The notes below the pieces were generated by a model that was given only the letters and a program-made list of their open reading frames with translations, was not told where the DNA came from and did not search any database. DNA of 64,000 bases from the IMG/VR virus record IMGVR_UViG_3300001533_002283, positions 96,001 through 160,000 of that record. One strand, given 5' to 3'. Positions 1 through 64,000 of this stretch are shown piece by piece (position 1 is the stretch's first letter; each line of letters begins with the position of its first letter). Source of the stretch: a virus. Made by a program: the position numbers and the translations under genes.

Positions 1-228
1 CTCTTCTAAGGTTTTAATAAAACGATTTCCGCATCTTGGACACCCCTGCTCTTGGTAGATATGACCCGCCATAGCTTGTTCAAATTTTCCGTGAACCGAA
101 CAAATTATAGTGGTTTTGTCATGTAATCTATATATGGGATGAGCTAAGGAGTAATCATATTTTTCTCCATGAATCTCCTTGGCTTTGCCAATATAATATT
201 CAGATTTTTCTACTTTCGGAGTCGGCAT
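1..228 (-). CDS. Partial gene running off the window edge; zinc-ribbon repeat protein of the kind found at the N-terminus of putative homing endonucleases (DUF723-like)
   Basis: Not in the ORF track. Manual translation from the ATG at 228: MPTPKVEKSEYYIGKAKEIHGEKYDYSLAH...IICSVHGKFEQ...HIYQEQGCPRCG. This matches the HG-KYDYS / C-x2-HG-F-Q / GCP-C repeat pattern. It starts 3 nt after the nrdJ stop. Confidence 0.7.
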   Translation of the reverse strand, partial: MPTPKVEKSEYYIGKAKEIHGEKYDYSLAHPIYRLHDKTTIICSVHGKFEQAMAGHIYQEQGCPRCGNRFIKTLEE

Positions 229-231
229 ATT

Positions 232-2805
232 TTACCCACACTTTGATGTTCCGCAGTCATTACAAACGATGCATCCTTCAGCACGGCTCAGATTATGACT
301 TCCACAGTTTGAGCAAGTTTCCCCATGAACAACGGTCCCATCCTTGATACATTTTTTAAGAACTCGACTTAGGGACCGAGCGAAACAAGTCATATCTCCC
401 TCCGTTTTCTCTAATTGATGAACAATAAAAGAAATATCCGCACCGTGTCTAAGAGCGGTCGAAATCATACGGGTGAGAGCGTCCGCATTAGAATCGGAAT
501 GCCCGTTGGTTAGATTATATTTATCTTCTCCGTTAACTAGAGAATAATTGCCACGAGAATTCTTGGTTATTTTGCCTGATGTTATAGACTTAGGAATAAA
601 AACAACTCCATCCGGGTTTTCGTTGGTGCCGGTAAATACCTCGTAAGGCTCACCATCCATTAGCCCCACGATTCCATAGTATTTTACTCCTTTAGAAGTT
701 AAATGTTCAACCTTGCAGTCAAGTTCCTTGGGTCGCTTGGGGGCGGTTGTTTTCTTAATTGATGCGACCACCTCTTCTTTCTTTTCTTCCTTTGAAGATA
801 AAACGGTTGTCATTGTGCCAGCCCGATAAGTAGTAATTCCTTTTAGATAACCTGTTTTATAGGCATCTAGATAAAGGTTTTCAAATGAATCATAAGGATA
901 ATCAGCGGGGCAATTAACCGTTTTGCTCATTGAAGAGTCAATCCATTTACCCCAGCCAGCCATATCCACAACATGTTCTTCCACCTTTAAAGAAAGAGCA
1001 GTTTTAGCCCACTCGGCGGACTGATTCCATTCGTTGCGCTCTTTGAGAAATCTAACCCCATAATCAATACACGGAACTTCCTTGGTTAATCCGCGATTGC
1101 GATCTATTTTATAAATAATCCCGTTATATTCCGCACGAAGAACATCATCAGACCCCTCCTTTGTCATTTTAAACAAGGCGGTTTCTTTGAATTCTCCCTC
1201 CCAATATTTAGGAACTAGTGGTTTTAAATTATCGGGACAAATTGGGACAATGACAGTTCTGATGTATTCTGGCATGAAGATAGGCTCTAGTCCGCCAGAG
1301 CAAATGTTGGCCAGAATGGAGGTATTACCCGTAGGCTGAATAGAAAAAAGGGCAGAATTTCTAATTCCATAGGTTTTAATTTCAGAAATCAAATCACTTG
1401 GCAACCCAATCTGTTTAAAATAATAAGAATCGGCGTGTTTTTCGGGGTCACAATCTTTGAACATCCCTTTTTCTTTAGCGAGATTAATCGACGTTTTGAT
1501 TGCGGTTTCCGTGAAAACTTTCATCAAGTCAGCCTTAATCACCTCTGCCTTTTCAGAAGCAAAGGGAATTTTCATCATGTATAGGGCCGAACCCCAGCCC
1601 ATAACACCAATTCCGATACGCCGACGATTACGAATGGATTCGGAGTATTGTTCTAGAGGGGCGTTGGTATAATCATTAACGTTATCCAAGAAACGAACCG
1701 CATAAGACACGTATTTTTTTACCTTCTCATAATCAAAGTTCGTATAATCTCCATTTAAAAGTTGGGTAAGATTAATTGAAGAAAGGTTACATACACTTGC
1801 GAAGGGCAGCATTTGCTCGCCGCAGGGGTTGCTGGCATGAATCTTGCTCTTTTGTCCTGCATAATTCCAACAGTGTGTTTTGTTGGCCTTGTCCAAAAAC
1901 AAAATTCCGGGGTCATTTCTAGTGTAAGTGGAGGACATTAGTTTGTCCCACAAGCCAAGCAAAGAAACTGTTTTATGAACAACGACGGAATAGCCCCTGC
2001 TCTTCCAGTATTCAATATCTCCATCCCACTCCTCTTTATACTTCGGGTGCTTTGTGTCAGGAAAAACTAATTCCCACCCATCATTATTTTTAACAAATTC
2101 ACTATCTCCGCTCTTTTTAGCCTCTTTTAAAGCAAGAACTCTATCCATAAACTCATCTGAAACGCCAACAGAAATATTGAACTTTGCTAGACGGCCCTCG
2201 GTAAGTTTAGCGTCAATAAACTCTTCTACGTCCGGATGCCAACACCACAAGACACCCATCATTGCGCCCTTTCGAATTTTCCCTTTCGCTTTTGAGTTTT
2301 TTGATTTAACGCCGGAACCAGAGGTGATAATTTCCGAGGACTTATCAAAAAGTTCCATATATTTTACTGCGCCGGGGGTTTCTACGCCGATACCATGAAT
2401 AAAAGAACCACGAGGACGAATAAAGGAAAAATTCATGCCCCATCCACCCTCTGATTTAAGGGTCTTTGCTTGATATAAAAGAGTTTCGATAATACCCTCT
2501 AAAGAATCTTGATCGTAAGTTGATTTCGGACCAACGAAACAATTCATTAGAGTAGTTCCTTGCCATTCAGCCCCAGCATTAGAATAAATGCGCCCACCAC
2601 AAGTTACTCTAAAATCATAAAGCGTTTCATAAAACTTTTCAGACCACTCTTTTTTAAGCTCTTCTGTTTTTTCCACGGAAGCCACGGCGTTTGCCACTCT
2701 ACGAAAAGTATCGTCAACCGATTGGTCCTTATGGTCTTTGTAAGTGCTTTTCCACACTTCTTCAGAAAACTCATCCTTAAAAATCTCAGCGTTTGTTTTG
2801 CTCAT
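232..2805 (-). CDS. nrdJ: Class II (adenosylcobalamin-dependent) ribonucleotide reductase with C-terminal TSCPD-like domain and Zn ribbon
   Basis: GGRI, NCFV, GGWGMNFS, NPCGEQ, CNLSSINL, RRIGIGVMG, IQPTG, SMSKTVN and KGITTYR motifs; C-terminal CSNC...CNDC..KCG; no ATP cone. Confidence 0.93.
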   Translation of the reverse strand: MSKTNAEIFKDEFSEEVWKSTYKDHKDQSVDDTFRRVANAVASVEKTEELKKEWSEKFYETLYDFRVTCGGRIYSNAGAEWQGTTLMNCFVGPKSTYDQDSLEGIIETLLYQAKTLKSEGGWGMNFSFIRPRGSFIHGIGVETPGAVKYMELFDKSSEIITSGSGVKSKNSKAKGKIRKGAMMGVLWCWHPDVEEFIDAKLTEGRLAKFNISVGVSDEFMDRVLALKEAKKSGDSEFVKNNDGWELVFPDTKHPKYKEEWDGDIEYWKSRGYSVVVHKTVSLLGLWDKLMSSTYTRNDPGILFLDKANKTHCWNYAGQKSKIHASNPCGEQMLPFASVCNLSSINLTQLLNGDYTNFDYEKVKKYVSYAVRFLDNVNDYTNAPLEQYSESIRNRRRIGIGVMGWGSALYMMKIPFASEKAEVIKADLMKVFTETAIKTSINLAKEKGMFKDCDPEKHADSYYFKQIGLPSDLISEIKTYGIRNSALFSIQPTGNTSILANICSGGLEPIFMPEYIRTVIVPICPDNLKPLVPKYWEGEFKETALFKMTKEGSDDVLRAEYNGIIYKIDRNRGLTKEVPCIDYGVRFLKERNEWNQSAEWAKTALSLKVEEHVVDMAGWGKWIDSSMSKTVNCPADYPYDSFENLYLDAYKTGYLKGITTYRAGTMTTVLSSKEEKKEEVVASIKKTTAPKRPKELDCKVEHLTSKGVKYYGIVGLMDGEPYEVFTGTNENPDGVVFIPKSITSGKITKNSRGNYSLVNGEDKYNLTNGHSDSNADALTRMISTALRHGADISFIVHQLEKTEGDMTCFARSLSRVLKKCIKDGTVVHGETCSNCGSHNLSRAEGCIVCNDCGTSKCG

Positions 2806-2945
2806 AATAATATATTAAAAATAGGTATAATTTGTTATCTAACTTAGGGTCTCTATTTACAGGTATTAACCCGCCGAGTCAAGAAAAAGTTGGGAAAAGT
2901 TTGTGTGATTTCACAATTCGTAAAGTGTTCAACCGTAATAAATTA

Positions 2946-2980
2946 AAAACCCGCCGAGGCTAAACCTCTAGCGGGGTGGG
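2946..2980 (-). terminator. Probable intrinsic terminator after the 3002-3421 gene
   Basis: Hairpin cccgc-cgagg/cctc-ta-gcggg, with an A-tract on the plus strand that reads as a U-tract on the minus strand. Confidence 0.55.
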
Positions 2981-3001
2981 AATTGTATAAACGACTTTTA
3001 A

Positions 3002-3421
3002 TTAAAACCCAATAATTCTAAAAAAGAAGCCTCTTGACTCTTCGTTGGCTAACACCTTAATCGCCCCGAAAACAAATAAAAATAAAGCGCCCAAAACATA
3101 ACGGTTAAAAAGATATTTTTGTGCAAAGACTTTTATAGAAACTATTTGTTTTAATTCTTTATTGGTGTCTTTATCTAAAGGGTTCATCTCCTCTAATTTA
3201 TTTACCCTGCCATTGGTTTTAAAAGTTTGATTCTCAATGCTTTCCAATTTTTCGCTTTGTTTTACGGTTTCATCAATAAGCCAATTGCTTGTTTGAGAAA
3301 TAACGTTAAGATGCTCCAAGATATATCTATCCTTATCGGATGCATCTTTTAACAAGTATTCTGGCAAATTTGATTGAAATGAAGGTTTTTTTAAAGACAT
3401 GACTAAAGTTGTGGAAAGCAT
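3002..3421 (-). CDS. Hypothetical membrane protein (coiled coil plus C-terminal transmembrane helix; possibly holin/XhlA-like)
   Basis: KTNGRVNKLE coiled coil and hydrophobic YVLGALFLFVFGAI. The start is uncertain (3454, 3421 or 3400). Confidence 0.5.
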   Translation of the reverse strand: MLSTTLVMSLKKPSFQSNLPEYLLKDASDKDRYILEHLNVISQTSNWLIDETVKQSEKLESIENQTFKTNGRVNKLEEMNPLDKDTNKELKQIVSIKVFAQKYLFNRYVLGALFLFVFGAIKVLANEESRGFFFRIIGF

Positions 3422-3440
3422 GGTAGGGTGGGGAGCGACA

Positions 3441-4184
3441 TTATTCCGTAACAATTTCCGTAACGGCTGCCAAATCGGGATTCATGGCAATCATTTCTTC
3501 TGCCGTTATTTTTGAAACAGGTTTAGACGACCACATCCGGCACGACCAATAACGCGCTTTCCATTTTGGTCCGGGATTATCGCAATTATGTCTAGCTCTA
3601 AAAGATTTTCTGCGTTCTGGATTATCCCTCTTAATACTCATGTTAGGGTCTCCAAAATTAACCTTAACAACATTACCCTTGTCATTTTTTACATAAACGG
3701 AAAATTTCTTAGGTCCGTTAGGGGTTCTAAAAGGTTTATTGAGAGTCTTTTTTTCTTTTTCAGCGTAAGCGGCATACCCCTCTTCAATATCCTCAATATC
3801 ATCTAAAAAGTCTTCTATTGACTCATAATCAGAAACGTTCTCTTGAAAATAAGCATAAACCGACTTCATTTCCTCGTCCTCGCACTCCTCTTTCGCCGCT
3901 TCCTCCACATCTACTTCCTCCACCTCAAATAACTCCGGCCATTTTTCCGCTTTGGTGGCCAACCAATCTTTCATTGCAACGGCGAACCCCACCGCTTCCT
4001 CAATTTTCTTCTTGCCCGGTTTTTCGCCCTCATAGGAAACCCGCCCACCACGCTTTTTGTAAGTCCTTAATACCCAAAGGTTTTTGGTATAAGCATTTTT
4101 ATCACCAAATTTTTCATCAGCTTCTTTACGGACTTTTTGAAGCAAATCTTTAGAGTGGTAAATTACCTTGGCGATTGATTTCAT
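3441..4184 (-). CDS. Conserved phage protein with two small basic modules joined by an acidic linker (possible internal head protein)
   Basis: N-module ADEKF...WVLRTYKKRGG; C-module FGDPNM...RRKSFRARHNC...KARYWSCRMW; preceded by both the CTGTAA and TAACAC motifs. Confidence 0.65.
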   Translation of the reverse strand: MKSIAKVIYHSKDLLQKVRKEADEKFGDKNAYTKNLWVLRTYKKRGGRVSYEGEKPGKKKIEEAVGFAVAMKDWLATKAEKWPELFEVEEVDVEEAAKEECEDEEMKSVYAYFQENVSDYESIEDFLDDIEDIEEGYAAYAEKEKKTLNKPFRTPNGPKKFSVYVKNDKGNVVKVNFGDPNMSIKRDNPERRKSFRARHNCDNPGPKWKARYWSCRMWSSKPVSKITAEEMIAMNPDLAAVTEIVTE

Positions 4185-4259
4185 AGAGTGTTATAAGAAA
4201 ACTAAATTACGTGATAAGTATTACAGAAAATTTAAGGGGAATAGAAAAGGGATTTTTAC

Positions 4260-5039
4260 TTAATCCGATAAAACTTCTGGGATAGGTTTTCCAACCATAT
4301 TATAATAATCAGGATTAAATTCCAATTTATTTTCCGCTTCGTTCCATCTAAACGAACAATATTGCTGTCCCCACCGTTGAGCCTGATATCTTTGCTTAAG
4401 TTTCCCCCTCTCATCGGAAGGCCAAGTGTGGTGCGCCACGAGGCTTATTGTGGGTGGAATATTTCTATTGGAAAACTCTTTAAAGTCTTTTTGTTCACCG
4501 GTAACTTTGTGTTCGTAATATGGCTCGTTATCATGATAGAAGAAACCCATTTTATATACACCAGAGCTAACCCGAAAGGCGCGCGGCGGAGTGAACGGGG
4601 TGGCCAAATATTTATGATTGTCGAAAATATAATTCTTATAAGAGAAGCTGAACCAAGCAGTTAGGGAATCTCTGGCGATAAATCTGGCGATGTTGGAGAT
4701 GTTATCCAAGGTATAAAACTCATCGCTGTCCGCTAGGAAAACCCAATCACACCCTTGTTCCAATAAATAAAACAATGCCTTATTCCGCGCTTCCGCTTCT
4801 GATACAAATTTTGGCTCAGTTACCAGATAATCCAACGGTAACGTCTTCAAATATTCCGTCGCACATTCGTCATTCGCGAACTCTGTATCCTTATATTCCT
4901 TAAAGGGAACTGAAACCGCCGAGATAATCCAAGTGTTACCACCAGTTTTCTGTTCACGGGCTTTTAGCCAAACGGGAATGCTTTCTTTAACATATTCAAT
5001 ATTGCCGAAACCACAGTAGATCAATCCAATTTTAGCCAT
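4260..5039 (-). CDS. Glycosyltransferase, GT-A fold (GT2-like)
   Basis: SEAEARNKAL...DWVFLADSDEFY (DxD motif). Confidence 0.8.
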   Translation of the reverse strand: MAKIGLIYCGFGNIEYVKESIPVWLKAREQKTGGNTWIISAVSVPFKEYKDTEFANDECATEYLKTLPLDYLVTEPKFVSEAEARNKALFYLLEQGCDWVFLADSDEFYTLDNISNIARFIARDSLTAWFSFSYKNYIFDNHKYLATPFTPPRAFRVSSGVYKMGFFYHDNEPYYEHKVTGEQKDFKEFSNRNIPPTISLVAHHTWPSDERGKLKQRYQAQRWGQQYCSFRWNEAENKLEFNPDYYNMVGKPIPEVLSD

Positions 5040-5065
5040 AATAATTTAGAGTAAAAGTTTTTACC

Positions 5066-5977
5066 TTACAATTTCTTCGCCCCACGTTCTTCCGCAAACC
5101 CCAACAACCAGAACATCTTATGTAATTCGCAAATCATGGAAATGAAGTTTGGCGCGGCGGCATAACCAGCAGAGTTCCAAAGCAGAAGATTCTTCACCGG
5201 ATTAAGCGTCACCAACTCTCGATTCAACTCTTTGGGATTAACCCCTTCAAAAATCTCCTTCTTCTCCGTCCCCCAATAAAATTCGTTTAACACACTCATC
5301 ATTTCAAACTTGCTTACACTTCCGCTCGGCACGAGATGGTGACACCCCGCAGAGAATAAATCGTTTTTAATAACGCCTTTGATAATTTGAGCAAGGTGAT
5401 AAGTTGTTACCCCGTTCCATTCGGTGTTGGTCCACCCAATATGCTTATCCGCTTCAATAAAACGCTCAAGAAATGAGTTTTTGGTGAATCGCTCTGGGCC
5501 GAGAATAGAACAGCGCAAATTCATCACGTTAGGAGAGATCACCTCCCCTAAGTGCTTACTCTTTGCGTAGTAATCACGAGAGCGATCAGCCGACATTTCA
5601 TCATTTTGGGGGAGTTTACTTTCGTCAAAAACGCAATCGGTTGTCAAGTGAATAATCTTAGACTCTTTGCAATTTTTGGCCAACTCAATAGGGAAAAGGG
5701 TGTTTAGTCTAACATATTCTTCGGGCGTGGGTTTTGCATTAGGAATCGCCCCGATGCAGTTAACGATGTAATCATAATTCTTGGCGAAAAACGGAGTGTC
5801 TTTAATCGCATCGAATTTATACACGTCGTAGCCTTTCCCTCGGAATAACTCTTCGCGGGAACGAGTGGTGACTCCAAGGTGGAGTGAATCATCCGCGCCT
5901 AACACCTTTTCTATCATACTCCCGGCCATGCCTGTTGCGCCGAGGATTAAAACTTTAGTTTTTTGATTGTTTGTCAT
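5066..5977 (-). CDS. rmlD: NDP-4-keto-6-deoxyhexose reductase (dTDP-4-dehydrorhamnose reductase-like SDR)
   Basis: VLILGATGMAG Rossmann motif, IVNCIG, IHLTTDCVF, YAKSKHLGE (YxxxK), WNGVTT, VSKFEM. Confidence 0.85.
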   Translation of the reverse strand: MTNNQKTKVLILGATGMAGSMIEKVLGADDSLHLGVTTRSREELFRGKGYDVYKFDAIKDTPFFAKNYDYIVNCIGAIPNAKPTPEEYVRLNTLFPIELAKNCKESKIIHLTTDCVFDESKLPQNDEMSADRSRDYYAKSKHLGEVISPNVMNLRCSILGPERFTKNSFLERFIEADKHIGWTNTEWNGVTTYHLAQIIKGVIKNDLFSAGCHHLVPSGSVSKFEMMSVLNEFYWGTEKKEIFEGVNPKELNRELVTLNPVKNLLLWNSAGYAAAPNFISMICELHKMFWLLGFAEERGAKKL

Positions 5978-5979
5978 TT

Positions 5980-6420
5980 TTAATTTAAAAGATTTTTATT
6001 TTCGAAATTATTTCCAACAACTTCATAGCTAAATACACTTCCGTTTTTGGGGCAGAACTCCCATTCTGAAACTGGGTAATAATTGTATTTAATAAAAGTC
6101 TCTTTATTTTCGTTAACACCGATTTCTGTTTTATATCTAGCGATAACTCCATTTCCTAGATGATAACATACTTCACAAAAGCAATTTCCCCTGCTTCCAG
6201 AAAAAACAAGAATATCTCCGATAAAAACTTTTTTGTTGTTTTTGTCAATACAATTCGTGGATGGTTGAACGACAAATCGACGATCTTTGTTTTTAATCGG
6301 TAAAAAATATCTACCATCAGACTCAAGAATGTTTCCCTCAACGTCCAACGCCAACTCATTATCATATCGTTTAGTCTGAGTATCCCATATTCTAAAAAAT
6401 TTTTGATATTGATTTGTCAT
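5980..6420 (-). CDS. YopX family protein
   Basis: FRIWD...QPSTNCIDKNNKKVFIGDIL...EVVGNNFENKNLL. Confidence 0.85.
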   Translation of the reverse strand: MTNQYQKFFRIWDTQTKRYDNELALDVEGNILESDGRYFLPIKNKDRRFVVQPSTNCIDKNNKKVFIGDILVFSGSRGNCFCEVCYHLGNGVIARYKTEIGVNENKETFIKYNYYPVSEWEFCPKNGSVFSYEVVGNNFENKNLLN

Positions 6421-7295
6421 AATTTATTGTTAGTTTTTTCTAAAATTTTGGCTAGAACTTGATCTTGAGGGATGTTGTCGGTGCCGTGAAAAGAATAAAA
6501 AGAAAAGTTATTTGGATTATCGACAGATAGCGCAGAGGGATTGTTTTCATTACCCCAATGAATAGGAATAAGAGAAATTTGTGGAATAGAATACGCGCCG
6601 AGAACCAAGGCCGAACCAGAATCCGTTCCAATAACTAAATCACATTCCAAAGCCTCTTTAATCTGGTCGAAAAACGGAAGAGAATTTAAACGTAATACAG
6701 ATTGGTTTTTACCCCCAAATAATTCCCAATCTTTTTCGCCGCCAAATTGATAAATAAAATAACCACGAGCAATTAATGGTTCTAATAAAGACTCCCAATA
6801 GTGTAAACTTGGGTTACGAACGTTTTGTGCAGAGTATCCCGCCTGAATAAATGCCCCTATAATCTTCTTGGAGAAGTCTTTACGAGTTGAGGGCCAATAT
6901 TTTTTAAGTTGCGGACGACGCTCTTCCTCTGTCAATTTTTCCCACATGTCCATACTTAAACTAGCCATCCGCCACGTCTCAGAATATATCGAAAAGTGTC
7001 GCGGATAAAGATCATCCGGATGTTGGGGATTTATTTCCATGATATAGCTTGCTGAACGCATTTTCTCATAATCGCGTTTAGACTCAATCCCTTCCTTCCC
7101 ATCCGTGATATAAATCTCGTCAATCCATTCGCAATTGTAATAGATTGGGGCGATTTGCCTAACCTTATTTGCTGTTGGCCAAATCAGGTGTGATGATGGG
7201 AATAATTTCTTGAAATGACGGGCAATCGGTAGGGCTGCTACCTGATCTCCAATCATTTGCGCTCGGCCAATCCACAGAACGGGGCTTTCTTTCAT
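6417..7295 (-). CDS. Glycosyltransferase family 9 (heptosyltransferase-like, GT-B)
   Basis: MIGDQVAALP...LKKLFP; CDLVIGTDSGSALVLGAYSIPQISL. Confidence 0.85.
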   Translation of the reverse strand: MKESPVLWIGRAQMIGDQVAALPIARHFKKLFPSSHLIWPTANKVRQIAPIYYNCEWIDEIYITDGKEGIESKRDYEKMRSASYIMEINPQHPDDLYPRHFSIYSETWRMASLSMDMWEKLTEEERRPQLKKYWPSTRKDFSKKIIGAFIQAGYSAQNVRNPSLHYWESLLEPLIARGYFIYQFGGEKDWELFGGKNQSVLRLNSLPFFDQIKEALECDLVIGTDSGSALVLGAYSIPQISLIPIHWGNENNPSALSVDNPNNFSFYSFHGTDNIPQDQVLAKILEKTNNKL

Positions 7296-7382
7296 AGGTT
7301 TTTGTTTTTATTGTAAGCTCTCTGTTGTCCTTATCAAATACTTGGAGTAAGAAAAATCCATTTGAGTGTCTTTCTCCGCGCG

Positions 7383-8279
7383 TTACGAGACGTGATATAT
7401 ATTGTTTCTTGAGCAGAAGAGCTTGACTTCTTCTAATCCTTTTATATCAAAAATTTTATTTTCTTTTTTAAAAATTATCCTAGAATAAACATAATTTTTA
7501 TTTTTGGGTTTTATTTTTCTAGGGTTTAAAACCGTGAAGCCTCGATGGGATACCATCTTTTCTTTGAATAAGCATCCTACCGCTCCAGTGCTCAAGTCGT
7601 GCTCTCTACAAAATGCGGCTATGTTATCTACTTCATAAACTACATCGTCTTTTTTTAGAAATCTTGTTTTTGTTTTTCTATTCCTAGCCTTCATGTTGGC
7701 ATCTTTCAAATGAAATCCTTTTATTGACTTCATCTTATCAGCCAAAACCATAGATACTGCACTCCTGTATCTTTGCGGCCAGCCCATCTCCTCCACGAAC
7801 CCAGCTATCGAATTAAACTTATACTCAATCCCATCCTTATACAAGGAATAATCACCCAAAAACCTAGCCCTTTGTGATTTTCGCGCCCTTTCTCTAGTCT
7901 GTTCAGATAAAATCCGATTAGTCTTCCCTCCTCCGTTTAAGTTATATCCATTTGGACTTATGGTTTTATATTTTTCTATATAAAATTCCTCTAAAACATC
8001 AAGATCCTCTTTATTTTTAGAGTGTTCTAAAAGATAAATATAAAAGCTAGATTTTCCGTATTTTTTAACGGCTCTATAAAGCCTTGGGGCATCATGTTTA
8101 TTTGGCTTGAATCCTTTGTATCTTTTAGAGAAAGTTTTTGCCGTTTGACCTATATACATCATTCCATTTAGGCGATTCAAAATCAAATAAATGATATTCA
8201 ATTTGGTTTTAATATCCTCTTCGGAAGCAGAAATTAAATCTTTAATGCTCTCTGGAATTATGTCTATCGCCCTCTCCAT
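7383..8279 (-). CDS. GIY-YIG homing endonuclease with C-terminal NUMOD1-like repeats
   Basis: IIYLILNRLNGMMYIGQT...LYRAVKKYG...E.FYIEKY...PNGYN; repeated F.SIAGF...KGF and NIAAFCREH...RGF units. Likely start at MERAID. Confidence 0.85.
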   Translation of the reverse strand: MERAIDIIPESIKDLISASEEDIKTKLNIIYLILNRLNGMMYIGQTAKTFSKRYKGFKPNKHDAPRLYRAVKKYGKSSFYIYLLEHSKNKEDLDVLEEFYIEKYKTISPNGYNLNGGGKTNRILSEQTRERARKSQRARFLGDYSLYKDGIEYKFNSIAGFVEEMGWPQRYRSAVSMVLADKMKSIKGFHLKDANMKARNRKTKTRFLKKDDVVYEVDNIAAFCREHDLSTGAVGCLFKEKMVSHRGFTVLNPRKIKPKNKNYVYSRIIFKKENKIFDIKGLEEVKLFCSRNNIYHVS

Positions 8280-8281
8280 AT

Positions 8282-8818
8282 TTATACCCGAATAAATTTC
8301 TCCCCTGCCTTTACACCCCAACCATATAAGGCCATCTTATGGCCATTAGAAAAACGAAACAACAATTTCTCTGGATACTTCTCATCAACTAAAACTCCCT
8401 TGGTGTGAAAATCATCCATGAGAACAATTTGAGTTTTTAAATCACACTTTTCAAATTGAAATAATGCCTCATGGGGGCAAACCCCACCATCCAGATAAAC
8501 AAAATCGTAGGAATTATTAACGTGATTCTCTCCTTTGTCGCAAATAAAAGCGGCATCAGCGGCAAAATTATTCACAAGTTCCCTGCACAAATCAAGAGAT
8601 TCCTGATTAATGTCTATAACGGTCAAGTGTCCACCGTTTTTCTCCACATAATTCGCCCAATGAAGAGTGCTCCAACCATCGCCCGCGCGCCCGTTCAAAT
8701 CGCGGAGACAGCCCACTTCGATAAAAGTTGCTGGTTCGCCCTTTAGGTAAGTCAGCGCGGTTTTAAATACTTCATCGCGGGCGGAAGTTTCTGTTTTTAG
8801 TTTAGTTTTAATATCCAT
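8282..8818 (-). CDS. Class I SAM-dependent methyltransferase (Methyltransf_24-like)
   Basis: FIEVGCLR...DGWST...TVIDIN...DFVYLDG...IVLMDD. The ATG at 8818 is preceded by TAACACTC. Confidence 0.75.
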   Translation of the reverse strand: MDIKTKLKTETSARDEVFKTALTYLKGEPATFIEVGCLRDLNGRAGDGWSTLHWANYVEKNGGHLTVIDINQESLDLCRELVNNFAADAAFICDKGENHVNNSYDFVYLDGGVCPHEALFQFEKCDLKTQIVLMDDFHTKGVLVDEKYPEKLLFRFSNGHKMALYGWGVKAGEKFIRV

Positions 8819-8823
8819 GAGTG

Positions 8824-8976
8824 TTACCAAAATTTAGAGATAAAATGAAAAGCTACATAGCCGATTGCACCAATAAGTCCTAGTCCACCGATAAAGGTGA
8901 CTGACCATGTGACGATTAAAAACTTCTCAAAAGAAGTATGTTTGCGAAGAGAGGGCGGGTTTGAGATAGAATCCAT
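8824..8976 (-). CDS. Small (50 aa) single-pass membrane protein
   Basis: Not in the ORF track. Manual translation MDSISNPPSLRKHTSFEKFLIVTWSVTFIGGLGLIGAIGYVAFHFISKFW; it fills the gap between neighbouring genes. Confidence 0.6.
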   Translation of the reverse strand: MDSISNPPSLRKHTSFEKFLIVTWSVTFIGGLGLIGAIGYVAFHFISKFW

Positions 8977-8988
8977 AGGTTTTATTTG

Positions 8989-9576
8989 TTAAAGTTTAAT
9001 GTCACCGCGAAGATACCAAGAGTCGGTAACATCCATGTTAATTAACCTATAGTTATTTTCCTTAAACCAGTCAACCAATTTCTCATAATCCGGCGTGCGA
9101 TATTCCTCATTGTGCGTTTCCACACTTACGAACATCGGGCGGCTCACCATACGGGAAATGATCTTATACTCACATCCTTCCGTATCAATCAGCGCCACGT
9201 CAATATCACCCGTATCAATCTCGGCCATATCCCTCACATTCATTCTCACCCGTGGTTTTGCCGCAACCCACCCCTTCCCCATCTTCTGAGTCCCCAAAAC
9301 GAATGTCGGGGCAGCAACCTCGGCGGAACAGGTGGAGTCACCATCTTCTAAGAACTCGATAGTGTCGTTCTTATCGTATAGTCCAAAATTGTTAATTTCA
9401 ACATTGGGGATACTACCATAATGGGCGACCAAATCAGAATAAGTTTTGGGGTTCACTTCAAATAGTTTTAGCCGAATAGGGGTGTTGAAATAAGGTTGAG
9501 AGCGGGAGATATAGGGGTTGCCCACTCCGATTTCCCAAATATTTTTGGGGTTAAGTTGTTGGATGATTTCTTGCAT
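8989..9576 (-). CDS. FkbM family methyltransferase
   Basis: WEIGVG, LFEVNP, INNFGL, IDVALIDTEGCEYKII, VSVETH. Confidence 0.85.
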   Translation of the reverse strand: MQEIIQQLNPKNIWEIGVGNPYISRSQPYFNTPIRLKLFEVNPKTYSDLVAHYGSIPNVEINNFGLYDKNDTIEFLEDGDSTCSAEVAAPTFVLGTQKMGKGWVAAKPRVRMNVRDMAEIDTGDIDVALIDTEGCEYKIISRMVSRPMFVSVETHNEEYRTPDYEKLVDWFKENNYRLINMDVTDSWYLRGDIKL

Positions 9577-9585
9577 AGTATTATA

Positions 9586-10848
9586 TTAGAGTTTGTTAAG
9601 TTCGCGCGCCAAGTCAACCGCCATTTTAGGTGTGACCCCAGCATGTAAGCCAATGTAGATTGAGTTTTTGTGTAGATAATCCGCATTAGGATAATCCCTT
9701 GGGTTCCCAAGTCCCTTAAACGCCGTATGATAAAGCAAATTTGAACCAACTAATCCGCGATATCCAACGCCGACTGCTCCTAAATAGCCCTTTACCCGCT
9801 CGATTAAACCCTCATCAGGATAATCTGGGTTTTTCACAATGGGCAGGGCAAGTGGAACAAATTTATGAGATAAAAACCAATAAGAAGATAAATTTAAGAA
9901 TTTTTCCTTTGTCTCATTCAGGTCATAAATGCCACAGCCTTGAGAATCAAGCTCTGAATAAAAAAGATAGCTAATTTTTTGACGATATTTCTCCGACCAC
10001 TCTAAAGAACGATCAAAATCCAGAGAGTGCATATAAGCAATCAAGTTGGTCGTTCTGTAATTAGAGCCCATCACACAAAAATCAAAAGAGGGGTCAACGG
10101 AAAAATTCTTATACTTCTCTGGCATCCCCCGTGTCATCCCATGATTTCTCGCCATTTTTAACCAGTTGTAGGTTTCCTCGTCTTGGACAAAGCATAAGCC
10201 TGATTCCTGCATGCCGCTCGTAAAATGAGATGCATAAACTGATGTAGAAGAAAGAGTTATATTACAAAAATGTTTTTTGTAAAACTTGGTTGATAACCCA
10301 TCTCCATACGACGCCCAAGAAAAGGATGATTCACAATTGTCCAAATAAAGTGTTACACCTCTTTCTTTACAAATTTTTTCAATCTCCTCTAAATTACCAG
10401 ATTGACCAAGTAGAGTTGTGTAAAAAACGGTTTTGATTTCAGGGTCTTTATCTAACGTTTTTTGTATTTGTTCAGCAGAGGGGTTTAAATTACTTAACTC
10501 AACATCAACAAATACAGGTTTGAAAGAAAAATTAACAAAAACTGAGACTGAACTAATCCAATTCACCACATTAAAAAGAACTTTGTTTTCTCCGCATTTC
10601 CATAAACCTTGTTTTTTAAGTTCCTCTTTCCGATATAATGCAATCAATTCGTTCGCCGCGCTACCAGAGCCAACCATTACCACATAGGGACACCCCGTAT
10701 AATCACTCCATTTTTTTTCATACTTTTCGATTTCTGGTCCGACTGTCCACTTATCATTCGTCAGGAGAAATTTACTAATTTTTAGTTTGTCTAGTAGCGT
10801 CATGCTAGAATGACCTAATGGCCAATTAAACTTTTTCTTTTTGCTCAT
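9586..10848 (-). CDS. DegT/DnrJ/EryC1/StrS PLP enzyme, ColD-type 4-keto-6-deoxyhexose 3-dehydratase
   Basis: VMVGSGSAANEL, PVFVD, LDNCES, SVYASHF (His at the usual Schiff-base Lys), RNHGMTR, GSNYR, YIGLH. Confidence 0.8.
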   Translation of the reverse strand: MSKKKKFNWPLGHSSMTLLDKLKISKFLLTNDKWTVGPEIEKYEKKWSDYTGCPYVVMVGSGSAANELIALYRKEELKKQGLWKCGENKVLFNVVNWISSVSVFVNFSFKPVFVDVELSNLNPSAEQIQKTLDKDPEIKTVFYTTLLGQSGNLEEIEKICKERGVTLYLDNCESSFSWASYGDGLSTKFYKKHFCNITLSSTSVYASHFTSGMQESGLCFVQDEETYNWLKMARNHGMTRGMPEKYKNFSVDPSFDFCVMGSNYRTTNLIAYMHSLDFDRSLEWSEKYRQKISYLFYSELDSQGCGIYDLNETKEKFLNLSSYWFLSHKFVPLALPIVKNPDYPDEGLIERVKGYLGAVGVGYRGLVGSNLLYHTAFKGLGNPRDYPNADYLHKNSIYIGLHAGVTPKMAVDLARELNKL

Positions 10849-10853
10849 AAAAA

Positions 10854-11213
10854 TTATTCTTTGTTGTATCCTACCTTAATCTCTGCCGAGCCCCCACCGA
10901 AAAACTCGTCTTGAATTTTCTGTTTTGCTAAAAAGCGATTCCAGTTTAGGCCGTCAACCACAAGGGCGTCAACCCCACCTTTTTTAATCTCATCAACCAT
11001 CCTAAACACATCTAAATTAGCTTGAAGCAATTCTAAATACAAATCAGAACGATATGCGGCTAAAAACTTTTCCCCACCCTGCTCTTTTAAGTGTAAATAG
11101 CACTCGTCAAAAAGCCGTTGAGATTCCTCTGTTTTTGTTTGTAGACTTTTGATGCGCAAGATCGAAAGAAAGTCCAAAGCATAAGACTCTGATACTTTTA
11201 AATTATAGGGCAT
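10854..11213 (-). CDS. Small helical protein often found beside glycosyltransferases (DUF6165/DUF4254-like)
   Basis: VS...LDFLSILRIK...L..ANL.VF...DE...N..RF..KQ.I pattern. Confidence 0.5.
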   Translation of the reverse strand: MPYNLKVSESYALDFLSILRIKSLQTKTEESQRLFDECYLHLKEQGGEKFLAAYRSDLYLELLQANLDVFRMVDEIKKGGVDALVVDGLNWNRFLAKQKIQDEFFGGGSAEIKVGYNKE

Positions 11214-12087
11214 TGACCACCTCCAAGATTTTACCCGCAACGCCAACTGGTGATGTTTTTTCTTTTAGGTTTTTCACGTAATGGTTATAAAGCCGATCTT
11301 TTAAATCTTGATTTTTTGCATTTTTCATCATAAAAGAAATAATCGTTTCCGGCTTATCAACATCATAATCATATTCAGGGAATAGCTCGCTTGGGATTAA
11401 CTCTTCCCTTGTCGTGAGTCGCGGATGAATTAGGGGGATACACCCACAGGCCATTGCTTCTATAGGTATCAACGAAAGTCCCTCCCATTCCCCGAAAGAG
11501 AAAGAAAAAGAAGCGGAGGAATAAAGATAAGAAAGTGTTTCGCTGTCAACTATTCCCAAGCTAATACCAACACCTCCGTATTCCGGACCCACATCAACAA
11601 CAACCTCTGAGTTTAAACCTATAGAAATCAAATCTTGAACGATTCTCGCGTTTTTATTCGGATCGTGCTTCCTCCCCACATTAATACAGAGGAATTTAAA
11701 GCTGCATTTTTCCATTAGCTGGATATTTGAAATTGGCTGATAGATGACGGCAGAATTAATATTGAAAAACTTAACTAATTGTCTTTGAACATGTAGCGAA
11801 ATTGAAGTAACCGCATCCGCATGGGACAATAATTTTTTACAATTATCTAACGAATACCCATTGGGTAGTAAAAACTCTGGTATGTCTAAAATATTCAGAA
11901 TCAACTTTGCATTTGGGCTCCGCGCCTTACATTCAATCGCCGCAGGGTGACTCCCCTCATCATTTGAATAAATAAAATCAGGGTTATTATCCGACTCGGT
12001 TAAGCCTAGCGCAAGAAACCCCGCCTTGATACGCTGAATCTGCCCCGTTTCTCCACCCCAGCCGAAACATTTAAAGGTTTTGATCAT
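11203..12087 (-). CDS. Glycosyltransferase family 4 (GT-B)
   Basis: EGLSLIPIEAMACGC (Ex7E motif), VGR...KN, ADAVTSIS. Confidence 0.85.
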   Translation of the reverse strand: MIKTFKCFGWGGETGQIQRIKAGFLALGLTESDNNPDFIYSNDEGSHPAAIECKARSPNAKLILNILDIPEFLLPNGYSLDNCKKLLSHADAVTSISLHVQRQLVKFFNINSAVIYQPISNIQLMEKCSFKFLCINVGRKHDPNKNARIVQDLISIGLNSEVVVDVGPEYGGVGISLGIVDSETLSYLYSSASFSFSFGEWEGLSLIPIEAMACGCIPLIHPRLTTREELIPSELFPEYDYDVDKPETIISFMMKNAKNQDLKDRLYNHYVKNLKEKTSPVGVAGKILEVVNAL

Positions 12088-12604
12088 CTTGATTTCTAAT
12101 TGGACTGAACTTGTTAAACTGATCATCCATCATAGAGAAGATAAACTGATCATCCGTCATAGAGAAAACGTCCTTTAGTTTTATGGGTGTAGGTAAATCA
12201 CCCGTAATTCTATCTGGCCCTTTGATTGTAATTTTCTTTTTAACTTGAAATGGGACACGAAAAAAGAAAAAGTTTAGATATTTGGTTTTGTAAATAACTT
12301 CTTCCCGCTCAAAAATAAAAGAAGCCGATATTTTTTCATCCCACGAAAAAACTCCATTAGAGTAAGAAATTCCGTAATTAGCTATAGTGACTTTAATATC
12401 ATCGGGAATCTGTGCCCATATTAAACGCGGCATTGACACGCTGTATTTACCCTTGATATAAGCCCCTTTAATTGCCTCAAATATAAATCCAAAATCTTTC
12501 ATTTCAGTCCGACCGACCCTAGTAACATACCATCCGTGCGGCCACTCGTTGGTAATTATCTTTTGTTTTTTACCTTTAAAAAGATTTTTTATTAGTTTTT
12601 TCAT
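12071..12604 (-). CDS. Hypothetical protein
   Basis: 177-aa ORF packed within the operon. Confidence 0.6.
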   Translation of the reverse strand: MKKLIKNLFKGKKQKIITNEWPHGWYVTRVGRTEMKDFGFIFEAIKGAYIKGKYSVSMPRLIWAQIPDDIKVTIANYGISYSNGVFSWDEKISASFIFEREEVIYKTKYLNFFFFRVPFQVKKKITIKGPDRITGDLPTPIKLKDVFSMTDDQFIFSMMDDQFNKFSPIRNQDDQNL

Positions 12605-12605
12605 A

Positions 12606-13418
12606 TTATTTTATAATTAAATTATGCTTAAACATTTCCCGTTTTTCTAACTTACTTAACTCTGTCGCCACCTCAACCTCACGCCCCGCCTCCGCGCCCC
12701 ATTGTTTCCGCCAAAAATTCCGATTGATTTCGACTCTCCGCTCAAGATCAATCCATCCGTAGTGAACTACATAGGGTAAGTTTTGTTCGCGGAGAAAATT
12801 CGCAGCGGTTTCCTTAGTGGAAAAACTTGGTTCGTCAAAGTAGAGAAACGCGGGGACTAAATCCCCATAGGTGTTAAGAAGTTCGCAAGAGTCTGATTTG
12901 TTGGTGTCATGCGTCCCGTCCGCGTTCTTGGAGAAGTTAACCACTCCCCGCTTTAGCCCGCGCTTGTGCAAATACCACTTGGAGGTAAACGATGAAAAAT
13001 GTTCTTTGTCACTGTATAGATTTACCGAAGGGATAAACGCAGCTTGAAAAATATCACTCTCTAAAACAATCTCAGAAAGTTTATCCCAATATTCCAAATT
13101 ATGCAACGACATCTTTTCATCAAAGTCCAGTTGCAACAAAATGTCACCCCCGCACGCCTGTAATGCGGCGTTTTTCAAATCACCGTCAAAGGTGGGAGTA
13201 AATTGTTTTAACTCTGTCTTAATTACCCGCAATTTTGGATAATCCTTGGCTTTACCCAATAAATACTCGTAAGTCCTATCTGCATCCTCAATCGTCGCCA
13301 CTACCACCTCATCCGCCCAGACGGAAAAATTATCTAGGTGTTCATCAATATTGAACTTATTAGTTTTATAATTAAAAAGTGTGGTATAAATAGACTTCTT
13401 AAAAGTGGGAATTGACAT
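12606..13418 (-). CDS. Glycosyltransferase, GT-A fold (GT2-like)
   Basis: ADEVVVA...DRTYE...KNAALQACGGDILLQLDFDE...VVHYGW. Confidence 0.85.
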   Translation of the reverse strand: MSIPTFKKSIYTTLFNYKTNKFNIDEHLDNFSVWADEVVVATIEDADRTYEYLLGKAKDYPKLRVIKTELKQFTPTFDGDLKNAALQACGGDILLQLDFDEKMSLHNLEYWDKLSEIVLESDIFQAAFIPSVNLYSDKEHFSSFTSKWYLHKRGLKRGVVNFSKNADGTHDTNKSDSCELLNTYGDLVPAFLYFDEPSFSTKETAANFLREQNLPYVVHYGWIDLERRVEINRNFWRKQWGAEAGREVEVATELSKLEKREMFKHNLIIK

Positions 13419-13452
13419 GATTGGTTAGTATTAACCTTTTTAATGAAACCCG

Positions 13453-13974
13453 TCAAGAGAAATCTTTACGGGGCAATTCTTCCTCGCTAACAATTTTTAG
13501 TTCAAAATGATTATTGGTAACTACATCACCAGAGTATAATAAATAACCGTCTTTAATTTCGTGAATTTTATACCCATTGGTTTTAACTTTGTATGCGACG
13601 AACTCATTCATTTTATAGGTAAAAACCGATTCATACCTACAAAGTTCCACGTTAAGAATGAAATCCCTTAGTTTGTGGGGGTCTAATCTCTTATTACCAC
13701 CTACCAAAACAATCAAATCACATTGAGAATGAATTGCAGAGTCGATGGCCATTTGTTCTGGTTCGTAAGGATTAGAAGAATAAAAAACTTGATCTAGCCG
13801 GTAATCCATAAAATATTTTTCCGCCTCTTCGTCTTCTTTTTCCGTATGTGTTACTCCAATTATAACATACTTAAAGTTTAACAAATTATGTCGGCGAAAA
13901 AGTCTCAATTCGGCGCAATTTTTACGATAAAATTCCCCAAGGGGAGAATCAATGATAAAACAAATTTTTTTCAT
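13453..13974 (-). CDS. Hypothetical protein
   Basis: 173-aa ORF. Confidence 0.6.
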   Translation of the reverse strand: MKKICFIIDSPLGEFYRKNCAELRLFRRHNLLNFKYVIIGVTHTEKEDEEAEKYFMDYRLDQVFYSSNPYEPEQMAIDSAIHSQCDLIVLVGGNKRLDPHKLRDFILNVELCRYESVFTYKMNEFVAYKVKTNGYKIHEIKDGYLLYSGDVVTNNHFELKIVSEEELPRKDFS

Positions 13975-13978
13975 AATG

Positions 13979-14206
13979 TTATTTTAGGCCGCGTAGTTTT
14001 TTGAAGTCAGATATTCCTTCTAGTAGGGTTTCGTCCTCAACATGATACTTATCTTTCTTCGCGTAATCCCGTTCAAAAAGAGAGATAACTTGATAAAACC
14101 TCATATCAGGATATTTCTGCCAGACCGATTCAATCTGACCTAAAACCTCCTTGATTCGGGCCGGGTCGCGGGGCGGGGCGTTGAATAGTTTTCCGGTAAA
14201 GGGCAT
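13979..14206 (-). CDS. DUF1040/YihD-like small protein
   Basis: RDPARI..VL..I..VW.KYPDMRF.Q...EDE.L. Confidence 0.65.
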   Translation of the reverse strand: MPFTGKLFNAPPRDPARIKEVLGQIESVWQKYPDMRFYQVISLFERDYAKKDKYHVEDETLLEGISDFKKLRGLK

Positions 14207-14211
14207 GAGTG

Positions 14212-14397
14212 TTATAATTTATTTTCCTTTTCTAATTCTTCCGCGAGTAAACCGTTGACTTTTTCTTGGGATGGTTCATCCAAGTCTGATATAAGCATGT
14301 GAGTTTTTCTATCCTCCCAAACGACCCACACCACGCCCTTATTGCGAGATAATCCCTCAAATTTAATTTTGCTTCCACTTGTCGTTCTTAAGTCCAT
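14212..14397 (-). CDS. Hypothetical protein
   Basis: 61-aa ORF, the first gene of the leftward unit. Confidence 0.55.
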   Translation of the reverse strand: MDLRTTSGSKIKFEGLSRNKGVVWVVWEDRKTHMLISDLDEPSQEKVNGLLAEELEKENKL

Positions 14398-14427
14398 TGC
14401 GGAAGATAGTCACTATTTTAACTCGCC

Positions 14428-14472
14428 TCGTCAAGAAAAAACTTGACTTTTTGCCCTAAAAGTTTAAAGATT
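14428..14472. promoter_or_regulatory. Divergent sigma70-like -35 elements
   Basis: tcgtcaagaaaaaacttgact carries TTGACG on the minus strand and TTGACT on the plus strand, back to back, at the strand-switch point. Confidence 0.55.
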
Positions 14473-14477
14473 CCTTT

Positions 14478-14582
14478 TGTTAGCCGAGATTTCATATAAA
14501 ATTCCCTATTAGCCCACCTGTCTCGGCATCCTAAAAACATTGAAAATCTCCCTTGGTTGACTCCTCGGGAGATTTTCTTTTG
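14478..14582 (+). ncRNA. Candidate structured small RNA or leader (about 105 nt)
   Basis: GCCGAGA (14483-89) pairs with TCTCGGC (14521-27). An 11-bp perfect stem GAAAATCTCCC/GGGAGATTTTC (14542-77) with a T-tract follows. TTGACT lies upstream. Confidence 0.4.
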
Positions 14583-14748
14583 CCTAATTCAGTCCAACTT
14601 GAAGCCCTTTTTTGACGCAAAAATCCAACAAAACCTTGACATTCGGCCCAAATTCCAAAATACCTTACCTATGAAGATCGGAAAATTACATTACTTAGTA
14701 GGTGGTTATACCGGAAGGTATGGTGGTTGTATTTAGTATGTATTTAGT

Positions 14749-16044
14749 ATGCATGTTTCTAAGTATAGTCTTTATCAGCTTAGGGGTTCTTCTATTCCTA
14801 ATCTGTCTTACTCTTCTGACCTTTCTTTCTTTAAGAGGTCTATTTGTGTTTATTGTTTTATATCGGAATCTAATCTTATTCGCATAACCGAATTTAATTG
14901 TTCTGATTTGGTAAAAATTAAATGCTTGGGTCTTTTAATGGAATTAAAGAAAAGGTCTCAGATTTACAGGGGAAATGCCGATGCGTTAAACCGGAACGAG
15001 GGTTGGGTTACTCTGAACTCGCAAATTCTTATTGAAAATTATGGATCGAGAGATTATCCGGCGGCTATTCGGGTGTTGCTTGAACTTGGTCTAATTGAGG
15101 AAGATATTAGGTATAAAATCAGAAAAAGAAGTGAGGGAATAGAGGGTTTTTCAAAATCCTACCGCCTAACGGAAAAGGCAAAAGAGGGCCGCGCCGCTTT
15201 TTATGTAAAATACACGGGGAAAATCACCGATTACTTGAATGGCCAGAAAAAGAAAAAGGGCGGCTCAGAGGATAAAAATCTTCTAGTTGATGTTTTGATG
15301 GAAAATTTACGCTCCGTTTCTCTTTGTGATACCCCCGCAAACATTACCGAAAAATATCCTTCAATAAAAACTCACGAAAGCGCCTGTTCGTTTGATACCC
15401 TTTGCGATATTCAAAACAAAGAGTTTTACATGATTGAATGCAAGAAAAGCGGGCGGCGATTCCACAACCTGTTAGGAGTGTCCAGAAATTCGCGCAGGGC
15501 GATACTTATAGATGGTGAAAAATGCGCCGAAGTTGACTACTCGGCATGTCACCCTTGGTTATGCTATAGTTTTTACGAAAAAACCGATTCTGATGAAAAA
15601 AAGGAATATCTGGCGGCTTTGAATTATGGGTTTTATAAATATATCGGGGATGGAATCTGCGCCGACATTTCAAACGATCAAAAATACCAAGATTTCAAAA
15701 TTTCTTGTATCGCGCAAATTTTTTACGATTGCCCGAGAGAAGAAGATGGGTTAAAGTTAAGATTTTTCAAATCGCGTTTTCCGAATTTGTATCACGTTAT
15801 TCAGTCAGAGAAACACAAGAGCAATAGTGATTTTGCATATAAGTTGCAAAAGATGGAGGCAAATGTTATGTTTGATGGCGCATTTTTCGGGCTTTTTAAG
15901 GAAAATATCAAAGCGGTTCCGATTCATGATGGGTTGATCTGTAAAAAAACAGATGCAGAGAGAGTTAAGTCTATCATGGAGAAAGAATTTTTCGCCATTT
16001 ATCAATATTTCCCAAAGGTAGGAATAAAGGACTTGACATACTAG
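14749..16044 (+). CDS. wHTH plus family-A-polymerase-like domain protein (TV-Pol-like; putative primase or replication initiator)
   Basis: GRRFHNL...R..I.IDGE...EVDYSACHP (motif A), K...Y (motif B region), LQKMEA, PIHDG (motif C); N-terminal wHTH-like LLELGLIE...SKSYRLT. Confidence 0.6.
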   Translation: MHVSKYSLYQLRGSSIPNLSYSSDLSFFKRSICVYCFISESNLIRITEFNCSDLVKIKCLGLLMELKKRSQIYRGNADALNRNEGWVTLNSQILIENYGSRDYPAAIRVLLELGLIEEDIRYKIRKRSEGIEGFSKSYRLTEKAKEGRAAFYVKYTGKITDYLNGQKKKKGGSEDKNLLVDVLMENLRSVSLCDTPANITEKYPSIKTHESACSFDTLCDIQNKEFYMIECKKSGRRFHNLLGVSRNSRRAILIDGEKCAEVDYSACHPWLCYSFYEKTDSDEKKEYLAALNYGFYKYIGDGICADISNDQKYQDFKISCIAQIFYDCPREEDGLKLRFFKSRFPNLYHVIQSEKHKSNSDFAYKLQKMEANVMFDGAFFGLFKENIKAVPIHDGLICKKTDAERVKSIMEKEFFAIYQYFPKVGIKDLTY

Positions 16045-16070
16045 TGTTAATTGGCAAGCATACTCTCACA

Positions 16071-16505
16071 ATGAGTTTCCAGACATATTCAATCCCAACC
16101 AAAATCGGAAGCATTGAGTTCTATCCGATTGGGTTCTTTTGGGAGAATAAAGAGGCGGCAAGCAGGCTTTCCATTTGCTCTTATTTTAGGGACGGTTCAA
16201 TTCGTCAACCAAAACCAAAAGATGATCCTGATGATTTTTTCCGCGCAGAGGCTCAATTGTATATTGATAATGTTATAAAAACACTAAAGCGTGAAAAAAG
16301 AGTCATTTACGTTAGTTTGATTGACTCAAAGTTTGTCGCGTTTTTTGATGAAACTCTTGGCAATCCAGACTCATTTATCAACGGAATTGGCCGTTTTATC
16401 TCTACAGGCGATATTCGCAAGTTTTGTTGTAACAATGATTTTGCCGAGTATTGTAAGATTTTGCGGCGGGAGAATGGGATCGAGATAGATTTTAAAAAAG
16501 AATAA
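16071..16505 (+). CDS. Hypothetical protein
   Basis: ORF; likely start at MSFQTY, downstream of TTGACA near 16034. Confidence 0.55.
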   Translation: MSFQTYSIPTKIGSIEFYPIGFFWENKEAASRLSICSYFRDGSIRQPKPKDDPDDFFRAEAQLYIDNVIKTLKREKRVIYVSLIDSKFVAFFDETLGNPDSFINGIGRFISTGDIRKFCCNNDFAEYCKILRRENGIEIDFKKE

Positions 16506-16506
16506 T

Positions 16507-16908
16507 ATGAAAGATACAAAAGAGAGTTCTTCTATTTTTTACGTGCCAAGTATTAAGTTTGGGTATTTTTATGTCTGCCCTTTGCGGGAAGAATCCTTCA
16601 ACCTTGAAGACTCGGTAGAATGCCTCTTAACACCAGACATTGAGCGCATTTTGTCGCCCGCTGATTCACGGAAAACCATTGCACGAATTTTAGTAGCGAA
16701 TATCATCAAGCATGCGAGAACAGTAATTAAGGACAAGAAGTTCTATATTCACTCTTATTTTAACAAAAATTTTGTATTTTATTCCGTTGGGGAAGTAGCT
16801 TCCGAAGCTCAGGCAACAAAACTTGTTAAAGAAATTGATTCCCACCCTTCAACTTTCCCCGCAAACGAGCTGTTTTTTGAGAAAATTAAAAAATTTTCTA
16901 GTGAATAA
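16507..16908 (+). CDS. Hypothetical protein
   Basis: 133-aa ORF abutting the previous gene. Confidence 0.55.
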   Translation: MKDTKESSSIFYVPSIKFGYFYVCPLREESFNLEDSVECLLTPDIERILSPADSRKTIARILVANIIKHARTVIKDKKFYIHSYFNKNFVFYSVGEVASEAQATKLVKEIDSHPSTFPANELFFEKIKKFSSE

Positions 16909-16913
16909 TTCCC

Positions 16914-17174
16914 ATGCCTCCCGAACTCCAATTAGCCTTCACACTTTTCTTCCTCTTCTGGTTATTGAACCATAGTTTGATTCTCGCAAGTTTTAAGGAA
17001 AAACTTTTTGGTGTTTTACCGGAGAAAGTGAAATATGCTTTAGAGTGCCCAATTTGTATCTCATTTTGGATTTTGCTACCCATCAACTACTTACAAAACA
17101 ACCCGCTCCACTACCAACTAAGCATCCCCGCGATTGTCATGTTCCTTGAGTTGATTCGGGCAAAATTAGCTTAA
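16914..17174 (+). CDS. Small membrane protein with CxxC (DUF1360-like)
   Basis: Hydrophobic segments and LECPICISFWI. Confidence 0.55.
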   Translation: MPPELQLAFTLFFLFWLLNHSLILASFKEKLFGVLPEKVKYALECPICISFWILLPINYLQNNPLHYQLSIPAIVMFLELIRAKLA

Positions 17175-17180
17175 CCCCTT

Positions 17181-17705
17181 ATGAGCAACACGATGTTTGA
17201 CAAAGTGAAAATCGAAGGAAAACCCTACACGAAAGGCGATTGGCGAAAATATGCAGTTCACACGGACACCGAAATAAAAGGTTTCTTTGGCGATTATCGT
17301 TTTCTTTCAAATATGTGGCCGGTTAACGTCTATGGTTTTCCCTCGGTCGAGAACGCATACATGGCCGCGAAAATTGTTAAAGAGGAAAGGGATTATTTCA
17401 AGACTTGTTCGCCCTATGAAGCAAAGAAAAATTGGCGGAAGTTTAAACTGATTGATTCCACCCCTGCCGATTGGGATAATAGAAAGTTTGACGTAATGAG
17501 CAGGTTAGTTTTTGAAAAGTTTTTAGTCGATAAGGCGTTACGGGCAAAATTGCTTGAAACAGAGGATAAATACTTGGAGGAAAAAAATTTTTGGAACGAC
17601 TCCTACTGGGGGTGCGACATTAAAAGGGGCGGATTTAACCACTTGGGGGAAATCCTCATGGGTGTTCGCGCGTTTTGGCAAACTCAAACCGATATAAAAC
17701 TATGA
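17181..17705 (+). CDS. NADAR (YbiA-like) family hydrolase
   Basis: FLSNMW, FPSVENAYMAAK, W...K..VM...KF, LLET, E.N.WND.YWG, G.N.LG.ILM.VR. Confidence 0.88.
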   Translation: MSNTMFDKVKIEGKPYTKGDWRKYAVHTDTEIKGFFGDYRFLSNMWPVNVYGFPSVENAYMAAKIVKEERDYFKTCSPYEAKKNWRKFKLIDSTPADWDNRKFDVMSRLVFEKFLVDKALRAKLLETEDKYLEEKNFWNDSYWGCDIKRGGFNHLGEILMGVRAFWQTQTDIKL

Positions 17706-18307
17706 CCAATATTTCCACCTCCTCCCTCTCCTCCCTCTCCGACCTAGACTTAATCCAAGAGGTCAAAATCAACAACAATTCCACCGCAATTTCCATCCTG
17801 ACCGACCGCCACAGTGGAGTTTACCACACGATTGCTAATCAATATAAGTTTAACCCCTATGTATGTTATCCCGATGTGATAAAAAATAAGGATTTTGTGG
17901 TATGGCAAGCAGCGATAAAATACGATGCGGGGAAAGGTAGTTTTGCCAATCTCGTTGCCAACATGGCGCGTTATGAGTGTTACTCCATGATTAACGAGAG
18001 TAAAAAATATCGGGTGAACCAACGGGCGGGACTAGAAGACGCGGCGGAACTACCCCAAGAGAATGACAAAGGTGAACTCACCCATATGGTTAGCTACATC
18101 GAGGAGATTTTACCAGACGACCCGAAAACAAAAAAGATTATCATGGACCGTTTTGTTAATGGCGGGGCAAAACCGACCCCTTGGCGCGAAGTGGCGAAGA
18201 AGAACGGGATGAGCCATTGGGGGTGCGTGTTGCGGGCGCGGGATGCAATTAAGGAGATTCAGGGAAAGATGCGAAGTGAATTTAGAGATTTGCCAAAAAT
18301 TGATTAG
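17702..18307 (+). CDS. Phage sigma-70-family sigma factor
   Basis: Region 2 VWQAAIKYDAGKGSFANLV...ARY; region 4 IIMDRF...PWREVAKKNGMS. Confidence 0.78.
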   Translation: MTNISTSSLSSLSDLDLIQEVKINNNSTAISILTDRHSGVYHTIANQYKFNPYVCYPDVIKNKDFVVWQAAIKYDAGKGSFANLVANMARYECYSMINESKKYRVNQRAGLEDAAELPQENDKGELTHMVSYIEEILPDDPKTKKIIMDRFVNGGAKPTPWREVAKKNGMSHWGCVLRARDAIKEIQGKMRSEFRDLPKID

Positions 18308-18327
18308 TTTGAAAGTATATTTTCACA

Positions 18328-19410
18328 ATGATTAACGTTAATGTAGCGATCAATAATCTCTCGCTTGGCTATTGTGGTTATCAAATCACTTCGCAATTGC
18401 TCAAACAAGGCATCTCATTTAATTTTCAAAACCTTGGTAATGAGGTAGATACGTCGTGTTATAACAAACGTGCGTTCAACTACGACGCCACAATATCCTC
18501 AAAACTTCAATCTTTCCGCAAGAATTATTCCCGCCGCGACCCCACGTTAATGTGTTGGCATTTGAACGGAAGTCAAAACACCATCGGCACCGGTAACCAC
18601 CTCTTTACCTTTCACGAACTAGACTCCCTCACCCCCGCCGAAGTTAACGTCGCTAACAACCAAGAACAAATTTTTGTTTCCTCGCGCGAGTCGGTAGAAG
18701 TGTTTAAGGAATATGGGGTGACGGTCCCCGTTTCGTATATTCCCCTCGGTTACGACACCGACCATTTTTACCCCACGGGACGGAAATATCTTAAAGGTGC
18801 GACCGTCTTTGGCATTTTTGGCAAATTTGAGAAGAGAAAAAACACTGCGAAAACTATTCGTGCGTGGTTGAAAAAGTTTGGTAACAACCCTGCGTATCGC
18901 CTTCACTGTTTTATCTACAACCCGTTTTTTACCGCCGAACAGAATAAAGAAATTGCGTTGAAAATTGTTGAGGGTAAGGACTATAATAACATTAACTTCT
19001 TTGGTTACACCAAGACTCTCGTGGAACTTAACGATGCTTTTAACTGCTGCGATGTTGTCTTAGACATGAGTGGCGGGGAAGGATTTTCACTCGGTTCTTT
19101 TCATTGCGTAGGTATGGATAAACGCGCAGTAATCCATAATGTAACCGCCATGAAAGATTGGGCGATTGATTCGCCTAATGTAAAATTGGTAGAACCTTGT
19201 GAGAAAAATCCTGCCGCTGACGGGGTGTTTTTTGCAAAAGAGGGAGAGTTCAACATCGGCAATATCTACGGGTGGAATGAAGATGAATTTTTGGGCGCGC
19301 TGGATGAGATTGTAAAAATAGAGAGCGTTCCGGTTCGAGATGAATTTACCAAGAAATACTCATGGGAAAATACGGTGAATGAGATTTTAACAAAAATGGG
19401 AGTAAAATAA
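18328..19410 (+). CDS. Glycosyltransferase family 4 (GT-B)
   Basis: IPLGYD..F, GKFEKRKN, CDVVL.MSGGEGFSL, YSWEN. Confidence 0.85.
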   Translation: MINVNVAINNLSLGYCGYQITSQLLKQGISFNFQNLGNEVDTSCYNKRAFNYDATISSKLQSFRKNYSRRDPTLMCWHLNGSQNTIGTGNHLFTFHELDSLTPAEVNVANNQEQIFVSSRESVEVFKEYGVTVPVSYIPLGYDTDHFYPTGRKYLKGATVFGIFGKFEKRKNTAKTIRAWLKKFGNNPAYRLHCFIYNPFFTAEQNKEIALKIVEGKDYNNINFFGYTKTLVELNDAFNCCDVVLDMSGGEGFSLGSFHCVGMDKRAVIHNVTAMKDWAIDSPNVKLVEPCEKNPAADGVFFAKEGEFNIGNIYGWNEDEFLGALDEIVKIESVPVRDEFTKKYSWENTVNEILTKMGVK

Positions 19411-19415
19411 AATTT

Positions 19416-19802
19416 ATGAGACAGCTAACAGATCACAAACTAAACGGGCTGAATGACGCCCTAAATATCACCGTTATTGATGAACGCGGCGCGGGTAATG
19501 CCAATTATGTCTATGAAATCACTTTGCCTGATTGGACTAGAGACCCTGATGGAAATAATGCTCACAATATCTGGACGATCAACTTTCAGAACGGCCCGAT
19601 TAAAGAGGCTGGGTTTAACGGCGTGTCTGGTGAGGCACTATTAGCAATTCTTATAGACCAATTACGCGGATTTCAGTCGGGCGAATATGCCTGTCGGGAT
19701 AACGACATGGCGTTGGCACACCTTGAAGCGGCTCTGTTTTGGTTACAAAAACGCACAAGGGAGCGACTGAATCGCGGAGTCGAGGGAACAAGTGCTAAAT
19801 AA
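19416..19802 (+). CDS. tad1: Tad1 family anti-defence nucleotide sponge
   Basis: G.G.A...Y; I.FQ.G..KE; GV...LL.I..D.L..FQ.G.Y.CR.N..AL.H.E.AL.WL..R..ER..R.V.GT. This follows the recalled Tad1 pattern over the full length. Confidence 0.82.
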   Translation: MRQLTDHKLNGLNDALNITVIDERGAGNANYVYEITLPDWTRDPDGNNAHNIWTINFQNGPIKEAGFNGVSGEALLAILIDQLRGFQSGEYACRDNDMALAHLEAALFWLQKRTRERLNRGVEGTSAK

Positions 19803-19864
19803 TTCACTTTCTCCCTAAAAATCTGTATAAATTCTTTAAGGTAACTAGGTAAAATTAACACATC

Positions 19865-20299
19865 ATGGCCCTCTACATCTTCGAACACCCCCAAACTGGC
19901 GAAACTCGCGAGGTATATTTCAAGCTGGACGACAAAAAAGAGTATTTTGGCGAGGAAGATGAAGATAAAATCAAGTGGCACCGTCGTTTCACCATTCCTT
20001 ATGCCGCCTCTAACACGAAAATCTCCGACCCCTTTTCTCAAAAAGATTTTGTAAACTCTACCGATAAGAAAAATATTACCTTTGGCGAAATGTGGGATGC
20101 GAGCGCCGCCATGTCCGAAAAGCGTGCCAAAATCAATGGCGAAGACCCTGTTAAATCCCAATATTATGATAAATACGCGGAGAATCGCAACGGCTTAAAA
20201 CATTTAAGAGACGGGCGGGAAAAGAAAGCGGTTCAAGAAAAGTTTGGCAAAACCAAGAAACCAAAAGCTCCGCCACAACCCAAACGCGGGCGCGGGTAA
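19865..20299 (+). CDS. FmdB-like N-terminal domain protein without Zn cysteines
   Basis: MALYIFEHPQTGETREV...W.R.F pattern; basic C-terminal tail. Confidence 0.5.
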   Translation: MALYIFEHPQTGETREVYFKLDDKKEYFGEEDEDKIKWHRRFTIPYAASNTKISDPFSQKDFVNSTDKKNITFGEMWDASAAMSEKRAKINGEDPVKSQYYDKYAENRNGLKHLRDGREKKAVQEKFGKTKKPKAPPQPKRGRG

Positions 20300-20322
20300 A
20301 TTTAATAATATAACACCCTAAC

Positions 20323-20769
20323 ATGCCTTACTCACCCATTTCAGTTCGACAAATTAATCAAGGGGAACTTTCTGGTTTTACCGACCAATATGTTCAGGCG
20401 TTCGCGGTGGGCCTAACCGGCAATCAGGTAATCTCCGGTCAAAAGACTTTTATCAATGTATTAGTCCCGGCGGCGGGCTTCCTCTATAACAAAAACTACG
20501 TCAATGGTAGTTACACCGTCGATCAAAACGATTATTTTATCTGTGTAAATGCCAGCGGTTCGCAAAAAACCTTAACTTTCCCCCAAACTGGTTTTCTGAT
20601 GGGTAAAGAATATATTGTGAAAGACTTTCTTGGTTTGTCTCAAACTAATCCTATCACACTTACCGGAAGCGGCGTTACTTTCGATTATCAACCCTCTTTA
20701 ACAATTTCTGGAAATTTCGCCTCGCTCTATCTCGTTGGTGGTAGCGGGTTTAACTACGAAGTTAATTAA
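20323..20769 (+). CDS. Probable virion accessory protein; paralogue of the C-terminal domain of 49468-50730
   Basis: TGNQVISGQKTF fibre-like repeat; shares GVTFDYQP..TISGNFAS..L..GSGFNYEVN with the paralogue. Confidence 0.6.
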   Translation: MPYSPISVRQINQGELSGFTDQYVQAFAVGLTGNQVISGQKTFINVLVPAAGFLYNKNYVNGSYTVDQNDYFICVNASGSQKTLTFPQTGFLMGKEYIVKDFLGLSQTNPITLTGSGVTFDYQPSLTISGNFASLYLVGGSGFNYEVN

Positions 20770-20783
20770 CTCGAATTTTCATC

Positions 20784-20812
20784 TTGACTTTTTCTCTTAA
20801 CAGGGGAATACT
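20784..20812 (+). promoter_or_regulatory. sigma70-like promoter for ssb
   Basis: TTGACT-17 nt-AATACT. Confidence 0.55.
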
Positions 20813-20870
20813 ACAAAACGTAAACTAAAATAAACACAAAACACAATACTAACCTAAATAAAATATCACT

Positions 20871-21545
20871 ATGCCTATTGGAAACCCAAATCGAAGCGAC
20901 AGTAACAAGAAAATGATTTTCGTGAATGTTATCACGAAAGACGAGAATGATATGGACGTAAAGCCCTACTTCTCTTTCAAAGCCGGAATCGGCGAAGATA
21001 AAGACGGTAAGAAACAATACGAGGAAATCGCCAAGGATAATTCCTTTAGCGGTTCGCTCGTCAAGGTTGAGCCTTACGAAAAGGAAATTAAGTCTAAGGG
21101 TATCAAGCAGCCCCGCGTTAAGGTTCTTTTTGAAGATGAAGATAGCGTCTACTATATGGATTTGAGTTATACGATTCTTTCGCGCTCTTTCTTTAACTCT
21201 CTCCTCTCCCTCAACTCTACCGAAGACCTTTCTCTTTCTATCTATCAGACTAAGCCTAATGATAAGGGCAAGGTTTATCCCCAGATGAGTCTGCGCCAAG
21301 GGGCCGCCAAGGACAACATGGTTCGTTGGCTCTATGAGCGTTCTGAACTGCCCGAGATTAAGAAAGTTAAGGTCAAGGGTCAGGAAATGAGCGATACCGA
21401 AGATGTTGATAATTTCTTCCGTGATAAGTTGAGTGAGAAGTTTGCCGAGATTAGCAAGCTGGGTGGTTCTGCACCCGCCCCAAAGGCAAAGAAGGAAAGT
21501 AAGGCTAGTGATGAATCTTTAGCAGATTCCGATCTGCCTTTTTAA
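20871..21545 (+). CDS. Single-stranded DNA-binding protein (putative)
   Basis: Beta-rich core, flexible linker and acidic DSDLPF C-terminus; own promoter and terminator. Confidence 0.65.
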   Translation: MPIGNPNRSDSNKKMIFVNVITKDENDMDVKPYFSFKAGIGEDKDGKKQYEEIAKDNSFSGSLVKVEPYEKEIKSKGIKQPRVKVLFEDEDSVYYMDLSYTILSRSFFNSLLSLNSTEDLSLSIYQTKPNDKGKVYPQMSLRQGAAKDNMVRWLYERSELPEIKKVKVKGQEMSDTEDVDNFFRDKLSEKFAEISKLGGSAPAPKAKKESKASDESLADSDLPF

Positions 21546-21571
21546 AAAGTCTTAACCTTAAATAACAACTC

Positions 21572-21606
21572 AAAGCCGCATGGTGATAAACCTTGCGGTT
21601 TTTTAT
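21572..21606 (+). terminator. Intrinsic terminator
   Basis: aagccgca...tgcggtt followed by a T-tract. Confidence 0.7.
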
Positions 21607-21640
21607 TGCCAAAAAGCACCTCACTTTCAAGTATAACATC

Positions 21641-23545
21641 ATGGGTAAAAAAGTTATTGCGATTCAAACCGATGGACCAATGCGTAAAAGCGGATTAGGC
21701 AGAAATGGTAAAGCTCTCGCCAAGTATCTCCATAACACGGGTAAGTATGAAGTCGTTTACTTTGCCCAACAAGGTTACACTTATGACGACAACGAGTTAA
21801 AGAAACTACCTTTTCGCGCGCACGGGATTCTTCCTAATAATCAAAACGAACTAATTGCCGCGCAAAATGACCCGACAAAATTTCGTGATGCAACTTACGG
21901 GAATCTTTGCATCGACCAATTTGTAAAAGACGTTAAGCCCTTTGCCATGATTTTTTCCAATGATTCATGGGCTTTTCCTTATCAATCGCGCCCTTGGTGG
22001 AATAAATTTCATTGCTTGCCACACATTACCCTAGATTCTCTTCCTTTTCAAAAATCCCAAACAGAGTTTATTAAAAAGTCCAAAACCCACTACGTTTGGG
22101 CAAAGTTTGCGGAAGAAGAGGCTGTTAGAATCGGACTCAACAATGTTAAAACTATTCCCGCGATTATTGACGATGAGTATTTCAAACCGCTTGGTCGGGA
22201 AGCAAAATATCAGTTGAAAAAGAAACATGGTATCGACCAAGACACTTTCATAATCGGTTTTGTTTTTCGTAATCAGTTAAGAAAAGAGGTAAAGCCCCTT
22301 CTTGAAGGTTTCGCACAATTTAAGAAACTTCACCCAAAAGCAAAAGTTAAATTACTTCTCCATACTAATTTTAATGAAGGCTGGCGAATTTTTGATTTTC
22401 TTGAGGAGTTAAACATTCCCGCCTCTGACATTCTCACTACTTACTACTGCAAAGAGTGCGGCGAATACGAGATTAAGACCCCTGCCGGTTCAAATCTTCC
22501 CTGCAAATATTGTGGCGCGAAAAAATCTCAAGACTATTGCGGGATTCATGGCGGTGTTAATGAGGAACAGTTAAACGAGGTATATAATCTCATGGATGGT
22601 TATTGTCACCCTGCAAATGCTGGTGGGTGCGAAATGCCCATTATTGAGGCTCTTTATGCCGGTTTACCCATTTCTACTGTCAGTTACGCCTTTGGCAAGA
22701 CCTTTACTGACGAACCATTTTGTCACACTATTGAACATGCTTGGACTGTTCAAGATGGGACACAATTTAAGCGGGCATGCCCCCACCCCGAATCAATTCA
22801 AGATTTTATCTCATTTTTATACTTCACCCCGATTGACGAGAGGGAAGAAATTGGTGAAGAAGGTAGAGAGTTCGCCTTAAATACTTTTTCTCCCAAAGTG
22901 GTCGGCGCACAATGGGAAAAGGCGATTGATTCGCTTCCCGATTTTTCCTACGATTATGAGTTTGCCGAGAAGGAGAAAAATCCGAATTACCCTATGCCAG
23001 TTGGCGTGAGTGACGACGAGTTCGTAACACTTTTATACAACAATGTATTGTTCCAACCTGAACCAGAAGATGGGGATGGTCGCAAACACTGGCTAAAGAC
23101 TCTGGCGGGCGGTATTCCACGAGAGGAAGTTTATAAGTTTTTTATCAATGTAGCATTAAATGACAATGCGAAGAATAAAAAAGTAAAGTTAACCGACTTT
23201 TTTGACAAGGATGATGAAGGCAGGCGTGCATTGTTTTACGTGGAGGGAAATGCCGAGGATGTGTTTTTGACCACCGCGTTACTCCAAGATTTTAAGCAAA
23301 TTCACCCCAACTTTAACATTTACTTTTCTTGCGGGGAAGACCATAAGATTTTGTTGAAAGGTAATCCTTATATCCATAAACTGTTACCTCTAATACCGGA
23401 ATTTGGCGATGCTACAATTATGAAGGGGGTTGTGACGGGAGAAAAAATAATCAACTATCTTTATATTCCAAATTTACAAACGGCAAAAGTTCCCACCAGA
23501 CTTGGAGAAGATGCGGAAGAGTTAAATAAAACCCTTATTAAATAA
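21641..23545 (+). CDS. Multidomain glycosyltransferase (GT4 with Zn-finger insert, DUF4214-like domain and GT9-like N-lobe)
   Basis: SGLGR, RNQLRK, CKEC..CKYC, GCEMPIIEALYAG, FVTLLYNNVL...GRKHW, DVFLTTALL...GNPYIHK. Confidence 0.8.
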   Translation: MGKKVIAIQTDGPMRKSGLGRNGKALAKYLHNTGKYEVVYFAQQGYTYDDNELKKLPFRAHGILPNNQNELIAAQNDPTKFRDATYGNLCIDQFVKDVKPFAMIFSNDSWAFPYQSRPWWNKFHCLPHITLDSLPFQKSQTEFIKKSKTHYVWAKFAEEEAVRIGLNNVKTIPAIIDDEYFKPLGREAKYQLKKKHGIDQDTFIIGFVFRNQLRKEVKPLLEGFAQFKKLHPKAKVKLLLHTNFNEGWRIFDFLEELNIPASDILTTYYCKECGEYEIKTPAGSNLPCKYCGAKKSQDYCGIHGGVNEEQLNEVYNLMDGYCHPANAGGCEMPIIEALYAGLPISTVSYAFGKTFTDEPFCHTIEHAWTVQDGTQFKRACPHPESIQDFISFLYFTPIDEREEIGEEGREFALNTFSPKVVGAQWEKAIDSLPDFSYDYEFAEKEKNPNYPMPVGVSDDEFVTLLYNNVLFQPEPEDGDGRKHWLKTLAGGIPREEVYKFFINVALNDNAKNKKVKLTDFFDKDDEGRRALFYVEGNAEDVFLTTALLQDFKQIHPNFNIYFSCGEDHKILLKGNPYIHKLLPLIPEFGDATIMKGVVTGEKIINYLYIPNLQTAKVPTRLGEDAEELNKTLIK

Positions 23546-23551
23546 CACACT

Positions 23552-24739
23552 ATGAACACCTTAGAATCTTTTTCGCTTTCAACAAATCTCGCGCCCGCCA
23601 CCCCCCACCTTCAACGGGATTATTTCCCCCTAGACATCGACTTGTCCCGCGCTGTTTTAATCCTCAACACTTTTGAAGATCAGAGAAAAACCGCACGAGT
23701 CTATGATTACTTTCAAGACGTGATTGATTTTAGTGCGAACGAATTGGCAAAACACGGGTATTTTTTCTTTCAGCCTTTAACAGGGCGCGAGCCGGTTCTA
23801 CGTTGCGCAAATTCAACCTTCAATTTAACACCCAACCAAGTCGCTTACCTAATTGACGGTTGTGCCGCTGTAATCTCTAACGATGGGGTTTATTCTCATG
23901 TGGCAAATGAAGCTGGGGTTAAATGCCTCACCTTATTTGGTTCAAGCTCCCCTTCTGCCCACACTCCGAAATTTCACCCTGACATCTTTACCCCCATTAG
24001 AGAATCTAATAGTGCGCCTAGTTATCGCTCAAACGAATCTCCAAAGCAAGTAAACGAGAACAGGGTAGAAACCATAATTAAATCTCTCTTCTCCTTACTC
24101 TCACTTAAATGTCATTTACCACTCAAAACCGTCTATATGGGGCAGCATTATGGTCTTAAATTCTTAGAGGTGATCCCCGATTGCGTGTTAAGTCCAGATA
24201 ATTTTAAATCCGATTTGGTTACATTTCGTATGGATTATCTTCACGACGAGAGTGTGCTTTTTGCTAATCTTCAATATCGGAAGTGCAACATTATTGTTAA
24301 AAATCCCCTGGATTTAGATAAACTAAAAGTGTTTAAAACCAACATTGTTAATTTTAATTACGAGATTGATAAAAATGTTGATTTAAGTTACGTGAAAAAA
24401 CTAATCAAGACCGGTATAAAAGTCACCTTTTTCTCTGACGAGAAGGACGCCGATTTGTCGCTCGCCCGAATGAAAATGCTTGACGTTGGGATAGTTGAAT
24501 CGCTGGAAAAACCGGGAGTGGTTCCCGAGGTGTTGGCAAAAATCACGGAGGATACTCACTATCGTTCCAATAAATTCACCCTTTCTGACGGAAAGATTTA
24601 CTCGTCTTACAGTGCATATCTCAACAAAACCCCTATCCCTAGCTTTAATCACAACGTTGTTAAATTCAACAAAGATGACCCGCTTTTATGGGAAGATTTG
24701 CGATTCTCTTTCCTTTTTGATTTGACAAAGACAGGTTAA
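23552..24739 (+). CDS. GT9-like glycosyltransferase
   Basis: QVAYLI...VISND...HVA...GV.CLTLFG. Confidence 0.7.
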   Translation: MNTLESFSLSTNLAPATPHLQRDYFPLDIDLSRAVLILNTFEDQRKTARVYDYFQDVIDFSANELAKHGYFFFQPLTGREPVLRCANSTFNLTPNQVAYLIDGCAAVISNDGVYSHVANEAGVKCLTLFGSSSPSAHTPKFHPDIFTPIRESNSAPSYRSNESPKQVNENRVETIIKSLFSLLSLKCHLPLKTVYMGQHYGLKFLEVIPDCVLSPDNFKSDLVTFRMDYLHDESVLFANLQYRKCNIIVKNPLDLDKLKVFKTNIVNFNYEIDKNVDLSYVKKLIKTGIKVTFFSDEKDADLSLARMKMLDVGIVESLEKPGVVPEVLAKITEDTHYRSNKFTLSDGKIYSSYSAYLNKTPIPSFNHNVVKFNKDDPLLWEDLRFSFLFDLTKTG

Positions 24740-24759
24740 AAAGTCAAATTAACACCACT

Positions 24760-25593
24760 ATGGCACGACCTAAGAAAATTACCACTGAAACCTCACCCGT
24801 TACTGCTCCCGACCCGCTCCGTCCGGGCATGAAACTAGTTGAGCGAGATTCCTACGGATTACTCAAAAATACTGAATACGTCTTTGACGACAACGGAAAT
24901 GTAAATTGGCGCAAGATGGTGCCGGTAGAGTTTCTTTATGTAAATGGGGATGCTCGGCGAAAGGAAATGATTGAGCGGAAGTATAAAAAGAGTGTTAAGG
25001 AAATTGACGTTGTAGCTGATAATGTTGAAGACCGTGATTTAGTTATTACCTTGGCGGGCCTCAAACACCTGTTACGTTTACGTGGTTATTCTAGTGTCTC
25101 GTTTCACACCAACGAGTCTAGCGAAACTTTTGCGAGTGTAAACTGTTATATTGACTTTCTACCTAATTTTGAAACAGAGGGTGTCGCCCAATCTTATTCT
25201 GAGAATGGTTCTGCTCACCTCCGCTCAACCGATGGTTTCATGCGGGCGTATCTGGTAGAAGCTGCCACAAATCGTGCGTTTGCCCGTTGTATCAGAAATT
25301 ACCTCAATATTAATATCGTTAGTCGCGAGGAACTTTTTGACGAGAGTAAGGCGGCGCAAATTGACGGGGGTAATTCCCCGCTCCTTACTAATGGCTCCCC
25401 CCAGTCTATTCTTGAAAAAAAGTGTTCGGAAGCGGGGTTTGGATTCAATGCGTTGAAACTTGCGGCGATTAAATATAAAGATAAACTTGGTAACGCCCCC
25501 GAACCTTGGACAAAATTCTCTGATATTCCCGCGCAGGATTGCTATGTTTTACTGGAAATGATTAAGACAAAGGACGATAAACCTAAGTCTTAA
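24760..25593 (+). CDS. Rad52/Sak-like single-strand annealing protein (putative)
   Basis: I.L.GL..L...G...A.V.C.I...G.A...YL.E.A.NRA.AR..R..L.I..VS.EEL pattern. Confidence 0.55.
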   Translation: MARPKKITTETSPVTAPDPLRPGMKLVERDSYGLLKNTEYVFDDNGNVNWRKMVPVEFLYVNGDARRKEMIERKYKKSVKEIDVVADNVEDRDLVITLAGLKHLLRLRGYSSVSFHTNESSETFASVNCYIDFLPNFETEGVAQSYSENGSAHLRSTDGFMRAYLVEAATNRAFARCIRNYLNINIVSREELFDESKAAQIDGGNSPLLTNGSPQSILEKKCSEAGFGFNALKLAAIKYKDKLGNAPEPWTKFSDIPAQDCYVLLEMIKTKDDKPKS

Positions 25594-26612
25594 GCCATCT
25601 CCCTCCAAGGGCACGTTCTAACTCGCAAGTGCCCCACAAACTCCCCTTCAGTCTCATGATATACGTTATACAGCGTATATTTTTTTTCGTCGCCACCTTT
25701 TTTCTTTTCCCAGATAACATGGTCAGCAGGGCAGTGAGGCAGAACGGCCATTTTAATTCCATTTGGATACCAACGATTCCAACCGATATAAAGGTCTTCG
25801 GTGCCGTGTCCTTCATATCCTTCAAAGTAGGCCAGTTCTAAAGCCTTGGCATTCATTAGCGTGCAGCCAAACCCCACCCAATCGGTAGGGATTAAACTGC
25901 CCTTACCAATACCCGGAAAAGCGTTTTCTAACCACCCTCTTCGCCTCCATTTTTTCGCGTTTAACGCAAATACGTTACCAAAAGGAGGGCAGTTTTTAAT
26001 TCTTTCTTTTATTCTTTTTAGCCTATTAATCTCTTTCTCGGTCTCTTTTTCTTTTAGTCTTTTTTCATTCTCTCTCATAAGAATTTTTAACCTCTCTGGC
26101 AAATTACGTTCTTCTGGCAAAAAATCTTCGCAAATTTGATTTTGGGGCGTCCCGCGCCCTCCAAGAAAAGCAGTATTTGGATATGGGCACATTGCCACAC
26201 TATAATACCCATCGTCAAAATTTATCGCATCAACCATTACTCGAAGAGCGTTTGCATGGGGCAGAGTATCACTATCTAGACTCCAACAGTATTTTGCATT
26301 TAATTTAATTGCTGCGGAGTGAGCGGTTTGCCGCATATCTGCAATGAGAAGTTGAGCTTTTTGTTTGTAGTTTTCCCCTCCTTCAACGAATGCGGGGTTT
26401 TTAATCAGGTGAATACGCCATCCTTCGGGAAAAATATCGGTCCAGTATTTAGCGACCGATTTCAACTCTTCCGACTCGTCTCCAACAATTACCACGTCAC
26501 CGCCCATTACCTTTGCGTTTTTAATACATGTCGCAACACGACGCCCCTGAGAGTGCATTGCGTAAGTATATGATTTTGTCGCACAAACAGAAATAACTAG
26601 ATTTTCTATCAT
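25590..26612 (-). CDS. Glycosyltransferase, GT-A fold
   Basis: WSLDSD (DxD motif), DWVGFGCTLM, GTEDL, PADH. Confidence 0.8.
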   Translation of the reverse strand: MIENLVISVCATKSYTYAMHSQGRRVATCIKNAKVMGGDVVIVGDESEELKSVAKYWTDIFPEGWRIHLIKNPAFVEGGENYKQKAQLLIADMRQTAHSAAIKLNAKYCWSLDSDTLPHANALRVMVDAINFDDGYYSVAMCPYPNTAFLGGRGTPQNQICEDFLPEERNLPERLKILMRENEKRLKEKETEKEINRLKRIKERIKNCPPFGNVFALNAKKWRRRGWLENAFPGIGKGSLIPTDWVGFGCTLMNAKALELAYFEGYEGHGTEDLYIGWNRWYPNGIKMAVLPHCPADHVIWEKKKGGDEKKYTLYNVYHETEGEFVGHLRVRTCPWREMA

Positions 26613-26652
26613 GTTTTATGGTTTGAAATAATTCCGCTTTCGTCAACCTTGA

Positions 26653-28617
26653 TTATGTTATCTCATAATTAACGTTCGTTTGAGTGAAATAAACTTGAGA
26701 CGCAACGAAATCAGTGTTTTCTCTTCTAACTTGATTAACGTTTAATAAAACTAGGGGTTTGTCTATTGCAAGTTCAATTTGATTAATGTTAGAATTTTGA
26801 GATTCAAAAGAAGAATAAAGTGAACTGGTTGAATCAGAAGATATTCTTGTGGCTCTTAACAATCCGTCAAAAAATAAGTAAGCCGTGAGAGATTGTGAAG
26901 CCGCCCCCATTCCTGCAAAACTATCGTTACCGAATCCAAGTGAGATTGATTTTCTGCTAGATTGAAAAGTTTCTCCGTTTGAGTCTGTTAGGGTAAAAAA
27001 TGAAGGTCTCTGAGAAGCAAATCTGATTATATTTGCCGATGTAATTGCCCCCGTCCCAGCAGAATTACCATCTGGAATTAACACATCGGTATAAAGCCTC
27101 GTTTCTGAACTTTCAAAGTTGGTAGTTGAACCGCCCGTTGCGCCAAATCCATTCGTTAAGGTGCTGGTTGAAGAAGATGAAGTATTAGATACCGTTCTAT
27201 TGTCCAACAAATTTAACCATTCAGAAAACGTGCCTCTTCTTTGGCCCGTAAAAAACACAACCCCGGTGCCGGTGCTTGTGTCGCTTTGAAAAAGCGCACT
27301 TGAAGAGAATGTTGTTGAATGGCCATATCTACCAGTAATTGATATTCTTTCCCTTGCCGCCGTCTGAGTTGTTTCCTGCGTTTGCGGATTTTGCCAGTTC
27401 AAAGTTCTATTAGAGCTAGTGTGAATGACGTTTGTTCCAGAATTAAAAACGGTTAATGAGGGTAGCTGGCTACTTGTTGTTTGTAGTGATATTCCAGAAG
27501 ATGAAACGGTAAATGTGTTTCTCTGTGGCGCAGTATCGCCAACAGTTGTAAAATTAACTGTGAATCTTGTGCTAGGATTTGTTAAAAAATCTGAACCAGA
27601 AAAAGACGTGAGAATAGGGAAAAGAACTTCTGCGTTTTCTGCTTCGTAAACCGTTGCATTTGCAAAAGATGCGCTTCTTAATATTCCCGTTGTGGCATAT
27701 TCAGTTGTTGTTACTGGCCTTTCTGAGAAAACGCTAGACACCCTAGTTAGAGTGGTTGTTTCGAAAACCAAGGAAAAACTTGTTGAGTAAGTTTGAGTTT
27801 CTGTTGTTGTAAGGCTTACGCTTGTTGCTTTTGTTCGGGTAGAAGTAGTAAAAGTATCCTCTCCATTCCATGTTTGACTGTTTGAAAGGGAAGAAGTTAT
27901 TGTTGATGCTGTTAAAAAAGAATCGGAAGCCGTTGTTTCGGTTGAACTACTTGAAAGAATAGAACCAGTGGTTGAATTATTAGTTTTAAAAGTGCGAGAT
28001 ATCGCAATTAGGGCGGTATTAAAAAAAGAGGAAAATGTTTCCGTTGTTGAAAAAAAAGAAGAGGTTCTTCCTGTTTTATCAAAATAAACGTAAAACTCTC
28101 TTTTTGTTAGTGCGCTGGCCTGCCTTGTTAAACTTTGGCTTTGCACCAATGCATTTGCTCTACCTAGTATATCCCCTCCACCAGCTTGAGAAATAGAACT
28201 GGAAGACGAACTAAATGCAGAGTATGATCCTATTTCTGTAAATAAAAAACCGAGAGAAGAGCTAGTTTGAGAAAATGTAGTGCCCTGTGACGGCAAGAAA
28301 ATTGTCTCACTTAAGGACTCTGAATCTGTTTGACCTGCAATATCGTGTGAAAAAAATCTTGAAATACTATAAGAACTATCACGAAAATTTGATAAAGACG
28401 TTGATGAAACGCTATTATTTCTTGATGTTGTTATAGTTAGCAAAAAGGCATTTGATTCGTTTCTTGTGTATGTGAAAGAGGCCCCAAAAGCAATCCCCGT
28501 AACGCCCGCGACAGAAGAGGTAAATGTTCCATCCGTTCGACTGCTTATAAATACAGAAGAAAGACTTCTTGGATGATTTTCGCTGTTATCCGTAAGTATT
28601 ACCCAAGAAATAGCCAT
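26653..28617 (-). CDS. Ser/Thr-rich (mucin-like) virion-associated protein
   Basis: 654 aa, roughly one third Ser+Thr by eye, no Cys seen; last structural-type gene of the tail operon. Confidence 0.7.
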   Translation of the reverse strand: MAISWVILTDNSENHPRSLSSVFISSRTDGTFTSSVAGVTGIAFGASFTYTRNESNAFLLTITTSRNNSVSSTSLSNFRDSSYSISRFFSHDIAGQTDSESLSETIFLPSQGTTFSQTSSSLGFLFTEIGSYSAFSSSSSSISQAGGGDILGRANALVQSQSLTRQASALTKREFYVYFDKTGRTSSFFSTTETFSSFFNTALIAISRTFKTNNSTTGSILSSSSTETTASDSFLTASTITSSLSNSQTWNGEDTFTTSTRTKATSVSLTTTETQTYSTSFSLVFETTTLTRVSSVFSERPVTTTEYATTGILRSASFANATVYEAENAEVLFPILTSFSGSDFLTNPSTRFTVNFTTVGDTAPQRNTFTVSSSGISLQTTSSQLPSLTVFNSGTNVIHTSSNRTLNWQNPQTQETTQTAARERISITGRYGHSTTFSSSALFQSDTSTGTGVVFFTGQRRGTFSEWLNLLDNRTVSNTSSSSTSTLTNGFGATGGSTTNFESSETRLYTDVLIPDGNSAGTGAITSANIIRFASQRPSFFTLTDSNGETFQSSRKSISLGFGNDSFAGMGAASQSLTAYLFFDGLLRATRISSDSTSSLYSSFESQNSNINQIELAIDKPLVLLNVNQVRRENTDFVASQVYFTQTNVNYEIT

Positions 28618-28621
28618 AACA

Positions 28622-29098
28622 TTAAACGGTATTTACCTCGTATCCATACCAAGAAATGAAAGGTCTCTCTCCCGCTGGAACGGGTGAGGTTTTATCTGTT
28701 CTGAATAACTCCACCGGATTTGCCCATAAAGAACCACATCCAATAGCACGTTCTGCAACCCTATCCTCAATAACATGAGTAAATATTTTTAACAAAGTTG
28801 GTGGACCACCTTCCGTTGCGGTAAACGGAGCCGGAATAGACGTTTCTAAGGTAAAATTAACCGAGGTCGCAACTCCCGTTGCCAACGTAACATTTGCAAT
28901 TAAATACACCGTTCCACTTGCGGGCGCACTCAACCCAGTCAAAACGGGCACAATCCCATTGATTGTTCCGGTTGTTTGGTAAGAAACATCGCCCGTTCCC
29001 GAGTTTACAGATATTTCTAAAGGACAGCTAACCCCCGCATCCGCCTTAATTACGGTATTAGGAAAATTAAAATATTTACTTGCGTTATTGACAGCCAT
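28622..29098 (-). CDS. Putative tail-tip or adaptor protein
   Basis: Beta-rich 158-aa ORF in the tail operon. Confidence 0.55.
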   Translation of the reverse strand: MAVNNASKYFNFPNTVIKADAGVSCPLEISVNSGTGDVSYQTTGTINGIVPVLTGLSAPASGTVYLIANVTLATGVATSVNFTLETSIPAPFTATEGGPPTLLKIFTHVIEDRVAERAIGCGSLWANPVELFRTDKTSPVPAGERPFISWYGYEVNTV

Positions 29099-29118
29099 AG
29101 TGTTATATATTTCTTTTA

Positions 29119-30207
29119 TTATCCCACACTTAATACATAATTATACCCAGTATTAAATCCCGAATAGTTAATACTCAACAGCATTGCGCTCCCCGTAATG
29201 TTTCTTCCCACCCTATAATTATACCCGCTATTCCCCAAGGTGTTAAAATCAAATTGGTAGCCGGTAACACTTGGAACATAATCTATGTTGCTAAAACTAC
29301 TACCCGTTGGCAAGTTGGCAACAGCGGCGGAGAAAATACTGTTGAATGAGTTTGCGCCGGTGGTTCCCGAAAGATAAGAAATGGTGAGGCGCGCTGGTAG
29401 AGATTCGTTATATGGAGTCGCCCCCTTAAAGTTACTCCAAGAAAAAGAAGAGGAGCCGGTTGAAACTCCCGATAACGATAAAATTTCTGAGAAATCCAAG
29501 GTTTGAATTATTGGAAACTGAGTCTCCACATTCACCCTCTCATTAAACACCCCAAAATTACTATAGATGGTAAAATCATAGGGGGTAACATTATCTGAGA
29601 GTTCGGCTTGTGTTAACAACGTGTAGTTTCTAATCAAATCGAAGTTTCTCACGCCCGTAACATCACTAGTGTTATTAACAAAAGAGAACAAACCTGATTG
29701 CGAAACCCCGCTATAAACCCGGAATAAAACGGGTGGGTTTAAGTTCGTGACTGTTCCCGTGCCAGAACCTCCCGCGCCGGAAAAACGGAATGATGAGAAC
29801 TGATAGGAAGGGGGTTTACCGCTTAGGGTAAAATCCAAAGAGCAAGTGCAATTTATTGGCTCTACTCCTATTTTATCAATGTATGGGGAGAACTCTTCTG
29901 TTCCGCTCGTATTTAGAACATACAAATCATTATAATAATAATTTTGATTTTCACCACTACGAATTATTTTAATAGAGTTGATTTCGTTACGGTTTGCCCC
30001 TCCAATGTATTTGTTATTTAAACTTTCAAGAACTCTTCCGTTTGCAACAGATACACTGTTAATAAACTCTTGTGATCTTCCGAATAAGTAGAAATGACAT
30101 TGACTCCCACTAGTGTTATCTAGTGAAAATTTAAATTCATAACTTCCCACGTCATTTAAAGATTGAGAGGAAAAAGTTTTTTCAGTATATCCGGTGATTA
30201 ATTTCAT
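29119..30207 (-). CDS. Putative tail/baseplate structural protein, [ST]G-rich
   Basis: Beta-rich ORF in the tail operon with about 21 SG/TG dipeptides. Confidence 0.6.
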   Translation of the reverse strand: MKLITGYTEKTFSSQSLNDVGSYEFKFSLDNTSGSQCHFYLFGRSQEFINSVSVANGRVLESLNNKYIGGANRNEINSIKIIRSGENQNYYYNDLYVLNTSGTEEFSPYIDKIGVEPINCTCSLDFTLSGKPPSYQFSSFRFSGAGGSGTGTVTNLNPPVLFRVYSGVSQSGLFSFVNNTSDVTGVRNFDLIRNYTLLTQAELSDNVTPYDFTIYSNFGVFNERVNVETQFPIIQTLDFSEILSLSGVSTGSSSFSWSNFKGATPYNESLPARLTISYLSGTTGANSFNSIFSAAVANLPTGSSFSNIDYVPSVTGYQFDFNTLGNSGYNYRVGRNITGSAMLLSINYSGFNTGYNYVLSVG

Positions 30208-30211
30208 GGTG

Positions 30212-32371
30212 TTAAAAATACCTTACGGCCCTTCCTCTTCTGATAATTATACTAGGAACTTGTCCCAACTCTTGTTTTTTCTTTGCGGGGTCGTAAAAAT
30301 AACGATAAAATACATCGCTATTTCTTACCCTCATTTTTTCATTCCCAAAACGGTAAGTAGTTTGCACGCCATTTGCGCCGATTGAAACGGAGAAGCCGAG
30401 GAGGCCGGTTCCTAGACTAAGTGATGGCCCCTCTAAATCAATATTAGGAATGGTTAAAGTGGAGGAGAAAAACGGTTCAATTTGACTGGTTTTTGTGCTC
30501 TCCAAAACGTCATTCGCGGCAGATGTGAAAGCTGCTTGGTTTGCGGAAGAGTTTTTATAATAATAAGCGGACGCCCCCAACACTTGTTCTTCCGATAAAA
30601 TTTCGGATGAAAAATCATAGTAGTTTACATTAGCGGTTTCAGGGGGGGAATAAGTGGTTAATTCCGTTTTGGCCGCAACCCCTCCTTCGTTAATTCTAAT
30701 ACCACCGGTTTGTTGTGCGGTGAAAGTAATTGGTTGTTCTGATGGGTAACTTACTGGCTGCAAAGACTCTCCCGAAGTAACCCCAAAATAAAATATAGGC
30801 TTTCTAACTTCATCCTCTATTCTAAAAAAATCTGTATCGTCGTCACTTCCTTCTATAATCACGTATTTACCTATGTCAAAAAGAAACTCTGTTTTTTGTG
30901 GATTCCACACTGGATCAATTTCCATTATCAAATAACCATTTGTTGGCGCATCCAAAGAACTTCCCGTGGGGGGAGTCCCTTCGTTAAGCTCAATAAATTC
31001 CCTTAGAGTCAAAGTGTCATAATCTTCAATAAACTGTTGCAATGGAGACAAATAATCTCTAAAAATATCAACATTTTTTAGCAAAATATATTCGTCATAA
31101 AATTTACCTTCTTGTCCGAAAATAGACTGAGCCCGCTCTAGGGTTGGTAATTTTTTCCAATAAAATCTCCCATAGAAGTTAGCATAAGCAGAATATATAT
31201 TATATAATTGTTCAATATTTCTATTTTTACTTCCTATCTTTGCCGCTCTCCATTTGTAATTAGTCCTGCTATCATAAAAAGCCGTTCCGTCTGTAATTCT
31301 GTCTCTTACCGTGTCATTAATTTCTTCTGTGTCAATGATGTCCTTCACCTCGCTATTCACTCCGGGCGTTTCTAAGGCAAGATTTAACAAAAGCTGGGGA
31401 ACTCCATAATAGGCATATTTTGCACGTTTATCAAAGAGGGTAGTTTCCTCACCTAGTTTATAACTAGGGTCCATTGAAAATCTTATTCTAATATTAGAAA
31501 ACAAATAATCAGTAGTGTCATCATTTACGTTCGGCACGTCTTGTAACACTTCCCCGTCTTTCCCAAAAAATACTTCAACGCCTTTGGTGTAAGTGTCGCG
31601 CAACGAATGTCCATAAGAATTAGACTGGATATTGTTGGCCAGTTTTACTGATTCCGCCAAGGCTTCTACCGCGCTTAGATTTGCGGGATTTCTTAGGTCA
31701 ATAAAATTAAGTTTACGATTTTCCCAGTAGAAACCCAACCCTAAATCATTACACCACGCAGACAACACCTCGCGCAATTTCCCCGCGTAATCTCGGCGGT
31801 ATCTTGTGGCGGGGGCATCCAAGGCAGGAACGATATTAATAAATGTTGAAATTTTTTCCAATAATTCTGGAAAAGTATAATCTACGTCCGTAACTTCTAA
31901 TAAGTTAGATGCTTCCGCGCCGGTTGGACTCTCCCCCGGAAGAATGGTGCCCACGACCCCTTCGGTGACAGCGGCGTTTCGCGCACGTTCAGTTCCAACG
32001 ACAATAGTGTTAATGTAAGATTCGCCTGTTACTCCACGGGTTTTTAACTTCACTACTCTTTTATCCAAATAAACTATCGACTCATCAATGTAATCTACCC
32101 GTAGAGTTTTTCCACTTGGAGAATCCTCAATTTGATATTCAATAGGGAACATGTGGAGTGTTATCTTGCTCCCCACGGTAATCGTCACGGGATTCCCCAA
32201 AGTAGTTAAATCGTTTTTATCAATATCGAATATTCCAGATTCATTAGTTACCTCAACAGATAACTCGGAAGGGGCTTCTCCAAAATTAGGGCTGTAAGAG
32301 AGAGAGTAGATATATCCGCCCCATGCGCGATTTTGACCATCTATGTTAATATTGTCGATTTTTTTAATCAT
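30212..32371 (-). CDS. Putative baseplate hub / Tal-like protein
   Basis: PSELSVEV...LRV.YID...Y.G.LREVLSAWC.DLG..FYW...L.FIDL; C-terminal SVSIGANGVQTTY.FG resembles hub proteins. Confidence 0.55.
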   Translation of the reverse strand: MIKKIDNINIDGQNRAWGGYIYSLSYSPNFGEAPSELSVEVTNESGIFDIDKNDLTTLGNPVTITVGSKITLHMFPIEYQIEDSPSGKTLRVDYIDESIVYLDKRVVKLKTRGVTGESYINTIVVGTERARNAAVTEGVVGTILPGESPTGAEASNLLEVTDVDYTFPELLEKISTFINIVPALDAPATRYRRDYAGKLREVLSAWCNDLGLGFYWENRKLNFIDLRNPANLSAVEALAESVKLANNIQSNSYGHSLRDTYTKGVEVFFGKDGEVLQDVPNVNDDTTDYLFSNIRIRFSMDPSYKLGEETTLFDKRAKYAYYGVPQLLLNLALETPGVNSEVKDIIDTEEINDTVRDRITDGTAFYDSRTNYKWRAAKIGSKNRNIEQLYNIYSAYANFYGRFYWKKLPTLERAQSIFGQEGKFYDEYILLKNVDIFRDYLSPLQQFIEDYDTLTLREFIELNEGTPPTGSSLDAPTNGYLIMEIDPVWNPQKTEFLFDIGKYVIIEGSDDDTDFFRIEDEVRKPIFYFGVTSGESLQPVSYPSEQPITFTAQQTGGIRINEGGVAAKTELTTYSPPETANVNYYDFSSEILSEEQVLGASAYYYKNSSANQAAFTSAANDVLESTKTSQIEPFFSSTLTIPNIDLEGPSLSLGTGLLGFSVSIGANGVQTTYRFGNEKMRVRNSDVFYRYFYDPAKKKQELGQVPSIIIRRGRAVRYF

Positions 32372-32385
32372 GGGGTGTTATAAAA

Positions 32386-33567
32386 TTAGTAGGTCGGGAA
32401 ACCAGACAGGTCTACTTCGGTGAGTTGGTAGCCGCCGCCCAACGCGGTCATCATGGCGTTGATTGCGGTTTTATGGTATCTTATTGACGTTCCAGACCCG
32501 GCACCGCCGTAGGTCCAGACTGTTAAAATAACCAGTTGATTATTTATCCAAACAAAAGCGGGATTACCACTGTCTCCTCCTATTTTTGGTTCGTAAAATT
32601 CGATTCTTTTTTCCTTGAGCGGCGCACGAAAGCTTGAAAATCCATTAGAATCGTAAAACCAGTCGGTTACTAATGCCTTTTCTTCTTGGTCCAGCGTCAA
32701 AGCCGGAAGTGTGCGTATTGTTCCAAGTTCTGGAATGTAATTTGTCCAGTTATCTGGCAGGACCCTGGCAAAATTAATCGAGCTTGGAACGTCTGCATCT
32801 AATACACCAATAGTTATGTCAGGGTAATAAGGGCGATAATCTGGATGTGTTAATTTATTTACTAACGTGCGAGTTATAACCACGTTGTCCATTGTTACAA
32901 ACCGGACAGACGCGCCAACACCTAATTGGTAATGTGCAGCAAACACAATATGACGAGGTGAGATCAAGGTTCCTGCGCGAGTTACCCCTCCGGAGCTGTT
33001 CCAAGGACTAAAGCAAGACAGATCCCAATCAGCGCACCATACGTTAGGGTTTCTTACATACAAACTACCGGCGTGGTTCTGAGTGGTAAATATGCGCAAA
33101 GATTCGCCGGCATTCTTATTTAAAATCCTTGAGTCAACACCTGTGCTTATATGCTCGGATAAAGACCCAGCTACATACTCTTTTAGCACAAACGTGATGG
33201 CTCCGTTTACGGTAGAGAAAGTTAAGGTAAGAGAGACCGTTTTCCCTTGTGTAGAAAAGCTTAAAACAGCCACACCGTCAGAAACATGAGATACAAATCC
33301 AAGCTGATCTATTGTGGCGACCGAAGTGTTGCTGGATGAAAAAAATCCAGACGAAGAAACGCCTCCAAAAGAAAGTAAAACTAACTGGTAGTCTGTTACC
33401 GAATCCCCGCCTGCGCTTCTAATTAAAACCGCGTCTTTATCAACTAATTCACTCACGACGCCGCCAGAGACCTGACGTAAAGTTAATGTAGGGGTAATGT
33501 TGCCCACAAACTCAAACGCAGGAACAACGCGCAATATTCGCGAGCTCGGTGATGCAACGATTTTCAT
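32386..33567 (-). CDS. Ig-like (Big_2) domain plus trypsin-like serine protease, virion-associated
   Basis: SSSNTSVATIDQLGFV (Big_2); GTLISPRHIVFAAH, PDITIG and GGDSGNP give an H-D-S triad. Confidence 0.8.
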   Translation of the reverse strand: MKIVASPSSRILRVVPAFEFVGNITPTLTLRQVSGGVVSELVDKDAVLIRSAGGDSVTDYQLVLLSFGGVSSSGFFSSSNTSVATIDQLGFVSHVSDGVAVLSFSTQGKTVSLTLTFSTVNGAITFVLKEYVAGSLSEHISTGVDSRILNKNAGESLRIFTTQNHAGSLYVRNPNVWCADWDLSCFSPWNSSGGVTRAGTLISPRHIVFAAHYQLGVGASVRFVTMDNVVITRTLVNKLTHPDYRPYYPDITIGVLDADVPSSINFARVLPDNWTNYIPELGTIRTLPALTLDQEEKALVTDWFYDSNGFSSFRAPLKEKRIEFYEPKIGGDSGNPAFVWINNQLVILTVWTYGGAGSGTSIRYHKTAINAMMTALGGGYQLTEVDLSGFPTY

Positions 33568-33570
33568 GGC

Positions 33571-34497
33571 TTAAACTGAAGGCGTTGCGGGCCAGTTAAC
33601 CCAATCGGCAACCACTGTAATTCCTGTTTTACCTTTTATTGTTTGCCCCGCCCCTAAGGTCCAGCCAGCGGGCGTGAATGGAGCGGGTCTTAAATGAATG
33701 GTGTTTATGTTGCTTCCTGATAGCGCCTCCGAATCCAAACCGGAAAAGGGGGCATTTAAAAACAAGTCCTGAAGCGAGCAGCTGTCAAAAACTTCGTCTC
33801 CCATAGAAACAACTGAGGGTATTGACAGCAGAGCTAGAGACTCGCATCCCTGAAACGCCGAGTCGCCTAAGGTTTGAGCTGATCTGAAATAAGCGGAAGC
33901 AAGCAAAGTTGCGTCGGCAAAAGCGCTTTGTTCTATGGTGACAACTCTGGACCCGGTTATCGTTTGAAGACTTGTTGCATCAGCAAAGGCTCCTCTACCT
34001 ATAAGCTCGACAAAAGGAATACTTACACGAGTTAGATTCGAGCAGCTCTCGAAACACTCTCGACCAAGAGTTTTTAAGCGTGCGCCCCCGTAAAAGGCTA
34101 AAATTGAACTCACTCCGAAACTCGTAGACCACGAATTAGGCGTGCTTGCGAGATCGAACAGCGAAACGGTTGGAGCCGGAGAAGCCTGTAGCGTGACCGC
34201 GCTATACGGGCTGATTCCAGTCACAACGGGAAGACCATTTGAGTCTCCAAATACCAAAGAATTTATTGAGGTATCCGCCGCTATTTCATTTTCTCCCAAA
34301 CTCGCAGCTTCCAAATACGCGGAGGTCCCGCCTAGCACTTGGATACGGGCGTCGATTTCGTCTGGCAGTCGTTCTGATGGTAATTCCCCCTCTGTCAAAT
34401 TAGATGCGTTATTGGCTCCAATTTCCTCCCTAGCCTCCTCCCCATCCGCCGCCTTCATAAAATTATCTATTGTGGGTGATACGATTATATTACTCAT
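33571..34497 (-). CDS. BspA-type leucine-rich-repeat (LRR_5) fibre or adhesin
   Basis: Repeats such as IGRGAFADATSL, LGDSAFQGCESL and MGDEVFDSCSL; N-terminal fibre-anchor-like segment. Confidence 0.8.
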   Translation of the reverse strand: MSNIIVSPTIDNFMKAADGEEAREEIGANNASNLTEGELPSERLPDEIDARIQVLGGTSAYLEAASLGENEIAADTSINSLVFGDSNGLPVVTGISPYSAVTLQASPAPTVSLFDLASTPNSWSTSFGVSSILAFYGGARLKTLGRECFESCSNLTRVSIPFVELIGRGAFADATSLQTITGSRVVTIEQSAFADATLLASAYFRSAQTLGDSAFQGCESLALLSIPSVVSMGDEVFDSCSLQDLFLNAPFSGLDSEALSGSNINTIHLRPAPFTPAGWTLGAGQTIKGKTGITVVADWVNWPATPSV

Positions 34498-34533
34498 AGT
34501 GTTATGCTTTATTTGTTTTTATTAAAAATTGTT

Positions 34534-36327
34534 TTACCCCACCCAATCGTCCATCACATTATTATTTACCAAACTCAAATTTTCGGCAAGAAGGTATTGG
34601 CCTGACAAAGGAGCTAGATAAGAGTGCTCTACGAAATGTTGTTTTGGGTGGCGAATGCCGTTTAGATAGTAGGAAGTAGAGTTGGGTAGAAATTTATTAG
34701 TTTTATACGCGGAAACGTCACCCGTGTTTCTTTGAAAATCTTTTCCGCTCACGAAAAGTAATTTCCCGCCCGATAAAACCGATTGAATTTGTGAGGAAAA
34801 ATTAAAGTTGGAACCCGCGACGGTATAATCTTCTCCTGAAACCAACTTTTGCCCATTTCCAAAAATTAAATCAAAATTACCCCTTGGCAAACTCGCCTCA
34901 CCCGAATAATTAACTATCGCCCGATTTTGTTGGTTATTATTATCGTAGAGAAGATTATCAGAGGTAAAAACCGCCTCTTTGAAATCAAAATATTGACTGT
35001 CAACAAAGAAGTCTGCAATGCCAGATTTACCCACGTTGAAAAATTGTCCGGTCGTTTGAAAACCACTTTCCACCTGAAACACCCCATTCAAAAACGCATT
35101 ACAGTTTCCACTAGGATAGAACGAATCGGCGGAGAAATCCCCCCTAACAATATCAAACACGCCATTTTTATTCACATAGTTGACTCGTTCAGGTGAGACA
35201 CTATTGTAAATTTCGCTAGATTGTGAATATAAGTCGCGCCAAGTGTAACTCACCGAATCATACCCCATCTCCATGAGTCTGCCAGTGTTAATTGCCACTC
35301 CACTTCTCTCTGGTGAGATTTGAAAATTTCCAGTAATTGGCCCATATAAGGGGAAAAATCCTGACACGGAACTTAACATTCCAAATTCAGGAGTAATAGA
35401 ATAAACTGGATAAGTTGGCCCGCAACCGCCTAGTGGGCTGGCATAAAAAATAATATCGTCAGGAGTATAAAGTTCGTCATCGGGGGAAGCGAATAAATCT
35501 TCGCCCTCTCCAACACTTTTGAATCCTGAAAATTGATAAGAGAACCCGGTGATGCCCGAGGTGGGGAGGCTAGTGGCGAACCCTACAATTCCAGTTGATA
35601 CCGTTTGGCCACTAACGGCAGGGAGTAAAGTTGGATAAGAGTAAAACCCACTAACAAGTCTCGTCATCGAATTACGAGAAAGAGCGCGATTAAATCCTAA
35701 AAACCCCGCATAATACCCTGAGAAGTTTTGCGCGCCAAGTTCTGGTAGTATATTTCCACCTAAATGCCATTGATTTGAAAATAGAAGAAAATCAGAATTT
35801 ATTGAAAAATCCTCTGAAACAAATTGATGGGAATTAACATCATACCAATTTACCCCGATATTATTTAACCCTACGCTTACCCCTACCACGTTAGTTTCGG
35901 CCAAACGAGTTTCCGAAGTGAGAATTACCGGACCCGCGTTATCATAATATTGGAAGTAGAGGTGATTAGCGTCATTCACCCCGATGTTGAAACCGCTCTT
36001 GAATGCCGTGCCGGTCAACGAACTGAATAATACCCCGTTGGTTCGCGCCGTGCGAAATTTGAATAAAAACGAAAAATCAGAAGAGAAATCTGATTGAGAA
36101 ACATTGTTAATCTTAATCCGGTTTTGGTTAGATGCGGAGAATAAACCAGAGTTATTTTGGGTAGCGATTAATCCCGCCGTGCCGGAATATTGAGGGTCGC
36201 CAAAAGAGACGCTATTAATAACGGTGGACGAGTGATTGGCTGGCGAAAAATCATAGAAAATCTTGAAGTTAGATTGATCTAACCCCAAGAAATCGTAGAA
36301 ATAGTTTATGCCAGTTGTAATGCTCAT
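34534..36327 (-). CDS. Tail protein with LamG/ConA-like domain, [ST]G-rich
   Basis: FSFLF...LFSS...FNIGVN..N.L.F...W.LGG...F.G...FNRALS. Confidence 0.65.
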   Translation of the reverse strand: MSITTGINYFYDFLGLDQSNFKIFYDFSPANHSSTVINSVSFGDPQYSGTAGLIATQNNSGLFSASNQNRIKINNVSQSDFSSDFSFLFKFRTARTNGVLFSSLTGTAFKSGFNIGVNDANHLYFQYYDNAGPVILTSETRLAETNVVGVSVGLNNIGVNWYDVNSHQFVSEDFSINSDFLLFSNQWHLGGNILPELGAQNFSGYYAGFLGFNRALSRNSMTRLVSGFYSYPTLLPAVSGQTVSTGIVGFATSLPTSGITGFSYQFSGFKSVGEGEDLFASPDDELYTPDDIIFYASPLGGCGPTYPVYSITPEFGMLSSVSGFFPLYGPITGNFQISPERSGVAINTGRLMEMGYDSVSYTWRDLYSQSSEIYNSVSPERVNYVNKNGVFDIVRGDFSADSFYPSGNCNAFLNGVFQVESGFQTTGQFFNVGKSGIADFFVDSQYFDFKEAVFTSDNLLYDNNNQQNRAIVNYSGEASLPRGNFDLIFGNGQKLVSGEDYTVAGSNFNFSSQIQSVLSGGKLLFVSGKDFQRNTGDVSAYKTNKFLPNSTSYYLNGIRHPKQHFVEHSYLAPLSGQYLLAENLSLVNNNVMDDWVG

Positions 36328-36371
36328 CCTTTAACCGAATGAGATTACAGAAAATTTTCACCAAAACGAAA

Positions 36372-38270
36372 TTACAGGGTGTTAATAAAGGGATAGTTCT
36401 CTCCACTAATCACCCCTTCACCGGCATAACTCCACGCGGCAGTAAAAGAAACTCCCTCGGCATTGTTTTGACCTAATGAATAATTTTCCAAATAAATTCC
36501 TGAATAACCGCTAGAAAACCTGACGAACTCTCCACGAATTGCATTTTTAACCGCTTCGAGTGATGCACTACCAGAAGTCGCACGATTTGGAACAGCTTCA
36601 CCCGCAATGGTGAGGTTGCCCCGAGTGTTAAAACCAATGTCTGTTACCTCATATTTAGAATAAGTTTGCGTGCCGGTTTTAGAAATGAGGGGGGTCGTAG
36701 CGATTTTTCTCAATGGAGGGGTAACATCCAAAGTATAATTAAATTCTAATAAATCTGCATTGGGCGGGGGCGTCTTATCTTGGTAGGAAAAGTTGAATCC
36801 AATCGCTCCATTGAAACCGTCGTAACTTACCGATTCAGCGGTCGGATTTGGGTCAAGAAACACGCCCGTTCCCGCGTAATCTGCAAAACCTTGTGAAGCA
36901 ACCACATAAGGATTAAATAACGAGTAAGTCTCCCTCACTCTATCATACCGGTTTTTTAAATCCCCGCGCCCATTTACTTCCCCATCGACTGTCACCGTGA
37001 TTAAATCAACCCCACTATCTATACCAACATTATAAACCAAATTTGTTTGGTAATTAGGGTTATCATCATACGACAAATTAAAGTCTATCTTACGAGTATT
37101 CTTGTTCTCCGTAAACTGCTTTGTGAGGGGTATTGGGTTAAGTTTTACCCCTTCTGCGATTCCATAAAGTAGTGATGAATAATAGTCAAATTCGCCCGCG
37201 CGAGTTTTAATCCGGCTAAAATCATCGTTAATCCCACCCTCAAAACTCCCTTGAATTGCGGCAGTGTTAAACCCGGCCTGATTTCTATCGTAATCGACAG
37301 TGAAGCGTAATACCCCATAATCACAAGGGTAAAACTGGTCGCTTGTGTAAGTTTCTACTAGTGAGAAGGTTGAATCAAGACGATTAACACTTTCTTGTTG
37401 TGATTTTAATACACCAGACGGAATACTCTTTTGAATAAACTGTGGTGCAACGTAATTAGAGAAGCCGGTTCTAGAAAGAACAAAGTCCTGAGCGTTTTCC
37501 AAGGCATTAAATCCGGCCAAAGTTTGGATACCGCGCGCCGAAACGGTGTGAGTTATATTAATAATTCCGTCCTCGCTCTGATCAAAAACCCATTCGTCAG
37601 AAGGGTCCAAAATTCCATAAAATCCCGAAAAGGAAGATTGCGGGTAGTAGGATAGTTCTATTTGATAAGGTAAGAGTTTTACATAGTTCGAACTAGGAAA
37701 GTTTATATTATTAACAAAAACGTTTTCAAATGAGTTTACATCTTGTTTAACAGAAACATATCCACCCGATGCTACGGAAGGAGCGGGGGGTGTTCCGCCC
37801 GGAACTCCGGCAACTTGATAAGTGAGTCCGACTGGGCTTGCGTCTCCCGTTGTAACTGAATCATACCACAGAGAAATGAAAATGCCGCTCCCAGAAGTGA
37901 ACATCCATTTGTTAAAAGAATTGCTATATGAAAGAAAAACGTTTGCATCTATTTTTTTAAACCCGTTGTTATTTTGTATATACGTTCCATTAAAACCCGG
38001 GTCGCTCGCCCCGCTTACAATAACGGATTCTACCAAAACATCTTCTTGTATCTTTAGTGTTTGAAAATCTTTATTAAAACCGCTGATGATTTTATTTTGA
38101 GCGGTGGTTAAATCTGAAAAGTCACACCCCGTTAATTGACCAACAAGAGAAATTCTTTCAACACTTCCCCATCTCTCCCCATAAGAAATATTTTCCTTGG
38201 CGCGGCCCACAAAAGGGGTCGGTTGACCGGAGAAAACATTAAGATTGTTATATGTGATGATGGTTGACAT
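36372..38270 (-). CDS. Putative distal tail protein (repeated beta domains)
   Basis: Downstream of the tape measure gene; apparent paralogue of 38287-39891. Confidence 0.6.
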   Translation of the reverse strand: MSTIITYNNLNVFSGQPTPFVGRAKENISYGERWGSVERISLVGQLTGCDFSDLTTAQNKIISGFNKDFQTLKIQEDVLVESVIVSGASDPGFNGTYIQNNNGFKKIDANVFLSYSNSFNKWMFTSGSGIFISLWYDSVTTGDASPVGLTYQVAGVPGGTPPAPSVASGGYVSVKQDVNSFENVFVNNINFPSSNYVKLLPYQIELSYYPQSSFSGFYGILDPSDEWVFDQSEDGIINITHTVSARGIQTLAGFNALENAQDFVLSRTGFSNYVAPQFIQKSIPSGVLKSQQESVNRLDSTFSLVETYTSDQFYPCDYGVLRFTVDYDRNQAGFNTAAIQGSFEGGINDDFSRIKTRAGEFDYYSSLLYGIAEGVKLNPIPLTKQFTENKNTRKIDFNLSYDDNPNYQTNLVYNVGIDSGVDLITVTVDGEVNGRGDLKNRYDRVRETYSLFNPYVVASQGFADYAGTGVFLDPNPTAESVSYDGFNGAIGFNFSYQDKTPPPNADLLEFNYTLDVTPPLRKIATTPLISKTGTQTYSKYEVTDIGFNTRGNLTIAGEAVPNRATSGSASLEAVKNAIRGEFVRFSSGYSGIYLENYSLGQNNAEGVSFTAAWSYAGEGVISGENYPFINTL

Positions 38271-38286
38271 GGGTGTTATTCCTAAC

Positions 38287-39891
38287 TTATATTACTTCCG
38301 CCGCATCTCTCTGGAAAGTCCAAGCCGCATTTAACGCAAATTTTTTCTCAACGGGGGAATAATTATATTGAAGAGAGTTCACAAAAACATCTTGGCCGGT
38401 TGGAATATATTCGTTGGCGGTCGCTCTTGCATATTCTTTAACCACTTGGTAGCTATGGTCTTTGGTGAGACTAAAATCTATGGATAAGGAGCGATTACCC
38501 AAGGTAGAGTTATCTTGAGGTTGGACGATTTCCGCCACATTATAAATCTCAAATTTGTTGAGTAGGCGGGTTGGGATACTATCGGTCGCGTTAATCTCCC
38601 TAGTCTTAACCCCGCTCACTCCATCGTTGTGAACCGGATTATCAGAGAAAGTAAAGCCATATTGGACACTCCCATCGAATTGAGACGAGGTAGAGTTTTC
38701 CCCAACGCGTTTTAGTGTAAGAGGCACTCCAACATATCCAGTATAAACCCCATAGTTTCGCGCGAAAACATTTTCTCTCACACCCTGATAAAAATTCTTG
38801 GCGCGGAAATACCCGTCATTTTGCGGAACGCCATGTCCAACGATATTACCATTTTCCCTCACATTGTAATATCTGCCATCTTTTTCAATCTCATTGGTAA
38901 AACTCCAAGAGCAGCCACTAATTTGAGACGGGTCGTTAGTGTAGGAGATGTTATACTCGGCAGTGTTGGCGAAATGATTAAGTGATTGGGAATAAGAGAG
39001 ATAGCCGGTATAAAGAGGATGCGCGCCGATGTCGGAATAATCGGTGAAGAGTTCATTACATCTTGAATAAGAACCACTTACGATAGAATCTACCAACTGT
39101 GGTAACTTGTTAAAATTCACCATGTTAAGATTCCCACTAATGTTTTTTACGCTGCCATTTTCGCCCACCACGGCAATCCCATCGGAGCCAAGGTTAAAAG
39201 AATTGGTTCTGGTAAATAAAAACCCACTAGTGTTCTTCGGGCGGGTATAAGTCTCGGTGAATGAACACTGATTGGTTATAATATTGTAGGACTCATTATA
39301 GATTTTGAATCCAATATCTTGATTTTCCTCAAAAGAAAGTTCACCAAGAGGAACGTTACTAGCGATAAGACTCGCGGCGAAAGATTTAGCGAGGTCGATT
39401 GGCGAGATGAGCAGTCCGTTTCCACTATTTAGTTTTAATGAGACGTTGTGAGTGTAACCGTAAGTCTCCCCGTCACGATTATAAGAAAAAACTTCACTTA
39501 AATTATCAATTAAATCGTAGCGATTGCCAGAAGACGGTGCGATTCCACTGTAGTAGGCTCCGCTCAGGTTAAAAAGATTGCCAGTTTCGTAGCAAATTAT
39601 ACTCGCGGAGTAAGACTTTAACCTAACATCATTTCCCTCGGAAAAGTTAATTGAGGTGATTTTACCTTGGCCGAAATCGTATCCATTGATGATAACGCTG
39701 GAATAGTCTTCGTCGGTTGAGAATAAATCGTTGATACCACTCTGAATGCCAGAAACGCCCTCGGTGTTGCCCACATCACGAACAACACCCTCCACCGTTA
39801 AACTCTTTTGATTTTGGTAACGAAAAGATTCTCCAAAAAATTGTGAAGTTTGGTTGTAAGAGAGGATGGAAGCGTTGGAGAGGTTTAGCAT
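38287..39891 (-). CDS. Putative distal tail protein (repeated beta domains)
   Basis: Immediately downstream of the tape measure gene. Confidence 0.6.
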   Translation of the reverse strand: MLNLSNASILSYNQTSQFFGESFRYQNQKSLTVEGVVRDVGNTEGVSGIQSGINDLFSTDEDYSSVIINGYDFGQGKITSINFSEGNDVRLKSYSASIICYETGNLFNLSGAYYSGIAPSSGNRYDLIDNLSEVFSYNRDGETYGYTHNVSLKLNSGNGLLISPIDLAKSFAASLIASNVPLGELSFEENQDIGFKIYNESYNIITNQCSFTETYTRPKNTSGFLFTRTNSFNLGSDGIAVVGENGSVKNISGNLNMVNFNKLPQLVDSIVSGSYSRCNELFTDYSDIGAHPLYTGYLSYSQSLNHFANTAEYNISYTNDPSQISGCSWSFTNEIEKDGRYYNVRENGNIVGHGVPQNDGYFRAKNFYQGVRENVFARNYGVYTGYVGVPLTLKRVGENSTSSQFDGSVQYGFTFSDNPVHNDGVSGVKTREINATDSIPTRLLNKFEIYNVAEIVQPQDNSTLGNRSLSIDFSLTKDHSYQVVKEYARATANEYIPTGQDVFVNSLQYNYSPVEKKFALNAAWTFQRDAAEVI

Positions 39892-39902
39892 GGCGTGGTA
39901 TA

Positions 39903-42900
39903 TTAGCGACGAGCACCAGAGGGCGCGGCGGTTGGCATAGTGTTCAATCCGTTATCCTTATTATTCTGATTCTTTAATTCCAGAACCATTTTTACAGTTT
40001 TTTCTACCGTCTCTTTTATTTGGGCTATTTCCTCGGGGGTAACGCGACCATCTTTTACAATAACTTCAAGAGCGGCGTTGATTTTATTTTCAACCGCAAT
40101 TTTGGTTTTATCGCTGGCCCCTTCAAGAGCCTCGGTTAACCCTTTGTTGATAGAAGCACCAAATGCTAATCCACCTTCTTCAGCGGCAGCTTTAAAATTA
40201 ATAGCAGCGGTTTTTTCGGCCAAATCTTTTTCCTGATTTTGTCTATTTTTTTGACCCGTGGTAAATCTGCCTGATGTATCGTTGTTAAATTGAGCGTCAA
40301 TGGCGGCGCGAGCAGGAACGTCGGCAAGACTATTTTGGACGTTAAAAAGAGATTGGTTTGAAAGGGTGGTTCTACCCGTAAAAGTAGACTCCATTGTTGG
40401 AGCGCCGGGTTTAGGGGCCGAGCCATAAACTTCCTTAATCACATCCTTAACCCCCATGAAGAGATTTAGATTCCGGGTTTCTTCGTTCAGTCTCTCCTCG
40501 GCCTGATTAAACGCTTCGGCGGCAGATTTAACCCGCTCGCCAAACTCGAAAACTTCGGTATTTAATTTTTCGAACAAAGCTTGAGAGCGTTCGGGGGCGA
40601 AAGAGAAAATAAGCTGTTTTAGCTTTTCATCTTGACCCTCTTTGTTTGGCGATAAAAATTGAAGGAAGTTTTGAGACGCCTCGTTACCTTTGAATCTTTC
40701 TGCTATTTCGCTGACACTTCCACCCCTTGATATTTCGCGAGTTAACAAAGAAGTAGAGTCCTGTAGTCTCAACGTCGGATCTTTTTTAATAAAATCTTGT
40801 AGATTTCTCCCGGAGACCGCTTGGGCGGCTTGGTTGAACGCTTCAGAAGAAGTTCCTCTTAATAGACCGCGAGCAGAATCACTAGGTGTAACAAAAGCCA
40901 TTCTATCCCTCAGCTCATTCGCACTTGTTTGTTTTCCAATTAAGGCTTGCTGCTCTTCTTTTAATTTTGTTTCTGCCGCTGTTTTAGCAACTCCAGCATC
41001 AATAACCTTTTGTCTCTCGGCGAAAACAAGTATTAAATCTTCAATAGCCGCGATAGTGTTTTTAGTATTTTCCGCAATATTTTTTGCCGTAGTTAGCTCC
41101 TCTTTTTGTAACGCCAACGGGGTAACAAATTGATCGTTGGCTCTAACCATGGCGGCTTCCCTTGACAATCCAGCAACCTGACCGGCAGACCCAACAATGC
41201 CCCTTAATCTTCTCGCGGCGTCAGGATTACGAATGCCTAAATTGGATGTTTCTAACACTCTTTGGGCTTCTGAATAATCGGTCCCCCCCTTGGTTCTATC
41301 CAGCGTCAACGCCTCAAATAATCTACGTTGCAAATCTCTACCTCCAACATCACCACCGGGACCAAACGCGCCCCCCGCTTGAAACTCGCCTTCAAAAAAC
41401 CCTTTAAGTGACGCTGCCAACACTTGACGGTTTTTTTGCAAAATATCAAATTGATTAGCGTCGGCCACTCTTTCCAGATTCTCCGGAGTTCTAAATGAAT
41501 CAACCATTTCGGGTAGAATTTGGCCAAGTTGAATTAACCCTTGTGCCTCCGTAATTCTACCTTGTGTAGAACCAATCCCCGCCGCCATTCTCTCTTCGGG
41601 AAACATAAACGCGCGACTTCTCAAAGTTTTATTCGCCGCATTCACGCCCGCCCCCGCGCGAGCACCTTCAAAAATCGCCGTGGGATCTAATTCTTGTCCT
41701 AAACCACCGCCAAAAATTCTACCTAAGTCTCTACGACGAAGTAATTTTTCCTGAGTTTTAAGCTGCAACTCCTGAATTTCCGTCTGTTCATTTTGACGAA
41801 TCGCCATTTCCTGAGCGTTTTTAAGAAAAGAGCCGAGTAAATCTTGAATGGCCTTGCGCGACTCTGCAATATTCTTAAAACTATCATCTCCAAGGGCTTC
41901 TAATTTTCTTAATTCGTCCACCACATCAATGCTCGCTCTCGGGTCTTTTAACGCATCAAGGAAAGCGGTTTTTAGCGGTCCTTCTTTTAAGTTATCCGAG
42001 CCAAAACTGACCAGCCCGCTTCTCGCGGAACTTCTTAAAGCCCGATCTTCTTCTGATTTGGAAAACTCCAGCTCTCTCCGCGCCATATTAGCCTGACGCA
42101 GAAACACACTGGATTCAGTCGCACCACCCGCCGAAAGAAGTTTAAGTTGTTCCGCCTGTCCCGCTAAACCAATTCTTCCAGTAGATGAAGATTGCAATTC
42201 TAAAATTTGTCTCGTATTATCAATGTCGATAACAAGTTTTTTAAAATCCTCGTTGTATTTTTGAAGCTGGAGAACATATTTTTGGTCTATTTTAGAGCGT
42301 TCCTCCATCTCCTTTGTTATCCCGCGACCCTGAATTGCCGAGTCTAGAACAACAAGAAGCTCGTTTACATCTTTTCCCACTTTTGAGGCGTCTAAGCCGA
42401 ATTTTGATAAAGCCTCGGATACCGCCTTTATATCTCCACCGGTTCTTAAATTTTCAAAATTTTTCCTAACTTCCTCAAACACCTCGGGTTTAATTTTAGA
42501 GGAAATTGCTAAAGAATCACCAATTTTTGCCAAATCTTCTGTTCTTGCGGTTCCACCAAAACCTAAAGTTTTATTAACTCTCCCCGCGTTCGCCGCAGTA
42601 ATCGCAACCCCGACACTCTCTTCTGCCAGCTTCAACGCATTTTTATTAGCAAGTTCGGAAACCGCTTTGTTTAGTGCATCAACATTGCCCGCCGCATCAA
42701 GGAACTTACGACGAGTTTCATTATCACCAATGTTATTAAAAAGTGTGGTTAATTGAGTGTTTAAATTGGTTATATCAGAAGTTTTGGCGTTACCCGAAGC
42801 AATCAAATCTGAAAGTTGGGCCTGAACGGTGGCATATTGTTGAGCGTTGGTAACATTTGATTCCAAGCTAGCCGATAACTGTTGGTAAGCATCGGCGGCG

Positions 42901-45900
42901 GCTCTAAACTCTTTTTCTGATTTTTTTGCAGCGGCACCGAGAGTTCCAACGGCAAGACCCAAAGTTCCCATCACGGCGATACCCATTGGACCGGCGAGAG
43001 AGCCTAGCGCGGCACCACTTGCGGCACCTTGAACACCACCGGCAACAACTCCGCTACCCAACACACCGGAACCGGCCAAGGCAGATGCACCAAAACTTGC
43101 GGCAATCGCGCCGCCAGTTAATCTACCCGAACGTAATTGACGAGTTTGCTGTTGACGAGTTTCTAGCGCAATTTGCTGTTGCGGGGTGAGTTTTTGTCCA
43201 GCGGGAACACCCAAGGTATTTCTTAATGCTTTTTCGTCGCCCTTGGCAGAACCAAAAAATCCAGCTATCCCACGCTCACGAGTGGCAAAAGTTCCAGAAA
43301 GTGCTTGGTCAAAATTAACAGCGGAACTAGCCTGAATAAACTGACTTCTGAACTCCCCGATTCTTTTACGCAAAAGTTCCCTCGCAACCGGATCGGCTTT
43401 TATTTGATTAGAAGTGAACCCCCTAAATTCATCACTCTGAATAGCCGAACGAAAAGCGGCGGCGTCAATAGCTCCTCTCTGACGCTTGTCAAGTTGAGAA
43501 AATCTAGTTCCAGAAGAAATTGATTCCTGAGCGCCAGATAATAATTCTGATATATTTCTTCCTTGGGAAGCGCGAGCAATTTGACCTCTTAAAGAATTCA
43601 TCTCAATAGAACCGCCACCCCTTAATCCAACTGGAATAGAAGGTGAATAAGGAATGCCTGTGGCATATCTAGCTTGCTCCCTATTTCTTATAGCAGTCAT
43701 CCTTGCTTCCGCCTCTTCCGTGGAAAGTTTATTACCGCCGCTTCTAAAAATAGAAGCCAATCTCTTTTCCTCTTCGGCCCTTTCTGCCATGACTTTACCT
43801 AGCTTCGCGCCCGCGTTTTGAATTACTGTATTAACCTTGGCCAATCCAGAATTTGTTAAATTAAGGGTTTTAGTATATTCGTTAAGTTCCCTTACAGCGT
43901 TACTAAAATCTTGCGGCGAAACCGCCATTCTAACTTTAGAAGAAAGAGAGCGTAGTTTTTTAGCCTCATCCGCAAATAAAGTCTGTTCTCCACTTAAAAT
44001 AGAAACGTTACCCAAAATATCTTTAACCTTGCCCGTAGGAGTTCTTCTTGAGACATTATCAAATTCGGCAAAATTCGGAACAAACCCATTCCCTGTCCCT
44101 TTCTTCGGGTCCATACCAAGCGCGATTGCGCGATTTACCCCTTGAAAGCCACCAAGAGGTTCGTCACGACGATTCGCAACGAGTAGTCCCATTGGATTCC
44201 GAGGGGATTTTACACGGGGATCTCTATCAACGTAAATAGACGACGCAGGAACTCCGGCCATTTTTTCTCTATTAACGGCCTGAGCAATAGGGTCGGCAAA
44301 ACGCGGAGCCTCCCCCTTAATGTTGAATTTTCCCCCACTAAAACTCATTCCCGCCTCACCAATCTTACTTTGCCCAATACCAACTCGGCTTAAACCACCA
44401 CCAGAAGCAAAACCGGGGGAAAGATTAGAGGTAAGAGCCCCAGCCGATGCGCGTAATGCAACTTGTTCTCTTACAATAGCTAAAATTCTTCTTTCAACCT
44501 GCTCTAGACTAGTTGCTCCCTTAATAATATCAGCATAAGATTTACCAGAAAGTTCGAGTAATTTTTGCACTTCCGCCTGAACTTGTCTTTGGCGTTCGAC
44601 CCCCCGAACGTTATCCAGAATTGACTTACCCGCTTGAACGGCGAAAGAGCCAAGGCGAAGGAAAAGAGCTATTAAACCAGCGGAGGCAAGGGCCAATCCG
44701 GGGCCGCTTAGTGCGCCGCCAATGCCCTTGAGTAATCCTTCTCCAATGCTAGTTCCTGCCTTTTCTCCCTCTTGCGATGAAAAAATCTTTAGGAAAAAAT
44801 TAGCCCAAGTCTCCAACTCTTTGATAACGGGTCCAAATATATTAGAGCCAAGTTCCGCACTTAACTGAGTAATACCAACTTTAATAGCATTGAGAGAAGC
44901 TGCCGTGGTTTTATTTAATTCTTCGTTACGGCGAATAGCTTCGTCAGTAGCGTCGTTAGCAACCACAAGAGCGCGAGCATAAAACCCATATTCTTTGCTC
45001 AAATCATTTAATTGCGCTTTTAACTGATTGATTTGGAAAACACCACCGACCAACTCGGAAACGAAAGCCTTTTGTTCTTGACCTAATCCGTCATAGACTA
45101 GTGAAAGATTTTTAAGAATTTGAGGAGCACCAAGTAACTCTCCATTAACTTGACGAACCGCCACGCCAATCTTTTCCAACTGTTCCAAAGTAGAACTACG
45201 TTGAAGGCGGGTGAAAATAGTTTTAAGAGAATTACCAATAACCGCGCCGCCACGAGCCGTAGTCTGTTGAGCGGCAGTTACTAACGCAACCAGTTCATCA
45301 AAACTCACACCCGCGTCACTCGCCGCACTAGCAGAACGCTTAATAGCTTCGGTAAGGTCTCGTTCTGAAACCGCGAACTTGGCGGCAACATTCGCGAGTT
45401 TATTAACCACCACTACGTCATCGAGAGCTTCTTTGCTAAATGAGTTGATTGCTGCGGTAAGACCCTCAACCGCATCCTTGGCCTCCAACCCGCCTAAACG
45501 AGCAAGAATCAGCGCGGCATTTAATCTTTTTGTGGTAGCTTCGGCACTAAGACCTTGGCGGGATAACTCTAGTGCGGCCTCGGCGGCAACTTGAAACCCC
45601 GTTCCGGCATTCTTCGCGGCTTGAAAAATTTCATCGGTGAACTTAGCGAGATTCTTATTGGTCTGATTGAGAACACTGTTAATATCCGCGATAACTTTCT
45701 CCACCTCAATAGCATCGGTGATTACAGCGCGTAAACCTCTCTGAACGGCGAAAATAGCCCCGGCAGAAGCACCGAATGCCAAAACACGGGCGTTGGATGC
45801 CTCCATTGATTTGTTAAACTCATTGGCCTGCCCCGTGATTCTACCAAGGGGACCACTCAGGCGATTCAACCCACTGGCATCAATTTTGGGCCTAAGGTTC

Positions 45901-45983
45901 AGCGCACGTTCAGCCGAGCGAGCACCACGAATGATACTTTGCTCAATTCCTGTAACTTTGCCTGTTAAAATAATTGATTCCAT
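39903..45983 (-). CDS. Tail tape measure protein (TP901-family core)
   Basis: 2026 aa, helical; ELSRQG...VNKLANV...L.EAI.R..S.A...GV.FDEL..L...G..IGNSLKTIF.R. Confidence 0.92.
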   Translation of the reverse strand: MESIILTGKVTGIEQSIIRGARSAERALNLRPKIDASGLNRLSGPLGRITGQANEFNKSMEASNARVLAFGASAGAIFAVQRGLRAVITDAIEVEKVIADINSVLNQTNKNLAKFTDEIFQAAKNAGTGFQVAAEAALELSRQGLSAEATTKRLNAALILARLGGLEAKDAVEGLTAAINSFSKEALDDVVVVNKLANVAAKFAVSERDLTEAIKRSASAASDAGVSFDELVALVTAAQQTTARGGAVIGNSLKTIFTRLQRSSTLEQLEKIGVAVRQVNGELLGAPQILKNLSLVYDGLGQEQKAFVSELVGGVFQINQLKAQLNDLSKEYGFYARALVVANDATDEAIRRNEELNKTTAASLNAIKVGITQLSAELGSNIFGPVIKELETWANFFLKIFSSQEGEKAGTSIGEGLLKGIGGALSGPGLALASAGLIALFLRLGSFAVQAGKSILDNVRGVERQRQVQAEVQKLLELSGKSYADIIKGATSLEQVERRILAIVREQVALRASAGALTSNLSPGFASGGGLSRVGIGQSKIGEAGMSFSGGKFNIKGEAPRFADPIAQAVNREKMAGVPASSIYVDRDPRVKSPRNPMGLLVANRRDEPLGGFQGVNRAIALGMDPKKGTGNGFVPNFAEFDNVSRRTPTGKVKDILGNVSILSGEQTLFADEAKKLRSLSSKVRMAVSPQDFSNAVRELNEYTKTLNLTNSGLAKVNTVIQNAGAKLGKVMAERAEEEKRLASIFRSGGNKLSTEEAEARMTAIRNREQARYATGIPYSPSIPVGLRGGGSIEMNSLRGQIARASQGRNISELLSGAQESISSGTRFSQLDKRQRGAIDAAAFRSAIQSDEFRGFTSNQIKADPVARELLRKRIGEFRSQFIQASSAVNFDQALSGTFATRERGIAGFFGSAKGDEKALRNTLGVPAGQKLTPQQQIALETRQQQTRQLRSGRLTGGAIAASFGASALAGSGVLGSGVVAGGVQGAASGAALGSLAGPMGIAVMGTLGLAVGTLGAAAKKSEKEFRAAADAYQQLSASLESNVTNAQQYATVQAQLSDLIASGNAKTSDITNLNTQLTTLFNNIGDNETRRKFLDAAGNVDALNKAVSELANKNALKLAEESVGVAITAANAGRVNKTLGFGGTARTEDLAKIGDSLAISSKIKPEVFEEVRKNFENLRTGGDIKAVSEALSKFGLDASKVGKDVNELLVVLDSAIQGRGITKEMEERSKIDQKYVLQLQKYNEDFKKLVIDIDNTRQILELQSSSTGRIGLAGQAEQLKLLSAGGATESSVFLRQANMARRELEFSKSEEDRALRSSARSGLVSFGSDNLKEGPLKTAFLDALKDPRASIDVVDELRKLEALGDDSFKNIAESRKAIQDLLGSFLKNAQEMAIRQNEQTEIQELQLKTQEKLLRRRDLGRIFGGGLGQELDPTAIFEGARAGAGVNAANKTLRSRAFMFPEERMAAGIGSTQGRITEAQGLIQLGQILPEMVDSFRTPENLERVADANQFDILQKNRQVLAASLKGFFEGEFQAGGAFGPGGDVGGRDLQRRLFEALTLDRTKGGTDYSEAQRVLETSNLGIRNPDAARRLRGIVGSAGQVAGLSREAAMVRANDQFVTPLALQKEELTTAKNIAENTKNTIAAIEDLILVFAERQKVIDAGVAKTAAETKLKEEQQALIGKQTSANELRDRMAFVTPSDSARGLLRGTSSEAFNQAAQAVSGRNLQDFIKKDPTLRLQDSTSLLTREISRGGSVSEIAERFKGNEASQNFLQFLSPNKEGQDEKLKQLIFSFAPERSQALFEKLNTEVFEFGERVKSAAEAFNQAEERLNEETRNLNLFMGVKDVIKEVYGSAPKPGAPTMESTFTGRTTLSNQSLFNVQNSLADVPARAAIDAQFNNDTSGRFTTGQKNRQNQEKDLAEKTAAINFKAAAEEGGLAFGASINKGLTEALEGASDKTKIAVENKINAALEVIVKDGRVTPEEIAQIKETVEKTVKMVLELKNQNNKDNGLNTMPTAAPSGARR

Positions 45984-46053
45984 AGTGATGCCTTATACCT
46001 TAATTATATTACAGGGTTTTAGAGTAGAAAAGAAATAGGGTGAGAATATAATA

Positions 46054-47079
46054 TTAAGGCTGGTCCCACTTTTTTATCCCACCCGTTTGTCTCAGTTCGG
46101 CCATCTCTCTCCCCGTCAAACTACCCTTGCCAGTCTCCTTCAATTTCTTTCTCGCCCAAACGGCCTGAGAATTATCCACTTTCATCCCCATTTTTTCATA
46201 ATCTTCATTGGTAGCCCCCACCTGACTAACCGCGCCAAGCTCTCCCTGAGTGTTGGTAAGATTCTTTTGGGCCTCATTATTAAGATTCATAAACGAGATA
46301 AGTTTTTCAGGGTCGGATAAGATTTCGGCGGGAATCCTATTCTCACTATTATTTATCATATTTTTGAATGTTTTACCCCAGTAAGATAAATCCGATTGGA
46401 AAATAGTGAGGTCTAAGATTCTTTTTCCCCAAAATTCCTGTATGGAATCAGTGAGGTAAAAAAGATTTTGAAAGAATGGTTGAAGTGCTATCTTTTTAAT
46501 CGCCAACCCATCAATATTACCCACGCTCGTATTAAAACAGTGAGTTAGTTGATTTAATTGATATTCTTCCAACTCGTCAAAATCACTCTCGTCAAATAAC
46601 ATCTCGTTCAAATCACCTTTTCTCATCGAGTAGAAAATAAAATACTCGTTAAGTCGCTTATTAGCATAGATTTCCGCAGTTTTACCAACAAACCCGTATT
46701 TTTCCTCTTGTAAATCATTCAGCTTTTTTTGCTCATCTTTTATCTGATCCTCCAGTGCTTTTCTTTGGGACGGAACGGCAATTTTATTCAGGGTGGCGTT
46801 CAAACGAGTGATAAAATCCTTTGAGTAAAAAATTTTATCCTCATCTGTTTTGGTCCAGAACCCTTGTTTGTCCAATACTCTTAATCTATCCTCTTCTTTT
46901 GGAATGCCCCGCTTGACCGCGTAATCATGATACTCTTGCCGGAATGTATCAATTTTCGCCTGATCCTCCAAATTAAGATGCTTTATCTTTATCTCTTTCT
47001 CATCAAATTTCCCCACGGAATATCCTTTGGAAATGTCGATAAACATCCCGCGAAGAAGACTGGCCTGAACCTGTGACAT
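46054..47079 (-). CDS. Putative tail assembly chaperone (GT-equivalent)
   Basis: Sits directly before the tape measure gene; LT..Q..L...IP...DP..L C-terminal module; paralogue of the next gene. Confidence 0.6.
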   Translation of the reverse strand: MSQVQASLLRGMFIDISKGYSVGKFDEKEIKIKHLNLEDQAKIDTFRQEYHDYAVKRGIPKEEDRLRVLDKQGFWTKTDEDKIFYSKDFITRLNATLNKIAVPSQRKALEDQIKDEQKKLNDLQEEKYGFVGKTAEIYANKRLNEYFIFYSMRKGDLNEMLFDESDFDELEEYQLNQLTHCFNTSVGNIDGLAIKKIALQPFFQNLFYLTDSIQEFWGKRILDLTIFQSDLSYWGKTFKNMINNSENRIPAEILSDPEKLISFMNLNNEAQKNLTNTQGELGAVSQVGATNEDYEKMGMKVDNSQAVWARKKLKETGKGSLTGREMAELRQTGGIKKWDQP

Positions 47080-47081
47080 TA

Positions 47082-47816
47082 TTAGGTCAACTCTTCCTCT
47101 AGCGGCTTAAAGTCTTCCTTGGTTTTTGCGCCGGAGGTAAACCAATAGGCAATATAGGCACTAAGTTTATCTTTCGCGGCTAATACCACGGGGTCTTCGG
47201 CGTCAACCTTAGTTTCGTAATCATCAAGGCGAGCCTCAAAATCCGCGCCGGAGAAAAGTTCAGTAATTTTACCATCCTCCTCTTTGTAAGACAGAAACAC
47301 GGTGAACCAATTTAGCAAGCGATAGAAAGCCTTGTTGTCGGCAGTGTGATTAAAAATTTCACTACGCTGGGTTTCAAAATCAATGATTTGGCGCTTGACA
47401 ATAGTGATGGTAGTAAGGGCTTTCTCTCCCGCTTTTTTATCTTCCTCGCTTGCAGACTCTCCACGAGATAAATAACGTTGAGCCTCTAACGTAGCAGCGG
47501 TTAACTGCCCTTGTAAATCCATATAAAGGTCAATCTCGGGCTTGCTCAAATCGCCGCCTTTATCATTATACTTTTTCGCAACCTGTTGTTTGGTAAGAAG
47601 TCCCGCGTCCTGCATCTTGAAGAAAAACCGGGAGTATTCCAAGTCCGCTTCTTCGCGCTGGCGGCGAGTAGGTTTCTTAACGAGAATCTTCACGGTTTTG
47701 TCCTCAACCGTTTTGGTCTTGGTCAAGGTCTTAACGTCACCGTCAACAACCTCCGTTTCTTTCTCTACCTCAACGGGATAGGAAACATTAAAATCAAAGA
47801 TATATTTGTCGCTCAT
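47082..47816 (-). CDS. Putative tail assembly chaperone (G-equivalent)
   Basis: Lies between tail tube and tape measure genes; KKPTRRQ.EEA motif. Confidence 0.6.
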   Translation of the reverse strand: MSDKYIFDFNVSYPVEVEKETEVVDGDVKTLTKTKTVEDKTVKILVKKPTRRQREEADLEYSRFFFKMQDAGLLTKQQVAKKYNDKGGDLSKPEIDLYMDLQGQLTAATLEAQRYLSRGESASEEDKKAGEKALTTITIVKRQIIDFETQRSEIFNHTADNKAFYRLLNWFTVFLSYKEEDGKITELFSGADFEARLDDYETKVDAEDPVVLAAKDKLSAYIAYWFTSGAKTKEDFKPLEEELT

Positions 47817-47836
47817 AGTGTTATGTTATAAAATTG

Positions 47837-48127
47837 TTACTTATTATTCTTGAAATTTATATCAAATTTGGCAATCTCTGTTTGAATTGCCCGCGCGCAT
47901 TCGTTGCCCGCATCAAGAGTTTTCTTTCTAAGGTATTCAAACGCCCTCTCATCTAAATAATTGGCTTGAACGATCTGATTTTTCTTATCGTCGGGCAAGG
48001 ATTCAAAAAGTTTGGTAAAACTAATATCGTGTTGTTCCTTCAAGTCTTCTAAGAGACCGAGAAAGTGCTTAAACATTATTCTCACCTCTTTTTGAGTGTG
48101 GAAATCTAGATATTCTTTTGTGTCCAT
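47837..48127 (-). CDS. Hypothetical protein
   Basis: Likely start at MDTKEY, because the longer upstream extension overlaps a terminator and a CTGTAA motif. Confidence 0.6.
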   Translation of the reverse strand: MDTKEYLDFHTQKEVRIMFKHFLGLLEDLKEQHDISFTKLFESLPDDKKNQIVQANYLDERAFEYLRKKTLDAGNECARAIQTEIAKFDINFKNNK

Positions 48128-48195
48128 GAGAGTGCCTTTTACCAATTCGCTAACATCCTTCTGCCTGTTCTCCGTTACAGAAGAAACCCGAAAAA

Positions 48196-48237
48196 GAGAA
48201 ATCCCAACTGGAACTAAATCCAATTGGGACTTTCTCT
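48196..48237 (-). terminator. Probable terminator after the tail tube gene
   Basis: gagaaatcccaa...ttgggactttctc hairpin flanked by an A-tract. Confidence 0.55.
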
Positions 48238-48256
48238 AACTCTTAATTTTTAACTA

Positions 48257-49372
48257 TTAACCCTGACGCGAACCAGAGATAAAGAAGTTGCGCTGTTGAT
48301 CGCCGGGGCCACCAACAGAGGAGGTGAAGGTCATATCGACAGTTTGAGCGGGGCCGATTGACGCACCGAAGTTTTGCGAATCAAGTTGCGCGCCCTTGAG
48401 AGAGTAAACAAGAAGATTGCTACCAGCGGAACCATCGCAAGTCTGAGTTTTGCAATAAACGTCGATGTTATAGCGACGGTCGTTACAGAACAGAGTGTTA
48501 ACACTACCAGAGTTAATCTCGTTTACAAAGGCGTTGATACCGAGGGAAACGTCAACGGGGAAAGTGATTTCGCGGGCATAAGCAAAACGATTACCGAGAC
48601 GATTAAGGGCTTCGCGACCAATAGGAACATTGATATTAAAACTCTGAATGTGTGCGCCACCAACGCCAGTGAGTTTTGCACCGATATTATCAACGGCGGT
48701 AAAATCAACGGTGATGTCACCCTGTTTGATTACGATGGGCTGATTAGCTGTGCCAGAAGTAGCGGTAGGAATAACATAATTCCGGCCGGTAATAGCGGTG
48801 CCATTAGTGGGATTAATAGCGGGAATGTTGTTACCAGAACCACCAATATCATACTTGGCGTTAATACCTTCAACGGTGACGTTAGAAGTAAGGAAACCGC
48901 CAACAGAACCTTCAACAGAGTAGGATGAGATGAAGCCGTTGCCAACCGCGCGAACGTCAACGACGCCGCCGAAAGGAGTTCCGACCGCATCTTCGCCCTC
49001 CGCAACCGTGGTCACGAAATAATTACGTTCGTCCGAAATATCGCGAAGGATGTTAGTGAGAGCACCGGAGGTGTTAGAACCGCTAGTAACAAAACCAAGT
49101 TTCTTTTCGTCCAGACCGTCCGTGGGGTAGTAAGAGAAGGAAAGATTAACGGTGGGGGAGTCGGTAATCTCACGAGAGATAGGGGCTAGTTGACCGAACT
49201 GGGAAACATTTTGACGGGGTAGTTCAAAACCGTCGTTGATAGACTGAACACGGGAAATACCCATGAGAAGATTCGCGCCAGAATTACCGGACGAAAGATG
49301 TTGGCCAGTGGCGTTAAAACCAGAGGGGCCGACATAGAGGAACTGCGAGCTATAAATGCGCCGATTGAACAT
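48257..49372 (-). CDS. Major tail tube protein
   Basis: RVQS...R.NV.QFGQL...PTV.LSFSY; REAL..LG....R...FP; codon bias like the capsid gene; gene position. Confidence 0.75.
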   Translation of the reverse strand: MFNRRIYSSQFLYVGPSGFNATGQHLSSGNSGANLLMGISRVQSINDGFELPRQNVSQFGQLAPISREITDSPTVNLSFSYYPTDGLDEKKLGFVTSGSNTSGALTNILRDISDERNYFVTTVAEGEDAVGTPFGGVVDVRAVGNGFISSYSVEGSVGGFLTSNVTVEGINAKYDIGGSGNNIPAINPTNGTAITGRNYVIPTATSGTANQPIVIKQGDITVDFTAVDNIGAKLTGVGGAHIQSFNINVPIGREALNRLGNRFAYAREITFPVDVSLGINAFVNEINSGSVNTLFCNDRRYNIDVYCKTQTCDGSAGSNLLVYSLKGAQLDSQNFGASIGPAQTVDMTFTSSVGGPGDQQRNFFISGSRQG

Positions 49373-49467
49373 GTGTATTTAGAAGTTAAGAGTTAAGGGA
49401 CTATTATCTTTGGAGGAATACAGTTTTTGTGCTTAAAAGTGAAAATAATTTAAAGAGCCTCCTCAAC

Positions 49468-50730
49468 TTAATTTACCTCATAGTTAAATCCACTGCCCGC
49501 GATAAGATTAACCGAAGCAAAATTACCCGAGATGGTGTAAGTGGGTTGATAGTCAAAGGTGACGCCATTGCCACTAAATGTTATCGGAGTTGTTTCGCTC
49601 GCTCCCACGTAATCCTTGATCATATAACCCCAACCTTGGCGGAAATTATCTTGATCGAATATCAACACTTTTCCATTGCCGCTACCAAGAGTCGCATAAT
49701 AAGCTATTTCATCCGGCGTATATAAACCACCTTGATTTGACTCAAATAATTGCTCTCCCAAAGAATTAACATTAACCGCCAAATAATAATCGTCGGCTTG
49801 AACAGTGTAAACGTCCGCGTTGATATACTTGATGTAATAATTGGGAGCGGGGGGAACAGGAGCCGGAATTGTCGTCGGTTTAATTCTAGGGAACCTTACC
49901 GTATTAACATCAAATTCTAAATAAGACACGTAATAATTATCGTTTTTATTCGCATCCTCCGAGGTTTTCGCTGTATAAACCCTGTCAATCCAAGGCATAG
50001 TCCCCGGAAAACCATAGCGGGAGATGATTCCATTGTAGTTATAATAACCGCTTTTTAAATCATTAAAGAAGTCCAAGGGAACTTCGGTAGAAGGCGCGAT
50101 TGGGAAAGGTAAGTGATTGGTATCGCGAAAAATAGACTGGAGACCATCTTGTTGCCATAAATCCTTAGAAATTGTAATCGCGCGAATTGTCGTCTCCGTC
50201 ATATCTTCCCCGCCGAACGCGAAACCTTTATTTTGGCTATTGGGTAGGTCCAGAATAACACACGGGGCTTTATAAAGTCTCGGGGCGATTCCCGTTGCGG
50301 GGTAACTCACGTTAGGATTACTACCTTTTGCGCTCTCAAATATAAATTGAGAAGAGTCACGGTTAGTAATATAAGTGTTAAACTCTTTTGTGGCGAAACT
50401 TCCGCTAAAACCCGCTGGATGATTTACGCCAGAGTCAAAAAAGATTCGGCCATTTTGATAATCAATTTTTAATCCGCTAGTTCCGCGAGGTATGAAAGTG
50501 TTGCTACCCACGGGATAAACCCCGCTGATGATATTGGCGTTTGGAATCGCGCTATCGTAAACAAATTGTTTGTAGGGACTTGTATAAACCGAGTAACCCG
50601 GCAAAGATTCGTCGTTTTGCGGGTAGAATACGCCGGTTTGATTTTCAAACGCCTCCCCATTAGCCAAAAGCTGATTCTCAAACCAGAGAGTGAATGACGT
50701 GAAGAGTTTATGATTAAATGTTTCTTTCAT
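49468..50730 (-). CDS. Putative tail terminator/neck protein with appended C-terminal domain
   Basis: Located just before the tail tube gene; P....P.VI......GFAFGG; Pro-rich linker before the extra domain. Confidence 0.6.
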   Translation of the reverse strand: MKETFNHKLFTSFTLWFENQLLANGEAFENQTGVFYPQNDESLPGYSVYTSPYKQFVYDSAIPNANIISGVYPVGSNTFIPRGTSGLKIDYQNGRIFFDSGVNHPAGFSGSFATKEFNTYITNRDSSQFIFESAKGSNPNVSYPATGIAPRLYKAPCVILDLPNSQNKGFAFGGEDMTETTIRAITISKDLWQQDGLQSIFRDTNHLPFPIAPSTEVPLDFFNDLKSGYYNYNGIISRYGFPGTMPWIDRVYTAKTSEDANKNDNYYVSYLEFDVNTVRFPRIKPTTIPAPVPPAPNYYIKYINADVYTVQADDYYLAVNVNSLGEQLFESNQGGLYTPDEIAYYATLGSGNGKVLIFDQDNFRQGWGYMIKDYVGASETTPITFSGNGVTFDYQPTYTISGNFASVNLIAGSGFNYEVN

Positions 50731-50733
50731 AGG

Positions 50734-51375
50734 TTATCCCCGAATTTTCCTCTTGAATATTTCGATGAACTCAAAGAGGTAATTTCCCTTGTAAGGTTTA
50801 AACTCCCCGCGACCAGTGTTGATTAATTTGCCGGTCTTATCTTTGGCTTCGATGCCGCCGCCGCTTAAACTGTAAGCTTTATCGCTAAAATCCCTAAATA
50901 AGAAGTTAGGAAGCCCCCTTAATCCATTTACCAATGCATCAATCCAGCCGCGTTGCGTTCCCCAAGGTAATTTACTTATATTATTTATTTCTTGAATTTG
51001 CGGTATTTGAACTTTACCGGTAATAACATACTCCCCGCGTTGATTAACTCCACCTTGGGTTAAACTCACTATTCTAACATTATCTTGTAAAATCTCTCTA
51101 ACTTCTTCTACGGGATTTCTATCGTCTTCAATACCGAAAAAAGCATAAAGATTTCCATTCGGGACTAGTCCATCTTGAAACTCTCCGCGTTCTGCTCTGT
51201 CCATATTAGAGGCGGATTCTAATGAAACGCTTGGAGGCGCACTTTCAAACGAGCGAATCAGTTGATTTTTCGCCACTTCTACTTCTCTCGTTATCATTTT
51301 TTGTAAACGCGGGGCCATTGAGCGATTTAGTCCTTCGCCCATTTCCCTTCTTAAATTTACAATATTGACTTGCAT
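50734..51375 (-). CDS. Putative neck/tail completion protein
   Basis: Position in the head-tail joining block. Confidence 0.5.
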   Translation of the reverse strand: MQVNIVNLRREMGEGLNRSMAPRLQKMITREVEVAKNQLIRSFESAPPSVSLESASNMDRAERGEFQDGLVPNGNLYAFFGIEDDRNPVEEVREILQDNVRIVSLTQGGVNQRGEYVITGKVQIPQIQEINNISKLPWGTQRGWIDALVNGLRGLPNFLFRDFSDKAYSLSGGGIEAKDKTGKLINTGRGEFKPYKGNYLFEFIEIFKRKIRG

Positions 51376-51836
51376 TAGTTAAGAGCCATTAAATAGTAAT
51401 CCCAAAATTGCGGGCCAACTACTCCGTGAGGGCGCGGGTCTGATTCAACCGAAAAAAGAGTTCCGTCAAATTCAATTCTTTCACATTTTTCTAAAATTGG
51501 CTTGACTGTTATATCTACTACCAGTTTCACCTTCCAATCTTTTCTCTTTAGCTGAATTTGGTCATCATTTTTTGCCCCGCCCGCACGAAGAAGCTGTTCA
51601 AGGGTAGATTCTTTGGGATAGTGGATTCTAGCTTGATAAACACCCTTGTTTATAACTTCTTCTGTTCTTGTTTGCGCCGGACCAGAACCATAAAGAAAGT
51701 TATGATTAGTATTAGTCGATACCACCGTTTTTTTTGCGGTCTGATAGATTACAATGTCGCGTGCAAAAGTATCGTGCAAATCCTGCATGGCAGATGCATA
51801 ATCGGTGCGCTCGGAAAGTGTTAAAAGGTCTGGCAT
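51375..51836 (-). CDS. Putative head closure (stopper) protein
   Basis: Beta-barrel-like ARI.Y...RIEFDG..F.V...P..G pattern and gene position. Confidence 0.55.
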   Translation of the reverse strand: MPDLLTLSERTDYASAMQDLHDTFARDIVIYQTAKKTVVSTNTNHNFLYGSGPAQTRTEEVINKGVYQARIHYPKESTLEQLLRAGGAKNDDQIQLKRKDWKVKLVVDITVKPILEKCERIEFDGTLFSVESDPRPHGVVGPQFWDYYLMALN

Positions 51837-51846
51837 CTTCTACAAA

Positions 51847-52359
51847 TTAGAGTCTGCTACGGTTAAATCCACCATCATAAAAATCAGTGTTAGAATAAGG
51901 GTTAATCTCGTTATTGTTACCCATATTAACAAACCCAGCGGCGGCATTATTCTGTTGATAAGAAAACACCATGTCTTTCAAATTATCATAAGATTCTTTT
52001 CTGAGTGACACGAAAGTTTTCGCCACCTCGTTTTTGTTATGACGCTTAATAGTGCTCACATCGTCTTTCAACTCTAACCAAGAATCAGTCAACGCGGCGT
52101 TAGTGGCAGAACTAACTCTACCATCGTAATAAGAAATTTTATACAACTCGCGATAAATCGCAGACTCCGCACTGCCAATTTCTGGACTCAAACAACCACT
52201 CACTCCACTATAACAAGTGTTCAGGGTGTTATTCAACTTGCCGATTCCCGCGTTGGAGGTGAACCAGCCGGAGATATAACCGATGGAAGGGGCAGAGGGT
52301 GAGCCTAATTCCTCCCATGTTCCGCTAGCTAGAATGAGAATATTTTCTTGGCAGGTCAT
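51847..52359 (-). CDS. Putative head-tail adaptor
   Basis: Helical, located after the capsid block; likely start at MTCQEN. Confidence 0.5.
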   Translation of the reverse strand: MTCQENILILASGTWEELGSPSAPSIGYISGWFTSNAGIGKLNNTLNTCYSGVSGCLSPEIGSAESAIYRELYKISYYDGRVSSATNAALTDSWLELKDDVSTIKRHNKNEVAKTFVSLRKESYDNLKDMVFSYQQNNAAAGFVNMGNNNEINPYSNTDFYDGGFNRSRL

Positions 52360-52425
52360 AAAAAAGAGAAAAACTATACCTTTTAAGATACAGTTTTTTC
52401 CCCCCAATCTGAATTGTTTATCGTG

Positions 52426-52803
52426 TTATTTACCGCGCGACATAATATTTTGAACGGTGCGCAGCGATTCTTTATCTTTGTGAAGATTTTGAAACCCCTC
52501 TTGTTTCGCGGCAGTGATGTTATACCCGCTAGTTTGAACGCAAAATTCACGAAGTAGTCGCTCTAAGAGTTGAGAGCGATTATCAATAGGGAGGATGCCA
52601 CACTCATAAGCGTGGGTTTGCAACTCGGAATTTGATAGAGATTTGATATAAGCAACATATTCATCTCTATCACTGGTTTTATACTTGTGGGTTTTCTTGC
52701 CCAAAATATCATAAATGTTGCGGGGTTGCTTAGTGGCAACAGTTACATCTTCGCCATCGGCGGCTTGCATATTTTCTAGCGTTACTTTTTTAGGACGGGT
52801 CAT
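52426..52803 (-). CDS. Hypothetical protein (SAP/Rho-N-like helix pair)
   Basis: LSNSELQTHAYECGI...RSQLLERL; likely start at MTRPKK. Confidence 0.55.
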   Translation of the reverse strand: MTRPKKVTLENMQAADGEDVTVATKQPRNIYDILGKKTHKYKTSDRDEYVAYIKSLSNSELQTHAYECGILPIDNRSQLLERLLREFCVQTSGYNITAAKQEGFQNLHKDKESLRTVQNIMSRGK

Positions 52804-52925
52804 GTTTGTAGTGGGTTTAATTGTTAGTTTGTGTGGGGCTATCCCCCGGTGTCTCAAGCGGACATACAGAAAAAAAAACCGGATGTGAAAAGTGAAGTGA
52901 AAATAGTTTTAGAATTTTGGAGAAT

Positions 52926-52960
52926 AAAAAAACCGCCCGAATGAACGAGCGGCTTTTTAA
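52926..52960 (-). terminator. Intrinsic terminator after the major capsid gene
   Basis: aaaaaaccgc...gcggcttttt hairpin with a tract on both sides. Confidence 0.7.
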
Positions 52961-53003
52961 GAACGAATTAGGGTTAGCTAACTCGTTGGGTTTCAAGGGT
53001 TTA

Positions 53004-54122
53004 TCAAAGAATAAGGCCGCTAATGCTGCGTGAGTCAACCACTGCGTAGCCTTCTTCAAGACCACCAGAGAAACCAATCTTGCCCTGACGACGAACATAC
53101 TGGTCATCGGGGACAACAACAACCTGACTGGATTTGTCGCCATTGGTAGCGACAGGACGCCAGAGGCCGTCAGTATTGGCGTTAACACCAATAAGGATTT
53201 CCTCGTTGGCGGCGTTGAACACGGAGGTGCCGGAACCAGAGTGGTCAGGATACTGGATGGTACCAGCAGCCGCGCCGAACAGAGTGTTATAAGCATAACC
53301 AACACCAAGTTCATTCATCTGATGGATTGACACGTCATAGAAGCTGAGAGCACCAGCGGACTTGTAAATCTCTTCGCGGAGTTTTTCGTGAGCGGGAATG
53401 TTGGTGACGGTGCCAACGGTGTTGACGGGGTTGAAACTGAGACCGCGCAGCTTGCGAAGAACCTCCGGGGAAACCATGAGGTCAGTGAGGGACTGAGCAC
53501 CAAAGACGGGGGTGCCACCGTTCCACGCGGCAAGAATACGGGCATTAAGTTCGAACATACCGAGGAAGTCATCAAGAACGATAGTGTTCGCGGTAGCGGT
53601 GCGCTTAACGTGTTTCTTGGCAACTCCACCGTTAGTGGTTTCGGCCTGAGCAAGGGCAGAGAGAAGAACGAACGCGGCGTTAGTATCACGCTTGATAAGG
53701 AACTCTTGAGCCATGCGGTTCAGGGTCTTGGCAACAATGTCCACGTTACCCTGAGCGGCGAATTTCTTAAGGAAAGAAACGGCAGACTCAAGTTCATAAG
53801 TGGAGAATTTTAGTTCATTGATACCGTGAACTTCGCTGGAGGGAAGACCACCGGCCATTGACTGTTGCCAGACGCGAACATACTCGGTTTCCTTCACATC
53901 ATAGAACAAGTCTAGGGGGAGGGAAGGATTAGAATATTTATCGAAAGCATAATCTTTGAAAAGATTGCTGATAGTAGGAGCCTTGTTGATAACAGTCTGG
54001 ATGGTAGGACCGGCAACGGCGGCAAGAGCCTCTTGGGCCTGCATCGCCTTTACAGAATCGGTAGAAGCCATTGCTTTGACAAGTTCAACCTGCTCGGGGG
54101 TTTTTTCTAGGAAAATAGACAT
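53004..54122 (-). CDS. Major capsid protein
   Basis: 372 aa following the scaffold and cement genes; HK97-like layout; strongest codon bias in the window; followed by a terminator. Confidence 0.8.
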   Translation of the reverse strand: MSIFLEKTPEQVELVKAMASTDSVKAMQAQEALAAVAGPTIQTVINKAPTISNLFKDYAFDKYSNPSLPLDLFYDVKETEYVRVWQQSMAGGLPSSEVHGINELKFSTYELESAVSFLKKFAAQGNVDIVAKTLNRMAQEFLIKRDTNAAFVLLSALAQAETTNGGVAKKHVKRTATANTIVLDDFLGMFELNARILAAWNGGTPVFGAQSLTDLMVSPEVLRKLRGLSFNPVNTVGTVTNIPAHEKLREEIYKSAGALSFYDVSIHQMNELGVGYAYNTLFGAAAGTIQYPDHSGSGTSVFNAANEEILIGVNANTDGLWRPVATNGDKSSQVVVVPDDQYVRRQGKIGFSGGLEEGYAVVDSRSISGLIL

Positions 54123-54162
54123 TTTATTTTATAATTTAATTGTTAAAAAGTTAAACTTGGTA

Positions 54163-54747
54163 TTAGAGGTCGAGGAGGAACAGGGCGTTGCCACCAAACT
54201 TGGCGGAATTGGCGCTAATGAACTTACCGACAATCTGATCAGAGGTGTAGCCAGCACCGGTAACGGCGGAAGGGGCGAGGGCTTGAATGCGGCCACTACC
54301 AGAGTGAGAAATCACGCCAACGGAACCAATCGCGGGGGTGCCGAGGTAAGCGCCAGACTTGAGGAGGAGCATACCGCGTTTAGCAACGGGAACATTTTGA
54401 CCAGAGATAACGCAGTTAAGTTTGGTCGCAAGTTCAGGATGGAACAGGAGAGATTCGCCGTTCTCGTCAACTTCGCGAGTGTCTTTGAGCATAACGCCGA
54501 GGACGCTATACTTAGTATCACCAGAAGCGGAGAGGGCGATCTTGGCCTTGCTCTCGTAACGATTAGAGAAAGTGTTGCCATATGTAGCCCCAACGCCGAT
54601 AGACGAATAACCGTCAGCATTGTCGAGGTCGAAAGCGGTGGGTTTTACGAACAGACCGGCTTCACCGGTAGTATTGAGCGCGAAAAGGTTGATTTCCTCG
54701 TGGGGACCAACGTCGCGGAAAGGGAGTAACTTGTTTTGGATTGTCAT
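54163..54747 (-). CDS. Capsid cement/decoration protein
   Basis: Directly upstream of the capsid gene; LGV.L...SGQ.VPV..RG...VGKF beta-tulip-like pattern; same codon bias. Confidence 0.7.
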   Translation of the reverse strand: MTIQNKLLPFRDVGPHEEINLFALNTTGEAGLFVKPTAFDLDNADGYSSIGVGATYGNTFSNRYESKAKIALSASGDTKYSVLGVMLKDTREVDENGESLLFHPELATKLNCVISGQNVPVAKRGMLLLKSGAYLGTPAIGSVGVISHSGSGRIQALAPSAVTGAGYTSDQIVGKFISANSAKFGGNALFLLDL

Positions 54748-54876
54748 GTTATTAGTTTTTTACAGTTAAACTTTTGTTTACAAAACCTGTTACAAGGATT
54801 TATGTGATTTGTGAAATAAGATTTTAATTATTTTTCACTTTTTTCTTGACAAGTGGTTTTAAGCTATTCGCACAAT

Positions 54877-54906
54877 AAAAAAGAGGCACCGATTAAAGTG
54901 CCCCTA
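54877..54906 (-). terminator. Probable terminator after the protease/scaffold gene
   Basis: aaaaagaggcac...gtgcccct hairpin. Confidence 0.55.
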
Positions 54907-54933
54907 GTTTAACATGATTTAAGACTAACTTTA

Positions 54934-57012
54934 TTATTTTTTCGCTCCGCGAACTTTAACTCCGCTAGAGAAAACACCCTTCATCTGTTCAAGAACGGCG
55001 GTAACGGGCTCAAGACCGGGGGTAAGAATGGTAGTGGCGGTGGCTTTGGCAGACGCAAGAGCTTCCTCAACAACCTCTTCTTTAGATTTTTCAACAGAGG
55101 CGACGGCCACTTCTGCTTTAGCTTTTTCAGCTTCGGCCTTAGCCTGTTTAAACGCCTTGGTCTTTTCCTTACACATTACAGCAACCTCTTTCTTGTAACC
55201 GGCATAAGCTTCGTCGTCCATGTCTTTAATCTTACCTGCAACAACTTTGCGCTCGTCATCATCAAACTCATACTCCGCGTCCATCTCGCACATACGCTCA
55301 TTATATTTCTCGGCGGCGGCGCGCTGCATTTCGGCGGCTTTAATCTGTTCCATTTGGGCCTTCATTTGTTCAACAGCAGCTTTGGCTTCGGCGGCGCATT
55401 TTTGAGCTTCGGCAACGGCAGCTTCGGCAGCTTCCGCCTTGGCTTTCTCAGCCTTAATCTTTTCACACCACTCTTCGGAAGCTTTCATAACTTCTTCTGC
55501 AATTGCTTTTTTAACAACGTCGATACCCGCTTGGGCTTCGAGTTTGGAAATAGCCTCCCAATTGGCGGCGAGGTCGGCGGATGATTTGATGTTGTCCATA
55601 GTGGTTTTAAATAAATTAGGGTTAATTATAAGGGGTGTTACAGAATTTTTGGTATCTTGTGAAGAAATTTTTTCTACCAGATTTTTGATAGATTGAATTG
55701 GGGAAACATTTTCAGTGAAATAAGCATGAGATATTTCCACCTTGTTAAGTTCGCTTCCATCCTCTAGGGTAACATCGCAAAGGTAGCTCTTGTTAAAGTC
55801 TAAACCAGCCAATGATTCCGCCACTTCTTTACTAACTTCTGTGCAAGAAAAATCTTTTACAAGTTCTAACAGTGATTTGATATCAGTGGAGAATTTAACC
55901 ACAGAAATTTTTTCACCCGTTTCTTTTGCCGCTAACCATTGATGATGCCCATCTAAAATATAATCATCGGAGGAAACTAACACCGAACGATTTCCGCCAG
56001 TGTATTCTTTAGCATTTTTAACTTTCTCGGGCGAATATTCCGCTTGGGTGGGTTTTAAAGTGGTTGAATCAACCTCGTTTTTAACATACTCCACATCTTT
56101 CCCTTTTAAATATTGAATCAACGCCCCTCTATATACCGATTTAATTTGCGGCATTTCGTTGCGGGGGACGCCTAAAGTTCCTGAGTCTTCACCAAATTTT
56201 TCCCAGTCTGAACCGGCTCTTGCAGATTCGCCCTCATTTTTAATATTGAGGCTACCCGTGTCAATTACTTCAATGCCTTTTACAGCGGCGGCGGGGTTAA
56301 TCACAAAAGAATACCCACCGATGATAACATTCGGGTTTTCGGGGCCATTAGTGTTTTTTACAACGCGATAAACATAACCCTCATCACATTTCCCATTTCC
56401 ACCAAATTTTTTCAAATAAGGTTTATACTTTTCTTTCTCTCTCTCGTCCGAAACTAAACGAGCCTCTTTTATCACCTTACTGCCTACAGCAATATCAAAG
56501 TTATTAAAAAAGATTTCCCAAGAGAGTGAGACGCGATGGAAGTTTATACTAGAGGGATCACTAGATTCTACCAACAACTTTACCAAATCTTTATTAACCG
56601 CGCGCCAAACCCCGCCCGCAACGGCAAGGTTGAATACTGATTCTTTGGATGCTTCCTCGTCATTTAACAACACTGACTCACCGAACTTACTAGCGCCTGA
56701 TTGAAGAACGAACCCTACAACCTTATCCTTCTTATGGTCAACGTTGAAATATTTATTCTTTGTTAGTTTTAATACTTCTAGTGCGGTTTCAACAGTTATA
56801 GCATCACCATTTGCGTTACACATCCCGGCGACCGCACCGTTCGCGGCGAGATATAAAATATCAGGGGAGGTTTCGGGGGTTATATCAGGGGGCAATAAAC
56901 CTTTAAGATTGTTTAAACTCGCTTTGGCAAAATACTGATCTTCATCTTCCGGCAAAATAATAGAAGCCGAGGAGAAAAACTCGGAGGAGTAAAGAAAATC
57001 TTCGGGCTGCAT
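54934..57012 (-). CDS. Prohead protease plus scaffold fusion with an inserted ParB/Srx-like domain
   Basis: NANGD, FNVDH...VVG, VSLSWE and V.NPAA (protease); coiled-coil C-terminus; internal LKPTQ...VSSDDYILDGHHQW. Confidence 0.75.
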   Translation of the reverse strand: MQPEDFLYSSEFFSSASIILPEDEDQYFAKASLNNLKGLLPPDITPETSPDILYLAANGAVAGMCNANGDAITVETALEVLKLTKNKYFNVDHKKDKVVGFVLQSGASKFGESVLLNDEEASKESVFNLAVAGGVWRAVNKDLVKLLVESSDPSSINFHRVSLSWEIFFNNFDIAVGSKVIKEARLVSDEREKEKYKPYLKKFGGNGKCDEGYVYRVVKNTNGPENPNVIIGGYSFVINPAAAVKGIEVIDTGSLNIKNEGESARAGSDWEKFGEDSGTLGVPRNEMPQIKSVYRGALIQYLKGKDVEYVKNEVDSTTLKPTQAEYSPEKVKNAKEYTGGNRSVLVSSDDYILDGHHQWLAAKETGEKISVVKFSTDIKSLLELVKDFSCTEVSKEVAESLAGLDFNKSYLCDVTLEDGSELNKVEISHAYFTENVSPIQSIKNLVEKISSQDTKNSVTPLIINPNLFKTTMDNIKSSADLAANWEAISKLEAQAGIDVVKKAIAEEVMKASEEWCEKIKAEKAKAEAAEAAVAEAQKCAAEAKAAVEQMKAQMEQIKAAEMQRAAAEKYNERMCEMDAEYEFDDDERKVVAGKIKDMDDEAYAGYKKEVAVMCKEKTKAFKQAKAEAEKAKAEVAVASVEKSKEEVVEEALASAKATATTILTPGLEPVTAVLEQMKGVFSSGVKVRGAKK

Positions 57013-57066
57013 TAGGAAGTTTACAGAATTTTGGGATAAAATTGAAACGGGTATTACAATGGACTT

Positions 57067-57342
57067 TTATAAAACTTCCGCCTGCCCCGATTTAACCAAC
57101 TCCTTTAATCTATTGCCATGAGTTTTAGCTTCTGCGAAACCACCATCCGTAAAAGCCAACCAAATGGTGTTACCATTCTTGTTTACCACTTCTACCATTT
57201 CTTTCTCCACGTCGGTCCATCGGTGGGCATTCTTCACCCTCACAAGCTTAATCACTCCAATATCTCGCCTCTTCCAAAATTTATAACATAGAAAGAGTCC
57301 AATCAGAGTGTTTAACACTAGGGCGATTTCGGCGGCGTTCAT
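57067..57342 (-). CDS. Hypothetical membrane-anchored protein
   Basis: The start MNAAEIALV overlaps the upstream stop (ATGA); N-terminal transmembrane helix. Confidence 0.55.
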   Translation of the reverse strand: MNAAEIALVLNTLIGLFLCYKFWKRRDIGVIKLVRVKNAHRWTDVEKEMVEVVNKNGNTIWLAFTDGGFAEAKTHGNRLKELVKSGQAEVL

Positions 57343-57437
57343 TTGAGCAGGAGGGCGAGGATTTGAACGGCGATCACCACGACGAGAAACGCGGCAATCG
57401 CTCGCCATTGGTCGCGGATTTCGTGGAGGAGGCGCAT
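57339..57437 (-). CDS. 32-aa membrane peptide
   Basis: MRLLHEIRDQWRAIAAFLVVVIAVQILALLLK; closely coupled to the genes on both sides. Confidence 0.5.
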   Translation of the reverse strand: MRLLHEIRDQWRAIAAFLVVVIAVQILALLLK

Positions 57438-57439
57438 GG

Positions 57440-57943
57440 TTAGGCGGGCCAGTTGGCGTTTGGTAAATCGGCGAGGGCGGGCGGCGAGGCGAGGAGGGCG
57501 GCTTCTTTCGCGAAGCACGCGGCGATGTGGGCGAATATCGCCGCGACGATTACGAGGATGTCGGCGGCGGTAAGGGGGACGAACACACCGTCGAGGGTTT
57601 TCCAACCCTGCACGAGGCCGGGGTTAGCTTGGGCTTGGCCCTGCATCGCGAGCCACATCACGCGGTTTTCGCGCGTCGTGTCGAAGCGGTGGCGACCGGA
57701 GGAGACGGTTACCGCCACACCGCCGGTCTCGACGCCGTAGCGGAAGGCGGCGATGTCGGCAGGTGTGGCGAGTGGAACAGGCGGGTTGGCGATGTCGTGC
57801 TCGACGTTCTGCGGGCTCGGCGTAGTGGCGGAGCGGATACCGATGGTGCGGCCGTCGGCGGTGGCGATGATGTAGCTGCCGTCCTCGTGGCCGGTGACGG
57901 TGCCGAGGCTGCAAGTGTAGGACTCGAAGGGTGTTTCGCTCAT
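57440..57943 (-). CDS. DUF4376-like tail-fibre-associated protein
   Basis: R...ETGGV.V....FDT......WKT.DG.FV.LTA....A...HI.ACF..E pattern. Confidence 0.75.
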   Translation of the reverse strand: MSETPFESYTCSLGTVTGHEDGSYIIATADGRTIGIRSATTPSPQNVEHDIANPPVPLATPADIAAFRYGVETGGVAVTVSSGRHRFDTTRENRVMWLAMQGQAQANPGLVQGWKTLDGVFVPLTAADILVIVAAIFAHIAACFAKEAALLASPPALADLPNANWPA

Positions 57944-57948
57944 GGTAA

Positions 57949-59919
57949 TTAGACGCTGTGGCCGGTGATGGTTGTGCGGATGGGGTCGGCGGTGGAGGAG
58001 CCGACCCAGACGTTTGCGGTGGCGGTTTTGCGAGTGACGAGCGCGGGCGTGTTGATGCCGGCGGCGAGGGCTCCGCTGGCCTTGTATTGAGCCCCGCCCG
58101 ATGCGCTGCCGACCGTCGTGGTGGGCGTGCCGGTCTCCGGCCTCTGCTCGATGCTGTCGAGGACGTCGCGGGCGGCGTTGAGGAACGAACCGCCGAGGAG
58201 TTGCTCGTTGCCGGAGGTCGCGGTGTGAACGGTGAGCTCCCAGTCCTTACGGGTCGTCACCGGAGTGATCCCGACGAGGCGGGCGGGGTTGTCGCCGAGG
58301 AAGGTGCCGTCACCGAGCGCGGCGATGGGTAGGACTACGGGCAGGGAAAGGGCACTTTCCACCCGTCCTCTGACGTCCGCGATATAGGCCGTGCCCGCCG
58401 ATACGGTGCGGAACAACATCGACCCCACTGGGGTCGGATTTGTAATGCTGACGGTTATCTGCGTCCACGCATCTTTGACATTCCTCGCGCCGGTTATGAC
58501 CAATCCGTTCGGTGTCGCGATGCCGTTCCCTAGCACTTGCACGTCGGGCTGACCACTGGAAACGTAATACCAAACTGTGAAAACCGTTTTACGAAGATAG
58601 GTTTCCGAGGTAATCCAGCTATACCCATTGTTGGCTGAAGTAGTAAACTTTATAGCCTTTGTGGCTCCGGTCGGGTGGGAGGGCAAGCTGTCGGGGTTGG
58701 CAACGAGATCGTAGATGGACTGGGTAAAGCTAGTTTGTGCGAACATTCGGCACAGAAACCCTACCCCTATAAAAACAGTAGGGGTCTGACCGTCCGTAAA
58801 GTCTTCCGTCCAAACCCCCCCACCTAAAGCCACCCACACCGGAGGCCGCCCCGTGATGCGCCACGCTTCGCTCTCCGCGTCGGTGAGGTGGGCGTTAATC
58901 CAGCATCCGAGCGGGGCGGGACCGGCGGGCCAGTTGAGGCCGGTGACGTGGTTGGTCGCAACGAGGGAGGCGCTCAGCCAGTCGGGATCGGTGCCCGCGC
59001 CATCGGCGGCGGTGCCTGCGATTACTGTGCCGTTTACGCTCACAACCGGGGCCGAGGTGCCCGCCGTGATGCGCACCTCCAGCCAGATGCGTTGACCCGA
59101 AAAGTTGGTGCGAAGCGCGGAGCAGGTGAAGGTGCGAAAGTCGGTCGCGGGGGTCGCGCCGTTCGCGCGGACTACGAGGTCGTTCGTGATCCACGCAATG
59201 CCGAGGCTCCAAGCGGTGGCGGATGCGAGCGCGGTGGACGAGGAGGAGATGCCGGCGATTTCGGCGGTCGAGGAGGCGGTTGGCACCGTCACCCACCCGA
59301 CCCAAGAGGCCAGCGTAGCCCCGGCGAGGTTGCCACGCGGGCCGGGGGTCTGGATTTGGCCGCGGTTGGAGGTGGCCCCGTCGCTCCAGAGGTAGTCGGC
59401 GGCATCGCGATACCCGTCGCCCGTTTCTAATTGCCCCACCGTCGCCGCATTTCCCGCCGCCGTGCCGCCGATGCCGGGAACGGTGCCTGCTGTCGTGTCC
59501 GTCGCAGCAACTGCGCCTTGGTCAACTTGATTTGGGCCGTAGCTGCCGCTGTGGAAAATGCGCCGGATGACGAGCCCCTCCTGCGAGTATGCAGTCCCGC
59601 CGATTGTCGCGGTGCCGTTGCGGACGACGACTTCAAAGCCCTTGCCCTCGACCGGCACGGCAGGGTCGGTGTAGGTCGCGGTGGCCACGTTGTGGTAGAC
59701 CGTATCAACCTCGGCTTGCTGGTTCGCGGAGACGACGACGGGGGTGTTGGATTTGGCGTTTAATGCAGTTTGAGTCGCACTACTAATCGGTTTGTTAACA
59801 TCACTAGTATTATCAACATTTTGAAGGCCCAAAGCGGTTTTTCCGACTGTTGGATTAACATTGCTTAATGTTTTCGTCGCCGCCCCAATTGCATCTGGTT
59901 TATCAATATTATATGCCAT
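57949..59919 (-). CDS. Fibre or receptor-binding-like virion protein (chimeric, mostly GC-rich)
   Basis: N-terminal LGLQNVDNTSDVNKPISSATQTALNAK fibre motif; beta-rich body; followed by a DUF4376-like gene. Confidence 0.72.
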   Translation of the reverse strand: MAYNIDKPDAIGAATKTLSNVNPTVGKTALGLQNVDNTSDVNKPISSATQTALNAKSNTPVVVSANQQAEVDTVYHNVATATYTDPAVPVEGKGFEVVVRNGTATIGGTAYSQEGLVIRRIFHSGSYGPNQVDQGAVAATDTTAGTVPGIGGTAAGNAATVGQLETGDGYRDAADYLWSDGATSNRGQIQTPGPRGNLAGATLASWVGWVTVPTASSTAEIAGISSSSTALASATAWSLGIAWITNDLVVRANGATPATDFRTFTCSALRTNFSGQRIWLEVRITAGTSAPVVSVNGTVIAGTAADGAGTDPDWLSASLVATNHVTGLNWPAGPAPLGCWINAHLTDAESEAWRITGRPPVWVALGGGVWTEDFTDGQTPTVFIGVGFLCRMFAQTSFTQSIYDLVANPDSLPSHPTGATKAIKFTTSANNGYSWITSETYLRKTVFTVWYYVSSGQPDVQVLGNGIATPNGLVITGARNVKDAWTQITVSITNPTPVGSMLFRTVSAGTAYIADVRGRVESALSLPVVLPIAALGDGTFLGDNPARLVGITPVTTRKDWELTVHTATSGNEQLLGGSFLNAARDVLDSIEQRPETGTPTTTVGSASGGAQYKASGALAAGINTPALVTRKTATANVWVGSSTADPIRTTITGHSV

Positions 59920-59970
59920 AAGTTTTATGCTTGCTTAATTTTTATTCTATATTGATTCTCCATTACCTTA

Positions 59971-61968
59971 TTATTCCTTTACAGAATTTTCTTCCATTTT
60001 AGAAACTTTGGAGTGTAAAAGAATCGCGGCGTTGTAACGATCTAATTCTAAATTGGTAGAAACTTCTGCCACCCTTTCAACAAAGGCCGCATCCTCCGTC
60101 ATTTTTTCATCCTGAATGAATGAAGCGAGGGCTGTTTCCCACGCATTTTTAACATTAGAAGATATAATGTTCTTAGCTATACCGAACGCTACATCTTTTT
60201 GTGCATCATTAAGTTTCTTCACCCCGTATTTCTTCTTCAACAATCCTTCCGCTACCTGTTCTAACTTAGACGCTTCCGCATAAACCCCTTGAATTTCCTT
60301 CAATGAATAAAGTTCGTCAATGGAGGCTTTGCCGCTGCCCGTCACCCCGACATTTTTAGTAGTTTGTGGGGCTTTCGTGCCACCGGGCCGACCATTCTCT
60401 TGTTTCGCGCCGCCAAGTAAGGGATTGAACAATCCTTTATCCCTCAACTTTTTATACTCGCCCTGTTTCTCTTCCATTTCATTAACATCTGGGTATAAAC
60501 CAGACTCCAGAGTTTCAATAGCTTGTTCGCCCGTGATAATACCAATCTCGGCAAGGCGAGTAACAACCTTGGCGAATTGCACCTCATCTTTTAAATCTAC
60601 CTGTTCAAACTTGGGGGTGGGGCAATCGCGGAATCCCATATCGTCGCAAATCTTTTGCATTTCAGGAATAAGGAAATTGTTAAGAAAACATTCTTGGCCC
60701 TCGCTTAATCTCTCCAAAAATACTTTCGTCTTGATAAATTGATTAGCAAACTTTTCGCTACCGTGTAGGATATTCTGTAGTCCCTCTTTAATATCATTAT
60801 CTACCACCTGATATTTCTCAGGCCCAAGAATATCTTCTAATTTAGGAATAACGAACTCCGCCTTGGTAGTATAGTCACTAACAATAACTCGACCCGCCGC
60901 TTGTGAACGAAATAATTCTTGCATGGCGGCAATATTCTTATAGTTGATACCACCCTTGTCCTTTTCCGCGCCCATCGTTACTAACAAAATGATATTTTCC
61001 ACCGTGCGGCTTAACGCCATATCCATTTTCTTAAGACTCAGCTTCCATTCAATATCGGGTAGAACGGGATAACCCATCGGAATAGCGAAGGGTTCATAAC
61101 TTTGTTTCTTATAAAAAATTGAATAAACATCCTCAGACTTTAACGGCATATAGATATTCTGCCAGCCGGTTCCGCCCATGTCGATTTGTTTTAGAATGTA
61201 TGCGGGTAAGGCCGCTCTTAACGCTTTCTCCTCGTCTGTTTTGGGCTTTCTAATTTTTTCAATTTCAAAGGTGGAAAGTAACTTTACATAGGAAAAGTCA
61301 TAAGAAACTACACCTTGCGCGGCAACAGTAACGGGATTAACAATGATATACTTTACTGGAATTTGATTCTTACTGATTCCCGCCGCTTGGAGTTTGATAT
61401 AATCGGTGATGGAAAATTGACCGTTGACTTTATAGATGAATACATTGCCCGAGCGGTAATATTCCCGAAAGAACTCTTCTTTGAATTGATAAAGTCCCAC
61501 TTTCTGAAACCACTTCTCGAAAAACCTGCGAGATGCGGCACTGCCCCCGCGAAGGTGAAGTTTTGAGTTGCTGAACTCTGTCATTACATCAATAGTGTTT
61601 TTAAACACGCTAACGTTGGCATAAGCGAGTTGGCATAGGTAGATTGCATCACTTACGGTAATATTCCCATTGTTATTGGCGTAAGGCAAGAATCCAGAGC
61701 GAAGATTGGCGAAATTCTGTTGGTTTGTTATGCCAGATTGGGGAGAAACTGTCCAGCCGCTACGGTTGGAGGTAGTTCCGCTATAGCAACTTGCCTCGCC
61801 AACATGGAATGGCACTCCGATGGTTTCAAAATTGATAGTTTGCGCGTTAGCTTGTTCAGTGGCAGAATTAAAACTTGTGACAGTGCTTGTCCCCGCCCCC
61901 ATACCCACATTTCCGCTCTCCTTGCGTTTTTCCCAATAGTCTGACTTTTTGTTATACGAGCGCGGCAT
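59971..61968 (-). CDS. Portal protein
   Basis: Follows the terminase gene; YRSGNVFIY, I.H/Y..K..Y...A.P, FEQVDLKDE, GRP tail. Confidence 0.82.
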   Translation of the reverse strand: MPRSYNKKSDYWEKRKESGNVGMGAGTSTVTSFNSATEQANAQTINFETIGVPFHVGEASCYSGTTSNRSGWTVSPQSGITNQQNFANLRSGFLPYANNNGNITVSDAIYLCQLAYANVSVFKNTIDVMTEFSNSKLHLRGGSAASRRFFEKWFQKVGLYQFKEEFFREYYRSGNVFIYKVNGQFSITDYIKLQAAGISKNQIPVKYIIVNPVTVAAQGVVSYDFSYVKLLSTFEIEKIRKPKTDEEKALRAALPAYILKQIDMGGTGWQNIYMPLKSEDVYSIFYKKQSYEPFAIPMGYPVLPDIEWKLSLKKMDMALSRTVENIILLVTMGAEKDKGGINYKNIAAMQELFRSQAAGRVIVSDYTTKAEFVIPKLEDILGPEKYQVVDNDIKEGLQNILHGSEKFANQFIKTKVFLERLSEGQECFLNNFLIPEMQKICDDMGFRDCPTPKFEQVDLKDEVQFAKVVTRLAEIGIITGEQAIETLESGLYPDVNEMEEKQGEYKKLRDKGLFNPLLGGAKQENGRPGGTKAPQTTKNVGVTGSGKASIDELYSLKEIQGVYAEASKLEQVAEGLLKKKYGVKKLNDAQKDVAFGIAKNIISSNVKNAWETALASFIQDEKMTEDAAFVERVAEVSTNLELDRYNAAILLHSKVSKMEENSVKE

Positions 61969-62030
61969 AGTTAGCAATACAAGGAAAGTGGGCGAAAGTG
62001 AAATTAAAAGTGAGAATTTGTTACTTTCGG

Positions 62031-63914
62031 TTAGATTGCGAACGGTGTAAATGTATCGGGAACATCTTCTTCGATAATTTCTCGTGAAGCCAAATACATT
62101 TTGGTAGCCCAGTTGGCGAGCAACAGCGCGGAGTAACCGTCTTTTCGGATTCTATCCGGATTTTTACTTCTACGGAAATTCAACGGCAAATCCCAAGATT
62201 GCGAACCGAGTGCGCTAGACGACACTTCAATCATCGCACATTGTTGCTTCAACTTATCCATCAAAGTGTCTTGCCATTCAATGAATTGATTAACCGACAT
62301 ATCTTTATAATATTCGTGCTGGCTTAACATTCCTATATCTGCGTCGAGAGCCCGCGCGCCCTCTGTTTCATTGGCGGTTAACTTACCCGCGAAGAAAAGA
62401 CGCTTAAAGTCCAAACACCCTTGCATATATTCGTTGGCGGATTTAGTGAAAGTCCCACCGAATGGTTGTTTATGGACGATTCTGCCCGACTCTTTATTAT
62501 AAGATTGGCGAATTTCTTTCGGAGTCTCGCTTTGGTCATCGCGTTTAAAATCCGCTTGAATATCAACGATATTGACTTTGTTGTTTTTGAAAAGTTGAGA
62601 GTTGTTGGCGGAGGTGATAAACTCATTATCGCCCTGTGAAGAGTCGATAGAAATATAGATGATGTTAAAGTTTTTTAGTAAGAAATAAAGGTATAGAATG
62701 TGATCTTGGAAGTTACCACCCGCGACCATATAGTTGTGGACAACCATTGGGACTATCTCATCACCCTTTTTAATTAACTTTACTACCACCATTGCAAAAT
62801 AGTCGCTGTATTCGGCGCTGGAAAAGGAAGGGTCAATACCTAAAACGTATTCATCACCGGGAGTTCCGATAACTTCAATGCAAGGCGACTTACCATCTTC
62901 AATAGTGCATTCTTTCATTTTTTTAGCACTAAAGTAGGAATCGGAATCAGCGGTAAAGATAGCCCTATACTCTCGGTTGAAAACGGATTCGGAGGTTTGG
63001 CCGTTTTTGGCTTCCTCAATGGTTTTCATATTAACTAGACCATCGGGGGCGGCTTCGTAACTGAGGCGAGAAACAAAATATCTTGCTCCGTCAAACTCAA
63101 TGGTTTTCTTTTCTTCTGTTTCCGTAAAAGTCCCTAAGATTTTCCCCTTCCAATTGCAATACTCCCTATACATATCTTCGAACTGATAACCAGCGGAAGA
63201 AAGGTTAATCACCTTAATATCGCTCTCCATTTTCGCCCGCTCACTCTCCAACATTCTACCCTCTTTAATCAAACGATCTTCCTCTCTTTTTATCCTAAGT
63301 TGTTCTTTGATATTGTTATTTGCTGAGAGGAACGGCTGGACTATAGACAGGAGGATTTCTGAGCTTAAGAAATTTCGCTCATCCACAATTACGGTTTCCG
63401 CACGAATACCACGGAGTTTTTTACCGTCGCCAAGAGGAACGCAAAGAACACTGGCTCCATTTGGCAGCACCCATTTCCACTCATCGTTTTTGCGATTCAT
63501 GTCTTTGGGGAAACAATTTTTTAGCAAGCCATTTTCGTCTTCTTTTACAAATGACTCAACCTGTTCTAGAATGCGGCGAGAAGCACGGAAAGCAAAGGAG
63601 ATAATTACAATGCGACAACGGGGGTTAAATAAGGCCCAAAACAAACAAAACATTGCCGCCATATAGCTCTTACCATTGCCACGACCCATCACCGTGAGAG
63701 AATAATGATTTCTCATCCAACCCTTCATGATGATTTCTTGCATGGGGAACATTTCCATTCCGCCAAGGATATTCAAGGTAAGTCCCGGATTTGCGAAAAG
63801 AAATTCCGCGAGGGTGGCCATTGCCTCTTCGTCGGATAACTCGCCCTCCAATTTTCTCATTTCCGCATTAACGTCCTTATGCGGGCGTCCTTTGGCTAAT
63901 CCCGCTTCCCACAT
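62031..63914 (-). CDS. terL: Terminase large subunit
   Basis: MFPMQ (Q motif), GRGNGKS (Walker A), LRG.R...IVDE (Walker B), LSSA, F.REY.A.F, LGIDP and KDGYSA nuclease motifs. Confidence 0.92.
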   Translation of the reverse strand: MWEAGLAKGRPHKDVNAEMRKLEGELSDEEAMATLAEFLFANPGLTLNILGGMEMFPMQEIIMKGWMRNHYSLTVMGRGNGKSYMAAMFCLFWALFNPRCRIVIISFAFRASRRILEQVESFVKEDENGLLKNCFPKDMNRKNDEWKWVLPNGASVLCVPLGDGKKLRGIRAETVIVDERNFLSSEILLSIVQPFLSANNNIKEQLRIKREEDRLIKEGRMLESERAKMESDIKVINLSSAGYQFEDMYREYCNWKGKILGTFTETEEKKTIEFDGARYFVSRLSYEAAPDGLVNMKTIEEAKNGQTSESVFNREYRAIFTADSDSYFSAKKMKECTIEDGKSPCIEVIGTPGDEYVLGIDPSFSSAEYSDYFAMVVVKLIKKGDEIVPMVVHNYMVAGGNFQDHILYLYFLLKNFNIIYISIDSSQGDNEFITSANNSQLFKNNKVNIVDIQADFKRDDQSETPKEIRQSYNKESGRIVHKQPFGGTFTKSANEYMQGCLDFKRLFFAGKLTANETEGARALDADIGMLSQHEYYKDMSVNQFIEWQDTLMDKLKQQCAMIEVSSSALGSQSWDLPLNFRRSKNPDRIRKDGYSALLLANWATKMYLASREIIEEDVPDTFTPFAI

Positions 63915-63918
63915 AATG

Positions 63919-64000
63919 TTAAATTAACCCCTTTCCAAACAATCTTTCCTTCGCAATATTAAAATATTTTTCTTCCTTTTCTATTCCTAAGAATCGCCGA
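63919..64000 (-). CDS. C-terminal fragment of a DNA N4/N6 methyltransferase
   Basis: Manual translation RRFLGIEKEEKYFNIAKERLFGKGLI*, typical of the beta-class methyltransferase C-terminus. Confidence 0.65.
   Translation of the reverse strand, partial: RRFLGIEKEEKYFNIAKERLFGKGLI

Follow-up and report, generated by a model that had tools for sequence, protein, structure and literature searches.

A glycosyltransferase arsenal beside Ser/Thr-Gly-rich tail proteins in a freshwater phage

Results and discussion

Glycosyltransferase and sugar-enzyme genes

The stretch of 64,000 nucleotides analyzed here (the window) belongs to a freshwater phage of 172 kb, whose genome was rated complete by CheckV and whose host probably belongs to the phylum Verrucomicrobiota. 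The phage encodes at least eight sugar-transferring enzymes. A preliminary description of the window had listed eight glycosyltransferases (GTs), sugar-synthesis enzymes and two methyltransferases. Each GT received some support, ranging from Pfam matches above the cut-off to language-model leads, and the remaining enzymes were recovered as well. In the following, genes are named by their first coordinate. The first group forms a variable cluster (4260–13418), which also includes a GIY-YIG endonuclease and a YopX gene:

4260..5039, minus strand: GT2-like (GT-A) enzyme with a DSD motif (ESM Atlas, weak PF00535)
5066..5977, minus strand: RmlD-like NAD-dependent sugar reductase/epimerase (Pfam, TIGR01214)
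6417..7295, minus strand: GT9-like (heptosyltransferase-like) enzyme, accessory (homologue names)
8282..8830, minus strand: weak class I methyltransferase, accessory (Pfam)
8989..9576, minus strand: FkbM-type methyltransferase, accessory (Pfam)
9586..10848, minus strand: PLP-dependent DegT/DnrJ/EryC1 sugar aminotransferase or 3-dehydrase (RfbH/ColD-like), accessory (Pfam, NCBIfam)
11203..12126, minus strand: GT1/GT4-like GT with weak support, accessory (Pfam, PHROG)
12606..13418, minus strand: GT2-like (GT-A) enzyme with a DFD motif (ESM Atlas)

In the ESM Atlas, the nearest viral clusters of 4260 bear PF00535 (structure TM 0.89), and 12606 matched a viral cluster that is 89% PF00535 (TM 0.85); 4260 also gave a weak PF00535 match in the search of the genome itself. 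Homologues of both occur in the relative G001 (49% and 44% identity, respectively). The reductase/epimerase 5066 matched Pfam Epimerase (1e-11) and RmlD_sub_bind (4.5e-11) as well as TIGR01214 rmlD (2.3e-13, under the cut-off), while 9586 matched Pfam at 2e-30 with RfbH as top NCBIfam match (8e-21). For the methyltransferases, Pfam yielded weak Methyltransf_24/25 matches and Methyltransf_21 FkbM (2.4e-7). Direct Pfam and PDB searches with 6417 returned nothing, but many of its 37 homologues are named ADP-heptose:LPS heptosyltransferase by JGI and one carries PF01075. GT 11203 matched PF00534 (1.7e-4, under the cut-off) and the GT family phrog_4356 (4.6e-6). A Gmd gene lies beyond the window (genome positions 91135–92193).

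A second group of GTs is located on the tail side of the window:

18328..19410, plus strand: GT of a conserved tail-side block (phrog_2170 glycosyltransferase, 2.7e-15)
20323..20769, plus strand: 148-aa protein within the GT block, rich in Ser-Gly and Thr-Gly ([ST]G count)
21593..23545, plus strand: GT1 (GT-B) enzyme with a DUF4214 domain (PF00534 and PF13946, above the Pfam cut-off)
23552..24739, plus strand: GT9-like protein (PF01075, 1.6e-7, above the cut-off)
24760..25593, plus strand: conserved protein without assigned function, always adjoining the GT9-like gene

The block of 18328, 21593 and 23552 was found within the tail region in 5/5 lineage members, in each case with a virion-like, [ST]G-rich protein of the 20323 family between its genes. 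Homologues of 24760, for which Pfam and PHROG family searches gave no match, were likewise present in all five. GT 18328 has homologues in L006, G001 and L028, and 21593, the most conserved gene of the block, shares 52–81% identity with its counterparts in L006, G001, L027 and L028; the cysteines of its CxxC...CxxC insert (286/289/304/307) are invariant. In 23552 only the sugar-nucleotide lobe (aa 80–175) matches GT9, including a match to WaaF (1psw) across aa 80–143, and is followed by a 220-aa domain of no recognized kind.

LPS cores are the usual substrates of GT9-like enzymes. An alternative reading would have the GTs and sugar enzymes modify targets outside the virion, e.g., precursors of capsule, LPS or lipid-linked O-antigen in the host, so that superinfection is excluded or receptors are masked, with no relation to the [ST]G excess. 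The variable cluster with its endonuclease and YopX genes resembles a flexible island, and large aquatic phages often carry clusters of GT and nucleotide-sugar genes of unknown roles (PMC12619734). However, the GT set is soluble, and no candidate for a flippase, polymerase, initiating transferase, oligosaccharyltransferase or other multipass membrane protein was found in the phage. Moreover, the GT block and a GT-A cassette (see below) lie inside the tail gene cluster or at its end, and this GT-A co-varies with a protein partner, so that we consider host targets unlikely. Linkage of the GTs to tail genes instead of replication genes also argues against hypermodification of phage DNA (glucosyl-hmC or glycosylated hmU type). 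Phage GTs are described as often glycosylating DNA (Pyle et al. 2024, as cited in PMC12619734), but no gene of the ThyA (thymidylate-synthase) or dNMP-hydroxymethylase family was found in the CheckV-complete genome, making a DNA target very improbable.

[ST]G excess in tail proteins

The structural module contains the following candidates:

29119..30207, minus strand: [ST]G-rich tail protein with three beta-sandwich domains (AF2, Foldseek)
34534..36327, minus strand: [ST]G-rich 597-aa distal tail protein ([ST]G count)
36372..38270 and 38287..39891, minus strand: two proteins with moderate [ST]G enrichment, directly downstream of the tape measure (O/E)
39903..45983, minus strand: tape measure, 2026 aa, the internal reference (phrog_4211 and others, 2.9e-48)
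49468..50730, minus strand: [ST]G-enriched 420-aa structural-module protein with the C-terminal domain of 20323 (O/E, shared domain)
53004..54122, minus strand: capsid candidate by position only (no family match)

For 247 ORFs of the whole genome, observed [ST]G dipeptides were compared with the number expected from the composition of the protein itself (O/E, with Poisson p). This confirmed an excess over composition, and the earlier hand counts proved exact: 21 of the 34 glycines in 29119 follow Ser or Thr (O/E 2.73, p = 5.6e-5), 34534 contains 26 [ST]G (O/E 2.42, p = 5.7e-5), and 20323 has 9 in 148 aa (O/E 3.13). Together with 36372 (1.77), 38287 (1.83) and 49468 (2.06), six families exhibited a roughly two- to threefold enrichment (1.77–3.13). 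They are mutually non-homologous (hhalign probability under 1%). The C-terminal domain of 20323 recurs in 49468 (43% identity to residues 284–420). Genome-wide, p < 0.02 was reached only by the raised tail proteins and one 61-aa ORF. When all 400 dipeptides were ranked by enrichment in the tail set, SG and TG came out on top; in non-structural proteins their values are 1.06 and 1.04. As had been noted, enzymes of this phage lack such a density (about 1.05), and virion proteins of lambda, T4 and T5 showed no excess either (1.09–1.26).

The proteins in question are rich in Ser, Thr and Gly, and an artefact of composition, repeats or a DNA motif had to be considered. We rejected this reading as having a negligible chance of being correct: after composition correction the six pooled families still comprise 100 [ST]G versus 45 expected, the sites are scattered and form no repeats, nine of the ten Ser/Thr codons are in use before Gly, and the trait persists in relatives of different GC content.

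The dipeptide preference is hydroxyl-specific. Other turn-former pairs were not raised (DG 0.79, NG 0.87, GG 0.47), and Ser/Thr swaps are frequent at the sites while replacements by Asp or Asn are few. New sites keep arising (79 alignment columns, 19 sequences), and labile glycines are still preceded by Ser or Thr in 32–59% of cases versus 21% by composition. The flanks exhibit a weak hydrophobic or aromatic preference at −1 and +2 and no other signature.

Contrary to the earlier proposal, the enrichment is not virion-wide. The capsid candidate (O/E 0.99; 0.84 in G001), the 30212 family, the Big_2-like (Ig-like) protein 32386 and a Ser/Thr-rich fibre (26653) are not enriched. The tape measure, described as lacking such a density, contains 33 sites; its O/E of 1.35 is similar to that of the presumed tube 48257 (1.46). 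For the names given to individual proteins (tube, terminator, adaptor, cement), family searches gave no support.

The AF2 model of 29119 (pLDDT 91.5), the only one of the six families to be modelled, is all-beta and matched MSCRAMM, AgI/II, pilin and PKD-type proteins in Foldseek. Mapped onto this model, 15 of the 21 sites fall in loops or at strand ends, where 45% of all positions lie. As a rule, Ser/Thr is the last residue of a beta-strand or comes before one, Gly opens the turn, and therefore the dipeptide can be read as a strand cap joined to a tight turn. Since T5 pb4, an Ig/FN3-rich protein from a phage without GTs, reaches 1.87, part of the effect is structural.

Conservation in related phages

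Both the GT arsenal and the [ST]G-rich tail proteins are real and conserved in relatives. O/E values remain at 2.0–3.6 down to approximately 20–30% identity, as in 18 of 19 members of the 29119 family. Orthologues of 34534 (L006, L012, L015, L027, L028) range from 2.45 to 3.34 and those of 20323 reach 2.87 (L006) and 3.11 (L028); in G001, 36372, 38287 and 49468 score 2.46, 2.07 and 2.42, respectively, with 2.10 in L027 for the proteins next to the tape measure. GTs 4260, 12606, 18328, 21593 and 23552 were found in every relative checked, and no relative free of GTs came to light. The five members come from a single lineage, so the co-occurrence amounts to one evolutionary event.

The accessory branch (Gmd, the RmlD-like and RfbH/ColD-like enzymes, two methyltransferases, GTs 6417 and 11203) varies between relatives. 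In G001, tblastn with 6417 gave no match, and 11203, 9586, both methyltransferases and Gmd are missing; the enrichment is nevertheless equally strong, which gives no support to the proposal that the whole set primes, extends and caps one chain.

A mobile three-gene cassette

The GT-A gene mentioned above is the last gene of a cassette consisting of a small protein, a Ser/Thr-rich protein of 650–810 aa and the GT:

25590..26612, minus strand: GT-A fold GT of an unnamed, strongly conserved family (AlphaFold2, Foldseek, ESM Atlas)
26653..28617, minus strand: 654-aa Ser/Thr-rich (35%) protein, the Ser/Thr-rich fibre and partner of the GT-A (composition, synteny)
28622..29098, minus strand: 158-aa protein, first cassette gene (synteny)

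The AF2 model of 25590 (pLDDT 87.8) matched COLGALT1, LH3, chondroitin polymerase and Mnn9 best in Foldseek, and GT2/GT25 structures in the ESM Atlas (TM 0.6–0.7). D113-S-D115 is invariant in the family, which comprises 471 homologues at E ≤ 0.001; the 120 listed share 50–74% identity and carry no Pfam domain. Counterparts of 26653 (Ser/Thr fraction 0.27–0.36; 0.355 in 26653) precede the GT-A in L006, L014, L015, L016 and L027, and homologues of 28622 (O/E 2.18) lie ahead of the Ser/Thr-rich gene in these and in L004. The three genes occur together in six contexts, two of them phages that are otherwise unrelated (L014, L016), and are jointly missing from L028, where the [ST]G enrichment is kept. 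Phages L014 and L016, which possess only this cassette, show little enrichment. This separate cassette is the best candidate for glycosylation, and its 26653 protein is not [ST]G-rich (O/E 0.94). What is shown directly comprises the dipeptide counts and how well they are conserved, the fold, and the linkage of the genes.

Comparison with known systems

The proposed system resembles that of actinobacteriophages Che8, Corndog and Myrna, for which virion glycosylation has been described (Freeman et al. 2023, as cited in PMC12619734 and PMC12363180): these accounts propose that soluble GTs encoded by such a phage decorate its virion proteins while still in the cytoplasm. There, the glycans are reported on the C-termini of capsid and tail-tube subunits, whereas the corresponding candidates here are unenriched and bear no Ser/Thr-rich C-terminal tail. 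Our phage probably has a host of another phylum, and its candidate targets are distal tail proteins and the Ser/Thr-rich fibre.

Serine-rich-repeat adhesins are Ser/Thr-rich surface proteins encoded beside their own co-inherited GT (GtfA/GtfB type). The pair 26653/25590 shares this layout, but 25590 is a GT-A and not a GT-B enzyme, 26653 is free of simple repeats, and the pair travels with a third, small gene in a mobile tail cassette of phages.

Proteoglycan xylosylation sites are expected to have acidic flanks. The eukaryotic system shares the Ser-Gly dipeptide with our phage, where Thr is used too and residues around the sites are less acidic than background (5.9% vs 9.1%); no GT14-like enzyme was seen. 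A proteoglycan-like site therefore finds no support. Maf-type flagellin O-glycosylation is comparable in its lipid-independent cytoplasmic transfer before assembly and in the linkage of its genes to the substrate gene (PMC12645811). No Maf homology was seen in this phage, whose case rests wholly on a dipeptide bias. We know of no sequon for Maf.

A precedent for [ST]G as a minimal O-glycosylation site is TibC/AAH, in which a GT-B heptosyltransferase-like enzyme O-modifies many serines of a surface protein that is rich in beta structure and encoded close by; among the mapped sites is Ser313 of TibA in an N-S-G-G stretch (PMC4358343). The window holds two GT9-like genes. TibC itself, however, modifies Ser and not Thr, on a beta-helix, and combines a barrel at the N terminus with a hairpin thumb and a Cys4 iron finger. 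In the 23552 family the match is confined to the sugar-nucleotide lobe, and the family alignment contains no conserved Cys4 (BAHT iron finger); the Cys4 insert sits in the GT1 enzyme 21593.

Origin of the [ST]G excess

According to the sequon hypothesis, 21593, 23552, 18328, 4260 or 12606 would prime selected distal tail proteins by cytoplasmic transfer to Ser/Thr before Gly, and accessory enzymes, where present, would extend or cap the glycan. Convergence of non-homologous families, hydroxyl specificity, site turnover at maintained density, the location in loops and strand ends, the syntenic GT block interleaved with the 20323 family and the low enrichment of cassette-only phages are in agreement with this assumption. 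On the other hand, the sites are putative and read from sequence, the lineage counts as one event, the internal tape measure is enriched to about the level of the tube candidate, the flank signature is weak and 23552 lacks the iron finger. Since the capsid candidate, 32386 and 30212 are unenriched, the modification would not be a general shield. We regard [ST]G as a sequon as rather doubtful.

Our leading, albeit tentative, explanation is that two real features adjoin each other, namely soluble cytoplasmic GT enzymes and a mainly structural [ST]G excess, with a putative link between them. The excess, a trait at the protein level in six unrelated families of the distal tail and tail accessories, would mainly represent a grammar of strand caps and tight turns in presumably exposed tail proteins of beta-sandwich type, held by lineage-specific selection. 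Its independence of GT-A 25590 (L028) and of the accessory sugar branch (G001) favors this structural reading. It leaves unexplained why beta-rich operon neighbors (32386, 30212) and lambda, T4 and T5 virion proteins are unenriched, why Ser/Thr replace the usual turn formers, and why non-homologous families converge while gaining sites. All these points would be compatible with a trans-acting pressure, e.g., a modifying enzyme.

Of the original interpretation, the soluble GTs, the tail-linked block and the non-homologous enrichment remain. We lean slightly towards glycosylation of some virion proteins; this process and its targets are what we infer. Phage-encoded soluble enzymes would act in the cytoplasm, most likely on tail appendage proteins, which may be glycosylated stepwise ahead of assembly, and GT-A 25590 with the Ser/Thr-rich 26653 would be the best-supported enzyme–substrate pair.

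Over-representation of Ser-Gly and Thr-Gly pairs in tail proteins

The virus record is a single contig of 172,181 bp, rated 100% complete by CheckV; the window covers its bases 96001-160000. Its structural genes form a long minus-strand run almost entirely without family matches in PHROGs and Pfam; names such as tube, terminator and cement are thus guesses by position. The window includes:

Window 62031-63914: terminase
Window 39903-45983: tape measure, 2026 aa

Hand counts of Ser-Gly and Thr-Gly pairs ([ST]G) in the preliminary description proved exact, with 21 of 34 glycines in protein 29119 (proteins are named by their start in the window), 26 sites in 34534 and 9 in 20323. Relative to the expectation from composition, these counts corresponded to observed/expected ratios (O/E) of 2.73, 2.42 and 3.13, respectively, and ratios of 1.8–2.2 were obtained for 36372, 38287, 49468 and 28622. 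Among the 247 ORFs of the genome, only the enriched tail proteins and one 61-aa ORF reached a Poisson p < 0.02. SG and TG ranked as the two most over-represented of the 400 dipeptides in the tail set; the corresponding values in non-structural proteins were 1.06 and 1.04. Pooling the six enriched families (20323, 29119, 34534, 36372, 38287 and 49468) gave 100 [ST]G sites versus 45 expected, with both Ser and Thr enriched before Gly, [DN]G at 0.84 and GG at 0.47. Virion protein sets of lambda, T4 and T5 showed [ST]G ratios of 1.09–1.26, the highest single values being those of T5 pb4 (1.87) and a few small-count proteins.

We considered trivial sources of this signal. A DNA motif was rejected: nine of the ten Ser/Thr codons were used before Gly and only AGY was doubled, which places the signal at the protein level. 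Avoidance of deamidation, by which NG and DG would be replaced, was discarded as well, since NG was near expectation (0.87) and the [ST]G excess was larger than the Asp/Asn deficit. Hydrophobic or aromatic residues were favoured at positions –1 and +2. The suggested resemblance to the proteoglycan Ser-Gly site was not borne out, given an acidic fraction of 0.059 in the ±4 flanks versus a background of 0.091.

The proposal of a virion-wide glycan coat did not hold either, because several candidate virion proteins lacked the enrichment, both here and in relatives. The O/E was 0.99 for the capsid candidate 53004 (an identity by position only), 0.56–1.04 for the 30212 family, 0.92–1.30 for the weakly Big_2-like 32386, 0.94 for 33571 and 0.25–1.12 for the S/T-rich 26653 family. 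Nor was the internal tape measure set apart by a lack of [ST]G, as had been claimed: its ratio of 1.35 was level with that of the presumed tube 48257 (1.46).

Relatives and host

GenBank phages included no relatives at the DNA level and no protein relatives of 29119, and TerL matched them at just 20–26%. Scanning IMG/VR with 34534 and with alignment A1 gave no matches, and alignment A5 retrieved solely G001, a 144-kb relative. Metagenome scans yielded no matches with alignment A4 and just a 2.6-kb contig and G001 with A5; a scan of genome contigs for relatives gave no matches. A further relative, L027, comprises 191 kb. Across the IMG/VR, metagenome and genome-contig scans, no lineage member devoid of the conserved glycosyltransferases (GTs) was found. 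A prophage in a metagenome-assembled genome (MAG) of Rariglobus (Verrucomicrobiota) has a GT-A cassette and two fibre genes in common with the window. The phage lineage is a freshwater one, probably with a verrucomicrobial host; Opitutaceae such as Rariglobus are candidates.

The two tail-fibre-like genes, at window 57440-59919, encode proteins of 167 aa (phrog_10508, tail fiber) and 656 aa (tail-fibre PHROGs). They lie in a GC island (~57500-59500; 59–69% GC in a genome of 40% GC) and are 36–40% identical to adjacent genes of the Rariglobus prophage; no homologue was found in G001. This segment looks like a receptor-binding cassette gained horizontally and like a clue to the host. Likewise, the ribonucleotide reductase large subunit at window 232-2805 (phrog_84, 1.8e-120) had no tblastn match in G001.

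Conservation and structural setting of the sites

Searching 1.84 billion representatives with a profile recovered 21 members of the 29119 family. In the alignment, 18 of 19 members showed [ST]G ratios of 2.0–3.6, down to ~20% identity. Ser/Thr retention was 0.66 at [ST]G sites versus 0.44 at other Ser/Thr positions. The individual sites turned over: [ST]G was spread over 79 different columns, of which 45 had it in at most three sequences, and evolutionarily labile glycines were preceded by Ser/Thr in 32–59% of cases (21% by composition). The families of 34534, 20323, 36372, 38287 and 49468 kept their enrichment in five relatives (L006, L012, G001, L027 and L028). Common descent of the enriched families was rejected, as the three most enriched have no detectable homology to one another (hhalign probability <1%). 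The dipeptide bias in these unrelated tail proteins is maintained by convergence over deep divergence.

The AlphaFold2 model of 29119 was all-beta (pLDDT 91.5) and resembled Ig-like sandwich chains of adhesins and phage tail proteins. Fifteen of the 21 [ST]G sites fell in loops or strand–loop junctions, where 45% of all positions lie; typically, Ser closes a strand and Gly begins the turn. This predicted arrangement fits a strand-cap and turn role. The model is compatible with modification, too, because sites in loops and at strand ends are the exposed ones.

Over their last 110–137 residues, 20323 (20323-20769) and 49468 (49468-50730) are 43% identical, and this common C-terminal domain may anchor both proteins at the same virion site. 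The counterpart of 20323 in G001 has 535 aa and 40 [ST]G.

Sugar enzymes and their linkage to the tail genes

All eight GT assignments made earlier gained support, of unequal strength. Pfam cut-offs were exceeded by 21593 (GT1 plus DUF4214) and 23552 (GT9), PHROG GT families were matched by 18328 and 11203, and 4260 and 12606 were GT2-like according to the ESM Atlas. One homologue of 6417 carries PF01075, and others are annotated as heptosyltransferases by JGI; 6417 itself had no direct Pfam match and no pairwise similarity to 23552. The match of 23552 to PF01075 was above the cut-off, yet covered only profile positions 175–244 of 247, at aa 95–173. PDB sequence searches with 4260, 6417, 12606 and 25590 gave no matches. 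The RmlD-like, RfbH/ColD-like and methyltransferase assignments were upheld by family matches, and the genome outside the window contributes a ninth GT (GT2) and Gmd. Two genes, one of the YopX family and one for a GIY-YIG endonuclease, lie within the sugar-enzyme cluster (window 5980-6420 and 7383-8321). G001 has neither the endonuclease gene nor its neighbours, a pattern suggestive of a flexible island that mobile genes have shaped.

A hydropathy scan of the 247 ORFs for a flippase, polymerase or oligosaccharyltransferase candidate detected no protein with more than four TM-like segments and none in the GT regions. Phage-encoded export on a lipid carrier is therefore unlikely. Since the complete genome also had no match to a dNMP hydroxymethylase of the thymidylate synthase family (PF00303), a phage-encoded classical route to DNA glycosylation is unlikely as well.

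In all five lineage members, a syntenic block adjoins the tail genes, made up of:

24760-like gene
GT9-like gene
GT1-DUF4214 gene
20871-like gene
[ST]G-rich 20323-like gene
18328 GT gene, where the contig reaches

Within this block, 20323 is 2.8 kb from 23552. The synteny is suggestive of a link between GTs and enrichment; because all five members belong to one lineage, it counts as one evolutionary observation. In L027, an IS605 OrfB-type transposase gene (19323-20573) directly adjoins the conserved GT block.

The preliminary description had invoked the whole enzyme set, for priming, extending and capping. In G001, Gmd, 9586, both methyltransferases, 6417 and 11203 are absent by tblastn and the [ST]G ratio is still 2.55; the extend-and-cap branch is thus accessory and the whole set is not needed.

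A mobile GT-A cassette

The cassette consists, in this order, of a 28622-like gene, a gene for an S/T-rich protein of 650–810 aa (27–36% Ser+Thr) and a GT-A gene (25590-like). We found it in the window, L006, G001 and L027 (there with the GT-A gene on the opposite strand), and in two otherwise unrelated elements, the 269-kb phage contig L014 and the Rariglobus prophage. The AlphaFold2 model of 25590 has a Rossmann-like alpha/beta/alpha fold of the GT-A type (pLDDT 87.8). The 50 PDB matches listed by Foldseek were GT-A-type enzymes (E down to 9e-9, TM 0.46), the best neighbours being protein-glycosylating GT25 and LH3 enzymes, and the ESM Atlas returned GT2/GT25 clusters (TM 0.6–0.7). D113, S114 and D115 of the DxD motif are invariant across 42 sequences. 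The family comprises 471 homologues at E ≤ 0.001; the 120 homologues listed, at 50–74% identity, carry no Pfam domain and no informative name. Besides the window, loci L007, L014 and L016 carry members. The settings are phages, prophages and, for one gene that stands by itself, a 1.19-Mb Planctomycetaceae contig (chromosome). Next to the portal gene, L014 encodes a 5594-aa protein (13500-21038) with matches that include ddrB-ParB, helicase and Sigma70_r2.

We rejected 25590 as the enzyme behind [ST]G, since the enrichment persists in L028, from which 25590 and the S/T-rich protein are both missing. L014 and L016, which have only the GT-A cassette, show little enrichment, and the S/T-rich protein of the cassette is not [ST]G-rich. 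Since the GT-A and the S/T-rich protein are co-present in six contexts and co-absent in one, they are the best candidate enzyme–substrate pair. A GT-A that travels with an S/T-rich tail protein between unrelated phages offers a clean pair to test.

Comparison with known systems

In mycobacteriophages, glycans are carried by capsid and tube subunits at their C-terminal ends (PMC12619734; PMC12363180). S/T-rich C-terminal tails of this actinobacteriophage type are absent here: in the capsid and tube candidates, identified by position only, Ser+Thr fractions over the last 40 residues were 0.10 and 0.23, with no tail-like extension. For a heptosyltransferase-like enzyme that modifies Ser-Gly, the closest precedent is TibC; its heptosylation target Ser313 lies in an N-S-G-G stretch (PMC4358343). 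The bacterial autotransporter heptosyltransferases (BAHT: TibC, AAH) carry a Cys4 iron finger in the catalytic domain, whereas the 23552 family (five-member alignment) has no conserved Cys4, and 23552 was thus rejected as a BAHT member. BAHT heptosylation is Ser-only, with the enzyme gene next to a beta-rich substrate gene; here, Ser and Thr are both enriched, and the [ST]G-rich 20323 shares a conserved block with 23552. An invariant CxxC...CxxC knuckle is instead found as an insert (residues 286–307) in the GT1 domain of 21593 (21593-23545), the GT that is conserved best; by motif, it is reminiscent of the TibC iron finger. If real, the present system would belong with the stepwise, cytoplasmic glycosylation described for flagellins (PMC12645811).

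Conclusions

Of the glycosylation interpretation, the enzymatic capacity and the linkage to the tail stood; the virion-wide coat and the need for the whole enzyme set did not. It appears somewhat probable that some virion protein is glycosylated. That [ST]G itself would be the glycan attachment site seems unlikely. We tentatively favour a combined reading, in which soluble GTs would act on tail appendages and [ST]G would mainly reflect strand-cap and turn grammar. A bolder reading, which we consider doubtful, is that [S/T]-Gly constitutes a minimal O-glycosylation sequon, read in the cytoplasm by one of the five conserved soluble GTs (4260, 12606, 18328, 21593 and 23552), with glycans coating selected distal tail proteins. 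The sequon-reading enzyme would most plausibly be one of the tail-embedded GTs, the GT1-DUF4214 protein 21593 or the GT9-like 23552.

To our knowledge, a few mycobacteriophages are the only phages with proven virion glycosylation, and we know of no site rule. The sequon reading, if true, would describe, for the first time outside actinobacteriophages, virion glycosylation defined by a sequon and, beside it, a mobile S/T-rich fibre with its own GT-A, common to unrelated phages and prophages. Even if it is wrong, the GT-A/S/T-rich cassette stands, as does the dipeptide bias across unrelated tail proteins, which calls for an explanation. Should [ST]G mark attachment sites, glycosylated phage proteins would become predictable from sequence, and tail glycans would be open to study as shields, adhesins and host mimics in environmental phages.
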